Assembly: GCA_023898505.1 (NCBI GenBank)
Contig: CP060226.1
Coordinates: forward strand, 538,152 to 570,151
From: Candidatus Peribacteria bacterium
GTDB taxonomy: Bacteria; Patescibacteriota; Gracilibacteria; BD1-5; UBA6164
Direction of reading: 5' to 3'
Length of the DNA stretch: 32,000 nucleotides
Shown: one piece after another, positions 1 through 32,000 of the stretch
How positions within the stretch are numbered: the first letter of the stretch is position 1
Layout of the letters: each line of letters opens with the position of its first letter
Translations under genes and position numbers: made by a program
Notes under the pieces: generated by a model
What the model saw: only the letters and a program-made list of their open reading frames with translations
Told to the model about the DNA's origin: nothing
The model's database searches: none

Positions 1-1
1 T

Positions 2-610
2 GAAGAATGAAAACATATGCTTTGAAAAATTGTCAAACAAATAAATAGTGAATGAAAAATATTAATAAGTGACTTCGATTACTTTAAAGATATTTGTGAT
101 AACCATAAATATTTATACCGTAAAAATAGAGTAATAGATAGTTATGATTATACAGAAGAGTTTTGAACTCCTCTAGATGAAATAGTGAATTCTGCTATTA
201 TAAATAGTATATTAAGTGATTATAGTGAAACATTATACAATCTAGAACAAATTATAAGTTTATGAAAGACAAATGAAGACAACACTTTTTATTATCTAGA
301 TATATCTAATAAAGAAGAAAAAGAAAATATTGAATGAATATCTTTCAATGAAAATAATTGAGATATTTTCAAAAACTGAGAAAAGATTTGAAATATAAGT
401 CCTAGTCTTCAAGAATATAAATTTTTTAAATATTTATATGAAAACAAATGAAAATTAAAAACATATGAAGATATTTTTAAAGAATTTAAAGAATGAAAGA
501 CAGAAAAAACTGAAAGTGAATACTTAAGAGATATAAAAAATAGAATTAAACAAAAAGAAGTAAAGAGTTTAATTAAAAATACTCCAAAAATAGGATATTC
601 AATACCATAA
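2..610 (+). CDS. Hypothetical protein, 5'-partial; the C-terminus resembles an OmpR/PhoB-type winged-helix DNA-binding domain
   Basis: The frame starting at position 2 is open to TAA at 608-610 with many in-frame TGA and no TAA or TAG. The C-terminal sequence YLYENKGKLKTYEDIF...LRDIKNRIKQK...IKNTPKIGYSI resembles trans_reg_C. Confidence 0.6.
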
Positions 611-692
611 CTTTACCATAACTTTTTAAAACCCTTTTAAACTACATACCATTACTTTAAGGCTGACTTGAAAGCCAAGTTGAATAATATTA

Positions 693-727
693 AGACTGTA
701 ATTACAAAACAAAACAGTCTTTTTTTA
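693..727 (+). terminator. Rho-independent terminator
   Basis: The stem agactgt (693-699) pairs with acagtct (714-720) and is followed by a T-run at 721-727. Confidence 0.55.
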
Positions 728-756
728 TTCTGCATAAATTCAAAAGACAAAATAAA

Positions 757-1404
757 ATGTTTCTTAATAGTAAGAATTATCCTTGCAAGGAATTTAATAC
801 TTATTCTTATATGGATAAAGAAGCAAAACAAAAATACTTAGAAAAAAACTCTATATATTTTATTGAAAACACTTTATTTAATTCACTTTCTGTTGAAGAA
901 ATATCAGACTTTGTAAGTCCTTTACATAAAGAATACAAAATACTTGATAAAGAAATAAAAAGTGAAATAAAGAAAATTCAAAATAAATATAAAAACTTAG
1001 ATGAACTTGAAAAGTATTTTATAGAACTACTAGTTAAACTAGAAAATTGATGAGATAGATTAGAAGAGCTAGAAGATACATTAAAAGCCTTTAATACTCA
1101 TTTATATACTAGATTGCCTAGTAATAAATCATATAATAAAGAGTTTAAGAAAATCAATATAAATGATATCCCAATAACTCAAGTTATATGAAAATATATT
1201 AAACTTCCTGATAATTTAAACAGGAATATAAAATGTCCTTTACACAACGAAAGAACTTGAAGTTTTAAGATATATAAAGATACAAATAGCTTTTATTGTT
1301 TTTGATGTTGAAAAGGATGAGGTTCAATAAATTTCATTTCTGAAATAGAGAATATAAGCACAAAAGAAGCTTTTAAAAGATTTATAGAAATGTTTAATTT
1401 ATAG
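757..1404 (+). CDS. CHC2 zinc-finger (DnaG-type primase zinc-finger) protein
   Basis: With TGA read as Gly the C-terminus is IKCPLHNERTGSFKIYKDTNSFYCFGCGKGGGSINFI. Three TGA codons (1303, 1309, 1318) sit exactly at the Gly positions of the conserved CFGCG.GG motif. The stop is TAG at 1402-1404. Confidence 0.8.
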
Positions 1405-1462
1405 AAAAACATTATACAAAATAGTATTCTTGTGAATTTCTTTTCTTACAAGGAGTTTATTA

Positions 1463-2716
1463 GTGTGCCATTTTTATAAATTAACTTACTATTTAAATAA
1501 AAATAAAATGGAGTTTTCCAACATAGATAAACTAGAAAAAAAGATTTCTAGAGAAGATAAATTTTTAGATGACTTAGCTATAAAACTAGAAGATGTAAAA
1601 GAAACTTATATTTACATTAAAAGTTTAGCTAAATATTATTGGGTAGAAGCTAAATTATTCTTTTCTCCTAATGATGTTCAAAATAATACTTTACTATCAA
1701 ATAAAGAGCTAAAATTAGTAAGGCAATATTGATTAATATCTACTTATGATAATCTAGTATATAAAAAAGGATGAAAAGACTGATGTTATAACTTGCTTGA
1801 TGAAAATAAAATATTAAAACCATCTAATAATCCTATACTAGATAAGAATATAGATACATTAATATCCAATGTATGCTGATATAAACAAGAAAATATAGAT
1901 TATTTACATAAATCTATTTTATATAAATATATCAATTTAAACGACTTCACTATCCCCGCAGTTGTATTGTATGGCAAATGATGAAGTGGAAAATGAACTT
2001 TGATGTCATTATTAGAAACCATATTTTGTAAAGATAATGTATTATCTAATTTATGACAAAGAGACCTTTCTTGATTTGATGTGTATAGATGATGAAAACT
2101 AGTAGTAGAATTTGCAGAAATAGCAACTAATAACACTCATAGCGATATTTGAATATTAAACAAACTAAAAAATATAATATGAGCCTGAGAAATAACAATA
2201 AATGAAAAATGAGTGAGACAATACCAAATAGACAATATTGCTTGGTTTTTTATTTCATCTAATTCAAATAAGCCTTTACAACTAGATGATAAAGATAAGG
2301 GTAATAGAAGATTTACGATTATTAAATCTAATTCAGCTTTAGAAAATTGAAAAGAAATAAATGAAGCCGTAAGAGATAAAAAAATTGTATCAAATTATTT
2401 AGCTTGGCTTTATGAAAAATTTCCTGAAGTTTTAGAGTATAGGAACTTAATAGCCTTAGATAATGAAGATAAAAGAGATTTAGAAGAAAGAAGTCAAAGT
2501 GAAGCAAATCAATTCTGGGAATGGTTAGAGGATAATTTCCCTGACTATAAAGGTAAAAAAAGAAAAACAGATATAGAAAGTATGATAAATATGTTTTGTA
2601 TAGAAAACTGAGTAGAAGAAAAAGAGTTTTTAAAATATTTTTGGTCTCACTCAAAATATCCTAAAAAGAAAATCAGAATATGAGCTGATACTTACTATTG
2701 AGTAATAATAGAATAA
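1463..2716 (+). CDS. D5/P4-family primase-associated helicase (P-loop NTPase, SF3-like)
   Basis: A GTG start at 1463 lies 7 nt after AAGGAG; an alternative ATG is at 1508. The Walker A motif YGKGGSGKGT has TGA at 1979, 1982 and 1994 as Gly. Downstream, RRFTII resembles D5/P4 C-terminal domains. The stop is TAA at 2714-2716. Confidence 0.8.
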
Positions 2717-2722
2717 ATCTAT

Positions 2723-2782
2723 TAGAACTCTTAGAACATAGAACAATTAAACCTCATAGCTAAAGGATGTTCTAGTGTTCTA
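2723..2782. promoter_or_regulatory. Cluster of TAGAAC iterons (three direct and two inverted copies); candidate operator or origin
   Basis: TAGAAC occurs at 2723-2728, 2732-2737 and 2739-2744. GTTCTA occurs at 2769-2774 and 2777-2782. The cluster lies in the gap between the helicase gene and the HTH module. Confidence 0.5.
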
Positions 2783-2867
2783 TACGTTCCCTTCAAAAAT
2801 AAGGAGTAATTAACCTTATTATTATATATCAAAAACTTAGTACTAAGTCATAATTAATAAAAAATTT

Positions 2868-3011
2868 ATGACAAAAAAAGATTATTCAAACGAATTAAAA
2901 TACTTAGATAAATATGAAGTTGATGAAGAAAAAAAGATAAGATTTATAGAAAACTTATACAAATTAATAAATATAAATTTCAATAATTTCATAGAAAATA
3001 ATTGACAATAA
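2868..3011 (+). CDS. Small hypothetical protein (47 aa)
   Basis: An ATG at 2868 opens a frame that runs to TAA at 3009-3011 with one in-frame TGA. I recognise no domain. Confidence 0.3.
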
Positions 3012-3060
3012 TTATTCTAAGATTATATTATTTATAATTAACAACTAATATATAAGTAAT

Positions 3061-3264
3061 ATGAGAGTAGAAATAAACCTTTGGGAGCTAATGGGTAAGA
3101 ATAAAATGACAGCTTTAGAGTTGTCTTCTCTTACCTGAATTTCTCCTATTCAAATTTCAAAAATTAAAAATTGAAAAACAACAAAAATAGAACTACAAAC
3201 CATAGCAAAACTTTTAGAAGCTTTTGAATGTAGTCCTAATGAATTAATAAAAATAATTAAATAA
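3061..3264 (+). CDS. XRE/Cro-like helix-turn-helix transcriptional regulator (67 aa)
   Basis: The translation MRVEINLWELMGKNKMTALELSSLTGISPIQISKIKNGKTTKIELQTIAKLLEAFECSPNELIKII matches a short HTH_XRE protein. TGA falls at plausible Gly positions. Confidence 0.75.
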
Positions 3265-3276
3265 CTTTCAAAAAAT

Positions 3277-4941
3277 ATGAACAAAACAGCAGTAATATAT
3301 TGTAGAGTGTCTACAGTTAAACAAGAAAATAATTGAGATAGTTTAAACTCACAAGAAAAAGCTTGTAGAAACTATTGTAAAAATAATGATATACAAGTAC
3401 TTTGAGTTTTTAAAGAAGCCTTTAGCTGAAAAACTAAGAGTAGACCTGTTTTCACAGAAGCTATCAATAATGCTAAAGAAAATGATGTGAATTACTTTGT
3501 AATATTTGATATTGATAGATTTTCTAGAGAATGATATTGAGCTTATTCTGATTTAAAAGAAGACCTATACAATAATAAAATAGAGCTTAGAGATAGTAAA
3601 AACATTATTCAAGGTAACAACCTAGCAGTTAAAAATGATATTGTTGATATGGAACAATATAAATGGAATAGAGAAAATTCTAGTGAATATGCAGAGGTTA
3701 TGATTGCAACCCAAGCACAAATAGAATGAAAGAAGATTATCCAAAGAACAATACCAAGAGAAATAGAATTAGAGCAATTATGATACCAAGTTAGAGCCTC
3801 TAATTATTGATACGAAAACAAAAAAGAAAGAACTATACATTGAAAAGTAAGTATACAATCTAAACATCCTATAGAATGAGATTTTTTAATAGAAATGTTT
3901 GAAGCTAGAGCAAAATGATATTTAAGTGATAAAGAAATAGTAGAAAACTTAGTATTAAAATGATGTAAAAAAAGAAGCTGAAAAATTATGGATGTAAAAT
4001 ATATGCAAGAACTTATTAAAAAGCCTATATATGCAGGAATTATATGTACTAAATGGACTTGAAATAATCCTATTAGAACAGCTTATAAATGATTAGTAGA
4101 TATTAAGACTTGGAATAAAGCTAATAGATGAAAAATAGAAATTGTAGAAATAGATGATAAAGAAGTAAAAATAGAATTTAATAACTGAAAAGAAAAACAA
4201 ATTAATAAACCCATAATAGAAAGAAGAAAAAATTATAATTCAAATTATTTTTATTCTAAGGTTTTAAAGTGTCCTCATTGTTGAGGATACTTAACCTGAA
4301 ATGCTTCTAAATCTAGAGATGGTAGCATACACCCATATTATCAATGTAGATGAAAATGATGAGCTAAACATCCTAATTACAGCATAAGACAAAAGGAAGC
4401 ACATAAAACTATTAATGATATATTTAAAGAAATTAATATAAGAGATAATGCTTTCAATCTATATGAAGAATTATCTAAAAGAATTTTTAATGAAAAGAAA
4501 ACAGAGCTAAAAAATAATACTAAAAGTTATGATGAACAGCTTAAAGAATTAGATAAAAAAGAAAGTGAAATATTAGATAATATAGATAAAGTAATAAACT
4601 ATCCTCAAATACTAGAAAAGAAAAATAAAGAACTAGAAGAAATAAAATCACTTAAATATAAACTAGAGCTTAAAAGGAATGAAAAAGATAATACTTCAAG
4701 TTTAGATAAGTTTCTATATTATTCAAAACAAGTCATCACACACATAGATAAATTAGCTATACAAAAGGAAGAACCTGAAATAATCAATCTAGTTTTTGAT
4801 ATAGTTTATGATTGAAAAATAGAATATCAAAATATAAAAAGTCACACACAAGACTTTAGTAGTTTTTTCTCTCAACAAAGCCATCAAAAAAATCCTCAAA
4901 ACGAGGATTTAGTTGGTTTTCTTAAATGGCAGCCCCACTAG
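3277..4941 (+). CDS. Large serine recombinase (integrase)
   Basis: The N-terminus MNKTAVIYCRVSTVKQ is the resolvase catalytic motif. A zinc ribbon KCPHCGGYLTG...YYQCRGKGG follows. The frame is open from 3277 to TAG at 4939-4941 with about 23 in-frame TGA (hand count). Confidence 0.85.
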
Positions 4942-5001
4942 GAGTCGAACCTAGCACGCAGGATTTGGAGTCCTGAATTATAGCCGATTAACTATGGGGC
5001 T
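4927..5001 (-). tRNA. trnW: tRNA-Trp (anticodon CCA)
   Basis: I folded the cloverleaf by hand. The acceptor stem is AGCCCCA/TGGGGCT, the anticodon arm is CAGGA-CTCCAAA-TCCTG, the T-arm is CTAGG-TTCGACT-CCTAG, the discriminator is G, and CCA is encoded. Confidence 0.85.
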
Positions 5002-5002
5002 A

Positions 5003-5110
5003 AATCCCCTCCTTATGTTTCTCCCTTTTTCAAAGGGAGTACTCGAGATACGAGAGGGAGGGATTATTATTTATCCCCTCTCCCTACGGGGGAGAGGGTT
5101 AGGGTGAGGG
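5003..5110. repeat. Nested-hairpin repeat cluster, family B (CCCCTCTCCC...GGGAGAGGGG type)
   Basis: aatcccctcc pairs with ggagggatt. Internal hairpins are ctcccttttt caaagggag and cccctctccctacgggggagaggg, followed by ttagggtgaggg. The cluster is closely related to 14941-15045. Confidence 0.8.
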
Positions 5111-5890
5111 CTAGATACTGAATCTATAAAAAGATTCAAGACTATTTTCTCCGATAAAATCTTTTACTTTCACATTTGGATCAACCACAAACGCTTGTTC
5201 AAGCAATGAAATCTCAGATTTAAATTTCCCCATCTTTCCTTCAATAATCTTCAATAATACATCATCTGTTTTATTTGCCATTTTTGGATCATTTTTCATC
5301 ACTTCAAGTTGGATAGACTTTTCTTTTTCTACCACATCTTCTGAGATATCTGAAGTTCTCAGGTAGTCAGGATTTGTAGCAGTAACATGCATCGCTACTT
5401 GTCTCATCTTCCCAGCGTCAGTACTTGCTTCTTTTGCTACTACTACTGCGGCTAACTTCCCATTTGAGTGTACATATGACTCAACTCCAGCTCCTCCAAT
5501 CACTTTTGCTTCTTTAATCACCATATTTTCCCCAAGTTCAAGAACAGATTCTTGTTTTAGGTTCTCCATTTCGTCCATAGATTTTCCTGCTTTCAGCATC
5601 TCCATCAATGTATTCATCAATTTTTGAAACCCTTCTGATTTTGCCAAAAAGTCAGTTTCACAAGAAAGTGAAATCACATAACACTTCCCTCCTTCGCATT
5701 CTACTTTAATCCATCCTTCTGAAGTCTCTCTGTCTGCTTTTTTTGCTGCAGAAGCAAGACCTTTTTTTCTGAGTTCTTCAATCGCTACTTCTATATCTCC
5801 ACCGGCAGCAACCAGTGCCTTTTTACACTCCATCATTCCGATCCCAGTTCTTTCTCTGAGTTCTTTTACCATACTAGCTGTTATTTCCAT
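5111..5890 (-). CDS. tsf: Translation elongation factor Ts
   Basis: The N-terminus MEITASMVKELRERTGIGMMECKKAL is the classic EF-Ts UBA-like domain. There is no in-frame TGA, and the stop is TAG. Confidence 0.95.
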   Translation of the reverse strand: MEITASMVKELRERTGIGMMECKKALVAAGGDIEVAIEELRKKGLASAAKKADRETSEGWIKVECEGGKCYVISLSCETDFLAKSEGFQKLMNTLMEMLKAGKSMDEMENLKQESVLELGENMVIKEAKVIGGAGVESYVHSNGKLAAVVVAKEASTDAGKMRQVAMHVTATNPDYLRTSDISEDVVEKEKSIQLEVMKNDPKMANKTDDVLLKIIEGKMGKFKSEISLLEQAFVVDPNVKVKDFIGENSLESFYRFSI

Positions 5891-5914
5891 AATCTGCTAT
5901 GTTATAAAAATAAA

Positions 5915-6268
5915 TTAAAAATCTGTGTTGTTCTTTTTCGTATCTTTCTCAACCATAGAATCGATAATCGCATCAAATCCTTGAATATCTACAGAAGAAC
6001 CGGCGTACACCTTGTGAGCAAAGTATACACAGACTCAAACATAGAGAATTCACCAGAGCATAGAGAGAAACCCAAGCCCTAAAATACGTAATACTATTTC
6101 TCCGAAAATATATCCTACCAACAAGAGAATCCCATAATGAATATGTTTTTGGAAAAGAGAACTCCTCTCTTTCTCAATCGCCATCATGAGAAACGCTCAA
6201 AATGGTAGATAGGAAAGGGCATATTTAAATCTCGTATTGTTTGGAATCTTTTGTTGTGTTTCTCCCAT
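5915..6268 (-). CDS. Small membrane protein (117 aa), DUF4870-like
   Basis: The frame from ATG (6266-6268) to TAA (5915-5917) is open with three in-frame TGA. The sequence YALSYLPFGAFLMMAIEKERSSLFQKHIHYGILLLVGY and two hydrophobic segments support the call. The gene sits between rpsB and tsf. Confidence 0.65.
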
Positions 6269-6291
6269 ACGCTACAAAAAGAGGCTAAGAA

Positions 6292-7110
6292 TTATGCTTC
6301 TGTACTTTCTACTTCTTCTTCTTTCACTACTTTCTTTGGTGCTGCTGTTTTTTTCACAGCCTTTGGTTTTTCTCCACTTACTTTTTCTTCTGCTACTTTT
6401 TTAATGGCATTTTTTGCTTTTGGAGCAGATACTTTTACTCCAGAGATTGCAGATTTAATAGCTTCAGCTACATATTCCAGAGACTTCACAGCATTTGTAT
6501 TTGCTGGGATGATATTGTCTACTTTTGTATCATCTCCGTTGGTGTTTGAAATCGCGTATACTTTGATACCAAGAGAATTTGCTTCTCTAATCGTTTGTTC
6601 TTCATATACTCCATCAACAACAAAAATCACTTCTGGAACTTTTTTCATTTCCTTTACCCCCTTAAATGCCTTATCAAGTTTTTCTAACTCAAGAAGTTTT
6701 GTTGCCTTTTCCTTTTTTGTAAGGATATCAAGTCCTCCGGTTTCAGAGTCTTTTAATAGACGAAGATAGGTAGCAATTCTAGTTTTGATAGTTTTAAAGT
6801 TTGTTAAGAGTCCTGGAACCCATTTTTCTGATACATAGTAGTGTCCAGTATCTGCTGCAAGTTTGCTAAATGCATCTCTTGCTTGAAGCTTTGTAGCGAC
6901 AAAAAGTACTTTTTTCCCTTCTGCGATAAGCTCTTTAAGTTCTGCAGATACTTCTTCGATTTTTTGAGCAGTTTTTACTAAATTGATAACATGGATTCCA
7001 TTTACTGAACCATAAATATACGGTCTCATTTTTGGACTCCAAAAGTTTGTTTTGTTTCCAATGTGTAAAAGATTTGCAAACATATCGTTTAACTGTTGTT
7101 TTGTTGCCAT
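6292..7110 (-). CDS. rpsB: 30S ribosomal protein S2
   Basis: The sequence LLHIGNKTNFWSPKMRPYIYG...INLVKT...FVATK is canonical S2. A Lys/Ala-rich C-terminal tail follows. There is no in-frame TGA. Confidence 0.95.
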   Translation of the reverse strand: MATKQQLNDMFANLLHIGNKTNFWSPKMRPYIYGSVNGIHVINLVKTAQKIEEVSAELKELIAEGKKVLFVATKLQARDAFSKLAADTGHYYVSEKWVPGLLTNFKTIKTRIATYLRLLKDSETGGLDILTKKEKATKLLELEKLDKAFKGVKEMKKVPEVIFVVDGVYEEQTIREANSLGIKVYAISNTNGDDTKVDNIIPANTNAVKSLEYVAEAIKSAISGVKVSAPKAKNAIKKVAEEKVSGEKPKAVKKTAAPKKVVKEEEVESTEA

Positions 7111-7140
7111 TTTTTCCTTAAATATTAAAAATTAAATCAA

Positions 7141-7287
7141 GGCGATCCCGAGTACTCGGGACAGGAATGCCTTTATGAATATACATCTGTTCCCAAAAAC
7201 TTGGGATTCCCAGATATATTTCTGTCATTCCGTACTTGATACGGAATCATTATTTATGATCCTGAAACCAGTTCAGGATGACCGTCA
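7141..7287. repeat. Hairpin-repeat cluster including a family A unit (7223-7282)
   Basis: The unit is tgtcattccgtacttgatacggaatca, a spacer, then gatcctgaaaccagttcaggatgac. Upstream hairpins are tcccgagtactcggga and ttcccaaaaacttggga. The cluster lies between the S1 gene and rpsB. Confidence 0.8.
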
Positions 7288-7291
7288 AATA

Positions 7292-8524
7292 TTATTTTTC
7301 TTCAGTTGAAGCTTCTTCTGTCTTTTTCTTTTTTGTTTCTTTCTTTGCTGCTGCTACTTCTTCATCAATCTTATCTTCTTGAGATTTTTCTTTCTTTACC
7401 TTTGGCTTTTCCTCTGCTGGCTTTTCTGGAGCTTCTTGAAGAGCTTTAAGTGAAAGACCGATTCTCTTTTTATCTGGTTCAAAGTTGATAATCTTTGCTT
7501 CTACTTCTTCTCCTACTTTCACAAAATCTCTGATATCCTTTACAACTCCGTGAGAAATCTCAGACAAGTGAATCAGTCCTTGAATCCCTCCTTCTAGATC
7601 CATAAAGGCACCAAATTGAGAAATTCTTGAAATTGGAGCTTTGATAGTATCACCAAGTTTGTATTTTCTTGCCAATACTTCCCATGGGTTTTCTTTGAGT
7701 CTCTTCATAGAAAGAGAAATTTTATCTCCTTCAAGTCCGATAACTTTTACTTTTACATTCATCCCCACTTTTGCAAATTTTGATGGATCATGTACATGTC
7801 CCCAATCGATCTCAGATACGTGAACAAGTCCTTCAAGACCATTAAAGGTAACGAAAAGACCGTATGACAAGATACCACTTACTACACCTTCTACGACATC
7901 ACCTTCTTTTAAAGTCTGAAGTGCCTTTTCTCTTGATTCTTCGATTGCAGCTTTTTCAGAGAAGATAATTTTCTTCCCAACTTCATCTACATTGATAACA
8001 CGAACCTTAAATGCTTCACCAACCAAACCTTGAAGGTGTTCAAGGATTTTTTCTGGGTCAGCTCCCTCAACTCTTGGATAGTGAAGAGGAGTCAGTTGTG
8101 AAACTGGGATAAACCCTTTCAGTCCATCGATATCCACAAGAAGACCTCATTTATTTGCTTCGGTTGGTCTCACAGTAATCACCTCAGAAGAATCAAAGTA
8201 TTTACTCAAGTTTGTCAGACTCTTAATCTGATTTGCTCTTTTCAGAGACAAGATAAGGAGTCCTCTATCAATACTATCACCAAGTACCATAACATCGATT
8301 GGCTGACCAGCAGCTAATTCTCCTAATTCAACAGTATTTCCAAGTTCTTTACTAACAACAATTCCAGTAAACTGATTGTTTACATTTACGAGAATATTTT
8401 TCTTCTCGATTTTGATGATGCTCCCAGAAATCACTTCCCCTTCTTTTGGGTACTTAATCTCCGGCGATGCTTTAAACAGCTCTTCAAACAGAGCCATATC
8501 ATCCTGTTTTTGTGCAACAGTCAT
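7292..8524 (-). CDS. rpsA: S1 RNA-binding domain protein (30S ribosomal protein S1-like, about 4 S1 domains)
   Basis: Track ORFs 8147-8524 and 7292-8137 share a frame and are joined by one TGA (8147-8149). This gives ...TEANKGGLLVDIDGLKGFIPVSQL, the conserved KGG of an S1 domain. Repeated GxVxxxxxxGxFV motifs are present. Confidence 0.9.
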
Positions 8525-8669
8525 GACGCAAGTGCGTTATAAAATAAAATAGTAAGTAAAAAAGAAGTTGCTAAAAAACTCGTTTTATAAGGCTTTTTGA
8601 GTTTTTTACTAAACATCTCTCAAGTAAAAAGTTTGTATGTATCAGAAACTTCCTACTTAAAAACGTTTA

Positions 8670-8724
8670 GGTATCCCTTTCTGTCCTCCGGACATCTTTC
8701 CCTTAAGCCTAAGGGCAAGAAATA
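8670..8724. repeat. Double-hairpin repeat, family C
   Basis: The sequence gtatccctttctgtcctccggacatctttcccttaagcctaagggcaagaaata nearly matches 27131-27186 and is related to 26559-26616. Confidence 0.8.
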
Positions 8725-8865
8725 ACATAAATTCTATCGTACGTTTACATTGCTCTTATTCATCGCAATGTAATTTTTCTTTCAGAAAAACCCTCCATTC
8801 AAATCCTAATAATTATTACTTCTTCTAGCTATTCACTTTTCTCTATTCACTATTCATCTAGATTA

Positions 8866-8943
8866 TGGGGTGTCCGATGGGATTTGAACCCACGACCTCC
8901 AGAGTCACAATCTGGCATTCTAACCAACTGAACTACGGACACC
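8866..8943 (-). tRNA. trnH: tRNA-His (anticodon GTG) with encoded G-1 and CCA
   Basis: The hand fold gives G(-1) GTGTCCG ... CCAGA-TTGTGAC-TCTGG ... GTGGG-TTCAAAT-CCCAT CGGACAC C CCA. Confidence 0.85.
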
Positions 8944-9027
8944 ATATACAACAAAATGTGCCTTCAAAATTGAAAGCACGAGGAGTATATAAAAAATAGA
9001 GGCGTTGTCAAAGCTTTTTTCGCTCTA

Positions 9028-9891
9028 TTAAAAGTAACTTCAAATGCATACGCACGTAATCACCAATAGCGTAATAATTATTTCCTTCATTCCGGGTTTT
9101 TCGTGAAGGAAGATATATGCAAACACAATATTTGCTACCAATGTAAGCATACCAAGAAGTGTTGCTTGGACGATACCAAATTCGGCTACTAATAAGAAGG
9201 ATATCAGATAGATTATAACCCGCAAAGAAGAGGCAAATAATAAAAATCTCCCAGCTTGTGCATTGAGAGTCCCTGCTTTTTTTGACTCTGCTCTAAAAAA
9301 CACCAATCAAAATAACAATACTATAGAAACAATACCGCTATATACAAGCGTATCTATAGGTAAAAGAGAAACAAGTATGTACGCTAAGATATTGTTTTGG
9401 ATCGCTGTTAATATACCTGCAGCAATCATAGCAATACACGGTCCGCTAAAACGAAAGTTTTTGAAATCAATACTCCCAAGAAATAAAATCACTCCTGCAA
9501 GCAGCGCAAAGATAAAAGTCGTGAGAGAAGATGAAGAAAAAACCAAAAATCAAATCAAAATAGTGATAATAGTTTCAAATTGAGCATACGGAGACAAAAC
9601 ACTAATTTTCTCTTTTTGATAAGCATACTGATATAGTAATCATCCAAATATACCAATAAAAGACTCTAGAAAAAATAATCATACCAACAAAAATGTGATT
9701 TCACCCTCAAATATTGAAACACCATATAACATCATACCAAATGCAAGTACTATAAGCACAAGAAAAAAGAGCATACTCCAAACATATTGAAACATCACTC
9801 AAGAAAATATTCTCTCTGTAATGACATTTGATTTTTTAAAGCTTACATCTGCTACTGAAGTCAGTAAAGCGGCAAGAATACCATATAGCAT
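9028..9891 (-). CDS. DMT/EamA-like integral membrane permease (287 aa)
   Basis: Track fragments 9040-9306 and 9307-9546 plus upstream pieces join in one frame through TGA codons. The protein is highly hydrophobic and multi-spanning, and it is paralogous to the next gene. The stop is TAA at 9028-9030. Confidence 0.7.
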
Positions 9892-9900
9892 ATATAAAAA

Positions 9901-10740
9901 TTAATATGTACCGAAAACAACACAAAAAAATACTCCGATTACCACTAGTACGTCTCTTTTCCTTGGAATATCAGAAAAGACAAGAAACGAAAGCAATAGA
10001 TTGAAGCCAAGATATAACATACCAACCAGAACCGCCTGAACAATCCCTAGTTCTTTTACTAAATATAAAGTAATAAATGTTGCAGCTAACCAAAATATAT
10101 TCTCAAAAAATATATGTACCGCCATTTTTGTTGTAAGTTTCTTAGCGTAGTAAAATTCTCTAAAAAATACTACTAACAGTACCATAAACAATAACGAGAC
10201 TCAGATAGTGTAGAATAAGGCTGAGAACGCTGAAACCATAAACAACAGATAGCCATATAAAATAAATTTAATTGCTGTCAGGAATCCTGAGAATGTAAAT
10301 GCTAAACAAAACTTATTAAACCCAAATTTTTGAAAATCAATCCCTCATCATATAAGCAATATACCTGCAAGACAAGCAAAAATAAAAGAACCTAAAGTAT
10401 TATTATCAAAAATCAAAAATCAAAACAACACCGTAAATACTGTTTCGAACTCGCCATACGGCGTCAAAATACTCAATTTTTCATTTCTAAATGCGTATTG
10501 CTCTAGAAATTCTGAAATGATGGAGAGAATACTTCCAAGAACTACTAGTCATAATCAGATAATAGGAATTATCTGAAGATCAAAAACTAACAAAGAAAAA
10601 ATTAAAACAGAAAACAATGAAATTAAAGCAACAAGTTGATAAAACCTATCGGATATTATATCCTCCGTAAGTATTAATGCTTTTTTATAAAACACATCTG
10701 ATAATGAAGAACATATTGCTCCTAAAATTCCGTATAACAT
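9901..10740 (-). CDS. DMT/EamA-like integral membrane permease (279 aa), tandem paralog
   Basis: Fragments 10555-10740 and 9901-10191 share a frame, and I checked that the intervening frame has only TGA. The sequence EKLSILTPYGEFETVFTVLF parallels EKISVLSPYAQFETIITILI in the neighbouring gene. Confidence 0.7.
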
Positions 10741-10741
10741 A

Positions 10742-11209
10742 CTACTTCCTTACTGATACAAACCACCTTGGAATACTATTATCAGAATTATGCCAAAGTC
10801 AAAGAAAATCATCTTTTCGTAAGCGTAATAATCCAAGAATACTATCGAAAAAATAGAGTGCCTCCTCATCATACGAATCGATGACAGAATAATGCCCTAA
10901 GTTGCTAGTAACATTGAAATAATTTACGATGACTTTATCTCCCCTATCAATCTGCTCTTCAATATCCTGAATCGTTGCATTAACTTTCTCTTCAGTAACC
11001 TCTAGACCAACATGTTTACACGTACGAACGATATCTTCATTTTGACACCCGATTGGCACTGGCTCGGGCTTACAGATGTCTACGATTTCCTCCTCCGTAA
11101 GTGCCGTATCTTCAAATCGCTGTAACGCATTGAGCACAGCTACAGGCCCACAAGCAAATGGTTCTTTCTGAATATGGAGTTGTTGTTGGTATACTTCATG
11201 GATGATCAT
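10742..11209 (-). CDS. Papain-fold cysteine peptidase, C39-like
   Basis: A candidate catalytic Cys lies in FACGPVAVLNAL and a candidate His in LGHYSVIDSYD. The frame reads through one TGA to TAG at 10742-10744. Confidence 0.55.
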
Positions 11210-11211
11210 AA

Positions 11212-13197
11212 TTACTTCTTCAATAAATTTACAAATGCCTCACTTGGGAGACTTACCCTACCAAACTGCTTCATCTTTTTCTTTCACTTTTTCTGTTTTT
11301 CAAGGAGCTTTCTCTTACGACTTATATCCCCTCCATAGAGTTTTGCGGTTACGTCTTTTCTGAGGGCCGATATATCTTCACGAGCTACGATCTTTCACCC
11401 AACTGCTGCCTGTATCTTGATCGCAAAGAGCGCTCTTGGCACCACTTCTTTCAGTTTTGCACAAACTTTTCCTCCAACATAGTGCGCCTGCTCACGATGA
11501 CAGATAAAACTAAGAGCATCGACTTTCTCATCAGCAATCAGGATATCAAGTTTCACCATATCATCTTCTTTAAACTTGATAAATTCATAGTTCATCGATG
11601 CATATCCAGAACTCAGTGATTTTATCTCATCATAAAAATCTCCTATGAGTTCATTCATCGGAAGTTCATACACAAGCATCACACGCTCACTATCAATAAA
11701 CTGCTGATTTTTAAAAATTCCGCGGCGTTCTTGAGATAACTGCATAAGTGTTCCGACATATTCTGTCGGAGTAATAACCTCTACTTTTGCGATTGGTTCT
11801 TCGATACTCTGGTACTTTTCTCTTGCCGGGAGATCTTCAGGATTTGAGACATATGCATAGGTAAATACAGAATGTCATCCCGTACTTGATACGGGATCAT
11901 TATTTGTACTTCTACTTTTTCATGATTCTGAATCCGCCGAGTTCTCGGGGCGCGCAAGTTCAGAATGACAGAGTTCAGGTTTAAACCTTGAATACTCACT
12001 CGTCTTATCTCCGATAAACTTAACACGATAGGTTACCTGTGGGGCGGTCATAATCACATCCATATCAAACTCTCTGAACAAACGTTCTTTGACAATATCG
12101 AGATGCAATAACCCAAGAAAACCACACCTATACCCATGTCCCAGTGCTGGAGAAACCGATGATTCAATACTGAGTGCCGAATCATTGAGCACGAGTTTTT
12201 CTACGGCATCTTTCAATTGTGGGTACTCAGAACTATCCATCGGAAATATACCCGCAAAGATAAATGGCTTTGCCTCACTAAATCCAGAGATAGGTTTCGC
12301 ATTTTCTGGTTTTTCTTTTGGTCAGAGTGTATTTGCTGGTTTCCAAAGAGTATCTCCAACTTTTGCGTGTTCCAAGGTTTTCAAACCCGTTACTACATAG
12401 CCTACCGAACCGTTTTCTATGATACCATTGGATGTATAGCGAGGAGCAAAGTACCCAACATCAAGCGCCTCTATCTTTTTCCCAGTATGAAGAAAGTGCA
12501 GCATATCCCCTTTACGAATCTCTCACTGAAATACCTTTACATACGACACTACTCCACGATATGAATCATACTGACTATCAAATACCAAAGCTTTCAGTTC
12601 ATCATCCTGACTATTCACTATTCACTGTTCACTCTTCTCTTTATTATATACCTTTGGCTTCCTCACTCTTTCAATCACCGCATCAAGTACCATATCTACA
12701 TTTTGACCCGTTTTTGCAGAAATTGGGATAATTTCATCTTCGCTACATCCAAGCAAATTGATAATTTCTTCACTGACTCTTGGGATATCTGCTGCTGGAA
12801 GATCAATCTTATTTAATACTGGGATGATATCCAGATCATTTTCGATCGCCATGTAGACATTAGAAAGCGTCTGTGCCTCAATCCCCTGCGTCGCATCTAC
12901 AACTAATAGAGCTCCTTCAACAGAAGCCAGGCTGCGAGACACTTCGTACTGAAAATCTACATGACCCGGAGTATCAATAATATTGAACTCATAGCCCTTC
13001 CATTGCATACGTACCGGTTGCAATTTAATCGTAATTCCGCGTTCCTGCTCAAGCTCCATCGTATCGAGCATCTGACCATTTTTCATCTCACGCTTATCCA
13101 GTGTTCCTGTGATTTCTAGGAACCTGTCAGCCAAAGTTGATTTCCCGTGATCTATGTGCGCAATAATACAAAAATTTCTAATCTTTCCGAGTTCCAT
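11212..13197 (-). CDS. lepA: Translation elongation factor 4 (LepA), with an in-frame repeat insertion
   Basis: The N-terminus [20 protein letters not shown] is a GTPase G1 motif, and the C-terminus [27 protein letters not shown] is a LepA hallmark. Five track fragments share one frame and are joined only by TGA. Confidence 0.92.
11873..11970. repeat. Family A double-hairpin element inside the lepA coding sequence
   Basis: The sequence tgtcatcccgtacttgatacgggatca...catgattctgaa[tccgccgagttctcggggcgcgcaag]ttcagaatgaca has the same architecture and orientation as 20079-20155. Confidence 0.85.
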
Positions 13198-13349
13198 ATC
13201 GTGTATTTTAAAACAAAAAAATAATCGTGAGAAATCTTATAGAATTTTCCCTAAAAGTAAAACGATTATTTTTGCATACACGATGAAAATACGCTACAAT
13301 ATACAAGATATGTAAGGGTTTTCTAAAAAATAGAAAATTACAGTAGTAG

Positions 13350-13430
13350 ATTCCTGCACCCCAAGAGTATTGGTTCGAGCAATGGTTCATAAACTCACCA
13401 AGTCTCACTGGCACCTACGCAGGAATGACA
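13350..13430. repeat. Family A-related hairpin with an expanded loop (intergenic)
   Basis: attcctgc and gcaggaatgaca are the same arms as the hairpin at 20363-20386, but here they enclose about 60 nt. Confidence 0.55.
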
Positions 13431-13525
13431 AAAATAGTTCTATTTTCTGTGAAGCGGTTATGGTATTCAATTACTATTTACCTATCGTCCTATTTACCTA
13501 TCCTTTACCTATTTACCTTATCCTC

Positions 13526-13942
13526 ATGGCAAAAAAAATACAAGATATCTACCTCTTTGAAGGGATGGATTCAGACTTCATCACGAAACTAATCGATAAC
13601 TCTCGTACGGAGAGAATACCCGCAGGACAAGCAATTATCGAGCAAGGAGAAAGTTCTGACAACTACGCCTATGTGATAGAAGAAGGAAGCGCCAAAGTCG
13701 ATATCAATGGACAAGAAATTAATACCCTTGAAGAAGGAGATGTATTCGGAGAAATTGCACTTATTACCCATGAACCAAGAACCGCTACAGTCACGACTCT
13801 AACAGAAGTAAAAGTGCTTAAAATCAACAAAAAACTCCTTCAAGATGTCCTCAACACGCTTCCAAATGGAGAACGCCTTAAAAGTATGATTCGAGACAGG
13901 ATAACAATGAATTTACAGAAAGTAAATCATATCTCGATGTAA
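13526..13942 (+). CDS. Cyclic nucleotide-binding domain protein (138 aa)
   Basis: The sequence IYLFEGMDSDFITKLI...GDVFGEIALITHEPRTATVTTLTEVKVLKI is a canonical cNMP-binding fold. I chose the ATG at 13526; the track's longer N-terminus is repeat-rich non-coding sequence. Confidence 0.8.
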   Translation: MAKKIQDIYLFEGMDSDFITKLIDNSRTERIPAGQAIIEQGESSDNYAYVIEEGSAKVDINGQEINTLEEGDVFGEIALITHEPRTATVTTLTEVKVLKINKKLLQDVLNTLPNGERLKSMIRDRITMNLQKVNHISM

Positions 13943-13969
13943 AGAAGCTCCGTACGGAGCTTCTTTTTT
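13943..13969. terminator. Bidirectional rho-independent terminator between convergent genes
   Basis: The stem agaagctccg / cggagcttct has a 2-nt loop (ta) and is followed by a T-run. Confidence 0.7.
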
Positions 13970-15434
13970 ATCGAACCATCACCCAGACAGATCCCCCCAC
14001 CCCTGACGAAATCCCATATGAAGATGCGAGATCTCCTTTTGCAAAACCATGTGTAGTATTGTTTTGATAATTGTTAGCCCAATAATTCCAACGACTCACT
14101 AGAGAATCACAGTTACCCGCTCTACAGCCATGTGCATCTGAAACTCTATATACTGCTATCTCTTCTGTAGAATTAATACAATCTGAGGTACCCAAATCTA
14201 TACCCCCATATGTACTGTCTCTTCGATTTGTAATCAATGACTCTTTATAGGTAGCATAATAAAACCAATACTTTCTTAACCCATTATCATAGGTGTAGTA
14301 GGCTTCATTCTGAATGCATGTTTGTGGAGATATTCAGGTAGACTCAAAAGCACGCGATTGAATAAATCAATTTGGCACAAAAAATCCATAGTACTTCGTT
14401 GTATCTCCATCTATCCCCATAGATACTTCTGTAAACATCAGTTCAGAGGCATCAAGTGAATAATCATATCCTGGGTTTAGGTTCGTAGGAGTATCTCCAA
14501 TAACTGCATCGAAGAAAGTAGCACTGGGATAACTACCATCTGTTACTCATATGAGCATCCAACCGCCTCAGTCTGTAGTCATATCACAGTATACGGAAGT
14601 TTCTGTACTTCCATCTGGGTAAATAGTGTATATATCGGACCCTAAGCTTTTTCCCGCATATAATATATCAAGACAACTTGTAGGATTACTCATATGTGCA
14701 GTGATGCTCAGTACATACAACGTACTTCAAGTTCCCACTGTACTTTTCACGTCTGTGAAATTTGCCGTATAGGTGTCTGTAGTAAGGGCTATGTCAAGGT
14801 AACCTGAGTTTGTTACCGTAGTTACCTCTTGTATCGGAGCATTGGTTCAGGACTGGGTGAGGATACCAAGCTTATGTCCATTTACCGTTGAGTATCTGTT
14901 TGTGTAGTCTGTCGCTGCATGGGCTTGTGGGATGAAAGCTCCCCCTAGCCATGATATCTCCTCACCCCAGCCCTCTCCTTTGAGAGGAGAGGGAGTTATA
15001 GTTCCCCCTTCTCCCACAAGGGAGAGGGGGCTAGGGGGTGAGGGTATTTGTGTAAGAAGGTTTTCCTCTTCTTCAAGAAATGCCATCAATTGGAAGTATT
15101 TCTTATCACTCGTGAGGTAGTAGGAAAAGTAGGTGGAGTCTTTTGGGTCTTTTCCTCCTTTGGTAAAGTCTATCGTTTCAAGAACTCCTTCTCCAGCATA
15201 GCCTTGGTAGGCAATAGTCGTTCCATTAGACTTTACTTCTACGTAGTCATCTGGAAGAGGGAGGTCTTTTTCTGTTCTATAGAGTTCAAGTCCATCATGG
15301 AGTGCCGTAAGTTGAGAGATACGATTCGTATCTCTCGTTCAAGCGAGGTAGGAGCTATATGAGACAAAGCCTACGGTAGAGAGGATACCGAGGATTACGA
15401 CGACTACGATAAGTTCGACTAATGTAAACGCCAG
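13968..15434 (-). CDS. Type IV pilin-like protein with a C-terminal fibrinogen-related domain (FReD); the start codon is uncertain
   Basis: The N-terminus AFTLVELIVVVVILGILSTVGFV is a class III signal/pilin helix. The C-terminal sequence SCLDILYAGKSLGSDIYTIYPDGSTETSVYCDMTTDGGGWMLI is the fibrinogen C-domain signature, with TGA at 14578-14580 as a Gly in DGGGW. No ATG, GTG or TTG lies upstream in frame, so I placed the 5' end at CTG 15432-15434. Confidence 0.75.
14941..15045. repeat. Family B nested palindromic element inside the pilin-like coding sequence
   Basis: ccccctagcc (14941-14950) pairs with ggctaggggg (15030-15039). Inner hairpins are ccctctcctttgagaggagaggg and cccccttctcccacaagggagaggggg. 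The element is related to the intergenic copy at 5073-5110. Confidence 0.85.
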
Positions 15435-15440
15435 CTTGTC

Positions 15441-15500
15441 TGGTCCCGAATGCTCGGGAAGGGTGAATCCTTTACTCCTTCCGTTCGTAGGAAAGGATGT
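15441..15500. repeat. Double-hairpin repeat in the 5' region of the pilin-like gene
   Basis: The hairpins are gtcccgaatgctcgggaa and tcctttactccttccgttcgtaggaaagga. Confidence 0.6.
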
Positions 15501-15583
15501 TTATATTTGTTTGCATACAAAAAAATAGTTTACATATTCACTCCTAGTATAGCGAGAAAGAAAGGAAGAAAAAATGAGGGAAT

Positions 15584-15618
15584 AAAAAACCTCTTTACAA
15601 AATGTAAAGAGGTTTTTT
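15584..15618. terminator. Bidirectional rho-independent terminator after the large pilin-like gene
   Basis: The stem aacctctttaca / tgtaaagaggtt is flanked by an A-run and a T-run, immediately after the TAA at 15620-15622. Confidence 0.7.
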
Positions 15619-15619
15619 A

Positions 15620-18600
15620 TTATTTAAACGGATACTCTGCAAATGCCATATAAATAAATGTTCACCCGGACTCATTATGAGAAGTCCCTCTAAGTTTAAA
15701 TCCATTCGAAAGAAAATCAGCCCAGACAGCATATTGTTCAGCATTATCGGCACTTGCCATAAGGTAATCGCTGATAACATTATAAGGAGAACGCACCGAA
15801 TCTATCATTCACCACTGACTGGTAGAATCTACTCTTTTTGAAAGTATAAATTTCGGCTTAAACCCAGTATATACAAACGGACCATCAGTATTTCCATTTC
15901 CGGTATAACTTCCAAACTTTGAAAAACCAGGTTTTTCAGAAAAAAGATACGCAACGTGTTGTGCACCAACTACATTTGTTGCCGTTGAATCTCAAACTGT
16001 AAAAAAATCATTATCTGGAAGAGTATCATTCCAGTGATTAAAGGTAGAGGGGGTCAAGTCCTCTACATCATTTGTATCTAGAAGCAATCTATATTTTTCT
16101 GAACTAACTCAACCATTAAGATCTTGATGATATAATGGCCAATTACTTACAGAATCTCTATTTTTAATAATCATGACATCCGGTCTTGTTCATAAATTAT
16201 GCGGAATCTTCTTTCCTGCAACACCATCTCATATATACGCGACAATATCAAATCCTGAAGTAGCTGATTCTTTCCAATTCCAAGCCACATAAGTATTCGC
16301 AGCACTATTATAATCTTGTATGGATCCACTTAAAGTAAATCCATTAAAATCAAACGATGTAAAAAAACTAGGAGCCGAATATTCTGAGTCTGTAAGATTT
16401 GAACGTAATTCTTTATCTACTCCTCTGATAGAATCTCGTAACATGTGATCAGCACCAGTTACATCTCTGTTTTTAATCCACACCAAATCTGGCTGAAAGT
16501 TAAGGCCTGTAATATGATGATCTGTTAAGCCGTTTCATGCATAGGTAAGTACATCAAAGTATGCATTTGCATCTTCAATCACAGAAGCATATCCCGTTAC
16601 TAAATTATAGGCATAACTCTGAGGAATAAAATCTGAACTCCAACGAGCTATATCCTTTGAAATACGTATTTCATCCATATATCCATCAAAATAATCACTC
16701 CCTCCACCGTATTTCTTCCCAATAAAGATATCACTATTTAAGTCAGGAAGGATATTACTATCAATCGGAGTAATAGTACTCAGAGGTAAAGCAGAACCAT
16801 TTACATATATACTAAAACCTGTTCCAGACCTGACCGCTGCCACATGATACCACTCTCCTGTACTGAAATTATGCATAGCACTATACTCTGCCAGTATATT
16901 GGAACCACCATTTTTTGAAGTAAAATAGATATCTGTCGCATCCATAGAAATCGTGGTACGGAAGTTTGAGTTTGGACTATCATACATCTGTCCTATAAGT
17001 CCAGCAGAACCGAGACTATTAAAATATATCCAGAAGTCTATCGTAAAATCTCCATCAGCAAAATCCCAGTAAGCAGAGTCTGGTATTTGTAAATAATCAC
17101 CATTCCCATCAAATGCAATACTGGTTGTTCCAATTTTACGTTCATCAGTAGTATGATGTGTGTCGCCATATACCTGTATCGTATGTGCTGATCATGAGAT
17201 ATCTTGGATATCTGTGGATCCATCAGCAGTATTGGAGCGGATAAGAAGCGGGGTATTGGTGTCATAAACAGGAGTAGAATCTGGGAGATTTGAAGTAGAC
17301 AGAGCGGTGAAAGCTATTGGCGGTTCATATTTAAAATATCATCCCGCATTTTCATAATACGTAAGTCAAGATTGTCATCATTGTCAAAAGTTTGAGTTTA
17401 CACTTGAGTTTCGATAATGGTTTATAGCGAAAGTTCAAGATGCGTCTCCTGTCATCGAGATAATTGCCGTTGGATTTACCCCTTGAGAAGGGTTTCCATC
17501 AGTACTTCCGGGGGTGCTTCAAAACCAGACACTATTTTTTCAAAACCATACCTTTCAAGTACTAAAATCTGCTGCAATCATCACTGTATCCCCTACCTCA
17601 ATTTTTGGATATCCTCATACCCAAGACCCATTTTTATAAATTCTCCCATCAGCCGTACCATAGTAGTTTGCATATGAAGCTGATACAAGATTATTATCAC
17701 TATTATAGACTATAAACTCTGGTCTACTAAGCTCAGTAACAGTATCAAGAGAGACAATAGTATGTTCTGTATAATACTTCCCAGAGGCACCGATAGTTTG
17801 AATCGTACTCAAAAAAAATTCATCAGCAGAACTACTCGTATTTCCAATTTGTAAATTTCCATGACTAAAGTCAGAATACTGATACGGACGGAGACTATTC
17901 CAGACAGCAAAATTATTCTGAGGCGTATCAATCACTTGATCAGTACTATCAAGATTATTCGCAGAAAAGTGATGGGCATTTCCACTCGTATCTTTTCCTA
18001 AAATCGAACTATCCGAAAAATTCAGATGAAATCCGTTGGTTCCATAGGTTCCTGTGTATTCTTTTGGTATCCATTTACCATTAGATTGAGATTCTCAGAA
18101 ACTATCTGGAGTGAGTGCTTGTCCATCGATAAAGTATACTTCGGTCATATATCCATCTAAAAAATTCTCAATATTATGCCCCAATGTTTCTTCAAATGCT
18201 CACACATAATGGTTTTGTTGACTATTTATCCACGTTTCATAGTTTAGACTTGGATATGTTGATAATAACAAACCTGTTATTTCTTCTCCATTAACAAAGA
18301 TGGATACCGATGACGCTGTTGTATCAACGGAAATTTGTATATGGTACCAGCTACTTACATCACGAAATTTTGCAGTAGTCTGAATATCTATCTCATGTGC
18401 TCATCAATCATGGTCAGAAGCAAATCTTAGAGTATCATCACTCATAAAAGAGAAAAATGTTTTATTACTATTTCCTCATGACGTTGCAGAAAACAATGTT
18501 TGAGTTCTCTCAAGACCCGATCTTTTTACCCATCCGCTCCACGTCCACTTTCTTCTATCTCAATCCTGAGATGGGGTTCTAGATAAATATGTATCATCTG

Positions 18601-19474
18601 AACTATTAAATCTCAGAGAATTCGTAATTTCAAAAGCATTGCTCACCGTATCCAAGGAATCACTACTAAAGTCACAGGTCACTACCACTGCTCCTGTACC
18701 ACTTGGAAACACTGTAAACTCTCCTGTAGTCCCAGCAAGACTTGGTAGTACCTGCAGTAAATCATCACAATTCTCTACCGTCTTTCCTCCCTGCGATACC
18801 ATATTTGCAAGTGGCGCAAGATTAGTAGCATCTCCAGATATGGTCGTTTCTGGATCTATATGTCCGACAAAATTATCAGACGTAGTTCCAATATCTAGAC
18901 CTCACGAAGCAATAATTGCAGGTAACTCTTGAATTGGAGTATTACTCCCCGATTGTGTCAACACACCAAGAGAATCCCCGGTCACATACACATATCGTTC
19001 ACTATAATCAATATCGCTTGCATGAGCAATACCTCACCCTAGCCCACTCCTTAAGGAACTTGGAGTGATCATAGCATTCAGATATTCATCTGTTTCCAAA
19101 AAACCAAGAAGTTGGTAATACTTTCTATTTTCTCCTACATAATAGGTATAATAGGCATCATCTTGAGGATCCTTTCCGCCATCTGAAAATCAAATCGAAC
19201 CAAGCACTTGTTCGCCAGCATAGCCTTGATACCCAATCGTCGCCCCACTATAACTTACGGTTACATCATCATCGGGCATTGGAAGCAAACGCTGTACACG
19301 ATAGTCTTCTAGCCCTGATCGGATGTTTCATAATACGCTAATTCTATTACCATCTCGTGCTGAACTGATATACCCCGTATAGGTAATAAAAGAAATCCCC
19401 GCCAATATAATCAGTATGGTCGTCGCAACCAAAAGCTCCACCATCGTAAAGGCTCAAGCATTACGCAGTATCAT
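15620..19474 (-). CDS. Giant pilin-like surface protein (about 1284 aa) with LamG-like, SPRY and LamG-like domains plus a duplicated C-terminal module
   Basis: The N-terminus is MILRNAGAFTMVELLVATTILIILAGISF. The first roughly 120 aa are paralogous to gene 13968-15434. The SPRY signature is GKYYTEHTI...GDTVMIAADFSTGKVWFGKNS...NFGQGG...YFKYEPP. The LamG signature is GEWYHVAAVRSGTGFSIYVNG...FDGYMDEIRIS. All track fragments share one frame and are joined by TGA. An alternative ATG lies at 19537. Confidence 0.8.
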
Positions 19475-19479
19475 ACCCC

Positions 19480-19535
19480 TATCCCTCTCGTCCCTCGAGT
19501 ACTTTCCCCTTACAGGAGAAAGAGTTATATCTTTC
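19480..19535. repeat. Hairpin repeat in the 5' leader of the giant pilin-like gene
   Basis: The sequence ccctatccctctcgtccctcgagtactttccccttacaggagaaagag is related to families B and C. Confidence 0.55.
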
Positions 19536-19651
19536 ATATTCTTAAAGATATTGAATAAAACTAAATTTTACAAGATGAGACCCCGAATTCACCGAGATAT
19601 ACGAGTATGGAAATAACATCCCTCCTCCGTATACTTCTCCCCCTCATTTAT

Positions 19652-20713
19652 CTATGTACCTTTTCCCTTTTCCATTCTTCCCTTTCGTCTTTTCTCTTTT
19701 ATCTTTCATCTTTCATCTATTTCCAATTCTTTCACTACCTCTATCCACTCTTCAATTCCCAATTCTTCTCCCCTCACAGTATCCGAAATACTCAGTTTTT
19801 CAAATATCACTAGTATTTTCCCCTTGTCATATCCACTATTTAATAAGTTCTTCAGTAGCTTTTTTCTCGGTTCACGAAAACCCTGTTTAATAATTTCTAA
19901 AAATACTCCATCATCGATATCTCTATAATTATCATGAGTTATAAAGTGAAGAACGATAGATTCTACCTTTGGCGCAGGATAAAAGTGCTCTTTCGGCACA
20001 ACACAAACTTCCCTCACAAAACACTTTTTTGCGATAAAAAGTCAGAGGACTGAAGAGCGTATTTTTTTATCACTTCTGTGTCATCCCGTACTTGATACGG
20101 GATGATAATTTGTACCTTTACATTTTCATGATTCTGAAACAAGTTCAGAATGACAAATAGATCTCTGTCAGCTTAAAATTTTCCTCCCCACATCCTCCTG
20201 CATCATAATCGCCATCTCTTGAGGAGATGTAGAAACTTCATAGAGAAAGTGCCTAAGAATCGGAGAAGTGATATAATACGGGATATTTGCGATGACTGAG
20301 TAATTAATTTGTCATTCTGAACTTGATTCAGAATCATTAATAGTATCTTTACTCTTTCATAGATTCCTGCCTCCGCAGGAATGACATACGTGAAATATCG
20401 GTTCATACTTAAGGACATCGATATGCTCGATGTTAACATTCAGTCCTTCAATTTGCAATTCTCCTGTCTGTATTCTCTGCTCAAGGATGGTGATCATATC
20501 TGGATCAAGCTCCACGAGAGTCAAAGATTGTGGTATTTGCGTCAGGAGTTTTTCGGTGAGTGCCCCATACCCTGGACCTACTTCCACGATATTTTTTCCA
20601 TCTACCTCAATAGCTGTTGCAATATTTTCTAGACTTCCTTCATCTACAAGAAAATTTTGTCCCAAAGATTTTTTTGCGTGGAGTTTATATTTTTGTATAC
20701 TTTGTGGAAGCAT
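19652..20713 (-). CDS. rsmA: 16S rRNA (adenine1518/1519-N6)-dimethyltransferase RsmA/KsgA, with two in-frame repeat insertions
   Basis: Supporting motifs are KKSLGQNFLVD, VEVGPGYGALTEKL, ANIPYYITSPIL and FYPAPKVESIVL. I chose the ATG at 20711-20713. The frame reads through several TGA to TAG at 19652-19654. Confidence 0.88.
20079..20155. repeat. Family A double-hairpin element inside the rsmA coding sequence
   Basis: The sequence tgtcatcccgtacttgatacgggatgataatttgtacctttacattttcatgattctgaaacaagttcagaatgaca is near-identical in its arms to the lepA copy. Confidence 0.85.
20310..20386. repeat. Family A variant double-hairpin element inside the rsmA coding sequence
   Basis: The sequence is tgtcattctgaacttgattcagaatcattaatagtatctttactctttcatagattcctgcctccgcaggaatgaca. 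Confidence 0.8.
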
Positions 20714-20765
20714 AATGTGGGAGTTATATTTCCTTTCGTTATATATCTTTTTAGTAAAAAAACAA

Positions 20766-23700
20766 ATGCAATTGATTCCAGATCTTACTCTCTGAAAAAA
20801 ATGGTGACTACGATTTTTGAGCGTACTCATTATCCTAGTATCACTCTGACAGTCGGCTTTTGCCCTCACTACAAGCACCAATTATGCAGGAACGGCAAAT
20901 GATCTCTTGGATAACAGTTTTCTATGGGTAACCCCTTCAAATGCCACAGGTGATACAACAGGGACCTCAGCTAGCAATACCATTACTACGAGAAATACCA
21001 ATGGAAATACGCTTGCGCTTACGACTTTCGGATTTACCTCTGGAGATATACCAAGTGGAGCAACAATTGAGGGGATACAAGCAGAAGTAGAGTGGCTCAG
21101 TAGTAACAACCGTATGCAGGATCAGGTAGTACAATTAACAAAAGACGGAACCACAGGGGTCGGAAGTAACTATGCAAATAACACTGGTCTTACCACTAAA
21201 TGATTCACGACATACGGAGGAACGACCGATCTTTGGGGAACCACCTGGACTCCAAGTGACCTTAGCTCTTGAAGCTTCTGAATCCTCCTCCAGTATAGAA
21301 ATAGAAGAAACTCAGCACAAACAGTAAATATTTATAGAGTACGCATCACTGTAAGCTACTCGATTCCAAGTGGTCCTGGGGGTGTTACGGGTAATGTATC
21401 CATATGGCTCAAGGCAAATGAAGGAACCAGCACAACCACGGATGGAAATGCTCTTTCTACCTGGTCTGACCAATCAGGAAATGGGTATGATGCCACAGGA
21501 GGATGAGCAACCAGACCAAGGTTTCGTGATAATACTACTGATAACATCAACTACCATCCAGTTGTCGACTTTAATGGAACCTCTCAATATTTACAAAATC
21601 TGGCAAATGGAGCCAGTTCAGAAAGTGCATTTATCGTCCTCAAACCAGTAAATGGGGTAAATGGGACTGCTTCGTACTGAGTCCCTTTCGGTTGGGATTG
21701 TCTCTCTGGAAACCTCAGTACTGGAACCTGCGGACTCAGCTTTGCAGGAATTACTCTTGGAGCCTTTACCGCAGCAATACCAGATGAAGTAGTAACCCTA
21801 GCACTCGGTTCATCAACCAACTGGAGATCCTCACAAACATGACTTGCATCGTATGATATTGGTGAAACGATGCTTCTTGTTTCAAACACAAATGCGGGTA
21901 ATACCGCAACTGATATCTATGAAAAAGGACAGCTCGTGAGTAATTACTCCGTCAACACCTTTCAGACACTTGCAACCGCTGATTATAATATCGGGCGTTC
22001 ACCAGATGCAGCAAATCCATTTTACTACGGAGGAACTATTGCTGAAATTATAAACTTTAGTTCACGAGTGACAGATAGCGAAAGACAACAGATAGAATCC
22101 TACCTCGCACTGAAATATGGAATCACGCTCAATGCTGGATGAACCGACTATATCGCCTCCGATGGAACCACGACTATATGGTCCACAAGCACGGCGGGGA
22201 GCTATACAAATAGTATCTTTGGTATTGGACGTGATGATAGCTCAGAACTCGGACAGATCACCTCAAAGTCCATGAATCCAGATGGGATCGTCACTGTGGT
22301 GGCTGTCGGAGAAGGAACTAATGCTACGCCAGCATTTGTAGACATAAGCGATAAAGAGTTTCTTACAATTTCTGACAACCTCTGAGGAAATAGTTGGGTC
22401 GCTACCGATAGCCCCCTTGGATATGATATCCTCGATAGAAAGTGGTTGTACCAAGAACAAGGAGATGTCGGAGCAATAACCCTTGATATCGATGTAGACG
22501 ATGCTGATTTCGATATACCCGTGCTTAATTCATGAGTGAATTATTTTTATATCTATGATAGTAATGGGAATGGAAGTCTCTCAGATGAGGTCCCTCAAGT
22601 GATGGTAAACACCAGTGGAAGTATCTGGGAAATGGCAAGCCTCAGTGTCACCAGCGGACGTATCTTTACCTTTGCTACCCTTTCATCGAGTAACAACATC
22701 CCGACAGATATTAGCATATCGAGTACAAGTACCAATGAAAATGTTGCGTCTGGAAGTCTTATAGGAACATTTACCACTACTGATCTTGATATTACTGATA
22801 CCCATACCTATAGTTTCGTTGCGGGTACATGAGATGACGACAATACCCTCTTTACCATAAGCGGAAGTGAACTTCATATTGCTGAGTCTCCAGACTATGA
22901 ACTCAACACTAGCTACTCTATCCGCGTGGAAACCGATGATGGAAATGGAGGGACTTTTCAGAAATCATTTACTATCTCGGTAAATAACCTCGGCGAAACT
23001 ATTACCACCATCATCGATTTTGAAGTCTCTGGAAAATATAGTGTGACATCAGGAACTTGGAATCGAAATACTAATAATCCTCAAGAATCAAGCTTTGCGC
23101 TTGAAAGTGACAATGGTTGAGGAGCAAATACTCAGTCCTGTTTTGAAGTCACCCATAACACGAGCGTCACGGGAAGTATCGACTTTTATTATGCCGTCGA
23201 TTCACAGGCATGAGGAGATACCCTAAATTTTTATATAGATGATGTAGAAGATACAAATTGGTCAGGAAATATTGCCTATACAAACTATACTGTCTCAGAT
23301 ATTGCGGGAGGACCTCATACCTATAAATGGTGTTATATCAAAAATGGAAGTGTGAATACTGGTCTAGATGCTGCTTGGATCGATTATATCGTATTTACCA
23401 ATGCGGCGAGTGATAGCACCCCACCAACTATATCAGTAACAGCTCCATGAAGTGGTTCACTCCTCCCAAATGCAGATTTTACTCTAGATTTGAGCTATAG
23501 CGACGCCGAATCATGAGTGAATACTGGGAGCATATCAGTAGTACTCAGAAAGTGGAATGGGAGTTCCTATGGAGTTGATATTGCTCCAACCTATGTAAAT
23601 TTTGGTGGTGCTACGATCGGCGCTTCTACAGCATCATACCCAGTTACAAAAATGGGCTATGGGAGATATATATTTGAAGTGAGTATCAATGACAATAGTA

Positions 23701-24137
23701 GTAACAACGGAACAGGAGCTTCCCTACTCTATCTTGATGAACCTGAAATCATTATCTCAACAGGAGCTATCGATATCGGGTTTCTTGATGCAAATGGAGT
23801 AAGTTTTAGTAGTCAAGAGTTAACTATTACCGTGAATACTGTTTGAGCTGCCTATGATCTTGTCCTCGTCAATGAGAACCTCCTGAGCTACTCTGGTACG
23901 ACGATTTTGGATTGGGATGGAAGTACTGGATATGGATATGAACAAAGCCCCTATACCCTCACCGTCACGCCGATAGGAACTGGGGCAATCCTTGTCTCTG
24001 AACCAGCAAATCTCAACGTCGATGGAAATAGAAATACCAATATTTACTCGATACAGCTTTGATGACAAGTAGATGAGCAGCAAGCCGCTGGAGACTATAC
24101 CGGAAATATACAGTTTTTGCTTGATGTAGATTATTAA
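20766..24137 (+). CDS. Large secreted surface protein (1123 aa) with LamG/ConA-like and cadherin-like domains
   Basis: The ATG at 20766 gives a signal-peptide-like N-terminus LRFLSVLIILVSLGQSAFA. The LamG end motif is FYYGGTIAEIINFSSRVTDSERQQIESYLALKYGITLN. The cadherin-like repeat is PTDISISSTSTNENVASGSLIGTFTTTD...YSIRVETDDGNGGTFQKSFTISVNN. Five track fragments share one frame. Confidence 0.8.
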
Positions 24138-24985
24138 AACATCATTACAACGATCCCTATAGCGATAATAAAAGCAAATAACAATTTTTTCTTGAGATGC
24201 TTCTCCTGAAAAAACACAGTTCAAAATATAATCGCCCAAAACATAGCCCCTGCTCGTTTAAGAGTAGTAGCCTCACTTGCATTGAGATATGCATAACTAT
24301 AGCTAATAAGGGCCGTAGAAATAGCAATTGATAAACCTAAAATGCGGTACATTTTATCTTTCAAGATATATCATAAAGCATTGTGCCTATAATAATACGA
24401 ATGTCCGATAAAAAAGTATAAAAACACCGAAGAAATAGCAAATGACTGATCTACCTCTATCGAATTTCAAAAATGCGTAATAGAATATTTAAAAAGTGAA
24501 ATCGTAATAACCGCATTTACTGCTGTAAATAATACATAATACCACCCGGTAAAATCAAGCGTTTTATTTTTTGTATTAAAAAACAAAAACGACACAACAA
24601 TAACCCCAATACCTAACAATGAAAAGTATGTAAATGAATATCCCAGACTAATATCAACCATAACCATGAGCGGAATGGTTAAAATACGAATAACAGAAAA
24701 AGTGCTACGATCACTACATTTTAAAGCCTGGAAACTAACATGTGCTTGTAAGACTTCAAGAAACATCCTGATAGTAAGCAAGCCAATACTTTCAGGATTC
24801 ATAGAGAGATCAAAATTATCACTTGACCGTTTATAACCTGCCAAAAGTAAAAAAATACTGAGCGCAAAAAAATTTGTAATTGTCCCAACTCTGAAGATGT
24901 TACTCTCTTTCGATTTATGTTTTGCAATACTATCTTCTACTTCTCAGAAAAAAGTACCAACAAATCAAAGAATCCATCAAATCAT
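24134..24985 (-). CDS. DMT/EamA-like integral membrane protein (283 aa)
   Basis: I checked codon by codon that the frame is open from ATG (24983-24985) to TAA (24134-24136). The protein is multi-spanning and hydrophobic. Its stop overlaps the stop of the convergent gene. Confidence 0.65.
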
Positions 24986-25068
24986 AATAAAATCTGGCTA
25001 TTTGTTGCATACAATAGAAATATATGTGATAATAGAGATAGAATCCTATTTTACAATAAAAAAATCAG

Positions 25069-26385
25069 ATGAAATCTGAAAAAATAGCCTTTTTATCACC
25101 AGATCTTTCTCACCTCAAGCGTATTATTTCTCGCCTTGAAATACAAGTGCTTATAGGTCTTGGTCTCTGAATCTACGCAGGAGTCTTCTTTCCAGAAATT
25201 GTCGGAAATTTTTCATGGATGGGTGAGCTCTTCATGACTCTTCTGAAGATGTTTCTTGCCCCCCTCCTCTTTTTTGCTATTATCAATGCAGTACTTGGTC
25301 TCGGAGACCTCAAGAAACTTGGAACGCTCGGGACAAGAACTCTCGCGTACTATATGCTCACGACTACTCTTGCTATTGTTCTTGGTATGATTTTGATGAA
25401 TATCTTTTCTCCAGGAACAGGCGTGCACTTCAAACAATTCGAAAACTTTAATTCTGCAAGTGTAGAAGGGTGACTCACATTTTCAAACTTTATCATGAGT
25501 TTATTTCCTAGTAACATGATCGCCTCATTTGTAAGCCTCAATGCTATTCAAATCATCTCTGTAGGAATCATCCTTGGGATTTTCATCATGCAAAGCGCTT
25601 CAAAATCTCATATCAAACAACTAAAAAATATATTTGATACTCTCTATAACGCCATTCTCGCATTTATTCGTTTTGTCGTAACACTTACTCCTTTTTGAGT
25701 ATTTTGAATCGTGTCCAATGTCGTAGCAGTCAACGGTTTCCAAAGTATGCAAGACCTCCTTCCTCTTGTCGTTATCACACTTGTTGCTCTTGCAATTCAT
25801 TCAGTCATTACTCTACCAACTATTGGTATATTTATCGGACACTTTAATCCATGGACCTATTTTCAGCAAGTAAAAGAAGCAGTACTTCTCGGATTTTCTA
25901 CTTCTTCTAGTAGTGCGACAATGTGAGTTTCTATGCATGTAGCGAGAGAAAATGCAAAGCTGAACAACGAAGTAGTAAATTTTACTTTTCCTATTGGCAC
26001 AACTGTAAATATGGATGGAACAGCACTCTATCAAGCGCTTGTGGCCCTCTTTGTTTCACAATTTCTTGGAATCGACATCTCCCTCGGACAACAATTTACT
26101 ATCGTCATCATTGTCATCCTAGCTTCTATTGGTGCAGCAGGAATACCTGGGGCGGGAATTATTATCCTCACGACAGTATTTCTCACCATATGACTCCCTG
26201 TAGAAGCAATCGGTATCATCCTTGCTGTTGATAGAGTCCTCGATATGTTCCGAACTGCGGTAAATGTCTGGGGAGACTTACTCACCGCAAAAGTTATCAA
26301 TACCTTTTATGTCCGTTATCTCCAAGAAAAAAACCTTGCTCAGAAAGTAGCAGAAAAGATACAAGGAAAGCCTAAAGAAGTATAG
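25069..26385 (+). CDS. Dicarboxylate/amino acid:cation symporter (DAACS/GltP family)
   Basis: Supporting sequences are LKMFLAPLLFFAIINAV, NMDGTALYQALVALFVSQ, ASIGAAGIPGAGIIIL and DMFRTAVNVWGD. Four track fragments share one frame and are joined by TGA. The stop is TAG at 26383-26385. Confidence 0.88.
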
Positions 26386-26402
26386 TAAATATATTTTTCA
26401 GA

Positions 26403-26438
26403 AAACGAGAGAAAGATTTGCATTTCCCTCGTTTTTTT
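26403..26438 (+). terminator. Rho-independent terminator
   Basis: An imperfect stem aacgagagaaag / tttccctcgtt is followed by a T-run. Confidence 0.55.
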
Positions 26439-26558
26439 ATACAATGCACGAGCTTCTAAAAACGTATATCGTATCCTTGTCAAATTTGCTTGTTTGTCCC
26501 GAAAACAAATACAAAAGCAACTGCAAGGATTTCTAGGAACAATGTGTTTCTCAATATA

Positions 26559-26616
26559 GTTCCCTTTTCCTCGCGATATTGGGAGGTCTTCCCCTTACTT
26601 CTAAGGGAAAGAACGG
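26559..26616. repeat. Family C double-hairpin repeat upstream of rplK
   Basis: The sequence is agttcccttttcctcgcgatattgggaggtcttccccttacttctaagggaaagaacgg. Confidence 0.7.
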
Positions 26617-26656
26617 TTGAAGATACAAACATTGTTATTTTTTAAGTATAATTATT

Positions 26657-27121
26657 ATGGCAAAAGAAATTAAAGGGTATATCAAACTTCAGATTAACGG
26701 AGGTCAAGCAAACCCAGCTCCTCCAGTAGGTCCAGCCCTTGGACAATACGGAGTACCAATCCAAGACTTTACCAGTCAATTCAACGAAAGAACAAAAGAT
26801 AGGATGGGAGTAAAACTTCCAGTAGTGATTACTGTATACGATGACAGAAGTTTTGAGTTTATCGTAAAACAGCCACCTGCAGGAGTACTCATCAAAAGTA
26901 AACTGAATCTAAAAAGTGGTTCAAAAGTTCCTCATAAAGATAAAGTAGGACACCTTTCAGTTGAACAATTAAAAGAAATCGCAACAGAAAAGATGCCAGA
27001 CTTAAATGCGGTAGATCTTGCTGGTGCAATGAAGATTATTCAAGGAACTGCAAGAGCTTCAGGAGTTACGACTGATATAGATGGTCTAACAAAGAAAGAA
27101 GTGATTGAAAAACTTGGGTAA
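26657..27121 (+). CDS. rplK: 50S ribosomal protein L11
   Basis: The sequence [25 protein letters not shown] is canonical L11. There is no in-frame TGA. Confidence 0.95.
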
Positions 27122-27130
27122 TATCAAAAA

Positions 27131-27186
27131 TATCCCTTTCTGGTCTCTCGACCATCTTTCCCTTACCTCTAAGGGAAAGAGTAATG
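27131..27186. repeat. Family C double-hairpin repeat
   Basis: The sequence tatccctttctggtctctcgaccatctttcccttacctctaagggaaagagtaatg is a near copy of 8670-8724. Confidence 0.8.
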
Positions 27187-27220
27187 TAGCATCATCTTCG
27201 GGCTTAACCCCCGAAGATTT

Positions 27221-27295
27221 GCTCCCATCGTCTAGCGGTTAGGACGCTGCCCTCTCACGGCGGAAACAGGAGTTCGATTCTCCTTGGGAGTACCA
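27221..27295 (+). tRNA. trnE: tRNA-Glu (anticodon CTC)
   Basis: The hand fold gives acceptor GCTCCCA/TGGGAGT (G1-U72), D-arm GTCT-AGCGGTTA-GGAC, anticodon arm CTGCC-CTCTCAC-GGCGG and T-arm AGGAG-TTCGATT-CTCCT, with an encoded ACCA end. Confidence 0.85.
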
Positions 27296-27296
27296 T

Positions 27297-27348
27297 AAAA
27301 ATCTCTTGTGAGTAAAATCTATTTGATTTTATTTGCGAGAGATTTTTA
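27297..27348. terminator. Long hairpin, likely a bidirectional terminator
   Basis: aaaaatctct...agagattttt encloses agtaaaatc/gattttat. Confidence 0.55.
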
Positions 27349-27416
27349 AATTGTAAGTTCCAGGAGATGAGAAACTGAGGCACTTAATAATTCTCTCGAG
27401 GCAAGTATATGGAAAA

Positions 27417-28367
27417 TTACAAGATTAAATTCTCATTTGTAAACCATTGATTTCAAATTTTCTTCGCTATAATCTTTCCTCTGTTTACCAATTGTCTTCC
27501 ATAATCTTCTTTAAACCCTTTTTGGACCATCAGGTCAGCTACTGGTACAAGCTCATAAGATTTATAATGAGATAAAATCAAATAATCCAAACTTTCAAAT
27601 AAATTTCACGATATAGTTTTCTCCAAACTACTGAAATCTCATTTATTTACCCAGTCATCTTTTGGTATATTTAGTGGAAAATAGTCATATAATCCTATTT
27701 CTCATTTTTCCAATCAAGTAAAATATCTTTCTTTTTCTGATTCTACTCACTTAATAATTATATTTGGATATCAATGACAAAGTAATACGTAGTTTATAAG
27801 TACCCTTCATACTCTTCCGTTCCCATCCTCAAATGGATGTATAGATTCAAATAATACATGCAGTTTAGATAAAGAAGAAACTATATTGTCTTCTGTAAAG
27901 TCAAGAATATTTACATATGATATGAAATAATCTAAGCAAAGCAAAACCATACTTCATACAGGAGGTTTAATTCTTACTTTGTTAATCATAATATCTCATA
28001 GCCTATAGTCTCACGGTTTTTTCGATTCTTGTCATCTAAACATCAGAGAATGAATGGTTTTTATATCTGAGTGTTTTAACTCAAACTTTTCCTTGTTTAT
28101 ATATTTTTGGTATCCAAACTCATAGACTAATGAGGCAGAATCAAAATACCCTAGAATTTCCTCTGAGTTTTTAGAATATTTTTTATTTGAAATAGTATTT
28201 TGTATTTCTTTTTTATTTGCAAAGTACCCCTCTATCATAATAGAGTTCCTCGTTTCCTCTTCAAATAGGTACAACCATTCTTTATTCTTTACATTTGGCT
28301 TTGTAAGTGATCAAAACTTCGATAATAATTCTAATCTCCACTTAATAAGTTTTCAAATATTTTTCAT
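27417..28367 (-). CDS. Fic-domain protein (AMPylase family), class II with an N-terminal inhibitory motif
   Basis: The Fic motif HPFEDGNGRVGR lies at 27804-27839, with TGA as Gly. SIMIEG at 28227-28244 fits (S/T)xxxE(G/N). The frame runs from ATG at 28365-28367 to TAA at 27417-27419. Confidence 0.85.
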
Positions 28368-28379
28368 AATTCTAATTTT

Positions 28380-28595
28380 TTATAGATTAAACTCTGTCAT
28401 TTTTCAGTCAACTAATTCATAACATATGTAATTTTCGGGATCTCAGCTATAACCTAAGTGTTCAAATTCTTTTGTTTCTCTTAATCTTTGAAATGCATCC
28501 TCAGGGTTTTCTCATTCTATAATTGCTAATCAACTAGTAGAATCTAAATTCTCAAACTTTTCAGCATAATAAGTTAAAAATATATATTTTTTCAT
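28380..28595 (-). CDS. Small hypothetical protein (71 aa)
   Basis: The frame is open from ATG to TAA with four in-frame TGA, and it ends 12 nt upstream of the Fic start. I recognise no domain. Confidence 0.5.
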
Positions 28596-28621
28596 GGTAT
28601 TTTAGTTAAAATTTAAAGTTT

Positions 28622-29050
28622 TTATAAATAATTGCCAACCCAACTGGCATAATCTTCTATAAGTTGGTGATTTTCTGATTCTTTATCAATAGCCTTAAGC
28701 CGACTTAGTCAAATAGTAAACTTTCTTCTATCTCCTTTTCTTCTTACTTTCACAAATAATTCACTCTCATAATATAAGAGCTCATCAAACTCGATAAAAC
28801 TGAAAGTATCAGTATATGATGGCCTTGTTTTCTTTAACTTCTCATATTCTTCTGGATCTCAATATCAAAAAACATATTTTTCTTCCCAATCAAAGTCATC
28901 TCTTCAAGTAAGTAAACAAGGTTTTTCTATGTTATTAGTTATGTATTTTAGATACTTTTGTAAATTCCCTTTATTTACTCAAATATCTTTTTCCTCTTGC
29001 TTTCACAATATTTTTTTAAATCTTTCTATTTCTTTTTCAAATTCATCCAT
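28622..29050 (-). CDS. Hypothetical protein (142 aa)
   Basis: The translation, verified codon by codon, is MDEFEKEIERFKK...ASWVGNYL. An AGGAGG lies upstream of the start. I recognise no domain. Confidence 0.6.
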
Positions 29051-29077
29051 AATAATTCTAGTTAAAAAATAAAATAA

Positions 29078-31243
29078 TTACCTCCTTATAATCTTATACC
29101 TTCAAGATTTCTCTAACTTGTTATAAAAAGTCTGCCTTTTCTTGAATAACTTATCAAAATAATCTATATTTTTATCATGATAGTCATATATAACTTGTTT
29201 TTTCTTAGTCCTTTGGATTCTTCATATATATTGAATCAATTTTCACTCAAAAGAAAAAGGATAAACTAAAAACAAACAATCTAGCTCTCATATATCAAGT
29301 CACTCTCAAATTAACTGTCATGTAGATATAAGAACCTGAAAGTTTCATGATTTTATTTGCTGAAATTTTAGTTTTCTTTTTCAAATACCATCATCTCAAG
29401 TCAGAGTAATTGTTTCATGCTGATTTTTTAAATACATATTTATAAGCATAACATGGTCTTTTCTCTCAGTAAGAACAATTATTTTACGATTTTTTCAGAT
29501 TTCTTTGATTAAATCTTCTACAATCATAGTATTTCTATCAGTATCGTATACGAGAACTTTTGAAACCATTTCATAATTATCTATTTTATAATCAAATGGA
29601 ACAAAAAGGTTTGTTTCTTTGATATTTATATGATTTTTGATTGAACTTACTTTTTTAAAATCTCTATCAATAGTAGATATTATATCTCAAATATAACAAT
29701 ATATTAATTTTTCATCATTGTTTTTTCTCTTTGGAGTAGCTGTAAAACCATAAATATACTTAGAATTGAAGTTAACGACTGCTTCACGAAAGGTTTTCGC
29801 AGGTATATGATGGCATTCATCTATTATAATAAGTCCAAATTTATTCTTTATTTCACTCAAATCATCTTTTTTTACTATAGTCTGCATCATAGCTATTGTA
29901 ATTCAAGACTTTCAAACCTTATATTTTCAATTTCAAACCTGTCATATATCTTTTTTTATAATTCAAAGGAATGACTCTATTCTCTCAATCCATTGGTCAT
30001 ATAATTCTCTACGATGTACAATAATAAGAGCAGGTTGTTTTTTCCTTGCTATAAATTCAAGTCACATCACTGTTTTACCAGCTCAAGGAGGTGCTACAAT
30101 TATTCATGAATCCTCTTGTTCTATTTCTAAAAGTACTTTTTCTTGGTAATCATATAAATCAATGCTTGAACTATATTCTATTTCTTCAAATGTATTCCTA
30201 TAATCCTTGATAGTATATGTGGTATTATTTTTCTTTAAAAAGTCTTCTAACTGCTTCAAAAATCATATAGGAATAGCAATGTCTAAATCACTTTCATCAA
30301 TAACTTTGAAATACTTTTCAGTTTTATAGGTACTTTTTCATAATCTTTTCTTTACTAAATAGTCAGAATTAAAAAAATTTAAACTATCTTTTAAAAATTT
30401 TATAAGATTCGGTGTAAGATTTTCTCTTTTTATGATGATCTGGTTACGAATAATAATTTCAAATCAATTTATATTGTTACTTATTATAGGTGTTTCTATA
30501 TTTTTATCATCACATACTAAGACAGAATAAATCTCATCTAATTCTTTAACTGAAATTTTCTCTATGTTCTCTAAAAATTCCCACTGATTTTCTATAACAG
30601 AAGCATCTAATACATTTATAAAACAAGAATTATCTTGTTTTAGTGATTCTCACTGAAAAGGTAGAGCAATAAGATTACCAAATCATTTTCAGGTTAGATA
30701 ATCTTGATTTGGGAATAATCTATCAAAACTAAATTCTTTTTCAAAAATACTTACATTTAAAGATTTTTTAAGTAATTCAAAAAGTATTTTTCTACTTTTT
30801 ATGGCAGGATATTTACTTTCAAAGAATATCCATACATGTCATCCATTTCAAGAACGACTTCTTTCTATATAAGTAGGTATATCATAAACTTCACAAACCT
30901 TAATGAGATTCTTGCATTCCTCTAACCAATTTTTCTTATCAAAATCAGCAACTATAAAATTTGAGTTATTATTAGCTAAAAGTGGATAGATTCATAATGT
31001 TTTACCTCAAAGTAAATGACTGTATATTGCTTTATCTGTAAGAGCTAATAAAGTTTTATTCTCAAAATTACTAATATTTCATCATTTAGCTCTATGAGCT
31101 GAAAATTCATTCCAGTCAAAATCATAAGCTGGCATATATCCACTGTTTCAGTTTTTCTCCCAACGAATAGCATATATATCCTCTCTTCATAGAAAAAGAG
31201 ATCTGTATAGTTTAATTTTCTCTTTGGATATAAAATCAGGCAT
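29078..31243 (-). CDS. Fusion protein with an N-terminal AEP/prim-pol-like domain and a C-terminal SF2 DEAH-box helicase (721 aa)
   Basis: AEP-like motifs are IVADFD, SRSGNGGHVWIFF and FDRLFP...GNLIALPF. Helicase motifs are IIVAPPGAGKT, IIIDECHH, FTATP, ISTGQLIGEGLDIGELDCLFL and QYIGRIQR. Many of the motif Gly residues are TGA codons. Confidence 0.85.
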
Positions 31244-31572
31244 AGAAAAATATAGTTAAAAAACTGTCACGATTATACTATCTTATTAAAACGTGACAAA
31301 CTTATTTTTTAGATTTTTCACAAAAAAATAACCAACTTTTTTATATAATTTTGTTGGAAATACGCTACAAAATAAAGTCCTACTACATGCAAATGAGGTA
31401 GGTTTTTTATTTTTTAAGTTATTATTACGGAGAATCGAATGGAGAAAAGGAACTGAAACGAAAGTATGAAATATCACGATGAGTAAGAGTGATGTGAATC
31501 ACTGGAGTCAGTTATCTTTTGGATGCCCGACTTGCGGCAATTCTCCTTCTGGAGTAACAAAAGTAATCATCC

Positions 31573-31608
31573 AAAAAAGGAAGTATATAAAAATATACTT
31601 CCTTTTTT
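31573..31608. terminator. Bidirectional rho-independent terminator
   Basis: The 12-bp stem aaggaagtatat / atatacttcctt is flanked by an A-run and a T-run, just downstream of the minus-strand gene that ends at 31619. Confidence 0.7.
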
Positions 31609-31618
31609 GATTTTATAT

Positions 31619-32000
31619 CTACTCACCACCCTTCTTCAAGACCTTCTTTGAAAAATATCACTTCAACTCACTAAATACCTTTGCAAAGAGTGAACTCGTA
31701 GGCGCAGAGATAATTCACATGCGATAATCTGTCGGTTCATCTGTATACTCACTACACTCTAGAAAGATTTTGTTGGTACATCCTTGGCAACGAGACATAC
31801 TGAGCTTATGCATATAGATGTATGGAATAGCCTCGGATAAATGATCAAAGATATGTTCTTTCCCAATTTGAGCAATAAATCCTCCTCGAGAAAGTTCCAC
31901 AAGTACTTTGGTTTTTAGTCCGACAAAATAGAGCCCTCCCGCGAGCTTTCCGAGACGTTCGTTTTCTTTTTCAAGCATCTCCATACCACTCATATCGATA
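31619..32000 (-). CDS. C-terminal STAS-like end of a SulP-type anion transporter (5' end outside the window)
   Basis: The sequence MSGMEMLEKENERLGKLAGGLYFVGLKTKVLVELSRGGFIAQIGKEHIFDHLSEAI resembles a STAS domain. The frame reads through two TGA to TAG at 31619-31621. Confidence 0.55.

Follow-up and report, generated by a model that had tools for sequence, protein, structure and literature searches.

A large serine recombinase element at the CCA end of a tRNA-Trp gene, with a predicted attP site inside its own recombinase gene

The 32,000-nt stretch of DNA analysed here (the window) begins within a genetic element that ends at a tRNA-Trp gene. The best explanation of the data as a whole, to which sequence comparisons lead us to assign a probability of about 0.85, is that a large serine recombinase (LSR) element has inserted at the CCA end of this tRNA gene through an attP site that lies inside the LSR gene, and that the C-terminal tail of the recombinase would be swapped on insertion. 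Below, G000 denotes the source genome and G000:C1 its contig, other G numbers denote relatives, and L numbers denote loci.

Extent and gene content of the element

The element spans ~10.95 kb (G000:C1:532137-543083), with only its right 4.9 kb inside the window; it is thus longer than the ~5 kb that an earlier note on this DNA covered, as the left end (G000:C1:532129-532136) lies 6 kb to the left of the window. The GC content breaks at both ends; within the window, it changes from 21-26% in the sequence as far as position 4926 to 35-40% after it. An 8-nt repeat corresponding to the CCA/discriminator end of the tRNA, AATGGCAG, forms the attR core at 4925..4932 (the antisense of ...CUGCCA-3' plus two bases) and recurs identically as the attL core at G000:C1:532129-532136, where it follows a 20-pair terminator. 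As the earlier note had proposed, the tRNA-Trp 3' end contains the attachment core, which flanks an integrative, LSR-made element on both sides. The core measures 11 nt in the relative G003 and 7 nt in G016, the att sites sharing just this short core, and the left arms of the G000, G003 and G016 elements are homologous. The 8-nt repeat alone is weak, and its weight comes only from these homologous arms and from the attP contig of a relative described below.

The earlier note had also called for a direct repeat of the tRNA 3' segment at the other end. The end was found, but the repeat is limited to the 8-nt core: only 6 nt of the tRNA (TGGCAG) recur at attL, and searches of G000 for a long repeat of the tRNA-Trp 3' end yielded none of at least 13 nt (exact k-mers) and no 21-mer within 3 mismatches. 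The displaced tDNA fragment at the far end that marks tDNA islands in Islander is likewise missing. Such a test suits tyrosine integrases rather than serine integrases, for which a short core is enough. Since the core is the 8-nt CCA/discriminator end, the element contributes no more than the final 5-8 nt of the tRNA, along with a replacement terminator, so that the suggestion that it supplies the tRNA 3' end holds to this extent and not for a segment of 15 nt or longer. This intrinsic terminator, which tRNA-Trp receives from the element (AAATCCTC-GTTTT-GAGGATTT and then a T-run; 4890..4910, minus strand), sits within the part of the LSR gene that encodes the linker, and the hairpin appears to replace the native tRNA-Trp terminator, which stays at attL. 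A 32-nt segment beginning TAAAAAGTCACACACAAGAC (4835..4866, plus strand) is directly repeated with 75-78% identity close to the left end, inside the element (L003 4147-4178), and the motif that it encodes, (S/N)HTQ(D/E)(F/Y), is found both before and after the crossover. The att arms take part in no inverted repeat of high identity, so a spare inverted copy of attP is absent.

The genes of the element within the window all lie on the plus strand, and Pfam recovered the module that had been described from the letters alone (CHC2, DUF5906/VapE helicase, HTH_26, and Resolvase, Recombinase and Zn_ribbon_recom domains). The exception is the first protein, whose 'wHTH-like' label finds only weak backing: this 257-aa ORF, which starts at G000:C1:537988, left of the window, and whose 3' part occupies 1..610, has a weak winged-helix C-terminus (Trans_reg_C E 0.005, below the cut-off), and the element continues leftwards from it to G000:C1:532137. 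It is followed by a 215-aa protein that carries a CHC2 (DnaG-type) zinc finger at its C-terminus (757..1404; PF01807 3.2e-19; PHROG DNA primase families) and a 428-aa DUF5906/VapE-like P-loop helicase (1430..2716; PF19263 6.2e-18, PF05272 4.2e-7; Walker A GKGGSGKGT), which probably acts as the replication module of the element. Next come a 47-aa ORF without a family match (2868..3011), a candidate accessory or directionality factor, and a 67-aa XRE/Cro-type HTH protein (3061..3264; HTH_26 2.4e-16). Besides the XRE regulator and a replication module made up of the CHC2 zinc-finger protein and the SF3-type helicase, the element carries as cargo a CBASS-like cyclase/effector cassette, an S24 (LexA/CI-like) repressor and membrane proteins. 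The cyclase (PDLC00785 2.4e-38, SMODS 6.5e-8) is a CD-NTase with an adjacent effector; it is followed by an E2-like fragment (4e-7), a 94-aa piece only, and then by a transmembrane effector (PDLC01057 1.7e-12).

The element resembles P4-like satellites, PICIs and small integrative plasmids in being small, in pairing a primase-type zinc finger with an SF3/D5-like helicase, in having small HTH regulators and in integrating site-specifically beside a tRNA gene. However, Pfam, PHROG and PADLOC scans of its ORFs found no virion, capsid, packaging, helper-exploitation or P4/PICI hallmark genes, and the proposed likeness to P4-like satellites and PICIs fails on the lack of a tyrosine integrase and of capsid-redirecting, packaging and helper-exploitation genes. 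TGA accounts for 136 of the 170 Gly codons in the element (80%), as against 20% in the flanking host genes and 19% genome-wide; 'most' Gly codons are thus TGA, whereas 'almost all' was an overstatement. Being written so heavily in TGA=Gly, the element is readable only in code-25 hosts.

Empty sites, which the earlier note had suggested looking for, were found in G014 and G017, where tRNA-Trp is adjoined by host genes X and Y, and seven relatives have tRNA-Trp and no LSR. As the site is empty in many relatives, the genes of the element do not belong to the core genome. When its ORFs of at least 90 aa, except the LSR, were compared by tblastn with the retrieved portions of the G003, G009 and G016 elements, none matched. 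In G000, attL is separated from the ancestral neighbours X and Y by a further ~10 kb of host-like DNA, so that a single insertion does not account for the whole history of the left flank.

Separately, around 20 tRNA genes in G000 are followed by an uncatalogued RNA-like motif. The motif matches no Rfam family, and, among candidate explanations for it, no reverse transcriptase, TnpB or second serine recombinase is present in G000.

The recombinase gene and its attachment site

The tRNA-Trp(CCA) gene, the putative integration target, occupies 4927..5001 on the minus strand with its CCA encoded (ARAGORN and Rfam), and the recombinase ORF, read in table 25 with 23 in-frame TGA=Gly codons, occupies 3277..4941 on the plus strand. 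In its integrated, truncated form the product has 554 aa and ends ...KWQPH*, with the TAG at 4939-4941, so that the frame does run 15 nt into the antisense tRNA-Trp 3' end as had been noted. The protein comprises a catalytic domain with the nucleophilic Ser12 (PF00239 5.4e-21, residues 5-158), a recombinase domain (PF07508, 21.2 bits, just at the cut-off) and a zinc ribbon (PF13408 1.7e-7), and these three domains identify it as a large serine recombinase. R10 and S12 are among the residues that do not vary across four homologues; the sole sequence match in the PDB is the TP901-1 integrase catalytic domain (E 6.6e-6); and the AlphaFold model of a 55%-identical protein, from locus L066, predicts a coiled-coil of long helices (391-469) after the ribbon. 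No other serine recombinase is encoded in G000. Pfam searches of the element ORFs identified no recombination directionality factor (RDF) family match, which says little because RDFs lack a common fold; the 47-aa ORF and the XRE protein adjoin the LSR gene.

Homologous LSRs abut tRNA-Trp in four genera. Their ORFs end in antisense tRNA-Trp in G003, G009 and G016 and in tRNA-Lys in G016:C19, a frameshifted LSR is present in G009, and a 45-aa remnant remains at tRNA-Trp in G002. Among the 74 related loci from metagenomes and genomes at which the stop could be determined, the antisense tRNA contains it at 50, and 12 are attP forms. Given this recurrence, the overlap of LSR and tRNA is not due to chance. 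The viral contigs searched held only distant LSRs (21-25% identity).

Sequence comparison places attP inside the 3' part of the LSR gene, which accounts for the overlap of the ORF with the tRNA; with attP there, the last residues (PH*) would be derived from the host and ~40 native C-terminal residues displaced. When the ends of the element are joined, the ORF runs on from ...KWQ for 40 more residues (SNILNNHTQEYNRFKSFVIRMIDIIEKYKYIIERIDFKKL*), whereas the integrated gene takes its stop from the antisense tRNA; the predicted full-length LSR read across the junction has 594 aa, as against 554. The corresponding 40-codon remnant, stranded at attL, is still open and conserved. The predicted attP joins window position 4932 to G000:C1:532137, reading ...AAATGGCAG/TCTAATATT, and the predicted attB joins G000:C1:532136 to window position 4933.

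A metagenome contig, L066, presents the joined (excised-type, attP) form of the closest relative: it is 99% identical to the right end and 100% identical to the left arm of the G003 element, the two being joined via the 11-nt core TATGGCAGCCC, and it carries a continuous ORF of 590 aa. The integrated form is held by L064 and L065, which come from sister samples. For this relative, comparison of L066 with L064, L065 and G003 thus directly demonstrates an LSR ORF that is continuous across attP when the element is free and has another 3' end when it is integrated. In G000, the in-frame, conserved continuation into the left arm points to the same continuity.

In G000, G003 and G016 the tail extension keeps the reading frame and stays open, and it is conserved in seven related Gracilibacteria-type elements; the chance of 40 open codons, based on composition, is 0.03. 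Over 26 aa, the G000 and L066 tails show 46% identity and 77% positives (E 3e-7) with the same end residue, and different codons are used at 6 of the 12 conserved residues. In the AlphaFold model of the L066 protein, a canonical LSR is followed by a disordered linker (524-558), with the crossover inside it, and then by a helix (560-583).

We propose that LSR dimers would synapse attP with an attB made up of a T-rich spacer, the core TGGCA and the tRNA acceptor/T-stem, and that strands would be exchanged at a 2-bp site within ATGGCA, inside AATGGCAG, the exact dinucleotide being ambiguous in the shared core. As the core is common to attP and attB, the tRNA sequence would be unchanged. Integration would remove the conserved C-terminal helix, such that the prophage-state enzyme differs from the episomal one.

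Alternative readings of the locus

The strongest competitor, only a little short of an even chance, is that the tail swap has no function: attP would overlap the LSR 3' end only to keep the element compact, and the enzyme would be equivalent in its integrated and episomal forms. Every canonical LSR domain lies upstream of the crossover, and in code-11 CPR lineages (Saccharibacteria and Parcubacteria elements) the tail of the attP form measures only 13-14 aa and has an unrelated sequence, so that the swap may be a neutral by-product of where the site is placed. This is hard to square with a 24-residue terminal helix that is predicted at pLDDT ~80 and conserved as protein in the seven Gracilibacteria-type elements, with synonymous changes, and with an ORF that stays open for 37-48 codons despite 77% A+T. 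A functional role is nevertheless the more tentative view. By analogy with Mx8 IntP/IntX, loss of the helix might act as a built-in marker of the integration state that biases the direction or activity of recombination. Somewhat less likely again is the fuller version, in which the terminal helix would be a cis-acting directionality or activity module of the episomal enzyme only, integration would convert the integration-competent LSR into a distinct prophage-state enzyme, a protein-level memory of the integration state, and the arrangement would have arisen independently of Mx8 and be used across the tRNA-end-targeting elements of Patescibacteria.

Decayed copies in relatives (the frameshifted G009 gene and the G002 remnant) would fit an island that is itself an immobile, decaying remnant, its LSR/tRNA overlap and 8-nt repeat being leftovers that are now inactive. 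We consider this unlikely, since all 15 ORFs are open, the invariant catalytic residues of the LSR are kept, the stranded 40-codon remnant is open and conserved, and both cores and both terminators are intact; the intact ORFs and sites suggest that the G000 copy is active. An insertion of tyrosine-integrase type in the tRNA-Trp T-loop, with a 21-nt repeat and the serine recombinase as cargo or resolvase, is highly improbable. It would draw on the 21-nt tRNA 3'-end duplicates (C56-A76) found at tRNA-Trp in G003, G004 and G016 and on those at ~20 other tRNAs in G000, but the tRNA-Trp 21-mer does not recur in G000 even with up to 3 mismatches, and the element has no tyrosine recombinase. The T-loop duplicates in G003 and G004 were considered as the far end of the element and rejected, because the duplicate in G003 and G016 belongs to a separate ~125-nt motif outside attL and because L066 joins the arms at the CCA-end core.

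Relation to known integrases and significance

The proposed LSR element at the tRNA-Trp CCA end shares with phage and ICE serine integrases (TP901-1, A118/LI, SPbeta SprA, phiC31, Bxb1) the resolvase catalytic domain, recombinase domain and zinc ribbon with coiled-coil, an integrase gene that adjoins attP, and a short shared core without long repeats. Unlike them, it appears to target the CCA end of a tRNA gene, its attP would lie inside the integrase ORF so that the protein is changed by integration, and its gene uses code 25. According to Islander (PMC4383910), targeting of tDNAs is not known for serine-family integrases, and our literature search found no paper on a serine integrase that spans attP or targets tRNA in CPR. 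The closest published analogues found are Mx8 IntP/IntX and the SSV-type archaeal integrases, whose int coding sequence contains attP and acquires a new 3' end upon integration into a tRNA gene (PMC6070905, PMC4383910). These likewise keep a covalent record of the integration state, but they are tyrosine recombinases with another fold and mechanism, and SSV int is split into two large parts whereas the LSR would lose only a terminal helix of ~40 aa. Integration-dependent immunity in mycobacteriophages of the BPs/Brujita type also involves an attP site within the 3' end of a gene, so that the C-terminus of the product depends on whether the phage is integrated or episomal, with a regulatory effect; unlike in the LSR element, that gene encodes the repressor, and integration is carried out by a tyrosine recombinase.

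The tools chiefly used to insert large DNA cargo are serine integrases, and the usual description is that these enzymes do not target tRNA genes. Members of this clade would instead target the universal CCA end of tRNA genes, keeping the tRNA intact, bringing their own terminator and carrying attP in their own gene. A tail swap that changed how active the enzyme is, or in which direction it works, would amount to a self-contained switch of natural origin, relevant to tool design and to the open question of directionality control. The element combines readability in code 25 only with an anti-phage CBASS cassette, and elements of this kind make up a large and so far little-described share of the mobilome of ultra-small CPR bacteria.

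Boundaries and content of the element at tRNA-Trp

The Candidatus Peribacteria genome (G000) is a single contig of 1.355 Mb with 36.6% GC, of which the window covers G000:C1:538152-570151, and its relatives are Gracilibacteria MAGs. As the earlier note had read, the open reading frame of its large serine recombinase (LSR; window 3277-4941, 554 aa under table 25) ends inside tRNA-Trp(CCA) (window 4927-5001, minus strand), with a TAG stop at 4939-4941 (protein end ...KWQPH*) and its last 15 nt antisense to the tRNA 3' end. Pfam assigns Resolvase, Recombinase and Zn_ribbon_recom domains to this protein, the sole serine recombinase in the genome. The proposed gene module likewise stood for the CHC2 zinc finger, the DUF5906/VapE helicase, the XRE HTH protein and the recombinase, but its winged-helix member was only weakly matched. 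GC content is 21-26% to the left of tRNA-Trp versus 35-40% to its right, and the low-GC block reaches 6 kb beyond the window's left edge, to about genome 532.0 kb.

The direct repeat of the tRNA-Trp 3' segment expected at the other boundary was not found: G000 holds no other repeat of this end of at least 13 nt, and no copy of its 21-mer within 3 mismatches. Instead, at attL a 20-pair terminator hairpin (L003, the G000 locus reaching left of the window, 4081-4127, minus strand) is followed by AATGGCAG, and the identical 8 nt begin at window 4925 in attR. This layout of terminator, ATGGCA(G) and homologous left arm is common to G000 and two relatives, G003 and G016, with a core of 11 nt in G003 (TATGGCAGCCC) and 7 nt in G016. 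Because these layouts locate both ends, the element can be placed from sequence at G000:C1:532137-543083, about 10.95 kb. Since both partners share the core, insertion would leave the tRNA-Trp sequence unchanged. A second terminator-like hairpin (window 4890-4910) lies in the region coding for the LSR tail, directly downstream of tRNA-Trp on the tRNA strand, and a hairpin occupies the corresponding place in all four occupied genomes. The native tRNA terminator is thus left at attL, the element supplying a replacement.

Left of the window, further genes of the element code for a membrane protein, an S24 repressor (LexA/CI-like), two products that are membrane proteins or lipoproteins, and a DUF805 protein. 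The repressor gene precedes a CBASS-like cassette (G000:C1:533817-535960; L003 5817-7960) comprising a CD-NTase (PADLOC cyclase match, 2.4e-38), a 94-aa E2-like fragment and a TM effector (PDLC01057, 1.7e-12). The element showed neither virion nor packaging genes, and no recombination directionality factor was identified for it. TGA makes up 136 of its 170 Gly codons (80%), a majority if not the near-totality previously claimed, compared with 20% in the neighbouring host genes and 19% across the genome; the share follows low GC, reaching 79% in ORFs below 26% GC.

Recurrence of the insertion and history of the site

Homologous LSRs (36-52% identity) are placed in the same way next to tRNA-Trp in G003, in G016 and in a further relative, G009, where the gene is frameshifted; G002 holds an LSR remnant, and a G016 paralogue (41% identical) adjoins tRNA-Lys. 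The search for empty sites was successful, as the LSR is absent from at least seven relatives possessing tRNA-Trp, and the tRNA has the host genes X and Y as neighbours in G014 and G017. Of 111 related loci, drawn from metagenomes and genomes of Gracilibacteria, Saccharibacteria and Parcu-, Nomura- and Paceibacteria, 74 allowed the LSR stop to be determined; it fell inside an antisense tRNA in 50, covering nine tRNA kinds, and most of the other 24 are attP forms or ORFs reading fully through the tRNA. TGG, the tryptophan codon that is antisense to CCA, does not vary at the junction.

In G000, about 10 kb of host-like DNA separates attL from the ancestral neighbours X and Y. Just left of attL, outside the element, is a methyltransferase-like gene of 360 aa (G000:C1:530855-531937; L003 2855-3937, minus strand) with 31% GC and TGA as 70% of its Gly codons. 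This gene, together with the ~10-kb stretch, hints at older insertions at the tRNA-Trp site.

A structured motif downstream of tRNA genes

About 20 G000 tRNA genes are followed on the same strand by a structured motif of 105-135 nt, whose 3' end in G000 exactly copies the last 21 nt of the upstream tRNA (C56 to CCA) and whose 5' end carries, as reverse complement, the first 7-10 nt of this 21-nt tail. The motif lies 6-130 nt from its tRNA, with distances in G000 of up to ~320 nt and, at a tRNA-Glu island, 4.1 kb. It folds into four helices, with compensatory changes in 15 of 28 pairs (five copies), and has the conserved loop GAUGAAUAAGAG. A covariance model detects 20 copies in G000 and further copies, some of them in tandem, in 13 of 24 same-family genomes. 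Of ten copies examined in relatives, four have a tail identical to the local tRNA (21/21 positions), two match it at 20/21 and one at 18/21; two match less well, and for one the fetched locus contained no tRNA. Rfam holds no matching family, and neither RT nor TnpB is found in G000. One possibility is that the motif is a mobile T-loop mini-element, another that it is an ncRNA mimicking the tRNA 3' end.

One copy (window 8704-8806) follows tRNA-His; the 18 copies outside the window include G000:C1:829206-829311 and 817641-817747. A second low-GC island of about 4.2 kb (window 27296-31559) begins at tRNA-Glu(CTC) and is closed by a long-form copy (31430-31559) in which the tRNA-Glu 3' end is imperfectly duplicated; the only recombinase matches of G000 lie elsewhere. 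A tRNA with anticodon UCA (G000:C1:640519-640597), labelled 'SeC' by ARAGORN, is presumably the tRNA-Gly that reads UGA in code 25; in both G000 and G007 a copy of the motif follows it. At tRNA-Trp the motif is absent in G000 and lies just outside attL in G003 and G016, which accounts for the 21-nt tRNA-Trp repeat there.

An attachment site within the recombinase gene

When the right end is joined to the left arm, the LSR ORF continues in frame, gaining 40 residues (G000), 37 (G003) or 48 (G016); from composition, the chance of 40 open codons at the G000 left arm is ~0.03. The added C-terminal segment is conserved in seven elements. The G000 and G003-type tails share 46% identity (77% positives) over the last 26 residues and the same final residue (E 3e-7), half of the conserved residues using different codons. 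Metagenome contig L066 represents the free form of a G003-type element: it agrees at 99% with the G003 right end over its first 4764 nt and at 100% with the G003 left arm from position 4754 on, and the 11-nt core joins both parts within an uninterrupted LSR ORF of 590 aa. At the sequence level, this is direct proof of an attP inside the LSR gene. The G000 element lacks any additional attP copy in inverted orientation. Integrated forms in sister samples end ...IWQPH* in tRNA-Trp. Further free and integrated pairs are L077 versus L078-L080 (tRNA-His), identical up to the junction, L097 (tRNA-Leu), L075, and the tRNA-Lys type L073, L076 and L144.

L075 (Ga0193956_1014647) is a mosaic attP (compared with window 4879-4932 and L035 6806-7283): its P arm, the terminator/linker region, is nearly identical to G000 and its P' arm 84% identical to the G016 left arm, a sequence pattern that suggests arm exchange between elements using the same tRNA-Trp site. 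L144 (CP182352.1, 2204595-2214271) is labelled as a Halarcobacter sp. MAG chromosome (standard-code Campylobacterota); its attP-form LSR has 30 in-frame TGA=Gly codons, and it may be a Gracilibacteria-type element that entered the assembly by mis-joining or contamination.

According to Islander (PMC4383910), no serine-family integrase is known to target tDNAs, and the Mx8 and SSV integrases extend across attP. The LSR resembles the latter in this respect, but those enzymes are tyrosine recombinases; in our literature searches, no serine integrase was described that has attP inside its own gene and targets a tRNA.

The demonstrated parts of the mechanism are how attL, attR and attP are arranged, that the LSR tail is swapped and that the terminator is replaced. 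LSR dimers would bind attP and attB, the latter probably comprising a T-rich spacer, the core TGGCA and the acceptor/T-stem of the tRNA, and strand exchange would take place at a 2-bp site within ATGGCA. For the L066 protein, AlphaFold (mean pLDDT 72.5) predicts a canonical LSR, then a disordered linker (524-558) containing the crossover and finally a helix (560-583, pLDDT about 80), which integration displaces. The short tails of code-11 lineages, unrelated in sequence, suggest that the overlap of gene and attP can be neutral; conservation of the displaced helix speaks for a function. By analogy with IntP/IntX of Mx8 (PMC6070905), we tentatively propose, at rather less than even odds, that the displaced C-terminal helix may act as a switch reporting the integration state of the element.

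Follow-up and report, generated by a model that had tools for sequence, protein, structure and literature searches.

The window analysed here, 32,000 nucleotides at its full length, comes from a Gracilibacteria genome, and the best matches are all Gracilibacteria. Two independent assemblies are 100% identical to it; for LepA, identity to the nearest orthologue is only 81%. Its open reading frame content rises from 4,198 to 15,618 aa once UGA is counted as sense, and in an alignment with Aquifex LepA the UGA codons 225, 601 and 638 of lepA stand opposite glycine; judged from these data, UGA is a glycine codon in the source genome. With this code (code 25), four genes of the window host repeats:

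11212–13197, minus strand: lepA (EF4), 661 aa, hosting repeat A2
13968–15434, minus strand: pilin-like gene 1, with an AFTLVE N-terminus and an uncertain start codon
15620–19537, minus strand: pilin-like gene 2, a large paralogue of pilin-like gene 1, with candidate starts at 19537 and 19474
19652–20713, minus strand: ksgA/rsmA, 353 aa, hosting repeats A4 and A5

The repeats of family A are built from a module of 28 nt, namely TGTCAT, a stem of 6–8 bp, a loop of 4–5 nt, the return stem, and ATCAT, with AT-rich stems (TCTGAA, CCCGTA, TCCTGC). Two inverted modules with a spacer of about 20 nt between them form a doublet, typically of 77 nt, and the family comprises four inverted doublets of 61–98 nt and one solo copy of the module:

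7223–7283, no strand given: A1, short doublet of 61 nt, detected by repeat finding, self-blastn and covariance model
11873–11970, minus strand: A2, doublet of 98 nt (77 + 21), in lepA, detected by covariance model
13350–13430, minus strand: A3, solo module, recognised by sequence only
20079–20155, minus strand: A4, doublet of 77 nt, in ksgA, 84.7 bits with the covariance model
20310–20386, minus strand: A5, doublet of 77 nt, in ksgA, detected by covariance model

The 28-nt module pattern is matched six times in the window against 0.00 expected, repeat finding and self-blastn joined the loci at 7223, 11873, 20079 and 20310 as one family, and a doublet covariance model scanned over the window returned A4, A5, A1 and A2 at E ≤ 2e-8 and no others. 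The preliminary description had listed all five loci together, and this grouping stands for the four doublets; A3 is a lone module which the doublet model did not retrieve in the window. Its arms, ATTCCTGC...GCAGGAATGACA (on the minus strand TGTCATTCCTGC...GCAGGAATC), carry a unique loop insertion of 61 nt, and it lies between lepA and a cNMP-binding gene. The extra 21 nt of A2 form a small GC-rich hairpin of their own inside the right-hand loop, and both loop expansions described earlier, at 11912–11960 and 13358–13418, are real and unique. A1 lacks a central spacer and is intergenic, with the S1 gene ending on one side of it and rpsB starting on the other.

Family B is built on the same plan but has another signature: after a GC-rich hairpin comes the tail YTRGGGTGAGG. 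This pattern is matched three times in the window against 0.02 expected:

5070–5110, plus strand: B1, module, intergenic, between the tsf stop and tRNA-Trp
14955–15045, minus strand: B2, doublet of two inverted modules, in pilin-like gene 1
19028–19072, minus strand: B3, solo module, in pilin-like gene 2

The B1 hairpin is CCCCTCTCCC/GGGGGAGAGGG, followed by the tail TTAGGGTGAGGG, and B3, which was absent from the earlier list, is CACTCC..GGAGTG followed by GGCTAGGGTGAGG. That list paired 5003–5110 with 14941–15045; blastn found no link between them, the module alone is common to both, and the left half of the former (5010–5067) is a weak match to family C.

Family C has a 59-nt core with two hairpins and is strictly intergenic. 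Its copies and C-like elements are:

8670–8728, plus strand: C1, 72.9 bits with the covariance model, also detected by repeat finding and blastn
26562–26620, plus strand: C2, 42.2 bits with the covariance model, also detected by repeat finding and blastn
27129–27188, plus strand: C3, 63.6 bits with the covariance model, also detected by repeat finding and blastn
5010–5067, minus strand: weak C-like element, 15.7 bits, E ~0.1
19478–19530, plus strand: C5, marginal C-like element, 15.9 bits, E ~0.09

C1 stands in the spacer that separates tRNA-His from the S1 gene and is antisense to both genes. C2 and C3 are in sense orientation, C2 about 40 nt ahead of the rplK start codon and C3 in the gap from the rplK stop to tRNA-Glu, its end about 35 nt short of the tRNA. 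The weak element, also in sense, stops 9 nt short of tRNA-Trp and has 22 nt in common with 19482–19503, while C5 falls between the two candidate starts of pilin-like gene 2, antisense to the gene. Of the five C loci previously proposed, three were thus recovered, that at 19480–19535 is marginal, and that at 15441–15500 (C4) was rejected, being unrecovered by the C model and having no relatives.

Overall, the three families described before are supported for A, by model and blastn, and for three copies of C, both sets being linked by repeat finding, and more weakly for B, whose loci blastn leaves unlinked and which depends on the module. The earlier remarks on conserved arms, loops that vary and compensatory changes in the stems hold for A and C: both sides change in 9 of 16 pairs of the A stems, where 94% of cells are paired, a level reached by 0 of 500 shuffles, and in three of four pairs of C hairpin 1. 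The AT-rich islands are, as described, free of copies in the scans with the A and C models.

What did not survive is the placement of these copies in leaders or between operon genes, because translation with UGA as glycine puts about half of the "intergenic" copies (A2, A4, A5, B2 and B3) in frame within open reading frames. This concerns three of the five A loci, one in lepA and two in ksgA, and two of the three B loci, in the two pilin-like paralogues. A2 is a 33-aa in-frame segment of lepA, and A4 and A5 are translated within ksgA as CHSELVSESGKCKGTNYHPVSSTGGH, with two in-frame UGA codons, and CHSCGGRNLGKSKDTINDSESSSEGQ; these inserts appear as gaps in alignments both to solved structures and to insert-free orthologues, which for LepA typically have 627 aa and for KsgA usually about 270 aa. 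B2, translated in frame as ...PSPPSPLSLVGEGGTITPSPLKGEGWGEE..., accounts for about 27 residues that pilin-like 1 has in excess of its paralogue, and the open reading frame runs on past it into a Fibrinogen_C match; B3 is in frame at the homologous site.

The phenomenon extends to other Gracilibacteria MAGs, where the 77-nt doublet is again in frame with its host gene. Pfam confirms the hosts PBP1A, QueA, ArgS and UvrB; further hosts, UvrD-like and ELP3-like ORFs, were assigned by eye only. Nineteen of 33 A modules in Gracilibacteria loci (58%) lie within long ORFs, as against 1 of 53 in other phyla. The in-gene frame is always the hydrophilic one, TGT CAT ... GAA TGA CAN, or CH[P/S]EL...SSEGQ, which contains UGA and would thus be closed under the standard code. 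In the AlphaFold model of an orthologue (P0142; mean pLDDT 80), confidence is about 90 or above for most of the conserved fold, and values under 50 are essentially confined to the two inserts. From the open frames and the annotation of orthologues, we infer that the inserts are translated; as three does not divide 77, the inserted unit itself lacks an exact definition.

Such copies might be artefacts of assembly or binning, with repeats collapsed into genes, and short-read assemblies do break at A1 and A5, with contigs stopping inside A1 at position 7252 and independent contigs terminating at position 20312 in A5. However, conserved protein sequence continues in frame on both sides of the inserts, and many independent MAGs show the same, among them contigs of 0.24 to 1 Mb; this explanation is the least credible of those considered. 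Hardly more credible is the notion that the in-gene segments are selected protein features, such as linkers or interaction motifs, whose DNA is palindromic by coincidence. The constant use of one hydrophilic frame would fit it, as would the way in which inserts return to particular loops in LepA, KsgA and a Cys-rich protein, but the same sequences also stand between genes (A1, A3, B1), the hosts are unrelated (PBP1A, QueA, ArgS, UvrB, LepA, KsgA), and in the structural model the inserts come out as loops of low confidence. Moreover, the same LepA and KsgA loops host different, unrelated hairpin elements in different lineages, those of LepA being palindromic at the DNA level, and the covarying changes of the A stems are non-synonymous (P/S paired with G/E), so that pairing is maintained at the level of nucleic acid and not of peptide.

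A genome scan with the 28-nt A module gave 78 loci across many phyla, with chance matches roughly estimated at about 0.004. In four fetched loci the module is adjoined by GIY-YIG (PF01541) ORFs of about 90–107 aa, GIY-YIG being the sole gene identified beside it and other flanking genes lying outside the survey; in one of them, from Gracilibacteria (L003), the gene sits between inverted A modules. This recalls the published arrangement NTS-ssnA-NTS, in which small single-domain GIY-YIG nucleases, Ssn, recognise and cut NTS/SRM hairpins as single-stranded DNA (Chenal et al. 2025, PMC11893778). Family A resembles NTS/SRM in its 5' (C/T)GTCAT, short hairpin and 3' ATC tail, and in being multicopy, oriented, and beside or flanking GIY-YIG genes at four loci, one of them in Gracilibacteria, a group that, like Patescibacteria, the Ssn paper does not mention (PMC11893778). 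It differs in its AT-rich stems and ATCAT tail, in the arrangement of modules as fixed-length 77-nt inverted doublets, and in the 58% of Gracilibacteria modules within ORFs, compared with 2% reported for N. meningitidis (PMC11893778). The published degenerate SRM search string has 0 matches in the window, because the stems are AT-rich and the tail reads ATCAT rather than ATCY, and the window contains no ssn (GIY-YIG) gene.

The preliminary description had proposed that the hairpins could serve as RNA-level regulatory or processing structures in addition to being selfish DNA; such structures would be leaders, operon-internal processing sites or terminators. The position of A1 between the S1 gene and rpsB, those of C2 and C3 ahead of rplK and tRNA-Glu, and the covariation of the stems speak for an RNA role; yet five copies are in frame within ORFs, the doublets are near-palindromic with copies in both orientations relative to transcription, the identical 28-nt module recurs across phyla beside GIY-YIG nuclease genes, the form of NTS bound by SsnA is single-stranded DNA, not RNA (PMC11893778), an Rfam search gave no match, and no T-run follows the hairpins. 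An RNA role is therefore improbable and, for A and B, is set aside, while the selfish half of the earlier proposal is retained.

Family C is the least resolved of the three. A metagenome scan found 54 loci, nearly all from one sample, on contigs of about 21% GC in which UGA is sense. Of 37 copies, all are outside ORFs, and in this second UGA-sense organism 37 of 50 oriented copies point toward a same-strand downstream gene, typically 56–60 nt from the start codon, which would also suit an RNA role; C1 and its counterpart in a related genus (L120), at the syntenic tRNA-His/S1 site and in the same orientation, are nevertheless antisense to the S1 gene. Family C, which tends to be found just ahead of genes, is probably a cis-acting DNA element that carries a promoter or operator. 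Taken more broadly, a cis-acting role as promoter, operator or leader is possible because the element is never in ORFs, lies 35–41 nt upstream of tRNA-Glu and rplK, and is syntenic in another genus; C1, pointing away from its neighbouring genes, fits a simple promoter model poorly.

Altogether, we consider it likely that the small palindromic DNA repeats of the window fall into three unrelated families, with A of the NTS/SRM type, A and B translated within genes, and C intergenic, and the elements are best read as selfish REPIN/RPE-like DNA, not RNA regulators. The dispersed unit of family A would be the REPIN-like doublet, which may spread via single-stranded DNA intermediates aided by a nuclease of the Ssn type from another part of the genome; a Gracilibacteria Ssn, such as the L003 protein, would bind or cut single-stranded TGTCATTCTGAACTTGTTTCAGAATCAT, and copies may swap modules among themselves. 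As UGA is sense, the hydrophilic frame is open, and in a genome that is almost wholly coding, insertions of 26 or 33 codons in permissive surface loops would then be tolerated and translated, family B being read through likewise in the two pilin-like paralogues. No empty-site polymorphism was found (the nearest LepA being too distant at the identity given above, and the two assemblies identical to the window), so that mobility is inferred and not observed.

A different source of mobility, in which a DDE or RAYT (Y1) transposase moves the repeats as classical MITEs or REPs with no relation to Ssn, seems unlikely. Terminal inverted repeats (TGTCAT/ATGACA), the REPIN-like doublets, the C core, which in the 21% GC organism belongs to a longer element (about 115 nt) whose ends are inverted, and B and C having no identified partner protein are in its favour, but target-site duplications are absent at 20 doublets, the window has no transposase, and GIY-YIG is the gene found beside the A module within the survey described. 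Like the bacterial MITEs (Correia, ERIC, BOX and others), the elements preferred here as selfish DNA are small, with terminal inverted repeats and occasional in-frame ORF fusions, and family C in its longer form looks MITE-like; they differ in lacking target-site duplications and an identified parent IS.

With REPIN/REP-RAYT and the BIME mosaics of enterobacteria and pseudomonads they share hairpin modules with a short conserved flank, inverted pairs around a spacer, mosaic copies of module types, and no target-site duplication. In contrast, no GTAG-type REP signature and no RAYT gene was found, the associated gene being GIY-YIG, and REPs are extragenic by definition.

In their habit the elements come close to the Rickettsia palindromic elements, RPEs (Ogata 2000, 2002), palindromic repeats of about 150 bp which, as summarised in PMC10969869, occur in frame in unrelated housekeeping genes, translated as extra segments compatible with the fold, and also between genes; in-frame palindromic repeats in ordinary genes were until now known mainly from Rickettsia. 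The elements of the window are shorter, about 45–98 nt, their frame includes UGA and would be closed under the standard code, and they occur in a lineage of Patescibacteria that uses genetic code 25.

The window is read here with genetic code 25, in which UGA encodes glycine. Once UGA is treated as a sense codon, long continuous genes appear, and the ORFs of at least 120 aa total 15,618 aa, against 4,198 aa with the standard bacterial code. A protein search returned close relatives of the window's LepA from Gracilibacteria only (best 81% identity), and in an alignment with Aquifex LepA, UGA codons 225, 601, and 638 of lepA fall opposite conserved glycines; together with the gain in ORF length, these findings establish the code. 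With translation table 11 only short ORFs are visible in the window, which affected the gene map and the "intergenic" labels of the preliminary description, and many database entries for LepA (P0003-P0092) and KsgA (P0142-P0218) orthologues read UGA as Trp (code 4), so that W appears at conserved G positions.

It follows from code 25 that several hairpins regarded as intergenic fall within genes. The preliminary description had placed the intergenic copies in leaders or between operon genes, a placement that does not hold for A2, A4, A5, and B2; these and B3 are all in frame within genes, and their residence was missed because code 11 annotation hides it. The copies, labeled by family (A, B, or C), are as follows.

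Hairpin-repeat copies in the window (doublets recognized by the covariance model at E ≤ 2e-8)
7223-7283: A1, doublet, intergenic
11873-11970: A2, doublet, in frame in lepA (11212-13197), a segment of 33 residues
13350-13430: A3, single module, intergenic
20079-20155: A4, doublet, in frame in ksgA (19652-20713), 26 residues
20310-20386: A5, doublet, in frame in ksgA, 26 residues
5070-5110: B1, the right 41 nt of the element first described, intergenic (left half, 5010-5067, weakly C-like)
14955-15045: B2, in frame in pilin-like gene 1
19028-19072: B3, read in frame within pilin-like gene 2 at a position homologous to B2; absent from the preliminary list
8670-8728, 26562-26620, and 27129-27188: C1, C2, and C3, intergenic
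15441-15500 and 19478-19530: C4 and C5, proposed relatives of C, discussed below

Family A is recovered by a repeat search (find_repeats), by self-blastn, and by a covariance model that finds exactly four doublets. Its unit is a 28 nt module, two of which, inverted around a spacer, make a doublet. All ten modules of the window consist of (T/G)GTCAT, a 6-8 bp stem enclosing a loop of 4-5 nt, and ATC or ATG, with two of the loops expanded; one form is TGTCAT-TCTGAA-loop-TTCAGA-ATCAT, and the module pattern TGTCATYCYGWACTTGWTWCRGRATSAT has 6 matches in the window against 0.00 expected. The copy at 13350-13430, listed under family A in the preliminary description, keeps its place as a single module, not as a doublet, and its loop holds a unique 61-nt insertion, while the 98-nt copy A2 owes its 21 extra nt to a GC-rich mini-hairpin nested within the right-hand loop. 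A similarity search of the window and of the fetched sequence found no other copies of either insertion, and the idea that they are copies of another repeat was rejected. The conserved arms of the preliminary description are borne out by compensatory changes: 94% of the cells in the family A stems are paired and 9 of 16 pairs changed on both sides, a result reached by none of 500 shuffles; in hairpin 1 of family C, 3 of the 4 pairs changed on both sides. The covarying changes of family A are non-synonymous (P/S paired with G/E), and pairing is therefore kept at the level of the nucleic acid and not of the peptide.

Regarding the host proteins, A2 sits in a gap with respect to the solved LepA structures, and the LepA of the window has 661 aa versus 627 aa of a typical orthologue; A4 and A5 occupy a pair of loops absent from solved KsgA structures and from most Gracilibacteria orthologues (∼270 aa). 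These inserts would be translated as protein segments. Among Gracilibacteria LepA orthologues of unusual length, the same pair of loops holds differing inserts, and the DNA of these inserts is palindromic, consisting of B-type doublets, a doublet of the SRM type (hairpin repeats cut by Ssn GIY-YIG nucleases) with other stems, or a plain 12-bp hairpin. KsgA behaves likewise: its two loops hold differing inserts, alongside orthologues free of any. The two LepA loops (P0003-P0092) and the two KsgA loops (P0142-P0218) are thus recurrent insertion sites for unrelated hairpin elements across Gracilibacteria. The simplest reading is that permissive loops were occupied repeatedly and independently; alternatively, pre-existing elements received insertions or were replaced by others, which would also account for the mosaic of module types.

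The module is by no means confined to this organism. Scanning one genome per species with the 28-nt pattern returned 78 loci, for which the chance expectation is roughly estimated at ∼0.004 matches, from many Gracilibacteria, other Patescibacteria, Bacteroidetes, Alphaproteobacteria, Chloroflexi, Campylobacterota, Melainabacteria, and others. The fetched loci contain 34 inverted doublets, and eight or more Gracilibacteria MAGs share a doublet of 77 nt, which is found in frame in PBP1A, QueA, ArgS, and UvrB (confirmed with Pfam), as well as in UvrD-like, ELP3-like, and Cys-rich ORFs, the identity of which was assigned by eye only. Counting a module as inside an ORF when its frame runs without a stop for 60 codons or more in each direction, 19 of 33 modules in Gracilibacteria loci lie within long ORFs, versus 1 of 53 in standard-code phyla, the latter in agreement with the 2% genic residence reported for Neisseria repeats (PMC11893778). 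Genic Gracilibacteria modules are always read in the frame CH[P/S]EL...SSEGQ, with GAA-TGA-CAN at the conserved terminus, a frame that would be closed if UGA were not a sense codon. A doubled profile of the element-encoded peptide, searched against 5.8 billion proteins, matched only tiny spurious ORFs.

Concerning the insertion sites, the doublets show a preference for T at −1 and A at +1 and nothing more; no target-site duplication was found, 16 of 20 doublets having a flank repeat of 0-1 nt. Independent short-read Logan assemblies of the same population (SRR12358675, SRR14234112; L079-L082) are 100% identical to the window, and their contigs break off inside A1 (window 7252) and right at the beginning of A5 (window 20312), as expected for a multicopy repeat; comparison of the two assemblies with the window revealed no presence/absence polymorphism at the elements.

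As for the gene that may move these doublets, a single-domain GIY-YIG ORF (∼90-107 aa, PF01541) adjoins an A module at four fetched loci (L003, from Gracilibacteria, L008, L053, and L068), and the two of these proteins that were scanned match PF01541 with E values of 2e-12 to 4e-16. At L003 (226-505) the Ssn-like gene is bracketed by inverted A-type modules, is followed downstream by an extra module of a GTTAT variant, and uses UGA for the Gly of its catalytic "YIG" motif. The same layout has been described for SsnA and its NTS/SRM repeats, a class in which the motif often flanks a small single-domain GIY-YIG gene (cd10448) (PMC11893778). The window itself holds no small GIY-YIG gene, and mobilization of the doublets by an Ssn-type nuclease in this organism is suggested by analogy with these loci.

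Taken together, these data lead us to a proposal that we regard as possible, although we would not call it probable. Reassignment of UGA to glycine would have opened a hydrophilic frame (TGT CAT ... GAA TGA CAN) through Ssn-type doublets, and these selfish elements, which in bacteria with the standard code hardly ever sit inside genes, would then have colonized coding sequence across Gracilibacteria, hitting the same permissive loops repeatedly. The code change would thereby have a causal role in genic residence. If this is true, it altered the rules between the genome and its DNA parasites, and the parasites became a steady source of loop insertions in proteins.

Family B is not a repeat at the blastn level in the window, and what unites it is a module formed by a GC-rich hairpin, CCCTCTCC-loop-GGAGAGGG-YTRGGGTGAGG, with 3 matches in the window against 0.02 expected. 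The family of the preliminary description therefore survives as a common module and not through any blastn link, and B1 was rejected as one element, its left half being weakly C-like and only its right 41 nt a B module. At the B site, pilin-like gene 1 is longer than gene 2 by ∼27 residues. Near the conserved AFTLVELI N-terminus of pilin-like gene 1 (window 15380-15520, minus strand) there is no ATG, GTG, or TTG, the first ATG being codon 138 of the stop-to-stop frame, and the gene may have an unusual start or a lost leader; the hairpin-rich stretch C4 lies directly upstream of this N-terminus.

Family C is something else. A covariance model, most of whose input sequences do not come from the window, gives 72.9 bits to C1, 63.6 bits to C3, and 42.2 bits to C2, which upholds these three copies. 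Of the two proposed relatives, C5 scores only 15.9 bits, and C4 was rejected, with no match to the model and no similar sequence in anything fetched. The core RTCTTYCCCTTA-N4-TAAGGGVAAGA occurs at 54 metagenome loci, nearly all from one sample, on contigs of ∼21% GC where UGA is a sense codon; there, the 59-nt core is part of an element of ∼115 nt with inverted ends (AGGAAAATTAAAATAACC / GGTTATTTTAATTTTCCT). They represent a second UGA-sense organism (L083-L136; JGI Ga0256843 and related samples), with at least 60 copies of the core in 244 kb of fetched sequence. Neither A modules nor GIY-YIG genes occur on these C-rich contigs, and C is therefore independent of A. None of 37 copies on these contigs lies within an ORF, and 37 of 50 point toward a same-strand downstream gene, the start codon of which is often 56-60 nt away. 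Position is also conserved: in L120, from a related genus, a copy matches C1 in both synteny and orientation (tRNA-His, C, S1 gene, rpsB), and the copy at L105 precedes a tRNA by 15 nt, much as C3 precedes tRNA-Glu by 35 nt. A cis-acting DNA or RNA element is suggested by the invariant 11-bp inverted repeat TCTTTCCCTTA-N4-TAAGGGAAAGA and by the covarying hairpin 1. Its putative function could be that of a promoter- or operator-bearing mobile core or of a leader structure; the antisense orientation of C1 argues against a simple promoter role. Rfam searches at gathering thresholds, and at permissive E-values around the C copies, returned tRNAs only. Near C2, rplK has a TATAAT 4 nt before its ATG (window 26620-26660), and its mRNA may be leaderless; 3' of rplK (27121-27300), tRNA-Glu and a mobile island take the place of rplA.

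Two AT-rich islands (1-4941 and ∼27300-31300; 21-28% GC) stand beside tRNA genes and look like integrated mobile elements. Island 1, which extends to tRNA-Trp, has genes for a serine recombinase (Resolvase), an HTH protein, a DUF5906 protein, and a DnaG-type zinc ribbon; island 2, which comes after tRNA-Glu, has genes for Fic and an AEP-TOTE/ResIII helicase-primase. Neither holds a hairpin copy, as had been noted, which is consistent with recent arrival. Self-blastn also detected near-perfect palindromes outside all families at 13941-13966, 15581-15621, 31572-31609, and 27296-27348. The first (cNMP gene / pilin 1) and the second (pilin 2) are at gene ends and look like ordinary terminator hairpins, and the last abuts tRNA-Glu at the island boundary.

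These findings have practical consequences. Annotation of such genomes with code 11 conceals repeats inside genes, short-read assemblies of Gracilibacteria fragment at them, and alignments and phylogenies of LepA, KsgA, ArgS, and UvrB will be distorted wherever orthologues with inserts are included. Moreover, UGA is in the frame of every genic copy, which makes the link between an alternative code and tolerance of mobile DNA concrete and testable, and AT-rich specificities from Gracilibacteria Ssn/module pairs may extend the proposed ssDNA-nuclease toolbox.

In the literature, we came across no account of these elements for Gracilibacteria. The "hypervariable repeat" of a closed Gracilibacteria genome was rejected as a candidate, being a tandem PTD repeat (PMC6851277), and the Ssn paper mentions neither Gracilibacteria nor in-frame copies (PMC11893778). 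Among known systems, MITEs mobilized by DDE enzymes share the inverted ends of the doublets but have the target-site duplication that these lack. REPINs are alike in organization, with inverted hairpin modules around a short spacer, as in the 34 doublets; no Y1 (RAYT) transposase gene is present among the window genes, and GIY-YIG is the sole gene identified beside modules, the RAYT search having covered the window only. The module itself is closest to the NTS, CGTCATTCCCGCGMAVGCGGGAATCYRG, i.e., CGTCAT-TCCCGCG-loop-CGCGGGA-ATC, a hairpin bound by the GIY-YIG nuclease SsnA, which cuts nearby, on ssDNA only and in one orientation (PMC11893778). NTS and A module have architecture and conserved flanks in common, and the window modules have the oriented motif of the NTS/SRM kind: (C/T)GTCAT, a short hairpin, and a 3' tail of the ATC type. 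The published SRM string, HGTCWYN(0-2)YYVSBRHN(0-5)WNVSBRGN(0-2)RNCYNB, has no match in the window (shuffle mean 0.01); parsed by hand, the string seems to miss modules of the CCCGTA type solely because of the Y that follows ATC, and those of the TCTGAA type because of the S positions too. Strict SRM membership is thus not claimed, the architectural similarity is retained, and because the string fails on its modules we treat family A as a likely AT-rich variant of the NTS/SRM kind, not as a proven member. The Gracilibacteria elements can be tied to a nuclease family characterized in 2025. In behavior, they are the same as the Rickettsia palindromic elements as summarized in PMC10969869 (citing Ogata 2000 and 2002): a palindrome resides in frame in unrelated conserved genes (lepA once, ksgA twice) and is absent from their orthologues. 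Compatibility of the insert, in a surface loop, with the fold is shown indirectly by the AlphaFold model of P0142, a KsgA orthologue with inserts at the same two loops, for which the mean predicted pLDDT is 80; values under 50 are essentially confined to the two inserts, and most of the conserved fold reaches ∼90 or above. Protein-coding palindromes, so far regarded as a peculiarity of Rickettsia, are now found in a candidate-phylum lineage. Behavior, module, and doublet are each of a type already known; the new idea is that code 25 would allow hairpin elements to live within genes.

Follow-up and report, generated by a model that had tools for sequence, protein, structure and literature searches.

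The translation factor gene lepA of the DNA stretch analyzed here carries, in frame, an inverted pair of TGTC-tagged hairpins that is probably (at about three chances in four) a non-autonomous CGTC/TGTC-tagged REP dimer with hairpins of the NTS/SRM type, which would have been mobilized into the gene and would now be translated as a tolerated loop. Since this repeat class is known from Neisseria and Rickettsia, what the locus offers is a new host and an unusual reading frame, not a novel type of element. The window, by which we mean the whole 32,000-nt stretch, comes from Candidatus Peribacteria bacterium (GTDB lineage Bacteria; Patescibacteriota; Gracilibacteria; BD1-5; UBA6164) and covers positions 538,152 to 570,151 of the forward strand of contig CP060226.1 in assembly GCA_023898505.1.

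RESULTS

A hairpin dimer lies in frame within lepA

The lepA gene and the parts of its insert, designated copy c2, are as follows.

11212 to 13197, minus strand: lepA (EF4), 661 codons under code 25 with the insert included, assigned by translation and homology
11873 to 11970, minus strand: copy c2, a 98-nt inverted pair of TGTC-tagged hairpins, in frame in lepA
11873 to 11900, plus strand: c2 hairpin 1, tgtc-ATCCCGTA-cttga-TACGGGAT-cat, an exact match to TGTCATYCYGWACTTGATWCRGRAT
11922 to 11970, minus strand: c2 hairpin 2, tgtc-ATTCTGAA-(26-nt loop)-TTCAGAAT-cat
11934 to 11954, no strand assigned: GC-rich 21-nt nested insertion CCGCCGAGTTCTCGGGGCGCG in the loop of c2 hairpin 2, 7 codons (ARPENSA)

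The LepA protein of the window shares 71 to 85% identity with EF4 proteins of Gracilibacteria, the majority of them 627 amino acids (aa) long, and it matches Aquifex LepA (2ywe) with an E value of 1.7e-186. All long open reading frames (ORFs) of the window are broken under the standard code, and the TGA codons of lepA align with conserved glycines in solved LepA structures (e.g., KQKK*KKKM versus KQKEGKKRM, where the asterisk is the TGA). The window contains only one tRNA-Trp, with the anticodon CCA. Translation in the host is consistent with genetic code 25, in which TGA encodes Gly.

On the plus strand, c2 reads TGTCAT-ATCCCGTA/cttga/TACGGGAT-spacer-ATTCTGAA/26-nt loop/TTCAGAAT-GACA. Together with the next base, it encodes LepA residues 410 to 442 (CHSEL...STGGH), so that the element itself accounts for 33 codons (98 nt + 1); the whole protein is 34 aa longer than its orthologues (661 versus 627). 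Read in the lepA frame, c2 has just two TGA codons and neither TAA nor TAG, and its fold energy has z-scores of -2.2 as RNA and -2.9 as DNA. The nested insertion, whose boundaries are approximate because they were inferred by comparing the 26-nt loop of c2 with the 5-nt loop ACAAG of copy c3, carries its own small hairpin; its core, CCGAGTTCTCGG, has seven matches in the window at ≤2 mismatches versus 0.64 expected.

Most of the 120 best LepA matches are 627 aa long, and the 627-aa orthologues that we sampled lack the block. The closest orthologue (85% identity) has no c2 and carries FLPEVFELNGQTFTY at the site, and in the alignment to Aquifex LepA the insert lies within an unaligned stretch bounded by residues 377 and 387. 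A metagenome scan with LepA returned only three close Gracilibacteria loci (65 to 73%), none of which has the insert, and no same-species empty site was found in that scan. The predicted model of a LepA homologue had a pLDDT of 50 and was too poor for use.

The window contains four related copies

The repeat family comprises four copies in the window, namely, c1 between genes, c2 in lepA, and c3 and c4 in ksgA. The features beyond lepA are as follows.

7223 to 7283, no strand assigned: copy c1, a short dimer with a 15-nt spacer, intergenic
19652 to 20713, minus strand: ksgA/rsmA with two in-frame copies inside, 353 codons, Pfam RrnaAD match
20079 to 20155, minus strand: copy c3, 77 nt, in frame in ksgA, residues 187 to 212, CHSELVSESGKCKGTNYHPVSSTGGH
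20310 to 20386, minus strand: copy c4, 77 nt, in frame in ksgA, residues 110 to 135, CHSCGGRNLGKSKDTINDSESSSEGQ

A repeat search groups four copies of 60 nt at 67 to 92% identity, and the 25-nt hairpin pattern has six window matches at ≤3 mismatches versus 0.00 expected from 100 shuffles. All four copies are inverted pairs, with spacers of 15 to 31 nt that can be aligned among c2, c3, and c4. The TGTC tag opens seven of the eight hairpins, the exception being the second hairpin of c1 (GGTC). The stems are 8 bp long and begin with AT, their first two positions being A-T pairs (ATCCCGTA/TACGGGAT, ATTCTGAA/TTCAGAAT, ATTCCGTA/TACGGAAT, and ATTCCTGC/GCAGGAAT); the loop sequence is cttga, cttgt, ctggt, or ggag, except for the 26-nt loop that the nested insertion creates in c2 hairpin 2. 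The 3-nt tails are cat, gat, and cta, unlike the consensus CCA, and CCA or CTC tails occur in copies from other phyla. Inspection of the flanking bases revealed no target-site duplication at any of the four copies. Since the element length is 3n+2, keeping the frame would have required either a further base or an indel that compensates. A metagenome scan with the spacer consensus of c2 to c4, ATGAAANNGTARARRTACWAWTWATSAT, gave no matches, and this spacer subfamily was thus not found outside the window.

Copy c1 lies 9 nt downstream of the stop codon of the S1 gene (7292 to 7294) and upstream of the rpsB start (7110). The two ksgA copies interrupt a protein whose orthologues are ~270 aa long and have neither insert: the Pfam RrnaAD match of the window KsgA is broken into two stretches, and alignments to KsgA structures in the PDB are interrupted at both insert sites. 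The KsgA motifs are invariant. In an AlphaFold model of a doubly inserted KsgA (pLDDT 73.8), the inserts are the only long segments below a pLDDT of 50, and the model aligns to KsgA crystal structures with TM-scores of 0.76 to 0.85, normalized to the target. Both the lepA and the ksgA copies sit at variable-loop positions, and most orthologues lack the copies.

An earlier note, made from the sequence alone, had described a palindromic double hairpin at 11873 to 11970 that is in frame in lepA, introduces no TAA, TAG, or frameshift, and contains two TGAs read as sense codons. The sequence, the translation, the frame tables, and the glycine alignment all bear out this description, the block is missing from the sampled 627-aa orthologues, and three more related copies (c1, c3, and c4) are present in the window. 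Its estimate of about 40 added residues was too high, the actual figure being ~33 to 34, with the flanking FKPEL and SV being native LepA.

Other identities were considered and rejected. Rfam searches at gathering and at permissive thresholds gave only tRNAs and chance-level matches, and the element itself corresponds to no known RNA family, intron, or ribozyme. We also discarded an intein or an ordinary lineage-specific loop, as an intergenic copy exists and the copies resemble one another at the DNA level.

The genic copies share a reading frame that crosses two TGA codons

All three genic copies (c2, c3, and c4) are read as TGT CAT ... GGA TGA CAx, a frame that holds two TGA codons and is closed under the standard code. 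They are open in the frame used only because TGA is a sense codon (Gly). The GRAVY values of this frame (-1.32, -0.70, and -1.21) are the lowest among the open frames of each copy. In R. conorii, members of the same class are read ...AAT GAC or ATG ACA and never through TGA. Since recoding of TGA removes the stops from the ATGACA/TCATGA ends, the most hydrophilic, loop-compatible frame would be unlocked, and we infer that reading TGA as Gly widens the tolerated frames from one or two of six to three to five of six. The frame preference itself is drawn from only five "CH...TGA" cases in two genomes, alongside one LepA case (L122) in another frame.

The same loops carry inserts in other Gracilibacteria

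At the same loop as c2, the lepA of locus L122 has a different dimer, TGTCACTGCGAGG...GCAATGACA. In locus L210, ksgA has a TGTCATTGCGAG...GCAATGACA dimer at both of the loops occupied in the window ksgA and in the same frame; these two copies differ very little from each other. None of the L122 and L210 copies introduces a TAA or TAG into the host frame. Across 120 LepA and 120 KsgA homologues, internal inserts occur only at two hot spots per protein, and these same hot spots are also occupied by another repeat family ("SPL..GEG"). Protein identity between the genomes with inserts at shared loops is only 48 to 71%.

The hairpin is widespread and can adjoin GIY-YIG genes

The same 25-nt hairpin motif was found in >120 contigs from many phyla and is not lineage specific. 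In-frame copies of the hairpin class also occur in standard-code bacteria, members of the CPR included. Viral contigs yielded only six matches, so phages are no obvious reservoir. Among 134 hairpins from other genomes, pair 1 was CG in 71, TA in 56, TG in 4, and CA in 3; pair 2 was TA in 94, CG in 37, TG in 2, and CA in 1; and pair 3 was AT in 120 and TA in 14. This stem covariation, which preserves Watson-Crick pairing and shows no preference for G-T over A-C, fits a constraint acting at the DNA level.

A gene of ~95 aa with a GIY-YIG domain adjoins the hairpin or is flanked by it in 8 of 120 loci (Pfam PF01541, E = 1e-13 to 1e-18), and in two of these loci the order is hairpin, gene, inverted hairpin. 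No Ssn/GIY-YIG gene was detected by tblastn under code 25 in the window, in ~160 kb of Gracilibacteria loci, or in L210. The published SRM string, HGTCWYN(0-2)YYVSBRHN(0-5)WNVSBRGN(0-2)RNCYNB, has no match on either window strand; c2 hairpin 1 fits it through RNC and fails at Y (ATCATT), and the misfit of the window copies is limited to the 3' YNB.

Relationship to known repeat systems

The closest published counterpart is the CGTC/TGTC-tagged REP class, which includes Neisseria dRS3 and R. conorii RPE-4 and RPE-6 (Di Nocera, De Gregorio & Rocco 2013; PMC3733652). Its members have a CGTC tag (with the variants TGTC and CCTC), an 8- to 9-bp stem whose first two pairs are A-T, a 4- to 5-nt loop, and a 3-nt tail (consensus CCA), and they form inverted dimers around spacers of ~20 to 100 bp that are often conserved (PMC3733652). 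The window copies share with them the TGTC tag, the 8-bp AT-starting stem, the 4- to 5-nt loop, the 3-nt tail, the inverted dimers, the conserved spacers, a location just 3' of an ORF end (here c1), and in-frame intragenic dimers coding for 20 to 37 aa, sometimes two per gene. Unlike the published members, the window repeats have CAT, GAT, or CTA tails rather than CCA, one hairpin contains a 21-nt nested insertion, and the host is a code 25, Gracilibacteria-like CPR bacterium; the 2013 survey found hosts only among the Proteobacteria, Chlorobi, Bacteroidetes, Spirochaetes, and Thermotogae (PMC3733652). Moreover, the host frame in the window crosses two TGA codons, which would be impossible in the published hosts.

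The earlier note had also drawn a parallel to the Rickettsia palindromic elements, and this parallel is closer than it supposed, as RPE-4 and RPE-6 are assigned to CGTC-4 and CGTC-1, respectively (PMC3733652); the proposed kinship of the window repeat to them is based on this published class assignment. Its "family A" needs refining, given that the hairpin is not private to such a family but occurs across bacteria, in a class linked to GIY-YIG Ssn nucleases (>120 contigs; PMC11893778). As for the TGA-recoded setting, of which it knew no described case, the code 25 host and the TGA-bearing frame are indeed new, but in-frame insertion as such is not, since standard-code bacteria, including members of the CPR, also have in-frame copies. 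A literature search found no paper linking Gracilibacteria or Absconditabacteria with such repeats.

Ssn proteins are small single-domain GIY-YIG (cd10448) nucleases that bind and cut NTS/SRM hairpins as single-stranded DNA (ssDNA), and in many genomes two hairpins of this type flank ssn in the manner of insertion sequence ends (NTS-ssnA-NTS) (Chenal et al. 2025, PMC11893778). The window hairpins resemble NTS/SRM in their GTCAT head, palindromic stem, ATC tail, and distribution over many phyla, and the identical hairpin pattern adjoins or flanks the ~95-aa single-domain GIY-YIG genes of other genomes. They differ in that the strict SRM string is unmatched by the window copies and no ssn was seen in the lineage sequence searched; in addition, NTS is rarely intragenic in N. 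meningitidis (2%), whereas three of the four window copies lie in genes.

RPE-1, reported by Ogata et al. in 2000 and 2002, is a palindromic repeat that lies in frame in housekeeping genes at fold-compatible sites. The window copies likewise are in-frame palindromes in intact ORFs that are absent from orthologues, but RPE-1 is longer (~100 to 150 bp) and belongs to another sequence family. An NCBIfam scan of the three insert peptides returned no family at E values up to 10; since NCBIfam presumably includes an RPE-1 domain model, membership in RPE-1 is unsupported.

Classical MITEs (Correia/NEMIS, RUP, and Coxiella QMITEs) are also short, non-coding, multicopy elements with terminal inverted repeats, and they are reported to lie occasionally in frame within ORFs (PMC5896051, PMC10969869). 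We rejected a classical MITE identity because, despite the inverted ends, none of the four copies has a flanking direct duplication and no cognate DDE transposase with matching ends was seen. The ends of the window element are hairpins, and the protein associated with its class is a GIY-YIG ssDNA nuclease.

DISCUSSION

Under the reading that we favor, the copies would have arrived by hairpin- or ssDNA-based mobilization, with an Ssn-like nuclease supplied in trans as the probable agent, and an insertion would have survived only where it preserved the frame and landed in a permissive surface loop. The copies would then be translated as 26 to 33 extra hydrophilic and probably disordered residues, leaving EF4 and KsgA functional.

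Other explanations have to be weighed against this one. The insert might not be translated at all: it could be cut out of the mRNA, the ribosome could skip over it, or expressing cells could delete it from their DNA. The element does fold into two stable hairpins, and there are established cases of bypassed mobile inserts that are GC-rich and palindromic; T4 gene 60 and the yeast mitochondrial "byp" elements exemplify ribosome bypass. Bypass or excision, however, requires neither an open nor a conserved frame, and the three genic copies of the window, the two of L210, and the one of L122 are all free of TAA and TAG and preserve the frame (3n once one flanking base is counted). Given also that no Rfam intron or ribozyme was matched, that Rickettsia inserts of the same class are reported to lie in frame within ORFs likely coding for functional proteins, and that RPE-1-decorated R. 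conorii proteins are reported to be expressed in vivo (PMC3733652), we consider an untranslated insert very improbable. Decay of lepA and ksgA in a reduced genome, with the inserts as neutral damage, is likewise very improbable. Both genes are nonessential in E. coli under laboratory conditions, and CPR genomes are reduced; nevertheless, outside the inserts neither ORF is damaged and both are highly conserved, no conserved block is hit by an insert, the 661-codon lepA retains all GTPase motifs and 85% identity to its closest orthologue, and the KsgA motifs are unchanged. A misjoin induced by the repeat could in principle have placed the element in lepA, as the window probably derives from a metagenome assembly and repeats can create chimeras. 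The chance of such an artifact is close to negligible, since the lepA flanks are contiguous, in the same frame, and in orthologous order, the same is true twice over in ksgA, and analogous inserts occur in independent assemblies (L122/L123 and L210).

Less easily dismissed, though in our judgment still unlikely, is that the inserts at shared sites are not independent, an old insertion or unstable loop having been repeatedly overwritten by gene conversion from whatever hairpin family abounds in a given genome or precisely deleted. That different subfamilies share precisely two ksgA loops and one lepA loop, among genomes of 48 to 71% protein identity, would be explained in this way, as would the "SPL..GEG" family at the same hot spots and the near identity of the L210 copies. 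Many independent losses would be needed, however, since most orthologues, the closest one included, are insert free, and filtering of random insertions by permissive loops gives the same pattern. More tentatively than the identity of the lepA insert, we suggest that in recoded Gracilibacteria the CGTC/SRM dimers and the "SPL..GEG" family may be recurrent in-frame additions to housekeeping proteins that recolonize two LepA and two KsgA loops, with recoding unlocking the hydrophilic frame. If that suggestion is right, the change in the genetic code would have altered the interplay between selfish repeats and protein genes.

The locus joins the in-frame palindromes of Rickettsia, the CGTC-tagged REPs, and the newly characterized Ssn ssDNA nucleases, three subjects mostly studied apart, and extends them to a recoded CPR lineage. 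Should the frame bias hold genome-wide, reassignment of a stop codon would change which selfish-DNA insertions a proteome tolerates, and some of the differences in length among conserved Gracilibacteria proteins would be explained. Recognizing these repeats matters for the annotation of code 25 genomes, since in predicted proteins they yield peptides such as "CHSEL...", "VILNL...", and "ILKQVQDD" as well as split domain matches like that of KsgA to Pfam.

A hairpin dimer lies in frame in lepA and recurs in the window

The earlier note had described a palindromic double hairpin inserted in frame in lepA, and this description was confirmed. On the plus strand, the insert (copy c2) reads TGTCAT-CCCGTA-CTTGA-TACGGG-ATCAT...TCATG-ATTCTGAA-(26-nt loop)-TTCAGAAT-GACA, and in the lepA frame it gives a 32-letter peptide; this frame lacks TAA and TAG and has TGA at two codons. 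The fold of a 131-nt stretch containing c2 was more stable than that of shuffled sequences (z = -2.2 as RNA and -2.9 as DNA). The related copies that this reading implied were also present, three further dimers (c1, c3, and c4) bringing the number in the window to four.

Copies of the dimer and the genes that carry them
7223-7283: c1, intergenic, 9 nt past the S1 stop codon
11212-13197, minus strand: lepA, 661 codons
11873-11970: c2, lepA insert, in frame in lepA
19652-20713, minus strand: ksgA/rsmA, contains c3 and c4
20079-20155: c3, in frame inside ksgA/rsmA
20310-20386: c4, in frame inside ksgA/rsmA

A 25-nt hairpin pattern matched six sites in the window (≤3 mismatches), relative to 0.00 expected from shuffles. 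The repeat family is real and its hairpins covary: compensating stem changes distinguish the copies (CCCGTA/TACGGG, TCCGTA/TACGGA, TCTGAA/TTCAGA, and TTCCTGC/GCAGGAA), and the spacer can be aligned across c2, c3, and c4. No target-site duplications were found at the four window copies.

The loop of the second c2 hairpin holds a 21-nt GC-rich nested insertion (11934-11954) with a hairpin of its own (CCGAG TT CTCGG). Its core had 7 matches (≤2 mismatches) versus 0.64 expected, and similar sequences are the GATCCCGAGTACTCGGGAC hairpin upstream of rpsB (7141-7160) and cgtcATCCCGagctCGGGATtcc after rpsB in L121, the locus of the closest relative found (8439-8460). GC-rich nested insertions of 15 to 40 nt were often seen in the second-hairpin loop at loci from unrelated phyla (L007, L034, L054, L068, L071, and L089); the hairpin loop may itself be a hot spot for insertion or repair.

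TGA is read as glycine

With TAA and TAG as the sole stops, the window contains open reading frames (ORFs) of 1315, 1277, 725, and 674 codons, whereas the longest ORF under the standard code is ≤284 codons. When LepA was aligned with its homologs, solved LepA structures among them, the in-frame TGA codons of lepA coincided with conserved glycines (VFQ*EI versus VFxGEI, AAVG*K versus AAVGGK, and KQKK*KKKM versus KQKEGKKRM in the solved structures). The sole tRNA-Trp of the window has the anticodon CCA, and the top protein matches of the window LepA are "Candidatus Gracilibacteria" EF4 proteins. Taken together, these sequence features indicate that the organism uses code 25, in which TGA encodes Gly, and they uphold the proposal that the two would-be stops in the insert are sense codons. 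Gene order (lepA-S1-rpsB-tsf) is syntenic with L121 (GCA_028696815.1).

The inserts are absent from orthologs and lie in loops

Most of the best 120 LepA matches are 627 amino acids long, versus 661 in the window. The alignment to orthologs suggested earlier showed that the block is absent: the closest ortholog, P0001 (85% identity), has SEYSRFLPEVFELNGQTFTYSY where the window protein has a 33-amino-acid insert followed by SVFTYAY. Since this alignment identifies the flanking FKPEL and SV as native LepA residues, the net gain is 34 residues rather than the ~40 first estimated. Relative to solved structures, the insert region falls within a stretch left unaligned by HMMER, between Aquifex LepA residues 377 and 387. 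KsgA orthologs are ~270 amino acids long and lack both blocks, reading DVLKYxPxFxxYSVIANIPYY and DVGDKILGKGKNKSSVLSLF at the insert sites, and in both the Pfam and the PDB searches, the match to the window KsgA breaks at these two sites. The lepA and ksgA inserts are absent from orthologs and located in loops.

These loops appear to have been colonized repeatedly. In L122 (protein P0069; LepA 71% identical), a different dimer, TGTCACTGCGAGGAG...GCAATGACA, occupies the same LepA loop and is read through TGA. In L210 (protein P0121, GCA_041659565.1; KsgA 48% identical), two near-identical TGTCATTGCGAG...GCAATGACA dimers occupy exactly the two ksgA sites of the window in the same TGT CAT...CAA TGA CAA frame. 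Inserts of ≥12 amino acids were present in 15 of 120 LepA and 24 of 120 KsgA homologs, and all internal inserts, which represent several repeat families, fell at two hot spots per protein (alignment columns 190 to 235 for LepA). Most belong to another palindrome-like family encoding "SPL..GEG" or "PSPLEEKE" peptides. Gene conversion acting on old insertions could also account for the same-site recurrence.

As a proxy for the window KsgA, P0121 with its two inserts was modeled by AlphaFold (pLDDT 73.8, pTM 0.71); the model superimposed on KsgA crystal structures with target-normalized TM-scores of 0.76 to 0.85, and its sole long segments below pLDDT 50, residues 110 to 139 and 189 to 223, are the inserts. 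The predicted model of a LepA proxy was poor.

The insert frame depends on code 25

The genic copies measure 98, 77, and 77 nt (3n+2), and the addition of one adjacent base brings them to 33 or 26 codons. Only one or two of the six frames of each genic copy are open under the standard code, relative to three to five under code 25. c2, c3, and c4 share both orientation and frame (TGT CAT ... TCA TGA AAx ... GGA TGA CAx), and this frame, which has two TGA codons, gives the most hydrophilic peptide among the open frames (GRAVY -1.32, -0.70, and -1.21). Frames that are already open in the standard code read VILNL... or VIPYL..., with GRAVY values of -0.63 to +0.45. The frame of the inserts is preserved only under code 25.

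In the published intragenic peptides of Rickettsia conorii (SFLRKQES...LDSRFRGND and WIPWSNHGMT), the ATGACA end is translated as AAT GAC or ATG ACA, and the same holds for the in-frame copies that we found in standard-code genomes. These copies include a Treponema 815-amino-acid ORF, a Hyunsoonleella ORF that looks like MetRS by eye, and a Daviesbacteria ORF that similarly looks like MurB. Of 117 hairpins in other genomes, ~10 lay inside long open frames, versus 3 of the 4 window elements (P = 0.004, Fisher's exact test), although this comparison is crude.

The element falls within a hairpin class described before

CGTC-tagged REPs, described by Di Nocera et al. in 2013, carry a CGTC/TGTC tag, an 8- to 9-bp stem starting with AT, a 4- to 5-nt loop, and a 3-nt tail, occur mostly as inverted dimers, and have been equated with Neisseria dRS3 and R. 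conorii RPE-6 and RPE-4 (PMC3733652). In-frame intragenic dimers encode 20 to 37 amino acids, one R. conorii CGTC-1 element lies at the N terminus of dimethyladenosine transferase (KsgA), and no transposase was known as of that study (PMC3733652). A related hairpin, NTS (CGTCATTCCCGCGMAVGCGGGAATCYRG), is bound and cut by the 94-amino-acid GIY-YIG protein SsnA, which acts on NTS only as single-stranded DNA (ssDNA) and on one strand only; across many phyla, ssn genes are bordered by motifs related to NTS, termed SRM, in an IS-like NTS-ssnA-NTS layout, and SRM-rich genomes include Rickettsia and Wolbachia (Chenal et al. 2025, PMC11893778).

The window hairpins have the CGTC-REP features with two exceptions, the tail consensus and a single loop that is expanded, and they depart narrowly from the strict SRM regular expression, solely at its last three positions. 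An Rfam search matched the element to no family, and an NCBIfam scan of the insert peptides returned none. Judged by its sequence, the element is a member of this described class (CGTC/TGTC-tagged REP dimers, NTS/SRM hairpins, and RPE-4/6-like elements), and the interpretation in the earlier note was essentially right. Standard-code bacteria are already known to carry in-frame insertions of this class; what is new is the code 25 Gracilibacteria host, the TGA-containing hydrophilic frame, and the repeated colonization of the same LepA and KsgA loops. No paper that connects such repeats with Gracilibacteria or Absconditabacteria, or RPEs with GIY-YIG nucleases, turned up in full-text literature searches.

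The same hairpin is tied to GIY-YIG genes in other genomes

An exact scan for TGTCATYCYGWACTTGATWCRGRAT in one genome per GTDB species matched at least 120 contigs. The matches listed came from Flavobacteriaceae isolates, Treponema, Elusimicrobia, Dehalococcoidia, Campylobacterota, Melainabacteria, many CPR groups, and four Gracilibacteria MAGs, and most of them had an inverted copy ending in ATGACA 10 to 60 nt after the hairpin. The same pattern was found in only six stretches among 2.9 million IMG/VR contigs (L204 to L209). Three degenerate stem pairs were complementary in 127, 131, and 134 of 134 hairpins from other genomes, and G-T was no commoner than A-C at these positions; this pairing pattern suggests that the constraint acts on a hairpin of DNA, not of RNA.

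An ORF of ~95 amino acids encoding a GIY-YIG protein (PF01541, E = 1.7e-13 and 1.9e-18) adjoins the hairpin in 8 of the 120 loci listed. In L100 (reverse complement, 586-1010) and L043 (5319-5710), the gene lies exactly between two inverted hairpins. Such ~400-bp units, also found in L109 and L106, come from Chloroflexota, Patescibacteria, Moraniibacteriota, and one MAG labeled Actinomycetota; they share the 25-nt hairpin with the window, consistent with their being autonomous partners of the short dimers. A search for ssn genes that covered the window, ~160 kb of related Gracilibacteria sequence, and L210 found none. We favor a model in which an Ssn-like nuclease would mobilize the dimers in trans as ssDNA hairpins, selection would retain insertions in permissive loops and open frames, and the inserts would be translated as disordered hydrophilic loops. 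TGA recoding may widen the set of tolerated frames, the sample behind the frame bias being small.

Other elements in the window

A second type of in-frame double hairpin, CCCCCTCTCCCTTGTGGGAGAAGGGGG ... CCCTCTCCTCTCAAAGGAGAGGG (14957-15045, minus strand), encodes PSPPSPLSLVGEGGTITPSPLKGEGWGEE inside an ORF (13968-15500) that, from its N terminus (FTLVELIVVVVILGILS), looks like a type IV pilin by eye. Peptides like PSPPSPLSLVGEGGTITPSPLKGEGWGEE ("SPL..GEG" and "PSPLEEKE") fill the LepA and KsgA hot spots in other Gracilibacteria. Members of a third, small palindrome family, CATCTTTCCCTTAnnnnCTAAGGGAAAGA (8693-8720, 26585-26612, and 27153-27180), adjoin tRNA-His and tRNA-Glu genes and one further ORF, which we take by eye to be rplK; this palindrome could serve as a terminator or represent yet another family of repeats.

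A low-GC island (21 to 26% GC; 1-5001) has genes for a CHC2 primase zinc-finger protein, a DUF5906/VapE-like protein, and a large serine recombinase. The island abuts tRNA-Trp(CCA) at 4927-5001 and probably represents an integrated mobile element or the remnant of a prophage. A second low-GC stretch (27417-31255), encoding a Fic-domain protein and a 721-amino-acid protein in which a TOTE conflict-system AEP primase domain (PF22548, E = 1.4e-81) is fused to a helicase, is a candidate defense locus.

What the first reader, a model, noticed from the sequence alone, without database searches (positions are those of the whole stretch)
13968..14700. Fibrinogen-related domain fused to a type IV pilin-like N-terminus
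The C-terminal roughly 230 aa carry the animal-type fibrinogen C-domain signature SC.DIL..G...S..Y.I.P.......VYCDM.TDGGGW. They end with Cys-rich, carbohydrate-binding-like segments. The N-terminus is a pilin transmembrane helix. Fibrinogen-related domains are, to my knowledge, uncommon in bacteria. Displayed on a pilus of a presumed epibiotic or parasitic CPR cell, this protein would be a plausible lectin for host-cell attachment.
Basis: partly seen in the sequence, partly recalled or inferred. Interest (0 to 1): 0.65.

Follow-up and report, generated by a model that had tools for sequence, protein, structure and literature searches.

The report
Pilin carrying a fibrinogen-like lectin head
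This gene, from a tiny TGA=glycine (Gracilibacteria-type) bacterium, fuses a type IV pilin anchor to a divergent fibrinogen/intelectin-like domain, probably a sticky pilus tip for gripping a host cell, and this design is already catalogued and common in these bacteria.

Summary
The minus-strand frame 15500..13968 then encodes 510 codons. These comprise a prepilin motif (DKLA|FTLVELIVV...), a pilin head and a small beta domain. A linker follows, carrying an in-frame GC-rich hairpin element, and then a 242-aa C-terminal domain (14696-13971).

That domain passes Pfam Fibrinogen_C (29.7 bits, cutoff 22) and NCBIfam NF040941, 'fibrinogen-like YCDxxxxGGGW' (54.5 bits, cutoff 30). Sequence similarity to animal fibrinogen-related domains stops after about 47 residues.

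AlphaFold models of two homologues (42% and about 37-44% identical) match only fibrinogen-superfamily structures in the PDB. Intelectins rank first. TM-scores are 0.3-0.47, and the ligand-binding third is poorly modelled.

The architecture is not new:
- Raynaud et al. 2021 list pilin-fibrinogen_C 'modular pilins'.
- NCBI already names such Gracilibacteria proteins.
- I found 33 pilin-GGGW protein clusters.

This particular head subfamily is rare. Its nearest non-CPR relatives come from breviate protists.

Caveats: there is no in-frame start codon, the window holds no pilus-assembly genes, and the lectin function is inferred. Verdict: a new member of a known kind, of moderate interest.

The parts
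13968..15500 (-). Whole open frame of the modular pilin (510 sense codons under code 25, including 7 TGA=Gly, plus a TAA stop at 13970-13968). It is bounded upstream by an in-frame TAA at 15503-15501.
15357..15428 (-). Mature pilin N-terminus (alpha1N): F1 TLV E5 LIVVVVILGILSTVGFVSY. It is preceded by ...PDKLA, with Ala at position -1.
   Evidence: PF07963 25.8 bits and TIGR02532 25.5 bits. F1 aligns to residue 1 of the solved pilins 1oqw, 6gv9, 8pfb and 5wda.
15075..15428 (-). Pilin module (alpha1 helix plus globular head). It is 45% identical to the N-terminus of the neighbouring 1305-aa pilin.
   Evidence: The AlphaFold model of homologue P0027 has a helix at residues 26-74 followed by a beta-sheet at 83-141, with pLDDT above 90.
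14941..15044 (.). GC-rich compound palindrome (two hairpins flanked by CCTCACCCC/GGGGTGAGG). It lies in-frame in the linker and encodes about 35 extra residues (PSPPSPLSLVGEGGTITPSPLKGEGWGE...). A shorter version sits at the same site in the paralogue.
   Evidence: Two independent Logan contigs, 100% identical to the window, both end at 14931.
14697..14960 (-). Conserved spacer, a small beta domain between the pilin head and the lectin-like head. It is shared with paralogues that carry other heads.
13971..14696 (-). C-terminal fibrinogen/intelectin-like domain (aa 269-510). It has six conserved Cys and the motifs SC..IL, YCDMTTDGGGW, FES..G.ETC, ESLITNRRD..GGIDL, D.H.C.AGNC and a terminal VWVMVR.
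   Evidence: Homologue models and fold searches.
14550..14678 (-). The only stretch with significant sequence similarity to animal fibrinogen-related domains (the A subdomain, YCDxxxxGGGW).
   Evidence: Pfam profile positions 4-46 of 221; NF040941 positions 1-46 of 46. hhalign aligned 47 columns with probability 98.2%.
15472..15516 (-). Out-of-frame ATG (15516-15514) opening a 14-codon ORF that ends at TAA 15474-15472. A one-base indel within 15475-15500 would join it to the pilin frame.
15581..15621 (-). Intrinsic-terminator-like hairpin after the upstream pilin gene. It implies the target is transcribed from its own start region.
15620..19537 (-). Adjacent paralogous modular pilin (1305 aa). 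It has the same pilin scaffold but different heads: two Laminin_G_3 domains, an SPRY-like stretch and DUF7483.

Best explanation
The gene encodes a modular minor type IV pilin of a code-25 CPR bacterium (Gracilibacteria/Absconditabacteria type).

Shown:
- The N-terminus carries a class III signal motif, with cleavage before F1 and Glu at +5.
- A hydrophobic alpha1N helix follows.
- A pilin head follows that, modelled on a homologue.
- The C-terminal 242-aa head belongs to the fibrinogen-related/intelectin (X-type lectin) fold superfamily.

Inferred:
- A prepilin peptidase removes the leader.
- The pilin module inserts into a type IV filament. Because the head is bulky, the protein sits at the pilus tip, as modelled for the Streptococcus sanguinis modular pilin PilB.
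- The head binds a surface ligand on the host or prey cell. A glycan or another anionic envelope component is most likely.
- Pilus retraction then pulls the epibiont onto its host.

The same scaffold carries many different heads in this lineage. The region after the GGGW motif is hypervariable between clusters, which fits a repertoire of host-recognition adhesins.
For: Genetic code and lineage. Close homologues lie on code-25 contigs of 27-28% GC. P0028 is NCBI MCT4616699.1, named 'fibrinogen-like YCDxxxxGGGW domain-containing protein [Candidatus Gracilibacteria]'.

Pilin identity:
- PF07963 and TIGR02532 score above their cutoffs.
- The alpha1 helix aligns from residue 1 of solved pilins.
- The AlphaFold model of family member P0027 shows a 49-residue N-terminal helix followed by an antiparallel sheet.

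Head domain:
- Pfam and NCBIfam hits.
- The family profile matches intelectin-type lectins best in the PDB (XEEL 2.6e-10, intelectin-1 2.4e-8), then fibrinogen, angiopoietin and ficolin.
- Two independent homologue models (pLDDT 78 and 79) hit only fibrinogen-superfamily structures. Foldseek probability is 1.0, and cores of about 120-130 columns align at 3-5 A.
- The C-terminal strand VWVMVR parallels the terminal MK(I/V)RP strand of animal domains.

Modular design:
- The N-terminal 226 aa are 45% identical to the adjacent 1305-aa pilin, which carries LamG and DUF7483 heads.
- In L001 a pilin with this head sits next to one with a weak Laminin_G_3 match (18.7 bits, below the 27.6 cutoff).
- 33 of 35 retrieved pilin-motif clusters carry YCDM..GGGW at about residue 240-280 with divergent tails.
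- The pilin-fused NRRD subfamily forms a clade with 100% bootstrap.

Precedent:
- PMC8179133 shows that a modular pilin is a tip adhesin, and its dataset lists IPR012902-IPR002181.
- Gracilibacteria express type IV pili, which are essential for host adhesion in Saccharibacteria (PMC11452946).
- Vampirococcus has a rich type IV pilus repertoire (PMC8080830).
Against: - No in-frame ATG, GTG or TTG lies upstream of the pilin motif. The only ATG is one base out of frame, so the copy may be untranslated or the assembly may be wrong.
- Position -1 is Ala rather than the usual Gly, although most relatives share this.
- No pilus-assembly or peptidase genes occur in the 32 kb.
Fold evidence therefore comes from homologues.
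- TM-scores stay below 0.5. The segment corresponding to the ligand-binding subdomain has pLDDT of about 45-65.
- Canonical Ca2+ and ligand motifs of ficolins and fibrinogen are not detectable.
- No bacterial member of this domain family has a tested ligand in the literature I searched.
Confidence: 0.6

Rival explanations
1. The copy in this window is a decaying or silent paralogue. The 5' end is frameshifted and a hairpin element has expanded in the linker, so no functional pilin is made. Alternatively it is made only after a slip that restores the frame (phase-variation-like).
For: - No canonical start lies in frame. ATG 15516-15514 is one base out of frame and its ORF stops at 15474-15472.
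- A strong Shine-Dalgarno sequence plus ATG at 15545-15533 is followed at once by TAA.
- A palindrome of about 105 nt (RNA folding energy -59 kcal/mol) is embedded in the coding region.
Against: - The remaining 510 codons are open, with no TAA or TAG stop and only the seven TGA codons read as Gly.
- All family-invariant residues and all six Cys are kept.
- In-frame palindromic inserts also occur in the essential genes LepA and RsmA here, so they are evidently tolerated.
- Relatives also carry such peptide stretches in their leaders.
- A single-base assembly error would give the same picture.
Confidence: 0.18
2. The protein is not built into an extended pilus. Either the N-terminal helix simply anchors the lectin-like head in the membrane, or the protein belongs to a short pseudopilus of a secretion or competence system.
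For: - The N-terminal helix also gives partial matches to GspG, GspH and ComGD models.
- No pilus genes are adjacent.
- CPR bacteria use type IV filament systems for DNA uptake as well (PMC8080830).
Against: - The partial secretion-pseudopilin scores are far below their cutoffs (28 against 88.85 bits).
- The scaffold has a full pilin head plus a spacer domain.
- Dozens of scaffold-plus-head variants exist. This suits exposed adhesins better than periplasmic pseudopilins, especially in cells thought to lack an outer membrane (established knowledge of CPR bacteria).
Confidence: 0.15
3. The head is not a lectin. It binds a protein or peptide ligand, as the fibrinogen gamma, tenascin and angiopoietin domains do, or it mediates self-association between the bacterium's own cells.
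For: - Fibrinogen, tenascin and angiopoietin domains appear among the sequence and structural matches.
- The family-conserved residues in the variable part include two Arg, an Asp and a His. These do not match any known sugar-binding site that I could map.
Against: - The best profile and fold matches are carbohydrate-binding intelectins and ficolins.
- The neighbouring paralogues carry concanavalin-like lectin heads.
Confidence: 0.12
4. The fibrinogen-like signature is a chance or convergent short motif with no evolutionary link to fibrinogen-related domains.
For: Sequence similarity covers only about 47 residues.
Against: - E-values reach 8e-15 and hhalign probability is 98.2%.
- The conserved Cys pair is present.
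- Fold searches of two models return exclusively this superfamily, over 120 to more than 300 columns.
Confidence: 0.02

Closest known systems
Modular type IV pilins (Raynaud et al. 2021, PNAS; S. sanguinis PilB with a vWA head and PilC with a concanavalin-like lectin head)
   Same: A class III signal motif and a small pilin module are joined by a linker to a ligand-binding module that is not specific to pili. The paper's InterPro census lists the very architecture IPR012902-IPR002181 (pilin motif plus fibrinogen C): 8 proteins, plus 2 with an extra domain.
   Different: The head here is fibrinogen/intelectin-like rather than vWA or LamG. The scaffold has an extra beta spacer domain. The host organism is a code-25 CPR bacterium. 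Nothing has been tested experimentally.
NCBIfam NF040941 'fibrinogen-like YCDxxxxGGGW domain-containing protein' (GGGWT_bact), including Candidatus Gracilibacteria MCT4616699.1 (P0028)
   Same: The target scores 54.5 bits against a cutoff of 30. Domain 2 of P0028 is 42% identical over the whole 243-aa head.
   Different: P0028 has a Sec-type signal peptide and two tandem heads, not a pilin anchor. The NCBIfam model covers only the 46-aa motif. Most proteins carrying it have unrelated tails.
Intelectins / X-type lectins (human intelectin-1 4wmq and 6usc, Xenopus XEEL 4wmo, lamprey serum lectin 7e1e)
   Same: They are the best PDB matches both by family profile (E 2.6e-10 to 2.5e-8) and by fold (E about 5e-6, TM 0.46-0.47). 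Like intelectins, the family lacks the canonical QRR.DGS.DF motif after GGGWT.
   Different: Sequence alignment covers only about 50 residues. TM is below 0.5. The Ca2+ and diol-binding residues of intelectin could not be mapped.
Animal fibrinogen-related domains (Pfam PF00147: ficolins, fibrinogen beta/gamma, tenascin, angiopoietin, FIBCD1)
   Same: They share the A-subdomain signature with its Cys pair, a central sheet closed by the C-terminal strand, and a structural core of about 120 aligned columns at 3-5 A.
   Different: Profile positions 47-221 are not matched. The P-subdomain motifs (DxDxD Ca2+ loop, NCA...GGWWY..C..NLNG) are not recognisable.
Breviate protist secreted proteins (Pygsuia biforma P0035, P0040, P0089; Lenisia limosa P0041, P0153; EukProt)
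   Same: They are the only non-CPR full-length relatives of this head subfamily. They share the ETC, S/TNRRD..GGID and C..G.C motifs and the terminal V.V/IR.
   Different: They have a signal peptide plus a coiled coil instead of a pilin, they are read with the standard code, and they form a separate group in a rough tree.

Membership tests
Type IV pilin (class III signal peptide; PF07963 / TIGR02532) | Cleavage motif [G/A]|F-x-x-x-E with Glu at +5 | tested here: met
   The motif is ...DKLA|FTLVE. PF07963 scores 25.8 bits (cutoff 21.2) and TIGR02532 scores 25.5 bits (cutoff 16.3). F1 aligns to mature residue 1 of solved pilins. Position -1 is Ala, as in most relatives.
Type IV pilin (class III signal peptide; PF07963 / TIGR02532) | About 20 hydrophobic residues forming alpha1N, followed by an alpha-beta pilin head | tested here: met
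   The hydrophobic stretch is FTLVELIVVVVILGILSTVGFVSY. The head was seen only in the AlphaFold model of homologue P0027: helix 26-74, then strands 83-141, with pLDDT above 90.
Type IV pilin (class III signal peptide; PF07963 / TIGR02532) | Short leader peptide that starts at an initiation codon | tested here: not met
   No ATG, GTG or TTG lies in frame between the TAA at 15503-15501 and F1 at 15428. There is only a CTG at 15434. ATG 15516-15514 is one base out of frame.
Type IV pilin (class III signal peptide; PF07963 / TIGR02532) | Prepilin peptidase and assembly machinery (PilD, PilB, PilC) in the same genome; incorporation into filaments | not testable with these tools
   None of these genes lies in the 32-kb window, and the rest of the genome is not available. 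The literature reports type IV pili in Gracilibacteria and Absconditabacteria.
Fibrinogen-related domain (Pfam PF00147) | A-subdomain signature C...YCDM.TDGGGWT with a whole-protein score above the gathering threshold | tested here: met
   29.7 bits against 22, E = 7e-7, aa 275-317.
Fibrinogen-related domain (Pfam PF00147) | Match along the whole domain of about 220 positions (B and P subdomains, Ca2+ loop, NCA...GGWW motif) | tested here: not met
   Only profile positions 4-46 of 221 are matched. phmmer against the PDB covers query 28-84 only. hhalign against an animal alignment aligns 47 columns.
Fibrinogen-related domain (Pfam PF00147) | Fibrinogen-type fold | tested here: inconclusive
   The test used homologue models, not the target itself. 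All top PDB hits are from this superfamily (probability 1.0, E from 5e-6 to 1e-3). However, TM is 0.30-0.47 and residues 160-235 of the model have low confidence.
NCBIfam NF040941 (GGGWT_bact) | Score above the curated cutoff over the 46-position model | tested here: met
   54.5 bits against 30, covering profile positions 1-46 of 46.
Intelectin / X-type lectin | Full-length similarity and the Ca2+-coordinating ligand site | tested here: inconclusive
   Intelectins are the best profile and fold matches. Only about 50 residues align by sequence, and TM is at most 0.47. Ligand-site residues were not mappable because no model coordinates were available.
Modular pilin (sensu PMC8179133) | [quoted passage not shown] | tested here: met
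   The same architecture is listed in the paper's Dataset S1.

The most novel reading that the evidence does not exclude
This rare head subfamily (motifs ETC, S/TNRRD..GGID and terminal VW.MVR) may have been exchanged between code-25 CPR bacteria and breviate protists (Pygsuia, Lenisia). It may be an intelectin-like lectin that Gracilibacteria mounted on a pilin scaffold and then diversified into dozens of head variants to recognise host surfaces. If so, the hypervariable heads would be the long-sought host-range determinants of these uncultured epibionts, and they could hint at an association with protists or their bacterial epibionts.
Probability: 0.2. Interest if true: 0.65.

Novelty: new member of a known kind. 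Interest (0 to 1): 0.4.

Why it matters
Type IV pili are the best-supported attachment device of CPR epibionts, but the molecules that recognise the host are unknown. A pilin with a lectin-type head is a concrete candidate that could be expressed and tested. The family of pilin-GGGW variants found here suggests a repertoire of such heads in Gracilibacteria and Absconditabacteria. The case also shows that fibrinogen/intelectin-like domains are not special to animals. It also shows that code-25 genes are fragmented or mistranslated in public protein sets (Trp for Gly, or broken ORFs), which hides these families.

Tried and rejected
- Modelling the target itself failed. Structure prediction and the search of protein representatives refuse the code-25 translation. 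I used P0028 domain 2 and P0027 as proxies. P0001 and P0002 carry 27 and 35 Trp-for-Gly errors, so they were not used as the sequences to model (they remain among the alignment rows).
- The search for related loci with the broad alignment A3 found no conserved stretch. With the narrower alignment A6, the genome scan gave only one full-length locus (L003). The metagenome scan gave none, only matches to the N-terminal motif.
- A profile-profile comparison, intended to extend homology with animal domains beyond the motif, did not extend it.
- Literature searches for fibrinogen + pilin + CPR, and for GGGW, returned nothing specific.
- The whole-protein fold search did not surface pilin structures, because head-domain hits filled the list. 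I used a sequence search of the N-terminal module instead.
- I first read the linker palindrome as a recent insertion. I rejected that because the paralogue has a shorter version at the same site.
- A recent animal-to-bacterium transfer is unlikely, given the wide prokaryotic spread of the motif. The direction of any exchange with breviates remains unresolved. My neighbour-joining tree is rough, with low support outside two clades.
Full report
**Observation.** With the standard bacterial code, the region 13968-14700 holds only fragments of 89 and 50 aa. Translating the minus strand shows one frame interrupted only by TGA. One TGA falls exactly where fibrinogen-type domains have glycine: CDMTTD*GGW.

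Treating TGA as a sense codon raises stop-free stretches of at least 200 aa in the window from 6 to 25. It also restores a 661-aa LepA. TGA falls on family-invariant glycines in the target. In LepA it falls on the Gly of the conserved C-terminal ...KQK.GKK.MK... motif (the comparison with E. coli LepA is from memory).

The window therefore uses genetic code 25, which is known only from Gracilibacteria and Absconditabacteria (established knowledge). Under that code the frame is open from 15500 to the TAA at 13970-13968, giving 510 codons.

**Anatomy**.
- aa 1-24: a leader-like stretch ending in DKLA.
- aa 25-48: FTLVELIVVVVILGILSTVGFVSY.
- aa 49 to about 142: the pilin head.
- aa 146-180: a peptide encoded by a GC-rich compound palindrome.
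- aa 181-268: a conserved spacer.
- aa 269-510: the fibrinogen-like head.

Pfam gives N_methyl (25.8 bits; cutoff 21.2) and Fibrinogen_C (29.7 bits; cutoff 22). The Fibrinogen_C match covers only profile positions 4-46 of 221. NCBIfam gives NF040941, 'fibrinogen-like YCDxxxxGGGW domain' (54.5 bits; cutoff 30), and TIGR02532. The N-terminal module aligns from mature residue 1 with solved pilins: PAK pilin, Geobacter PilA, PpdD, S. sanguinis PilE1 and GspG.

**How far the fibrinogen similarity goes.** By sequence, about 47 residues. A phmmer search of the PDB, the Pfam match and an hhalign comparison of the family alignment with animal domains (98.2% probability, 47 columns) all stop after GGGWTL. 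The canonical continuation (QRR.DGS.DF..., NCA...GGWWY..C..NLNG) is absent.

The tools would not accept the code-25 translation, so I modelled two relatives:
- P0028 domain 2, 42% identical to the target head, from an NCBI Gracilibacteria protein. Model pLDDT is 78.3 and pTM is 0.82.
- P0027 at full length, a pilin-fused member of the target's own clade. Model pLDDT is 79.1.

Foldseek against the PDB returned only fibrinogen-superfamily structures for both models. For P0028, intelectin-1, XEEL and the lamprey lectin came first (E about 5e-6, TM 0.46-0.47). Fibrinogen, tenascin, ficolin and FIBCD1 followed, with cores of about 120-130 aligned columns at 3-5 A. For P0027, ficolins and intelectin-1 came first.

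The family profile also matches intelectin-type lectins best by sequence. The segment that corresponds to the ligand-binding subdomain is poorly predicted (pLDDT about 45-65). The head is therefore a divergent, intelectin-leaning member of the fibrinogen-related superfamily. It is not a canonical 'animal-type' domain.

**Relatives.** An exhaustive HMMER search of 1.84 billion representative proteins used a profile built from P0001, P0002 and the window's last 122 residues. It found 206 proteins at E <= 1e-3 but only 7 at E <= 1e-30. One of those 7 (P0025) matches only the repeated motif.

Full-length members are:
- The pilin-fused proteins P0001, P0002, P0024 and P0027. P0001, P0002 and P0024 lie on code-25 contigs of 27-28% GC; P0027's DNA was not examined. 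All four were mistranslated with Trp for TGA.
- The Sec-signal protein P0028 (Candidatus Gracilibacteria).
- P0174 and P0029.
- Proteins from the breviate protists Pygsuia biforma and Lenisia limosa, which have a signal peptide plus a coiled coil.

The window's own 89-aa table-11 fragment is in the database as P0030. In a rough neighbour-joining tree the pilin-fused proteins form a clade with 100% bootstrap, and the breviate proteins group apart.

By contrast, the 46-aa motif is widespread. A pattern scan of GTDB species genomes gave 408 confirmed loci. They occur in Myxococcota, Bdellovibrionota, Bradymonadia, Pseudoalteromonas, CPR phyla and DPANN archaea.

Among the proteins I retrieved, 33 of 35 with a pilin motif also carry YCDM..GGGW at about residue 240-280. 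Their tails are divergent, and each ends in a hydrophobic strand plus Arg or Lys. Pacebacteria and other CPR pilin fusions, and an archaellin-like fusion, also exist.

**Context.** The upstream gene (15620-19537, minus strand) is a 1305-aa paralogue. Its first 226 residues are 45% identical to the target, but its heads are two Laminin_G_3 domains, an SPRY-like stretch and DUF7483. A terminator-like hairpin separates the two genes.

In L001 a pilin with this head also sits next to a pilin with the same scaffold whose C-terminal part gives a weak Laminin_G_3 match (18.7 bits, below the 27.6 cutoff). Only these two pilin-motif genes occur in the window. No assembly genes are present.

Neighbouring genes are LepA, a cNMP-binding protein, RsmA, a 1123-aa secreted protein with a below-cutoff cadherin-domain match, transporters and two mobile islands.

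**Mechanism.** The best-supported reading is a modular minor pilin in the sense of Raynaud et al. 2021 (PMC8179133). A pilin module carries a functional head, which is displayed most probably at the pilus tip. Their S. sanguinis PilB is a proven adhesin. Their InterPro census already lists IPR012902-IPR002181 (8 proteins) and IPR012902-IPR013545-IPR002181 (2 proteins).

Type IV pili are expressed in Gracilibacteria. They are essential for host adhesion in Saccharibacteria and abundant in the predatory Vampirococcus.

What is shown:
- The motif and the scaffold.
- Membership of the fold superfamily, established on homologues.
- The swapping of heads on a shared scaffold.

What is inferred:
- Processing of the leader by a prepilin peptidase.
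- Location at the pilus tip.
- Glycan binding by the head.
- A role in host attachment.

**Caveats.** There is no in-frame initiation codon. ATG 15516-15514 is one base out of frame, and its ORF ends at 15474-15472. A single-base indel in 15475-15500 would fuse the two frames. This could be a real frameshift, a slip-prone switch or an assembly error.

The linker contains a palindrome of about 105 nt (14941-15044). Two Logan contigs identical to the window both end at 14931, which behaves like a repeat boundary. The paralogue has a shorter version at the same site.

**Comparison and novelty.** In mode of action, this most resembles the S. sanguinis modular pilins PilB and PilC. By family, it passes the tests for the pilin motif, NF040941 and the Pfam threshold. 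It fails full-length membership of canonical PF00147. Its status as an intelectin is unresolved.

Both the architecture and the naming already exist in public resources, so this is a new member of a known kind. What is less expected is the rarity of this head subfamily, its link to breviate protists, and the size of the pilin-GGGW repertoire in code-25 bacteria. Interest: 0.4.

Noticed in passing
window 7210-7300, 11860-11950, 20066-20156, 20297-20387: A palindromic repeat family of about 90-100 nt, with ends TGTCATyCyG...CAGAATGACA. One copy is intergenic. One lies in-frame inside LepA and adds about 35 aa ([35 protein letters not shown]). Two lie in-frame inside RsmA/KsgA. This is reminiscent of Rickettsia palindromic elements, selfish DNA inside coding genes (comparison from memory).
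   Followed up: partly
window 14941-15044; also 19010-19060 and 5075-5110: A separate GC-rich hairpin element (CCCTCTCC..GGAGAGGG plus GGGTGAGG) lies in-frame in the linker of the target pilin. A shorter form sits at the same site in the paralogue, and another lies just downstream of tsf. Short-read contigs break at its edge (14931). The leaders of related pilins P0115 and P0118 contain similar translated stretches.
   Followed up: partly
window 1-5000 and about 27300-31300: Two low-GC islands (21-28% GC, against 33-44% for the core) encode glycine mostly with TGA. Examples: 23 TGA against 5 GGN in the serine recombinase, and 35 against 8 in the helicase. LepA, a core gene, has 7 against 38.
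- Island 1 carries a primase zinc ribbon, a DUF5906/VapE-like protein and a large serine recombinase, and abuts tRNA-Trp(CCA) at 4927-5001.
- Island 2 carries Fic, a CcbP-like protein and a TOTE conflict-system primase-helicase, and follows tRNA-Glu at 27221-27295.
These appear to be mobile elements adapted to code 25.
   Followed up: partly
window 15530-15545: A strong Shine-Dalgarno sequence (AGGAG) is followed after 5 nt by ATG and then immediately by TAA. This start-stop mini-ORF lies just upstream of the pilin frame, which itself lacks a start codon.
   Followed up: no
window 15620-19537 (-) and 20766-24137 (+): Two large surface proteins flank RsmA. One is a 1305-aa modular pilin with two Laminin_G_3 domains, an SPRY-like stretch and DUF7483. 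The other is a 1123-aa signal-peptide protein with a cadherin-domain match just below the Pfam cutoff (26.9 vs 28.8 bits). Together with the target they form a cluster of putative adhesins.
   Followed up: partly
loci L003-L081 (GTDB genome scan): The YCDM..GGGW motif domain turns up mainly in predatory or host-dependent lineages: Bdellovibrio, Halobacteriovorax, Bacteriovorax, Myxococcota, Bradymonadia, CPR phyla and DPANN archaea. It also occurs in Pseudoalteromonas. This may indicate a cell-cell recognition role, but I did no enrichment statistics.
   Followed up: no
proteins P0035, P0040, P0089 (Pygsuia biforma) and P0041, P0153 (Lenisia limosa): Breviate protist transcriptomes encode the closest non-CPR full-length relatives of this head, behind a signal peptide and a coiled coil. 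This could reflect inter-domain gene transfer or an old shared family. Contamination is not excluded.
   Followed up: partly
proteins P0025, P0031, P0033, P0123 and others: Giant proteins of 2,000-6,800 aa contain 5-14 tandem copies of just the roughly 50-aa GGGW module. The A subdomain can therefore occur as a stand-alone repeat.
   Followed up: no
public protein sets (P0001, P0002, P0024, P0026, P0027, P0030, P0038): Code-25 genes are stored either mistranslated (Trp at every TGA, 27-35 per protein) or as table-11 fragments. The window's own gene exists only as an 89-aa piece. This hides the family from routine searches.
   Followed up: yes

What the first reader, a model, noticed from the sequence alone, without database searches (positions are those of the whole stretch)
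14941..15045. A second repeat family (GC-rich nested palindrome) is also translated in frame inside the pilin-like gene
The family B element encodes LTQIPSPPSPLSLVGEGGTITPSPLKGEGWGEEISWLGG. It lies between FQLMAFLEEEENL and AFIPQAHAATDY in gene 13968-15434. The paralogous region of the neighbouring gene (YQLLGFLETDEYLNAMITPSS...) lacks it. A closely related copy is intergenic at 5073-5110. In-frame residence is therefore not limited to one element family.
Basis: seen in the sequence. Interest (0 to 1): 0.7.

Follow-up and report, generated by a model that had tools for sequence, protein, structure and literature searches.

The report
Known GC-rich repeat translated inside gene
A 117-base GC-rich nested palindrome sitting in frame in a pilin-like gene of a Gracilibacterium is a copy of the old, unexplained BoxC/PIT/"triplex motif" repeat of E. 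coli and many other bacteria, and tracing it led to evidence that this repeat family travels with DUF559 endonuclease genes.

Summary
Window 14940-15056 is a 117-nt (39-codon) stop-free insertion in a pilin-like ORF (13968-15434, minus strand). The organism reads TGA as Gly (code 25) and is Gracilibacteria-like.

The insertion is two inverted hairpin-plus-tail units plus an orphan tail. It lies in a loop that AlphaFold predicts as disordered. Full-length orthologues lack it.

The neighbouring paralogue does not lack it. It keeps one degraded unit at the same place (19032-19066), read through an in-frame TGA.

Family B is not new. It is the BoxC / PIT / TM_ECO G/C-rich intrastrand triplex motif (Holder et al. 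2015). The intergenic copy at 5076-5110 is a perfect "type A" unit.

What appears new:
- These units lie in frame in real genes, here and in other phyla. They recur at the same linker and in the leader peptide of homologous pilin-like genes, in all three reading frames.
- DUF559 (Vsr-like) endonuclease genes are flanked by such units or doublets, including E. coli ycjD. Whole unit-DUF559-unit cassettes sit in frame in MetRS and LeuRS genes.

The Gene1 doublet therefore looks like a cargo-less derivative. That last step is inferred, and no DUF559 gene was found in the Gracilibacteria DNA at hand.

The parts
13968..15434 (-). Gene1: pilin-like gene with a prepilin N-terminal methylation motif and a fibrinogen-like YCDxxxxGGGW C-terminal domain. 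It holds 7 in-frame TGA (Gly) codons. The ORF stays open up to 15500 and the start codon is unresolved.
   Evidence: code-25 ORF. (Pfam N_methyl weak, Fibrinogen_C 6.6e-07). (375 homologues, named Candidatus Gracilibacteria prepilin / fibrinogen-like proteins). (no ATG/GTG/TTG in frame).
14940..15056 (-). The whole in-frame insertion: 117 nt, 39 codons, LTQIPSPP...ISWLGG.
   Evidence: In the linker-length census the mode is 16-19 aa; Gene1's linker, measured with the same anchors, is 54 aa. AlphaFold2 gives pLDDT below 50 and coil for fragment residues 96-144, with flanks at 80-94.
15004..15044 (+). Unit 1 (G-rich strand on +): hairpin CCCCCTTCTCCC-ACAA-GGGAGAGGGGG, linker CTA, tail GGGGGTGAGGG. 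The G strand is also a canonical G4 motif.
   Evidence: compared with Table 1 of PMC4666352.
14994..15003 (.). 10-nt spacer AGTTATAGTT between the two inverted units.
14960..14993 (-). Unit 2 (G-rich strand on -): CCCTCTCCT-CTCAA-AGGAGAGGG, linker CTG, tail GGGTGAGG. This is TM 'type B'. Its tail pairs with the tail of unit 1 to form the outer stem.
14938..14950 (-). Orphan tail-like G-run GGCTAGGGGGAGC, a partial third unit that encodes WLGG.
   Evidence: sequence. Inference from its similarity to the CTAGGGGGTGAGGG tail of unit 1.
5076..5110 (+). Intergenic single unit CCCTCTCCCTACGGGGGAGAGGGTTAGGGTGAGGG, a perfect TM_ECO 'type A'. It abuts the stop codon of ORF 5111-5896(-) and lies 75 nt from tRNA-Trp.
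   Evidence: Table 1 of PMC4666352.
5008..5068 (+). Neighbouring compound hairpin element: TCCCCTCC...CTCCCTTTTTCAAAGGGAG TACTCGAGATACGAGAGGGAGGGAT.
19032..19066 (-). Degraded single unit in the linker of paralogue Gene2. It reads ...TPSSLRSGLGgG, and the tail GGG-TGA-GGT is read in frame with TGA = Gly.
19477..19530 (-). Second copy of the 5008-5068 element, at the 5' end of Gene2. It lies in the 5' UTR if translation starts at ATG 19474, or in frame in a 33-aa leader if it starts at ATG 19537.
15620..19474 (-). Gene2: a paralogous pilin-like gene with a Laminin_G_3 domain.
   Evidence: (40% identity over 292 aa, E = 1e-61)..

Best explanation
The segment is a DNA-level repeat, not a protein module. 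It is a doublet of BoxC / PIT / 'TM' units, the G/C-rich intrastrand-triplex-motif family. Each unit has three blocks: a pyrimidine block, a complementary purine block that forms a hairpin with it, and a second purine block GGGTGAGGG after a 3-nt linker. That third block can form a reverse-Hoogsteen triplex, or with the hairpin's purine arm a G-quadruplex. In Gene1, two units in inverted orientation with their tails outward form a three-way-junction palindrome.

The doublet sits in the disordered linker between the pilin head and the next beta strand of a Gracilibacteria pilin-like protein, and it is read through.

Three things let it persist.
(i) Its purine and pyrimidine runs hold few stop codons, and in this host TGA is Gly. 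That opens the GGG-TGA-GGG frame, which Gene2 actually uses.
(ii) All frames give Pro/Ser/Gly/Glu/Leu-rich flexible peptide.
(iii) The site is a permissive loop. The same linker and the cleaved-off leader peptide hold such units in many homologues.

Inferred origin: the family is the cognate repeat of DUF559 (Vsr-like PD-(D/E)XK) endonuclease genes, much as REP/REPIN relates to RAYT. Unit-DUF559-unit cassettes can insert in frame into genes. Cargo-less units and doublets like this one would be their derivatives, for example left by recombination between flanking doublets, or mobilised in trans.

Shown: identity, architecture, in-frame position, loop location, recurrence, and DUF559 adjacency in other taxa. 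Inferred: how this copy arrived, and any role of DUF559 in this genome.
For: Identity.
- Unit 5076-5110 equals the published type A consensus CCCTCTCCC-loop-GGGAGAGGG-TTA-GGGTGAGGG. Gene1 unit 2 is type B with a CTG linker.
- E. coli also has inverted A+B pairs.
Hits came from most phyla, and the bases left unspecified in the pattern were also conserved.

DNA-level nature.
- The same unit, in the same orientation, sits at the same linker in Gene1, Gene2, P0012 (L002) and P0021 (L162). Its tail is read in three different frames: GGT-GAG-GAG, GGG-TGA-GGT, GGG-GTG-AGG.

Insertion.
- Orthologues P0001-P0005 lack it.
- The linker mode is 16-19 aa. 26 of 97 family members, Gene1 and Gene2 among them (24 of the 95 database homologues), have linkers of 24 aa or more, carrying peptides such as SPLSLGEGLGVR.
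- At least 16 gains or losses are needed on an NJ tree.

Permissive site.
- pLDDT is below 50 for residues 96-144, between confident strands.

Not specific to pilins.
- In-frame units occur in MnmA (L002) and in a radical SAM gene (L163). In standard-code phyla they occur in HsdR, a CN_hydrolase and LeuRS.

DUF559 link.
- All 7 DUF559 ORFs found in the 120 TM-selected loci lie within 170 nt of a unit, and 4 are flanked on both sides.
- Cassettes lie in frame in MetRS (twice) and LeuRS.
- E. coli ycjD has a degenerate unit over its stop codon, and TM_ECO #9 lies 168 nt downstream.
- 9 of 11 DUF559 genes chosen only by protein homology have such hairpins in their flanks. Density is 1.5 per kb against 0.08 per kb in control loci.
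- Kapabacteria L171 and Sphingomonas L173 have tails-outward doublets on both sides of the gene, the same architecture as the Gene1 insertion.
- An independent survey found DUF559 proteins enriched 14-fold among genes bracketed by inverted repeats (PMC9881135).
Against: - No DUF559 gene was found in the window or in about 85 kb of other Gracilibacteria loci. The whole genome was not available.
- No target-site duplication could be recognised at the Gene1 insertion.
- Holder et al. found no association of the motif with mobile elements in E. coli, and reported it as always intergenic there.
- Most units are far from any DUF559 gene, so trans-mobilisation is assumed, not shown.
- Gene1 lacks a canonical in-frame start, so translation of this copy is not proven.
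- Recurrence at one site in one orientation could also reflect targeting or selection rather than tolerance.
- The Gracilibacteria loci I examined were chosen for long linkers, so the pilin enrichment seen in them is biased.
Confidence: 0.7

Rival explanations
1. The units are kept by the host as recombination or instability hot spots that diversify pilin-like genes. They sit at module junctions (leader / mature protein, head / variable C-terminal part) and promote exchange among paralogues. This would be comparable in spirit to the G4-dependent pilE variation of Neisseria.
For: - Units recur at exactly two positions of the family in several Gracilibacteria.
- The family has many paralogues with swapped C-terminal domains: Fibrinogen_C, Laminin_G_3 and others.
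- The G strand is a canonical G4 motif.
- TM loci in E. coli are more rearranged than controls (PMC4666352).
Against: - The same units lie in frame in unrelated housekeeping genes: MnmA, radical SAM, HsdR, LeuRS.
- The conserved region of the two paralogues continues about 130 aa beyond the linker, so the site is not the module boundary.
- No silent cassette array was seen in the window.
- The pilin loci I examined were chosen for long linkers, which biases the count.
Confidence: 0.12
2. Gene1 is a decaying pseudogene. The element then simply lies in dead DNA, and 'translated in frame' is moot.
For: - There is no ATG, GTG or TTG in frame upstream of AFTLVE.
- The only plausible ATG (15516-15514) is one base out of frame.
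Against: - 488 codons without TAA or TAG in a 34% GC genome.
- The invariant family residues are kept, and the flanks of the insertion fold confidently.
- A single-base indel in an A-rich stretch could be an assembly error.
- Intact homologues carry units at the same site.
Confidence: 0.12
3. The peptide is a protein-level feature: a selected Pro/Ser/Gly-rich flexible spacer. The DNA palindromy is then a by-product.
For: The encoded peptide is low-complexity and lies in a linker.
Against: - An intergenic copy exists.
- The tail is read in three different frames at the same site in homologues, giving different peptides.
- The DNA matches a cross-phylum non-coding repeat base for base.
Confidence: 0.03
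4. It is an mRNA-level regulatory structure. The stable hairpins would pause ribosomes or protect the transcript between two folding units of the protein.
For: The predicted RNA structure is very stable, and it lies between two structural parts of the protein.
Against: - Either strand orientation occurs in genes.
- The earlier work summarised in PMC4666352 reported no promoter or terminator activity and no effect on RNA polymerase or reverse transcriptase.
- No Rfam family matches.
- Orthologues do without it.
Confidence: 0.05

Closest known systems
BoxC / PIT element / TM_ECO G/C-rich intrastrand triplex motif (Bergler/Bachellier 1990s as cited in PMC4666352; Hoyne et al. 2000; Holder et al. 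NAR 2015, PMC4666352)
   Same: The three-block sequence CCCTCTCCC-loop-GGGAGAGGG-(TTA or CNG)-GGGTGAGGG is the same. Types A and B both occur, as do inverted A+B pairs. The family is dispersed and multi-copy, and it is found in many phyla.
   Different: In E. coli K-12 the motif is reported as always intergenic and not linked to mobile elements. Here it is read in frame in coding sequences of a TGA-recoded, 34% GC candidate-phyla-radiation bacterium, at recurrent sites of one gene family. I also find it flanking DUF559 genes.
Rickettsia palindromic elements (RPE; reviewed in PMC10969869, PMC1779305)
   Same: Both are palindromic dispersed repeats inserted in frame into protein-coding genes. 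Both are compatible with protein fold because they sit in loops, and both are absent from orthologues.
   Different: There is no sequence relation. RPEs are about 100-150 bp, AT-rich and restricted to one genus. This family has units of about 35 nt, is GC-rich, is found across phyla and has triplex/G4 potential.
REP / REPIN sequences and their RAYT transposases (own knowledge: Nunvar 2010; Bertels & Rainey 2011)
   Same: Short palindromic units occur singly or as inverted doublets. There are many orphan copies and a few copies that flank a single-domain nuclease gene.
   Different: The flanked gene is DUF559 (Vsr-like PD-(D/E)XK), not an IS200/IS605-type Y1 transposase. There is no GTAG tag. 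Mobilisation is untested. REPs are extragenic by definition.
Homing-endonuclease and intein-type in-frame insertions; Vsr-like homing endonucleases (PMC3424549 lists VSR/DUF559 with a group I intron homing endonuclease)
   Same: A nuclease ORF is embedded in frame in essential genes (MetRS, LeuRS) at surface positions.
   Different: No intein splicing motifs or intron were seen. The cassette is bounded by TM repeats. The Gene1 copy has no nuclease.
Neisseria pilE G4 motif for pilin antigenic variation (own knowledge: Cahoon & Seifert 2009)
   Same: A G-quadruplex-capable sequence is associated with a pilin gene.
   Different: The Neisseria G4 lies upstream of pilE and works with silent pilS copies. 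Here the motif is inside the ORF, and the same motif occurs in non-pilin genes.

Membership tests
BoxC / PIT / TM_ECO intrastrand triplex motif | Three consecutive blocks: a pyrimidine block, its complementary purine block (hairpin), then a second purine block that can pair antiparallel to the first by G.G, A.A and T.A reverse-Hoogsteen triads. | tested here: met
   5076-5110 reads CCCTCTCCC / GGGAGAGGG / GGGTGAGGG, and position-by-position triads are all allowed (sequence). Gene1 units 1 and 2 have the same layout.
BoxC / PIT / TM_ECO intrastrand triplex motif | Consensus sequence with a TTA (type A) or CCG/TCG/CTG (type B) linker, as in Table 1 of PMC4666352. | tested here: met
   The intergenic unit is an exact type A. 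Gene1 unit 2 has a CTG linker, like TM_ECO #8. Unit 1 has a CTA linker and longer G runs, so it is a variant.
BoxC / PIT / TM_ECO intrastrand triplex motif | Dispersed multi-copy occurrence beyond chance. | tested here: met
   4 matches against 0.12 expected in the window. Copies also occur in other Gracilibacteria loci. A genome-wide count was not possible.
BoxC / PIT / TM_ECO intrastrand triplex motif | Formation of a stable triplex by the single strand in vitro. | not testable with these tools
   Only hairpin energies could be computed. Triplex and G4 formation are inferred from the sequence and from PMC4666352.
BoxC / PIT / TM_ECO intrastrand triplex motif | Intergenic location (a descriptive feature in E. 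coli K-12, not part of the motif definition). | tested here: not met
   Gene1, Gene2, MnmA and radical SAM copies lie inside ORFs. This is the point of difference.
Rickettsia palindromic elements | Sequence homology to one of the RPE families. | tested here: inconclusive
   No alignment against RPE sequences was run. What was established is that the units match the BoxC/TM consensus base for base and have no Rfam match, and that they are about 35 nt and GC-rich, whereas RPEs are described as about 150 bp. Not filed as RPE; it only works like one.
Rickettsia palindromic elements | In-frame insertion into ORFs at structurally permissive positions, absent from orthologues. | tested here: met
REP/REPIN-RAYT systems | Repeats flank a RAYT (Y1 transposase) gene. 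| tested here: not met
   The flanked genes are PF04480 DUF559, E = 1e-31 to 1e-38. This is an analogy only.
MITE | Terminal inverted repeats plus a target-site duplication. | tested here: inconclusive
   Inverted units are present. Inspection of the junctions of 14940-15056 showed no convincing direct repeat.
Type IV pilin-like protein (host gene) | N-terminal leader, then G/A|FTLVE hydrophobic helix (prepilin methylation motif). | tested here: met
   AFTLVELIVVVVILGIL is present. Pfam N_methyl scores 18.1 bits, below the cut-off of 21.2. There are 375 homologues, many annotated as prepilin-type. The leader and start codon are unresolved.

The most novel reading that the evidence does not exclude
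BoxC/PIT/TM repeats are the cognate repeats of DUF559 (YcjD-type, Vsr-like) endonucleases. Together they would form a cross-phylum selfish system analogous to REP/RAYT. Its unit-nuclease-unit cassettes insert in frame into genes, including essential ones (MetRS, LeuRS), because the repeats encode flexible stop-free linkers. The nested palindrome in the Gracilibacteria pilin-like gene would be a cargo-less relic or a trans-mobilised derivative of such a cassette. That would give both the 30-year-old BoxC motif and the DUF559 domain a function.
Probability: 0.4. Interest if true: 0.8.

Novelty: new variant of a known kind. Interest (0 to 1): 0.62.

Why it matters
BoxC/PIT/TM motifs have been known since the 1990s. 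They occur in hundreds of genomes and still have no accepted function or mode of spread. DUF559 is a very common domain of unknown function.

This copy shows that the motif can live inside coding sequence. It does so in a streamlined, recoded candidate-phyla-radiation genome where intergenic space is scarce, and where TGA = Gly opens an extra reading frame through GGGTGAGGG.

If the DUF559 link holds, three things follow:
- An open question becomes directly testable: does YcjD bind or cut BoxC DNA?
- Many 'PSP...GEG...GVR' peptides in database proteins get an explanation.
- A source of in-frame domain and linker insertion in essential genes is identified.

There is also a practical point for annotation. 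Such stretches in proteins, and long 'leaders' of pilin genes, are repeat-derived.

Tried and rejected
- Looking up the source contig with a window protein (cNMP-binding ORF from MAKKIQ...) found nothing on record. No genome-wide census was therefore possible.
- Rfam at gathering thresholds returned only three tRNAs.
- The metagenome scan with the pilin alignment returned mostly generic, distant pilin N-termini. It added almost no Gracilibacteria DNA, and few units were found there.
I used the TGA-free fragment 14850-15338 instead.
- No convincing target-site duplication was found at the insertion.
- I considered the idea that the unit shared by Gene1 and Gene2 predates their duplication and did not adopt it. 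The two are not each other's closest relatives on the NJ tree, and the shared bases are simply the family consensus.
- A pilin-specific G4 or recombination role was down-weighted once the same units were found in frame in MnmA, radical SAM, HsdR, CN_hydrolase and LeuRS.
- Literature searches for ycjD / BoxC / DUF559 found no paper linking them in the held library. That is not proof that none exists.
Full report
**Host and gene.** The window is 34% GC. Its genes are open only if TGA is read as a sense codon. In LepA (11212-13236, minus strand) TGA falls at conserved glycines: AAVGgKIVA and KQKKgKKKM. This is genetic code 25. The homologues of the genes studied are annotated as Candidatus Gracilibacteria.

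Gene1 (13968 to about 15434, minus strand) has the AFTLVELIV prepilin helix and a fibrinogen-like YCDxxxxGGGW domain. Gene2 (15620-19474, minus strand) is a paralogue, 40% identical over 292 aa, with a Laminin_G_3 domain.

Gene1 has no ATG, GTG or TTG in frame between the stop at 15503 and AFTLVE. An ATG at 15516-15514 (MQTNIN...) is 85 nt upstream of the Ala codon, one base out of frame. Its nearest relatives on the tree have long leaders ending ...VPDKGFRVLA|AFTLVE, which resemble Gene1's ...SGPDKLA|FTLVE. A single-base indel, real or from assembly, is therefore likely. The rest of the ORF is intact.

On the plus strand the DNA is laid out as follows:
- 14960-14993: tail complement CCTCACCCC, then AG, then the hairpin CCCTCTCCT-TTGAG-AGGAGAGGG.
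- 14994-15003: a 10-nt spacer.
- 15004-15044: hairpin CCCCCTTCTCCC-ACAA-GGGAGAGGGGG, then CTA, then the tail GGGGGTGAGGG.

The two tails pair to close a three-way junction. RNA MFE is -62.8 kcal/mol, z = -3.5, and none of 200 shuffles folds as well. A further orphan tail, GGCTAGGGGGAGC, lies at 14938-14950.

The intergenic relative at 5076-5110 is a single unit, CCCTCTCCCTACGGGGGAGAGGGTTAGGGTGAGGG. It abuts the stop codon of ORF 5111-5896(-) and lies next to tRNA-Trp. The core GGAGAGGGNNNGGG with up to 1 mismatch occurs 4 times, against 0.12 expected.

**The paralogue.** BLASTP of the two N-terminal modules shows gaps of 16 + 8 + 3 = 27 residues at this place. So there is a gap, but the statement that the paralogue lacks the element is wrong.

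At the homologous position Gene2 has ACTCCAAGTTCCTTAAGGAGTGGGCTAGGGTGAGG (19032-19066). This is a unit with a decayed 5' arm and an intact 3' arm, linker and tail, matching Gene1 unit 2 at 19 of 21 bases. It is one of the four pattern hits. It is read as S-G-L-G-g-G: the tail is in the GGG-TGA-GGT frame, which would be a stop in the standard code.

A second element type, at 5008-5068, has its other copy at the 5' end of Gene2 (19477-19530).

**Insertion and structural context.** The full-length orthologues P0001-P0005 (38-47% identity) have no extra residues here. Among 100 homologues the linker between ...FLE and ...DY..R has a mode of 16-19 aa; Gene1's linker, measured with the same anchors, is 54 aa.

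AlphaFold2 was run on the TGA-free fragment 14850-15338 with 38 aligned sequences. It gives pLDDT 80-94 for the pilin head, and below 50 with coil for residues 96-144, which is the insertion. A strand resumes after it. So the insertion sits in a loop.

**Recurrence in homologues.** 26 of 97 family members (Gene1 and Gene2 among them; 24 of the 95 database homologues) have linkers of 24 aa or more, with peptides such as SPLSLGEGLGVR, SPLLEREGLWV, SPLRRGIEGD and PSPPLKGG. Leaders have a mode of 6-8 aa, with a tail of 17-58 aa containing HPQPLSWKERG-type peptides.

The DNA confirms that these are repeat units:
- L162 (P0021), linker: CCCCTCTCTCTTTGGGAGAGGGGCTGGGGGTGAGGG.
- L002 (P0012), linker: CCCCTCTTTTGGAAAGAGAGGGGCTGTGGGTGAG.
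- L001 (P0018), leader: CCCTCACCTAGCCTCTCCCAATGGGAGAGGG.
- L163 (P0039), leader: CTCACCCCCAACCCCTCTCTTGAAAAGAGAGGGG.
- Related C-run/G-run hairpins occur in L001 and L004.

At the linker the unit has the same orientation in Gene1, Gene2, P0012 and P0021. Its tail is nevertheless read in three different frames. What is conserved, or repeatedly delivered, is therefore DNA and not peptide.

On an NJ tree of the flanking protein parts, long linkers are interspersed with short ones among close relatives. At least 16 state changes are needed, against a shuffled mean of 23 and a minimum of 17. That indicates repeated gain and loss at one site.

Gene1 and Gene2 are not nearest relatives on that tree. 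Their shared unit therefore need not predate their duplication.

**Identity of the family.** The hits came from Proteobacteria, Cyanobacteria, Chloroflexota, Bacteroidota, Planctomycetota, Verrucomicrobiota, Acidobacteriota and others. Bases that the pattern left unspecified were also conserved: CCCTCACCC-YRR-CCCTCTCCC.

A full-text search for the blocks found Holder et al., NAR 2015 (PMC4666352). Their TM_ECO motif was earlier called BoxC and PIT. It is CCCTCTCCC-loop-GGGAGAGGG-TTA-GGGTGAGGG (type A), or the same with a CCG, TCG or CTG linker (type B). According to that paper:
- E. coli K-12 has 23 copies, 'always located intergenically'.
- Five inverted pairs exist, each combining a type A with a type B.
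- The motif is present in more than 260 genomes.
- It forms a triplex in vitro as a single strand.
- It has no promoter or terminator activity.
- It is associated with local genomic instability.
- It is not associated with known mobile elements.

The window's intergenic unit is an exact type A. Gene1 unit 2 is type B. Unit 1 is a CTA-linker variant. The same sequence has been discussed as a G4/hairpin switch (bioRxiv 032615). Rfam has no family for it.

**In-frame residence is general.**
- In Gracilibacteria locus L002 a unit lies in MnmA, reading ...ATGHYARIEDFT[PLSLVGEGLGVRALK]KGVDELKDQSYFL. The Pfam HUP domain runs across it.
- In L163 a unit lies in a radical SAM gene.
- In standard-code, lower-GC loci from the scan, 9 of 28 units are inside stop-free stretches of at least 150 codons. 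These include HsdR, a CN_hydrolase and LeuRS, confirmed by Pfam domains on both sides.

The 'always intergenic' rule is therefore specific to E. coli. The units are stop-poor. In the Gene1 element one of the three coding-strand frames is open. Type B units have a stop only in the GGG-TGA frame, which code 25 opens.

**The DUF559 lead.** In Cytophagales locus L073 the two units in LeuRS bracket a 128-aa insert, which Pfam calls DUF559 (E = 1e-34).

tblastn with that insert against everything fetched found 7 DUF559 ORFs. All are in TM-selected loci, and all lie within 170 nt of a unit. Four are bracketed on both sides (L073, L099, L040, L008).

L040 and L008 are MetRS genes in which unit-DUF559-unit lies in frame between the anticodon-binding domain and the C-terminal tRNA-binding domain. 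In L040 the domains are tRNA-synt_1g at 5-407, Anticodon_3 at 465-565, DUF559 at 650-759 and tRNA_bind at 797-889.

ycjD, the DUF559 gene of E. coli K-12 examined here, has three relevant features:
- a degenerate unit over its stop codon (C-terminus ...RRSPSP*);
- a duplicated remnant of its 3' end;
- TM_ECO #9 located 168 nt downstream.

As an unbiased test I took DUF559 genes chosen only by protein similarity.
- Three came from the protein database. Hymenobacter L170 has canonical units on both sides. Kapabacteria L171 has a tails-outward doublet with a 20-nt spacer on both sides. Anaerolineales L165 has TM-like hairpins upstream.
- Eight genera came from the plasmid collection. Six have such hairpins at the gene ends. 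Sphingomonas L173 has identical doublets on both sides.

With one detector, density is 22 hits in 14.7 kb around DUF559 genes, against 26 in 311 kb of unrelated loci.

Independently, a survey of genes bracketed by inverted repeats lists 'DUF559 domain-containing protein' as 14-fold enriched (PMC9881135). VSR/DUF559 is classed as a PD-(D/E)XK nuclease family that includes a homing endonuclease (PMC3424549). I found no paper in the held library that links DUF559 or ycjD with BoxC/TM.

**Interpretation.**
- Shown: the Gene1 element is a TM/BoxC doublet, inserted relative to orthologues, in frame, in a predicted disordered loop, at a site where relatives repeatedly carry the same repeat.
- Shown: the paralogue has one decayed unit.
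- Shown: in other taxa such units and doublets flank DUF559 genes, and whole cassettes are in frame in essential genes.
- Inferred: the Gene1 doublet, which has the same tails-outward geometry as the L171 and L173 doublets and the L073 cassette ends, is a cargo-less derivative or a trans-mobilised copy.
- Inferred: its persistence is due to tolerance, that is stop-poor sequence, flexible peptide, a loop or cleaved leader, and TGA = Gly.

Against the inferred part: no DUF559 gene was seen in the window or in about 85 kb of other Gracilibacteria loci, no target-site duplication was found, and the start of Gene1 is unresolved.

The main rival is that the units are kept as recombination hot spots for pilin diversification. 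The two-site recurrence and the published instability of TM loci favour it. Three things weaken it: the same units occur in housekeeping genes, paralogue conservation continues past the linker, and my locus sample was biased.

**Verdict.** The family is already known, so 'a second repeat family' is not a discovery in itself.

The coding-sequence residence appears unreported. It occurs in a recoded candidate-phyla-radiation genome, at recurrent sites and in all frames, one of them through TGA. The DUF559 association uncovered while tracing the family also appears unreported, and it makes an old question testable.

Noticed in passing
window 7223-7282, 11866-11975, 20079-20158, 20307-20382: A different composite hairpin repeat ('family A': TGTCATCCCGTACTTGATACGGGATCAT ... 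TCATGATTCTGAA-loop-TTCAGAATGACA). The copy at 11866-11975 lies inside the LepA ORF and is read through as ...[32 protein letters not shown]...
   Followed up: no
window 8693-8720, 26585-26612, 27153-27180: A third small pyrimidine/purine hairpin family, CATCTTTCCCTTA-N4-TAAGGGAAAGA. Two copies lie just beside tRNA genes (tRNA-His 8866-8942, tRNA-Glu 27221-27295).
   Followed up: no
window 15430-15520: Gene1 has no canonical start codon in frame. An ATG at 15516-15514 is one base out of frame with AFTLVE. Small hairpins (CCTTTCC-TACGAAC-GGAAGG, CCCGA-GCAT-TCGGG) fill the leader region. A 1-nt indel, real or from assembly, is likely.
   Followed up: partly
window 15314-15336: A perfect 10-bp-stem palindrome, GAGAGATACGATTCGTATCTCTC, lies inside Gene1 and encodes the conserved RDTNRIS motif. 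The homologue L162 encodes the same motif without any palindrome.
   Followed up: no
window 19477-19537 and 5008-5068: A two-copy compound hairpin element (...GGGAG TACTCGAG-N3-CGAGAGGGA-N2-GGG). One copy is intergenic. The other is at the 5' end of Gene2, where its purine run sits where a ribosome-binding site would be for ATG 19474. Alternatively it is read in frame from ATG 19537.
   Followed up: partly
L073 6629-7083; L040 (reverse strand) 5354-5888; L008 1307-1794: Unit-DUF559-unit cassettes are translated in frame inside LeuRS (Cytophagales) and MetRS (two betaproteobacteria). They lie at a linker or at the edge of the editing domain, and no intein motifs were seen.
   Followed up: yes
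L164 (E. coli K-12 NC_000913.3 1351040-1351830): ycjD (DUF559) ends in a degenerate BoxC hairpin. It is followed by a duplicated fragment of its own 3' end and then by TM_ECO #9. A long perfect palindrome, CACCTCATTCTGACAA-N9-TTGTCAGAATGAGGTG, lies just upstream of ycjD.
   Followed up: partly
L163 10040-10095: In a Gracilibacteria pilin-like leader, the loop of the unit contains an in-frame TGA (PLSgKERG). This is another case where residence in frame depends on TGA = Gly.
   Followed up: no
window 14932-15120 (+): Because the element is palindromic, the antisense strand also has an open frame across it (62-aa ORF MKAPPSHDISSPQPSPLRGEGVIVPPSPTRERGLGGEG...). This kind of spurious 'hypothetical protein' is what such repeats generate in annotations.
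   Followed up: no

What the first reader, a model, noticed from the sequence alone, without database searches (positions are those of the whole stretch)
20079..20386. Two more in-frame hairpin-element insertions within a single rsmA gene
RsmA motifs flank both elements. DVLKYEP [IFHVCHSCGGRNLGKSKDTINDSESSSEGQI] NYSVIANIPYYITSPIL spans 20310-20386. GRKILSG [QRSICHSELVSESGKCKGTNYHPVSSTGGHRS] DKKIRSSVLGLF spans 20079-20155. Both insertions keep the frame and contain only TGA as would-be stops. The 20079 copy has the same strand, the same frame and nearly the same encoded peptide (CHSEL...SESGK...PVSSTGGH) as the lepA copy. That pattern suggests selection for one tolerated orientation and frame, or a directed insertion mechanism.
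Basis: partly seen in the sequence, partly recalled or inferred. Interest (0 to 1): 0.85.

Follow-up and report, generated by a model that had tools for sequence, protein, structure and literature searches.

The report
Translated REP hairpin repeats inside rsmA
Two 77-base copies of a widespread bacterial hairpin repeat sit in frame inside the essential 16S rRNA methyltransferase gene rsmA of a Gracilibacteria genome that reads TGA as glycine. They are most likely translated into floppy surface loops, as already known from Rickettsia but seen here in a new lineage.

Summary
Window 20079-20155 and 20310-20386 each hold a 77-nt element made of two inverted hairpin modules: a TGTC tag, an 8-bp stem starting with AT, and a 4-5 nt loop. 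Both lie in frame in an otherwise intact rsmA on the minus strand, and TGA is their only would-be stop. TGA encodes glycine here (code 25), and the host is a Candidatus Gracilibacteria bacterium. A third copy in lepA uses the same frame, and a fourth is intergenic.

The modules meet every published defining feature of the CGTC/TGTC-tagged REP superfamily, which includes Rickettsia RPE-4 and RPE-6. Identical 25-28-mers occur in many phyla.

Across 231 kb from TGA-recoded contigs, 13 of 15 independent intragenic events use the phase TGT-CAT...TGA-CA. All 11 intragenic dimers measure 2 mod 3, and no copy was seen breaking a gene. That phase is the most hydrophilic one, and it is closed by TGA in standard-code hosts.

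In 121 Gracilibacteria RsmA orthologs the same two loops carry inserts from unrelated hairpin families, scattered over the tree. An AlphaFold model places them as low-confidence loop-outs on a confident KsgA core.

Verdict: a new member of a known kind, of moderate interest. Selection for tolerated loops and phase is favoured, and I found no evidence for targeted insertion.

The parts
19652..20713 (-). rsmA (ksgA) gene, 353 codons under code 25 including seven in-frame TGA (Gly) codons. ATG at 20711-20713, TAG stop at 19652-19654.
   Evidence: Translation. Pfam PF00398 E=4.5e-35. 120 Gracilibacteria orthologs. KsgA PDB matches.
20310..20386 (-). Element D, a 77-nt inverted dimer of TGTC-tagged hairpins at RsmA site 1, between DVLKYEPIF and NYSVIANIPYY. 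It is read as CHSCGGRNLGKSKDTINDSESSSEGQ.
20310..20337 (+). Hairpin module of element D: TGTC tag, stem ATTCTGAA/TTCAGAAT, loop CTTGA. The identical 28-mer occurs in contigs assigned to several other phyla.
20360..20386 (-). Second hairpin module of element D: stem ATTCCTGC/GCAGGAAT, 4-nt loop, GACA tag on the + strand.
20079..20155 (-). Element C, a 77-nt inverted dimer at RsmA site 2, after DVGRKILSGQRSI and before HRSDKKIRSSVL. It is read as CHSELVSESGKCKGTNYHPVSSTGGH.
20079..20106 (+). Hairpin module of element C: stem (TC)ATCCCGTA/TACGGGAT(GA), loop CTTGA.
20128..20155 (-). Hairpin module of element C: stem ATTCTGAA/TTCAGAAT, loop CTTGT as read from the tag. It is 94% complementary to the module at 20310-20337.
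   Evidence: (I1).
11873..11970 (-). Element B in lepA. It belongs to the same subfamily and phase as C, and is 98 nt long because it is 21 nt longer than C. The extra length comes from a nested GC-rich hairpin at about 11933-11955 in the loop of one module.
   Evidence: The closest LepA ortholog, P0121 (L144), has an empty site.
11212..13197 (-). lepA (EF4) gene, host of element B. Its TGA codons align with conserved Gly in the solved Aquifex LepA sequence.
7223..7283 (-). Element A, a short (61 nt) intergenic dimer between the S1-like gene and rpsB. It is absent from the corresponding spacer of the closest relative (L144).

Best explanation
The two features are copies of a non-autonomous repeated DNA element. 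Each is an inverted dimer of CGTC/TGTC-tagged REP hairpins, similar in layout to a REPIN.

**What I infer happened.** The elements landed in two surface loops of RsmA in a Gracilibacteria genome. Because this organism decodes TGA as glycine, the phase TGT-CAT...TGA-CA is stop-free. In that phase each element is co-translated with the host protein as a roughly 26-aa hydrophilic, probably disordered loop that leaves the methyltransferase core intact.

**Why only these copies are seen.** Insertions are probably not frame-aware. Copies persist only if three conditions hold:
- they fall in permissive loops;
- they keep the reading frame;
- they are read in the hydrophilic phase.

Copies elsewhere are removed by selection or survive only between genes.

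**What is shown and what is inferred.**
- Shown: repeat family membership, the genetic code, phase and length regularities, the loop location, recurrence across orthologs, and presence/absence between relatives.
- Inferred: that the elements are translated, that selection rather than targeting sets the phase, and how the DNA is mobilised. No transposase is known for this superfamily, and none was found here.
For: **Family identity.**
- All four window copies match TGTCATYCYGWACTTGATWCRGRATSAT at one or both ends in inverted orientation, 6 hits against 0 expected.
- The consensus of 301 modules is T/C-GTC + AT + N6 + a 4-5 nt loop + N6' + AT + C(C/T)A. This matches the published CGTC-REP definition (PMC3733652).
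- Partner hairpins located only by their ATGAC tag are paired in 51 of 67 cases, against about 10% at control sites, and they use at least 25 different stems (Fisher P = 2e-30).

**Genetic code.** Three of three TGA codons in LepA align with conserved Gly in 2ywe. TGA makes up 29% of Gly codons in the window.

**Mobility.**
- The closest LepA ortholog (85% identical over the alignment) has an empty site, and its S1-rpsB spacer lacks copy A.
- Identical modules occur in Sulfurovum, Chloroflexota, Flavobacterium and CPR groups.

**Translation and selection.**
- 13 of 15 intragenic events are in phase 0, P = 3e-5.
- All 11 intragenic dimers (10 independent) are 2 mod 3. The seven intergenic dimers listed measure 61, 75, 84, 84, 98, 107 and 141 nt.
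- None of the intragenic copies contains TAA or TAG in the phase used.
- Phase 0 has a mean GRAVY of -0.95, against +0.11 and -0.28.
- Standard-code hosts also carry intragenic copies, but their right tag is never read as TGA-CA.

**Permissive loops.**
- The AF2 model of P0001, which carries dimers at both sites, has a core pLDDT above 90. Its inserts score 41-58 and lie between β4 and β5 and between two helices. The model matches KsgA structures with a target-normalised TM-score (TMt) of 0.78-0.87.
- Of 121 orthologs, 75 have the basal 4-aa loop at site 1 and 56 the basal 5-aa loop at site 2. The rest carry inserts from several hairpin families scattered over the tree.
Against: - No proteomic or transcript evidence shows that the inserts are translated.
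- A 77-nt element cannot preserve the frame by itself. Each copy has 7-10 extra flanking bases, or replaces host codons, and this is unexplained.
- The hairpins in coding copies are still perfect. The orthologous uvrB copy in two genomes is more conserved than its flanks (72/77 identical against about 78%, P = 2e-4) and carries a compensatory stem change. This hints at constraint on the DNA or RNA structure, or at turnover, beyond simple tolerance.
- In two of the three window sites a host-type TGACA coincides with the element's right end. Microhomology-guided integration is therefore not excluded.
- The survey covers only 231 kb from about a dozen MAGs. It requires long ORFs, so badly broken genes could be missed.
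Confidence: 0.78

Rival explanations
1. Directed insertion. The mobilising machinery targets a sequence or structure, for example a host TGACA or the end of an earlier element. Under this view targeting, not selection, produces the constant phase and the recurrent sites.
For: - In lepA the empty site of the closest relative reads AAT TGA CAG exactly where the element's TGACA end lies in the window.
- At rsmA site 2 the motif TGACAGAGA lies upstream and TGACACAGA lies at the right junction.
- In L014 uvrB, extra TGACA motifs follow the element.
- Recurrence at the same two RsmA loops.
Against: - The flanks of 11 intragenic dimers show no consensus.
- Host TGACA pentamers in window genes are evenly distributed over the phases, 9:6:8. 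Targeting them would not give 13 of 15 in phase 0.
- The same loops are occupied by unrelated hairpin families with different ends. This argues for permissiveness rather than a single recognition site.
- The Gly of the 'GQ' at site 2 is GGA or GGT, not TGA, in some orthologs.
Confidence: 0.1
2. Exapted structural element. The hairpins inside the coding sequence are kept because they act at the mRNA or DNA level, with the peptide a tolerated by-product. Possible roles include translational pausing between folding units, mRNA stability or RNase sites, or effects on supercoiling or replication.
For: - Stems are perfect in all three coding copies.
- Stems vary between copies but stay complementary.
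- The uvrB orthologous copy is more conserved than its flanking codons and has a compensatory double change.
- REPs are proposed to act as RNA elements in other bacteria (PMC3733652).
Against: - Many orthologs, including the closest LepA relative, lack any insert at these sites and are otherwise conserved.
- Different lineages carry unrelated hairpins or none.
- Arms of a hairpin can co-vary without selection, through templated correction of quasi-palindromes (established mutational mechanism, my own knowledge) or through recent replacement.
- There is no Rfam match at gathering score.
Confidence: 0.1
3. The inserts are not translated. They are removed from the mRNA in an intron-like way, or bypassed by the ribosome as with T4 gene 60 or the byp elements of Magnusiomyces mitochondria.
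For: They are compact, strongly folding hairpin elements inside essential genes. No direct evidence of translation is available.
Against: - Removal or bypass would not require a constant phase, a length class that preserves the frame, or the absence of TAA/TAG. All three hold for intragenic copies, and the length class does not hold for intergenic copies.
- No known intron or ribozyme family is detected.
- No matched take-off and landing codons are evident.
Confidence: 0.02
4. These are ordinary lineage-specific protein loops or an assembly artefact, not mobile DNA.
For: The two RsmA loops vary in length across bacteria generally. B. subtilis KsgA, for example, has a longer segment at site 1.
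Against: - The same nucleotide element recurs in unrelated genes and in a spacer within the window.
- It recurs in queA, argS, thrS, uvrB and a methyltransferase gene of other MAGs.
- It recurs in more than 120 independent metagenome contigs.
Confidence: 0.01

Closest known systems
CGTC-tagged REP superfamily (Di Nocera, De Gregorio & Rocco 2013, BMC Genomics 14:522; PMC3733652)
   Same: - An unpaired terminal tag CGTC, which the paper says is often TGTC.
- 8-9 bp stems beginning with AT, 4-5 nt loops and a short CCA-like tail.
- Frequent inverted dimers with 20-100 bp spacers, often heterodimers.
- Presence in several phyla, including Sulfurovum.
- Some copies lie inside genes, including uvrB, encoding 20-30 aa.
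- No associated transposase.

All of these were seen here.
   Different: - The family has not been described in CPR/Gracilibacteria.
- Here the tag's TGA is itself translated as Gly, so both ends are read in the same phase.
- In the recoded contigs about half of the modules found are intragenic.
- The same loops are hit repeatedly across a whole phylum-level lineage.
Rickettsia palindromic elements, RPE (Ogata et al. 2000 Science 290:347; 2002 Genome Res 12:808; summarised in PMC10969869). RPE-4 and RPE-6 are CGTC REPs according to PMC3733652.
   Same: Palindromic repeats inserted in frame in unrelated housekeeping genes of a small-genome, host-dependent bacterium. They are translated as part of the protein and judged compatible with the fold.
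   Different: - RPE-1 type elements are about 150 bp and use the standard code.
- The host is a different phylum.
- Recurrent colonisation of homologous loops by different families was not part of that description.
REPINs mobilised by RAYT transposases (Bertels & Rainey 2011, PMC3116915; listed, not read)
   Same: The layout is two inverted REP hairpins separated by a spacer, a non-autonomous unit with no target-site duplication.
   Different: REPINs are GTAG-type and are associated with a RAYT (HUH-Y1) gene. No such gene is linked to CGTC REPs, and a crude HUH-Y1 motif screen of 1008 ORFs around the elements found no candidate.
Translational bypass 'byp' elements of Magnusiomyces mitochondria and coding palindromes of Nematomorpha mitochondria (the former from my own knowledge; the latter PMC6649704, seen only as a title and abstract)
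   Same: Hairpin-forming mobile or duplicative sequences embedded in essential coding genes of a reduced genome with a variant genetic code.
   Different: Byp elements are skipped by the ribosome and need no open frame. Here the constraints on phase, length and stop codons indicate translation.

Membership tests
CGTC/TGTC-tagged REP superfamily | [quoted passage not shown] | tested here: met
   The base before GTC is T in 88% and C in 7% of 301 modules. Six of the eight module ends in the window were detected with TGTC and one (the right end of copy A) with GGTC; the eighth was read by eye.
CGTC/TGTC-tagged REP superfamily | Stem of 8-9 bp with complementary A and T in the first and second positions | tested here: met
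   All window modules have 8-10 bp stems starting with AT. For partners located only by their ATGAC tag, 51 of 67 are paired at 7 or more of 8 positions.
CGTC/TGTC-tagged REP superfamily | Loop of 4 or 5 nt falling into a few major sequence types | tested here: met
   CTTGA accounts for 61% of loops. GAAA, GAAG, GCAG and CTTGT account for most of the rest.
CGTC/TGTC-tagged REP superfamily | Short unpaired tail, consensus CCA | tested here: met
   After the stem: C 96%, then C 41% or T 41%, then A 56%. In the window the tail is CAT or GAT.
CGTC/TGTC-tagged REP superfamily | Frequently organised as inverted dimers with 20-100 bp spacers | tested here: met
   All four window copies are dimers. 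67 of 120 metagenome hits have a partner tag, and dimers measure 58-189 nt. I could not check which of the paper's HH/TT labels applies, because the figures are not held.
CGTC/TGTC-tagged REP superfamily | High copy number within one genome | not testable with these tools
   Only 32 kb of this genome is available. That stretch holds 4 copies, about 1 per 8 kb.
REPIN/RAYT system | GTAG-type REP and a linked RAYT (HUH-Y1) transposase gene flanked by the repeats | tested here: not met
   The tag is TGTC, not GTAG. There is no transposase in the window. A crude HUH...Y motif screen of 1008 ORFs near the elements gave no credible candidate. That screen is weak, so absence is not proven.
Classical MITE | Terminal inverted repeats plus a target-site duplication, derived from a DDE insertion sequence | tested here: inconclusive
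   Terminal inverted repeats are present, as TG...CA ends that are themselves hairpins. No target-site duplication is visible at 11 intragenic or about 20 other junctions. No parent insertion sequence was identified.
Rickettsia palindromic elements (functional class: translated intragenic palindromes) | In-frame insertion in unrelated conserved genes, with the host ORF intact and the insert at the protein surface | tested here: met
   Hosts include rsmA (twice), lepA, queA, argS, thrS, uvrB and a methyltransferase gene. The inserts are low-pLDDT loop-outs. Translation itself is not demonstrated.
Genetic code 25 (host context) | TGA decoded as Gly | tested here: met
   Table 25 restores long ORFs. 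Three of three TGA codons in LepA fall at conserved Gly. Best hits are Candidatus Gracilibacteria. No tRNA-Gly(UCA) lies in the window.

The most novel reading that the evidence does not exclude
Reassigning TGA to glycine opened the one reading phase in which both arms of a CGTC-type REP dimer encode hydrophilic, loop-compatible peptide. In standard-code hosts that phase is closed by the tag's own TGA. On this reading, recoding let these repeats colonise permissive loops of essential genes throughout Gracilibacteria at a density not seen elsewhere. The coding copies would also be held under structural (DNA or RNA hairpin) constraint rather than merely tolerated. A corollary follows. Gracilibacteria genomes can be small (1.34 Mb and 1,243 genes in the one closed genome read, PMC6851277). 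They would therefore be the best place to identify the still unknown activity that mobilises CGTC REPs.
Probability: 0.2. Interest if true: 0.75.

Novelty: new member of a known kind. Interest (0 to 1): 0.5.

Why it matters
- **Extends a known phenomenon.** Translated selfish palindromes in essential genes are best known from Rickettsia. This finding extends them to the candidate phyla radiation. It also suggests a concrete interaction between a mobile repeat and a genetic-code change: the repeat's conserved TGACA end is read as Gly-Gln/His.
- **Practical warnings.** Gracilibacteria proteins are often 10-25% longer than their orthologs because of such inserts. This affects gene calling under the wrong code, alignment-based phylogenomics, and structure prediction.
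- **An open question becomes approachable.** CGTC REPs have no known transposase. Small genomes with recent presence/absence differences offer a narrow search space for the mobilising activity.
- **A natural map of permissive sites.** Recurrent colonisation of the same two RsmA loops and the LepA loops marks insertion-tolerant positions in universally conserved translation factors.

Tried and rejected
I therefore modelled the ortholog P0001, which carries dimers at both sites.
2. A profile of the phase-0 peptide, doubled to reach the 40-aa minimum, returned only 10 short ORFs (37-80 aa) at E up to 1 from the 5.8-billion-protein database. It gave no view of host-protein diversity.
3. The metagenome scan for the CCGTA-stem hairpin was meant to recover relatives of this genome. 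It returned mostly standard-code contigs of 23-60% GC. That showed the module is cross-phylum but added few recoded loci.
4. My automatic 'genic' calls by longest ORF misfired in several places. Copy A was placed in a spurious antisense ORF. Copy D was masked by a spurious plus-strand ORF. Many standard-code calls turned out to be 5'-UTR copies upstream of pilin, enolase or ruvC starts. All were corrected by eye.
5. I considered the 'GQ' before site 2 as a fossil TGA-CA tag. I rejected it as evidence because its Gly is GGA or GGT in L141 and L143.
6. TGACA targeting as the cause of the phase bias is rejected on the phase distribution of host TGACA.
7. The search for a RAYT-like gene was only a crude motif screen.
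8. Rfam gave only sub-threshold matches to hairpin-like families (MIR7504, FtrB), which I take as chance.
9. Four further Gracilibacteria loci (L145-L148) contained no TGTC modules.
10. Literature searches found no report of these repeats in Gracilibacteria or other CPR bacteria.
Full report
**1. What is in the sequence**

The window uses TGA as a sense codon. Translation with table 11 fragments the genes, while table 25 restores long ORFs. In LepA all three TGA codons that fall in alignable conserved positions match Gly in the solved Aquifex LepA sequence: IFDGEV, AKGGKV and NQKEGKKRMKQ. TGA is the second most used Gly codon, 198 of 686. The best protein hits are Candidatus Gracilibacteria.

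On the minus strand, 20713 to 19652 encodes RsmA/KsgA. The evidence is PF00398 at E = 4.5e-35, matched in two stretches, solved KsgA structures and 120 orthologs. Every in-frame would-be stop is TGA, including the one after ...EIDER. The true ORF is therefore 353 codons and ends at TAG 19652-19654.

**2. Anatomy of the elements**

Each of 20079-20155 and 20310-20386 is 77 nt long and runs from TGTCAT to ATGACA. Each end is itself a hairpin module: a TGTC tag, an 8-bp stem beginning with AT, a 4-5 nt loop, and the return arm followed by a C/G-A-T tail. The two modules are inverted relative to each other.

A 28-nt degenerate pattern for one module hits the window six times on both strands, against 0.00 expected. 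As single strands the elements fold into two hairpins with z-scores of -5 to -6.

Two further copies exist:
- 11873-11970 in lepA. It is 98 nt, 21 nt longer than copy C, because a GC-rich hairpin is nested in one loop. It has the same phase and the peptide [33 protein letters not shown].
- 7223-7283, a 61-nt copy between the S1-like gene and rpsB.

The stems differ between copies (CCCGTA, TCTGAA, TCCTGC, CCTGAA) but always remain complementary.

**3. What family this is**

A scan of one genome per species found the same 28-mer in many groups: Sulfurovum, Sulfurimonas, Chloroflexota/Dehalococcoidia, Ca. Lucifugimonas, Flavobacterium, Shapirobacteria, Berkelbacteria and several Gracilibacteria. 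It was often present as an inverted dimer with a 20-110 nt spacer and no visible target-site duplication.

I ran an unbiased test on partner modules located only by an ATGAC tag. Of 67 partners, 51 were paired at 7 or more of 8 stem positions, against about 10% at control ATGAC sites, and they used at least 25 distinct stem sequences (Fisher P = 2e-30).

The consensus of 301 modules is T(88%)/C(7%)-GTC, AT, N6, a loop (CTTGA 61%, otherwise mostly 4-nt GAAA, GAAG or GCAG), N6', AT, then C(96%)-(C/T)-A. This is feature for feature the CGTC-tagged REP superfamily of Di Nocera et al. 2013. That paper describes:
- a CGTC tag that is changed to TGTC in many repeats;
- 8-9 bp stems starting with AT, 4-5 nt loops and CCA tails;
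- mostly inverted dimers with 20-100 bp spacers, often heterodimers;
- occurrence in five phyla, including Sulfurovum;
- inclusion of Rickettsia RPE-4 and RPE-6 and Neisseria dRS3;
- some copies inside genes, notably uvrB and other repair genes, encoding 20-30 aa;
- no associated transposase.

Rfam has no family for these elements.

**4. Are the rsmA copies insertions?**

Typical Gracilibacteria RsmA is about 270 aa. Alignment of 121 orthologs shows two variable positions:
- Site 1, between DVLKYxPxF and YSVIANIPYY, has a basal 4-aa loop in 75 sequences.
- Site 2, between DVGDKIL and KxKSSVLSLF, has a basal 5-aa loop in 56 sequences.

The window protein has 32 and 38 residues at these positions. 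The flanking catalytic motifs are intact: GPGYGALT, ELD, DVLK and NIPYY.

For lepA the closest ortholog (P0121, 85% identical over the alignment) has an empty site. It reads PEV-FELNGQT-FTY where the window has PEL-[33 aa]-SV-FTY. The same relative also lacks copy A in its S1-rpsB spacer. The elements therefore differ in presence between related genomes.

The insert is never exactly the 77-nt unit. The net gains are 84 nt at site 1 and 87 or 99 nt at site 2. In lepA seven host codons are replaced. I cannot explain the extra bases.

**5. Phase, length and orientation**

Under code 25, 3-4 of the 6 frames of these elements are stop-free, so openness by itself is weak evidence. The regularities are not weak.

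I examined 231 kb from 19 TGA-recoded loci and counted independent intragenic events.
- Thirteen are in phase 0, read as TGT-CAT at the left tag and TGA-CA at the right. They are: window rsmA (two), window lepA, rsmA of P0001 (two), queA, a methyltransferase gene, argS, thrS, uvrB (shared by two MAGs), and three single modules.
- Only two are in other phases. P = 3e-5 against a null of 1/3.

All 11 intragenic dimers have lengths of 2 mod 3 (77, 77, 98, 77, 83, 77, 107, 77, 77, 77, 77 nt). The seven intergenic dimers listed in the recoded loci are 61, 75, 84, 84, 98, 107 and 141 nt. The 77-nt intragenic dimers also share one spacer polarity: the purine-rich ATGAAAAGGTAAAAAT-like strand is the coding strand.

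Intergenic copies lie in short gaps between ORF ends, and I saw no copy breaking a gene. My method requires long ORFs, however, so it would miss heavily decayed genes.

**6. Selection or targeting?**

The evidence favours selection on the encoded peptide.
- Phase 0 encodes Ser/Gly/Glu/Lys/Asn-rich peptide with mean GRAVY -0.95. Phase 1 encodes VILNLFQNH...IIIPYQV-type peptide at +0.11, and phase 2 scores -0.28.
- Flanks of the 11 dimers show no consensus.
- Host TGACA pentamers are spread evenly over the phases, 9:6:8. Even a TGACA-directed mechanism would therefore not give the observed bias.
- Standard-code contigs also contain real intragenic copies: two in one peptidase-like ORF in L125, and others in L054 and L134. 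Their right tag is read as AAT-GAC-A or ATG-ACA and never as TGA-CA.

The doubly hydrophilic reading is thus available only where TGA is sense. That last step is inference.

**7. Recurrence at the same loops**

Other Gracilibacteria carry quite different hairpins at the same two RsmA positions:
- L141 (P0001) has two TGTC-tagged dimers of a CHCESNEAIQ subfamily, 77 and 83 nt, in phase 0.
- L142 (P0078) has GC-rich CCCCTCTCC...GGAGAGGG hairpins at both sites.
- L143 (P0003) has yet another type.

On a neighbour-joining tree built from the core columns, insert-bearing and insert-free sequences are interleaved, and neighbours carry different families. LepA shows the same behaviour at two positions.

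An AlphaFold2 model of P0001 (mean pLDDT 85, pTM 0.82) has a confident core. Both inserts score pLDDT 41-58. They lie between strand E92-97 and strand E142-147, and between helix 177-187 and helix 229-237. The model superposes on KsgA structures with a target-normalised TM-score (TMt) of 0.78-0.87. The window's own protein could not be submitted. These are permissive loops, and their repeated colonisation by unrelated elements argues for a selective filter rather than a single recognition site.

**8. Points that do not fit simple tolerance**

- All coding copies still have perfect stems.
- The orthologous uvrB copy in L014 and L018 differs at 5 of 77 positions, while flanking uvrB DNA differs at about 22% (P = 2e-4). 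Two of the five differences form a compensatory pair, CCGGA/TCCGG to CCGTA/TACGG.
- In two of the three window sites the element's TGACA end coincides with a host-type TGACA.

These points could reflect structural constraint, templated correction of quasi-palindromes, recent replacement, or microhomology-assisted integration. I cannot decide between these.

**9. Comparison and verdict**

By every defining feature I could test, the elements are members of the CGTC/TGTC REP superfamily. They behave like Rickettsia palindromic elements, which are in-frame and presumably translated inserts in housekeeping genes. They are not GTAG-type REPINs: no RAYT-like gene was found, though my screen was crude.

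I found no report of such repeats in Gracilibacteria or other CPR bacteria. Its added value lies in three things:
- the interplay with TGA recoding;
- the phylum-wide recurrence at homologous loops;
- the opportunity that small genomes give for finding the unknown mobilising activity.

Noticed in passing
window 1-5001: A low-GC block (21-26% against 33-44% elsewhere) encodes a DnaG-type zinc-ribbon protein (694-1401), a DUF5906/VapE-like NTPase (1388-2713) and a large serine recombinase (3265-4938). It ends at tRNA-Trp(CCA) at 4927-5001. This looks like an integrated mobile element or prophage remnant at a tRNA gene.
   Followed up: partly
window 5076-5098 and 14971-14993 (also about 15000-15090): A second hairpin family is GC-rich: CCCCTCTCC...GGAGAGGG. 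One copy lies just downstream of tsf. One or two lie inside the ORF at 13971-15500, a protein with a fibrinogen-C-like domain, where they encode PSPLSLVGEGG and PSPLKGEGWG. The same family occupies both RsmA loops in another Gracilibacteria contig, L142.
   Followed up: partly
window 8693-8720, 26585-26612, 27153-27180: A third small hairpin family, TCTTTCCCTTA-N4-TAAGGGAAAGA, has three intergenic copies. They lie near tRNA-His and on both sides of rplK. They may be terminators or another REP type.
   Followed up: no
window 11933-11955: A 23-nt GC-rich mini-hairpin (TCCGCCGAGTTCTCGGGGCGCGC) is nested in the loop of one module of the lepA element. It adds exactly 21 nt (7 codons, ARPENSA-like), so it is an in-frame insertion within an insertion.
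   Followed up: partly
window 19652-19708: The apparent rsmA stop after ...EIDER is TGA. Under code 25 the protein gains an 18-aa Lys/Arg-rich tail (GKIKEKRRKGRMEKGKGT) that is absent from most of the orthologs aligned.
   Followed up: partly
window 27420-31255: This stretch holds a Fic-domain protein (27420-28379), a small unknown protein, and a 721-aa AEP-TOTE primase-helicase fusion (29081-31255), which is a conflict-system protein. It sits in a second low-GC stretch.
   Followed up: no
L021-L140 (metagenome contigs) and L001-L020: Exact 25-28-nt hairpin modules are shared by contigs of 23-60% GC that are assigned to several bacterial phyla. Such identity across phyla suggests horizontal spread or a very constrained recognition structure.
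   Followed up: partly
L014 about 1031-1107 and downstream; L018 133-209: Two Gracilibacteria MAGs share a dimer at the same uvrB position. The copy is more conserved than its flanks and has a compensatory stem change. L014 also has extra TGACA motifs just after the element and a CHCEYNEAI-type element just past the uvrB stop.
   Followed up: partly
L043, L065, L084, L088 (standard-code contigs): In several standard-code contigs the dimer sits immediately upstream of the start of prepilin-type (FTLIELLVVVLIIGILAA) genes. This suggests a recurrent 5'-UTR location there.
   Followed up: no
alignment A4 columns about 190-230 (LepA): A second LepA hot spot, after ...RIxEPKVY, carries hairpin-type inserts in many Gracilibacteria orthologs (PLLTGEG, PPLTGEG, SPLEEKEQ and others). 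At that position the window protein is only about 4 residues longer than its closest relative.
   Followed up: no

Follow-up and report, generated by a model that had tools for sequence, protein, structure and literature searches.

Among described systems, the closest to the locus studied here is the IS-excision enhancer (IEE) of Escherichia coli O157:H7 (Z1568/ECs1305; WP_000233452.1), a Mn2+-dependent polymerase that carries out microhomology-mediated end joining (biochemistry in PMC9943667) and which, in E. coli, co-occurs with IS3-family (IS629-like) transposases in 94.75% of cases (PMC9943667). In strain EDL933 the protein has the published IEE length of 786 aa, and is encoded on an island integrated beside ycdU. 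Further points of comparison are provided by the CRISPR-associated primase-polymerases (CAPP), by plasmid replicases of the pRN1 type, and by the TOTE conflict systems (TPR, OB, TBP, Effector; Aravind, Iyer et al. 2022, as cited in bioRxiv 10.1101/2025.09.15.676423), after which Pfam has named an AEP domain family.

The gene leading the present locus carries that TOTE-derived name, but is refiled here with IEE, a family whose polymerase, ATPase and end-joining activities are known from measurement; membership thus makes a concrete biochemical prediction for an enzyme of an uncultivated, TGA-recoded bacterium. The family is already known and biochemically characterised, and what we add is a modest advance: a comparative lead drawn from its gene neighbourhoods in 80 species.

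Layout and genetic code of the islet

The locus occupies positions 27417-31243 (- strand) of the 32-kb stretch of DNA that was analysed (the ‘window’), and comprises four co-directional genes, here called g29 (gene 1), g28 (gene 2), g27 (gene 3) and g26 (gene 4, Fic), with intergenic gaps of 27, 26 and 12 nt when TGA is read as Gly under code 25 (Table 1). With translation table 11 there is no - strand ORF longer than 80 aa in the operon region, and with TGA taken as sense the long ORFs of the window add up to three times the length. At 22 of the 35 TGA positions of g29 the aligned residue is a Gly invariant in 21 standard-code homologues; over all of its TGA columns, 551 of 735 aligned cells hold G and none holds W, with TGG aligning instead with W. 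TGA codes for Gly here. The operon contains 59 such in-frame codons in total, and provides an example of accessory genes readable only inside code-25 hosts.

Table 1. Features of the islet and its edges, in window coordinates
Feature	Position	Strand	Remarks
tRNA-Glu(CTC)	27221..27295	+	low-coordinate edge of islet
Long hairpin with A- and T-run flanks, likely bidirectional terminator	27300..27344	.	between Fic stop codon and tRNA-Glu
g26, class II Fic protein (by motifs)	27417-28367	-	316 aa
Fic motif HPFEDGNGRVGR, g26 residues 177-188	27804-27839	-	fits HxFx(D/E)GNGRxxR
Inhibitory motif SIMIEG, g26 residues 42-47	28227-28244	-	N-terminal to Fic motif, single chain
g27, orphan protein	28380-28595	-	71 aa
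g28, predicted CcbP-fold protein	28622-29050	-	142 aa
g29, IEE-family gene, AEP polymerase domain fused to SF2 ATPase	29078-31243	-	721 aa, 35 TGA
XPB-like SF2 helicase/ATPase core, g29 residues 361-679	29207..30163	-	K390, DECH 475-478, R675/R678
AEP domain (PF22548, ‘Z1568-like’), g29 residues 8-237	30533..31222	-	273.9 bits; catalytic D100, D102, H136, D174
Promoter-like site TTGTCA-16 nt-TATAAT	31272..31299	-	28 nt upstream of g29 ATG; consensus match only

The islet is bounded by the tRNA-Glu gene and by a STAS-domain gene, and differs from its surroundings both in GC content (0.25-0.28, versus 0.35-0.44 in the central window, 5-27 kb) and in the share of Gly codons that are TGA (74%, versus 17% in core genes). 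The promoter-like site matches the consensus at 11 of 12 positions, is the top-scoring candidate of the region, and follows the hairpin terminator of the STAS-domain gene lying upstream; within the four-gene unit there is one such strong site, a terminal hairpin, and no strong internal terminator. The sequence-only reading of this DNA had proposed the four-gene arrangement with gaps of 12-27 nt, an island, and the recoding of TGA to Gly; each of these has held, the island being supported by its low GC content and TGA-rich Gly codons, and the recoding by the g29 alignment, and all four genes are real. We consider it probable, on balance, that the locus is a 3.9-kb, compositionally foreign transcription unit, served by a single promoter in a code-25 (Gracilibacteria/Absconditabacteria-type) genome, with an IEE-family enzyme at its head and modular passengers behind.

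Searching with the identical L11 protein as query recovered the same operon, or a contig ending 150 nt past L11, and no island-free allele. The search for an integration site gave, at 31411-31439, just 11 nt that match the T-arm of tRNA-Glu in inverted orientation, which was judged insufficient. An Rfam scan of the window returned three tRNAs and nothing more. Positions 1-4941 of the window hold a separate mobile element, which encodes a serine recombinase.

The lead gene and the IEE family

That g29 joins an AEP domain to an SF2 helicase, under the Pfam name given in the sequence-only reading, is confirmed by matches to AEP-TOTE (PF22548, 1.4e-81), ResIII (4.6e-31) and Helicase_C (3.1e-10); what that reading overlooked is that the fusion belongs to a family already studied. 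The PF22548 match covers profile positions 1-229 of 230 and lies far above the cut-off (273.9 versus 27 bits; E. coli IEE itself scores 329 bits), the nearest solved AEP domain is that of CAPP (7NQD/7NQF, ~1e-14), and the helicase part matches the XPBII structure 6P4F at 4e-24. By BLASTP, g29 is colinear with E. coli IEE over its full length (query residues 6-719, 31% identity, E=1e-119), and the two share the same PF22548 AEP, ResIII and Helicase_C domains. Residues D142, D144, H178, D216, K451 and R735 of IEE align with D100, D102, H136, D174, K390 and R675/R678 of g29, such that the polymerase triad, motif-B histidine, Walker A lysine and arginine finger are all kept. The catalytic residues are invariant across 24 homologues (alignment A1), as are the motifs VADFD, SGNGGHVW, FDRLFP, GAGKT and DECHH across the family, of which we count more than 7,500 homologues. 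On this domain architecture, colinearity and conservation of catalytic residues, we therefore assign g29 to the known, characterised IEE family; by sequence it appears to be a full-length and catalytically intact member, although 31% identity leaves room for functional divergence.

The two loci also share a setting, each lying in DNA gained by horizontal transfer next to an integration site of the tRNA type. They differ in length, g29 being 65 aa the shorter, with no counterpart to the first ~45 residues of IEE, in the 35 TGA codons that the g29 gene uses for Gly, and in their neighbours, which at the E. coli locus comprise genes for integrase, AlpA, YfjI and inovirus Gp2 but none for Fic. No insertion sequence or transposase was found near g29, or among any of the scanned genes of the 32-kb window, and the role of E. 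coli IEE in IS excision may therefore not apply here.

The AEP domain also resembles that of CAPP closely enough for the PADLOC ‘PrimPol, CAS-associated’ model to match g29 at 4e-61, but CAPP has no fused SF2 helicase, and the window contains neither a CRISPR array nor cas genes; beyond this model and generic helicase models, no PADLOC defence model matched g29. Much nearer is a group of ~712-aa AEP-helicases from Bacteroidota, Patescibacteria, Ignavibacteriota and others, which aligns with g29 along 97-100% of the length at 46-58% identity and constitutes its own clade. Its members are named in NCBI either ‘TOTE conflict system AEP domain-containing protein’ or ‘DEAD/DEAH box helicase’. The habit of keeping toxin-type neighbours is common to this clade and to the window locus, whereas the downstream g28-g27-Fic set occurs in none of the 80 members surveyed, and an immediately adjacent Fic gene, where present, lies upstream and belongs to subfamilies other than that of g26.

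Passengers and neighbours

Among code-25 relatives, the complete IEE-g28-g27-Fic set is found only in strains with 95% identity. In relatives at 73-82% identity, Fic is replaced by HTH_26 and HsdM or by another gene, and the 142-aa gene is exchanged or lost; other arrangements include IEE-g28-g27-HTH-HsdM, IEE-DUF6155-g27-HTH_26, AAA_14-IEE-g27-727 aa and IEE-g28 alone, and DUF6155-g27 is also seen without IEE. The four-gene combination, put forward in the sequence-only reading as a candidate conflict or defence operon, does not amount to a conserved system; we would regard g28, g27 and Fic as swappable passengers rather than obligate partners of IEE.

We then consider 80 species-representative loci of IEE homologues, for which genes in adjacent same-strand slots were compared with those in other slots of the ±10 kb flanks. 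A Fic gene lies near the IEE homologue in nine of the 80, and in seven of these it fills the immediately adjacent upstream same-strand slot; Fic thereby occupies 7/140 adjacent slots versus 3/703 others (Fisher p=2e-4, an optimistic value because the loci are not phylogenetically independent), and the suspected link between Fic and the helicase fusion survives this neighbourhood check. HATPase_c_4 (12/140 versus 3/703) and AbiEii (6/140 versus 6/703) are likewise much commoner in adjacent slots than in the rest of the flanks. Altogether, 34 of the 80 species have a toxin-type gene (Fic, Schlafen/HATPase_c_4, AbiEi/AbiEii, HipA, RhuM or AAA_14-DUF4143) in the same-strand run beside IEE. For 15 homologues the neighbour-walk gave no gene on the same strand up to 200 nt away, although it overlooked a Fic gene 22 nt upstream of one of them (L067). 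Across bacteria, IEE genes act as anchors beside which the toxin-type neighbours vary, and the window holds one lineage-specific version of this pattern.

The identification of g26 as a Fic protein stands (Pfam Fic, 6.2e-15; PDB Fic/FICD structures, ~1e-9). Class II Fic proteins carry an inhibitory (S/T)xxxE(G/N) motif N-terminal to the Fic motif of the same polypeptide; g26 has such a motif along with the canonical HPFx(D/E)GNGRxxR (Table 1), as do SoFic and other class II AMPylases, and on these motifs it is predicted to be a class II, self-inhibited Fic AMPylase. PADLOC models for SoFic (8.6e-26) and PDC-S04 both match, but the former does so over only half its length (positions 42-220 of 361), with the NCBIfam SoFic equivalog g26 reaches only 28.9 bits of a cut-off of 550, and PDB SoFic is matched only at ~3e-5. 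With no full-length model match, orthology to SoFic was rejected.

Fic proteins adjacent to IEE fall into at least four subfamilies. Ten of the 11 that adjoin IEE homologues in other lineages share 23-28% identity with g26 (alignments of 181-223 residues) and the eleventh, L015:7722, 40% over a 55-residue local match; g26 lies downstream of its IEE gene, and IEE-adjacent Fic genes elsewhere lie upstream. In four lineages (Chitinophaga, Saccharibacteria, other Patescibacteria and Gracilibacteria) the gene immediately upstream of IEE comes from one orthogroup of ~350-aa Fic proteins, even though the IEE homologues concerned share only 42-52% identity; persistence of this kind is more suggestive of real coupling than of loose modularity.

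Of the two small genes, g28 had been thought to encode a protein of unknown fold, but it matches CcbP (PF11535) at 27.5 bits (Pfam cut-off 21.5). The fold was read from the model of a 52%-identical homologue (P0125, pLDDT 93.6), for which Foldseek returned 3URG and 2P0P (TM 0.54-0.64, probability 1.0), and g28 is accordingly modelled as a CcbP fold, with a helical N-terminal part and an SH3-like barrel. Searched by sequence against the PDB, it gave chance-level matches only. Anabaena CcbP (3URG, 2P0P) thus shares a Pfam family with g28, and a fold by way of the homologue model, but only ~14% identity, and its genomic setting is wholly different from that of the g28 family, which is found beside IEE or SEC-C proteins, the latter preceding g28-family genes in unrelated genomes. 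A literature search on CcbP in defence contexts yielded nothing useful. Although g28 and DUF6155 fill the same slot, kinship between them was rejected (hhalign probability 0.15%).

The remaining gene, g27, matched no family in any profile library searched, and its relatives form only 13 clusters among 1.84 billion representatives. Its conserved homologues, whose substitutions are rarest at the second codon position (2-9) and commonest at the third (20-34), mark it as a real coding gene; seven of the eight relatives retrieved show W where TGA/Gly stands. It lies directly downstream of IEE in five distinct arrangements, has, in a search for relatives outside code-25 lineages, none among the small ORFs beside the 80 IEE homologues, and is so far an orphan seen only in TGA-recoded relatives. 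The model of a g27-family homologue (pLDDT 57) was too poor for structure search.

Possible roles of the unit

Synthesising these observations, we favour, as the probable explanation, an IEE-family enzyme that leads a single-promoter unit with modular passengers. From its homology to E. coli IEE, g29 would be expected to hold duplex DNA by its ATPase domain without classical unwinding, and its AEP domain, with Mn2+, to pair two 3' overhangs at short microhomologies of a few bases and extend them; the outcome would be the processing of breaks by microhomology-mediated end joining, an activity which in the E. coli counterpart removes insertion sequences once transposase has cut. The CcbP-fold protein, the orphan and Fic would be carried on the same transcript as non-obligate partners. 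The analysis establishes gene structure, genetic code, family membership, the conservation of catalytic residues, folds and the neighbourhood statistics; we infer the enzymatic activity of g29, the co-transcription of the four genes and any functional cooperation with Fic. The tight spacing behind one promoter would fit an integrated system as well.

Such an integrated defence system, in which the sensing or processing of invader DNA by the AEP-helicase would free a self-inhibited Fic to act as growth-arrest effector, with the small proteins as adaptors or regulators, strikes us as unlikely. Besides the single promoter and the gaps of 12-27 nt, it draws on the class II assignment of g26, which implies a need for activation, on its SoFic and PDC-S04 matches, on the enrichment of Fic in the adjacent slot (p=2e-4), on the recurrence of at least four Fic subfamilies beside IEE, with one pair kept across four lineages, and on a Thermus mobile-element AEP with an adjacent helicase that restricts DNA uptake (PMC7693054). 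Against this, Fic is present at only nine of the 80 loci and absent from relatives of 73-82% identity, in which the small genes are exchanged; 15 homologues have no close same-strand neighbour (L067 and its upstream Fic notwithstanding), and E. coli IEE functions without Fic. Moreover, g26 differs in subfamily and position from the conserved Fic-IEE pair, and the PADLOC matches of g29 are limited to CRISPR-associated PrimPol and generic helicase models.

We also speculate, equally tentatively, that the IEE family, known only as an IS-excision enhancer of E. coli, could be the constant core of widespread and unrecognised two-part conflict modules, in which an end-processing enzyme is paired with, or guarded by, a normally silenced toxin, an arrangement that may be likened to PrrC within a type I restriction locus. 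The toxin would be a class II Fic, AbiEii, HipA or Schlafen/HATPase_c_4 protein, and the window would represent a code-25-locked variant adding a CcbP-fold protein and an orphan adaptor. Should the toxin-type genes in adjacent slots be upheld by a phylogeny-aware test, IEE would no longer be a curiosity of E. coli but a general component of genome conflict.

At the other extreme, the IEE-like enzyme might be a stand-alone DNA repair factor and Fic an independent toxin-type gene, the two sharing a transcript only through having landed in one small insertion hotspot beside a tRNA gene. Gene content does change among close relatives, g28 and g27 are found without IEE too, and these toxin-type genes tend to be promiscuous residents of defence islands, type I restriction-modification loci among them. 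Yet the partners cluster in the adjacent same-strand slot rather than being scattered over the ±10 kb flanks, and a Fic-IEE pair persists across deep IEE divergence; we judge the absence of any functional tie to be distinctly improbable.

The sequence-only reading had further likened the fusion to plasmid replicases, with the thought of an adjacent origin. Known plasmid replicases do occur among AEP-helicase fusions (PMC11724360), 201 plasmid records carry homologues of g29, and the separate serine-recombinase element lies in the same window. The helicase, however, is XPB/Rad25-like SF2 and not SF3, MCM or DnaB-like as sought for a pRN1 ORF904-type protein; the plasmid homologues reside on large plasmids, annotated as helicases, amid toxin-antitoxin and IS genes; the full fusion occurs in none of 50,697 phages; and IEE is itself a polymerase of the repair type. 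Integrase and partition genes are absent from the islet, and a repeat search over 26900-32000 gave short two-copy matches only, with no iterons, tandem repeats or AT-rich array, and so we find the idea that g29 replicates a plasmid or integrated element, from an origin nearby, very hard to sustain.

A canonical TOTE system with the AEP-helicase as effector is the least credible reading of all and is contradicted at this locus: the Pfam name was correctly given and some homologues bear it in NCBI, PF22548 being named as the TOTE AEP effector (a match at the level of name), but, going by the definition in the citing preprint, the operon, the rest of the window and the neighbourhoods of the 80 homologues contain no TPR-OB (cold-shock domain, CSD) fusion and no Pfam match to TBP, the fold of g28 being CcbP-like and not TBP-like. 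The single TPR among the neighbours of the 80 homologues is part of a Ser/Thr kinase.

Genetic code and the family of the lead gene

Under translation table 11 the minus strand of the region contains no open reading frame longer than 80 aa, whilst reading TGA as sense raises the combined length of long ORFs across the window to 56 kb, from 18 kb, and yields the four co-directional genes that had been described in the sequence-only reading (g29, g28, g27 and g26, in order of transcription; see table), with gaps of 27, 26 and 12 nt under code 25 (TGA read as glycine) that agree with the 12-27 nt proposed. The meaning of TGA was assessed by aligning g29 with 21 standard-code homologues: 22 of its 35 TGA positions sit on invariant-glycine columns, and the cells aligned to TGA hold glycine in 551 of 735 cases and tryptophan in none, with TGG codons pairing with tryptophan. 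TGA codons of g28 similarly match the glycines of ‘VFGYGD’ in standard-code homologues. Judging by these alignments TGA encodes glycine in the window, making the host a code-25 bacterium of the Gracilibacteria/Absconditabacteria type.

Features of the window, with positions and strand
Feature	Position	Strand	Remarks
g29	29078-31243	-	721 aa, 35 TGA codons
g28	28622-29050	-	142 aa
g27	28380-28595	-	71 aa
g26 (Fic)	27417-28367	-	316 aa
Promoter-like site TTGTCA-16-TATAAT	31299-31272	-	11/12 consensus matches; best in region
Long hairpin flanked by A and T runs	27300-27344		separates Fic stop codon from tRNA-Glu
tRNA-Glu T-arm/3' half	27273-27301		
11-nt match to tRNA-Glu	31411-31439		reverse complement
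Second island	1-5001	+	
tRNA-Trp	4927-5001	-	overlapped by serine recombinase 3' end (4941)
Fibrinogen-C-like protein	13968-15086		
Large surface-type protein	15620-19537	-	
Large surface-type protein	20430-24137	+	

A number of public predictions from code-25 organisms (database proteins P0121-P0124, P0137-P0143, P0145, P0148-P0151 and P0154) have been translated with TGA as tryptophan, and carry W at what standard-code homologues and codon analysis indicate to be glycine sites (e.g. ‘VFWYWD’ for ‘VFGYGD’); such mistranslation could mislead both family models and structure prediction.

The product of g29 comprises a Pfam AEP-TOTE domain (PF22548, residues 8-237, 1.4e-81) followed by ResIII and Helicase_C, its closest solved relatives being archaeal XPB proteins for the helicase (6P4F, 4e-24) and the CRISPR-associated primase-polymerase 7NQD for the AEP (8e-15). 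The family is very large and well conserved, with over 7,500 members at E<1e-10 and a typical length of about 712 aa, and g29 retains 55-58% identity even to members from Bacteroidota, Chlorobi and other CPR bacteria. The E. coli insertion-sequence excision enhancer (IEE, Z1568) is described as a 786-aa protein in which a ‘Z1568-like’ AEP domain is fused to an SF2 DEAH helicase (PMC9943667). The 786-aa EDL933 protein, whose island begins with an integrase adjoining ycdU, was retrieved; it has exactly the Pfam architecture of g29 (AEP-TOTE at 1.7e-98), and the two align over their full length (31% identity, 51% positives, E=1e-119). The positions that have been mutated or modelled in IEE all carry identical residues in g29 and are invariant across the family: the polymerase triad (D142, D144 and D216 in IEE; D100, D102 and D174 in g29), motif B (H178; H136), Walker A (K451; K390) and the arginine finger (R735; R675/R678). 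Given this shared architecture, colinearity and set of catalytic residues, the AEP-DEAH helicase fusion of the sequence-only reading stands as an architecture, but as a further member of a known and characterised family; the lead gene itself offers little that is new. IEE polymerises DNA in a Mn2+-dependent, error-prone manner, hydrolyses ATP in a DNA-dependent way without unwinding the duplex, and joins 3' overhangs via microhomology of at least 4 bp in a reaction that needs both domains (PMC9943667); by analogy, these activities are what one would best predict for g29.

The islet and its other three genes

The promoter-like site precedes the g29 ATG by 28 nt and follows the perfect 17-bp terminator hairpin closing the upstream STAS-domain gene; as the promoter and terminator sites are consensus matches, co-transcription of the four genes is something that we infer. 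The four-gene unit is compositionally foreign, with a GC content of 0.25-0.28 against 0.35-0.44 in the central window (5-27 kb), and with TGA supplying 74% of glycine codons against 17% in core genes (82% in the island at 1-4941). Amongst highly expressed core genes, those for EF-Ts, S2 and L11 contain no TGA at all, and accessory genes seem to have gone further in adapting to code 25 than the core genome has. The remaining genes of the window are of housekeeping or surface-protein type, and a gene scan of the 32 kb found no transposase or further defence gene, which makes this an isolated four-gene islet; the claim that the operon lies on an island thus holds for its foreign composition, but not in the sense of a larger defence island.

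We looked for an islet-free allele and found none, and a search for attachment repeats around the islet returned nothing convincing. The 11-nt exact match (TTCGATTCTCC) to tRNA-Glu lies at the islet's far edge, inverted and followed by an A-run, and may be either a tRNA remnant or a chance match.

Gene by gene, g26 is a canonical Fic protein, as first proposed, with the motif HPFEDGNGRVGR, and its N-terminal inhibitory motif SIMIEG places it in class II. It matches the PADLOC SoFic and PDC-S04 models; against the SoFic equivalog it fails badly (28.9 bits, cut-off 550). The 142-aa g28, initially held to be of unknown fold, scores above the Pfam CcbP cut-off, and modelling of a 52%-identical homologue (pLDDT 93.6) gave a confident structure that matches Anabaena CcbP (TM 0.54-0.64, probability 1.0), from which the predicted fold is a helical N-terminal part and an SH3-like barrel. 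The 71-aa g27 has no match in any library searched. Profile searching, run exhaustively against 1.84 billion representatives, gave 13 clusters, 12 of them small proteins (29-96 aa) and one a 670-aa protein matched weakly through repetitive sequence (E=2.9e-5). Substitutions between g27 and its relatives follow a coding-like pattern, and 7 of 8 retrieved sequences bear the W-for-G signature of TGA-recoded genomes.

The identical four-gene arrangement, which had been put forward as one system, occurs only in 95%-identical strains. In other code-25 relatives the order is IEE-g28-g27-HTH_26-HsdM (L095, L096), IEE-DUF6155-g27-HTH_26 (L097-L099), AAA_14/DUF4143-IEE-g27-727 aa (L003), or IEE-g28 and then a convergent gene (L092), with no relationship between g28 and DUF6155 by profile comparison. 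Fic is the least conserved of the set, and g27 the most faithful companion of IEE amongst code-25 relatives, yet without strict dependence on it: L093 (8170-10243; ERZ25074195, a 1.0-Mb genome) holds AAA_14/DUF4143, a DUF6155-like 170-aa gene and a g27 homologue together with no IEE, which suggests that the DUF6155-g27 pair can be maintained in its own right.

Relatives of g28 recur downstream of an IEE homologue in a Saccharibacterium (L045, 3250-6388), where a 159-aa CcbP gene (PF11535, 6.6e-37) accompanies the 138-aa g28 homologue, and the 11-nt overlap of the two suggests translational coupling. In Myxococcota and other genomes they are also found behind SEC-C proteins: in L084 (a Myxococcota contig of 121,892 bp) and L088-L091 the g28-family gene comes after a ~495-aa SEC-C-motif protein and precedes a 630-aa unknown protein or DUF6880 proteins. 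The L084 locus sits inside a dense defence island with XPB and DUF790 (Bax1-like), Fic-like_C, RhuM, DUF499 and an SNF2 helicase.

Neighbours of IEE homologues and competing readings

Neighbours were clustered by family across 80 species-representative IEE-homologue loci, 34 of which carry a toxin-antitoxin or abortive-infection type gene within the same-strand run. At 15 the neighbour-walk met no gene on the same strand within 200 nt in either direction, although one of these (L067) does carry Fic 22 nt upstream. HATPase_c_4/Schlafen proteins occur at 14 loci, Fic at 9 (so that the suggested co-occurrence with the helicase does recur), AbiEii at 6, with four additional proteins in a Pfam census, AbiEi at 4, RhuM and HipA at 3 each, and AAA_14-DUF4143 at 1; type I HsdR lies upstream at 3, and a Gabija-like OLD and UvrD pair at 1. 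A within-locus control by Fisher test, setting immediately adjacent slots against all other flank slots, gave 7/140 against 3/703 for Fic (p = 2e-4), 12/140 against 3/703 for HATPase_c_4 (p = 8e-8) and 6/140 against 6/703 for AbiEii (p = 0.007), the loci being phylogenetically non-independent and these p-values optimistic; the pattern still exceeds general island co-residence. Every adjacent partner copy shares the strand of the IEE gene, and the seven Fic genes among them all occupy position -1.

The observation itself is borne out, and its first interpretation in part. The reading that we favour, and consider probable, is of an IEE-family end-joining polymerase/ATPase with modular, lineage-specific passengers, an instance of the habit of IEE genes of adjoining silenced toxin-type genes. 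We found no description of this pattern in the literature, with the primary TOTE paper lying outside our coverage, and regard it as modestly novel.

An integrated sensor-effector system with Fic as its effector ranks below this, and appears unlikely. Fic neighbours of IEE homologues fall into at least four subfamilies; one group of ~350 aa keeps the place just upstream of IEE in Chitinophaga, three Saccharibacteria, another Patescibacterium and a Gracilibacterium, with IEE partners only 42-52% identical between lineages, whereas g26 lies downstream, and shares 23-28% identity over 181-223 aligned residues with ten other IEE-neighbour Fic proteins (40% over a 55-residue local match with an eleventh, L015:7722). 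Pure coincidence of an IEE gene and its neighbours, against which the adjacent-slot pattern may be set, we judge less likely again. That g29 is a replicase, the plasmid link raised in the sequence-only reading, is very improbable: its helicase is an XPB-like SF2 enzyme, the full fusion occurs in none of 50,697 phage genomes (phage matches cover the helicase half only), the 201 plasmid matches are annotated as helicases, those in the two records inspected lying amid IS or toxin-antitoxin genes, and a repeat search found no iterons flanking g29. A canonical TOTE system, defined as TPR, OB, TBP and Effector (bioRxiv 10.1101/2025.09.15.676423), is scarcely credible, the link lying at the level of the Pfam name, since TPR-OB or TBP genes are absent from the operon, the rest of the window and the neighbours of the 80 homologues, where the single TPR is part of a Ser/Thr kinase.

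Two further loci merit description. In Chryseobacterium sp. SC28 (L038, 5942-12109), the IEE homologue is directly preceded, on its own strand, by genes for a 716-aa and a 627-aa protein; the former has a P-loop N-terminus that by eye is OLD/AAA_15-like, the latter is a UvrD-like helicase, and on aggregate Pfam counts and this reading by eye the pair appears to resemble Gabija. On an A. baumannii plasmid (NZ_CP038501.1; L101, 6138-9277), genes for a HigB toxin and its transcriptional regulator directly precede, on the same strand, that for an 802-aa IEE homologue, and a HipA toxin module is close by, as is a SEC-C protein.

Other features of the window

The second island is of low GC (0.21-0.26) and TGA-rich. 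Its genes specify a DnaG-type CHC2 zinc-ribbon protein, a DUF5906/VapE-like P-loop protein, a regulator of the HTH_26 family and a large serine recombinase of 554 aa, and the whole resembles an integrated mobile element or satellite that the window edge truncates. Of the two very large surface-type proteins, one combines a type IV pilin-like N-terminus with Laminin_G_3 and DUF7483, and the other has a weak cadherin-like repeat, its L001 counterpart being annotated DUF8202.
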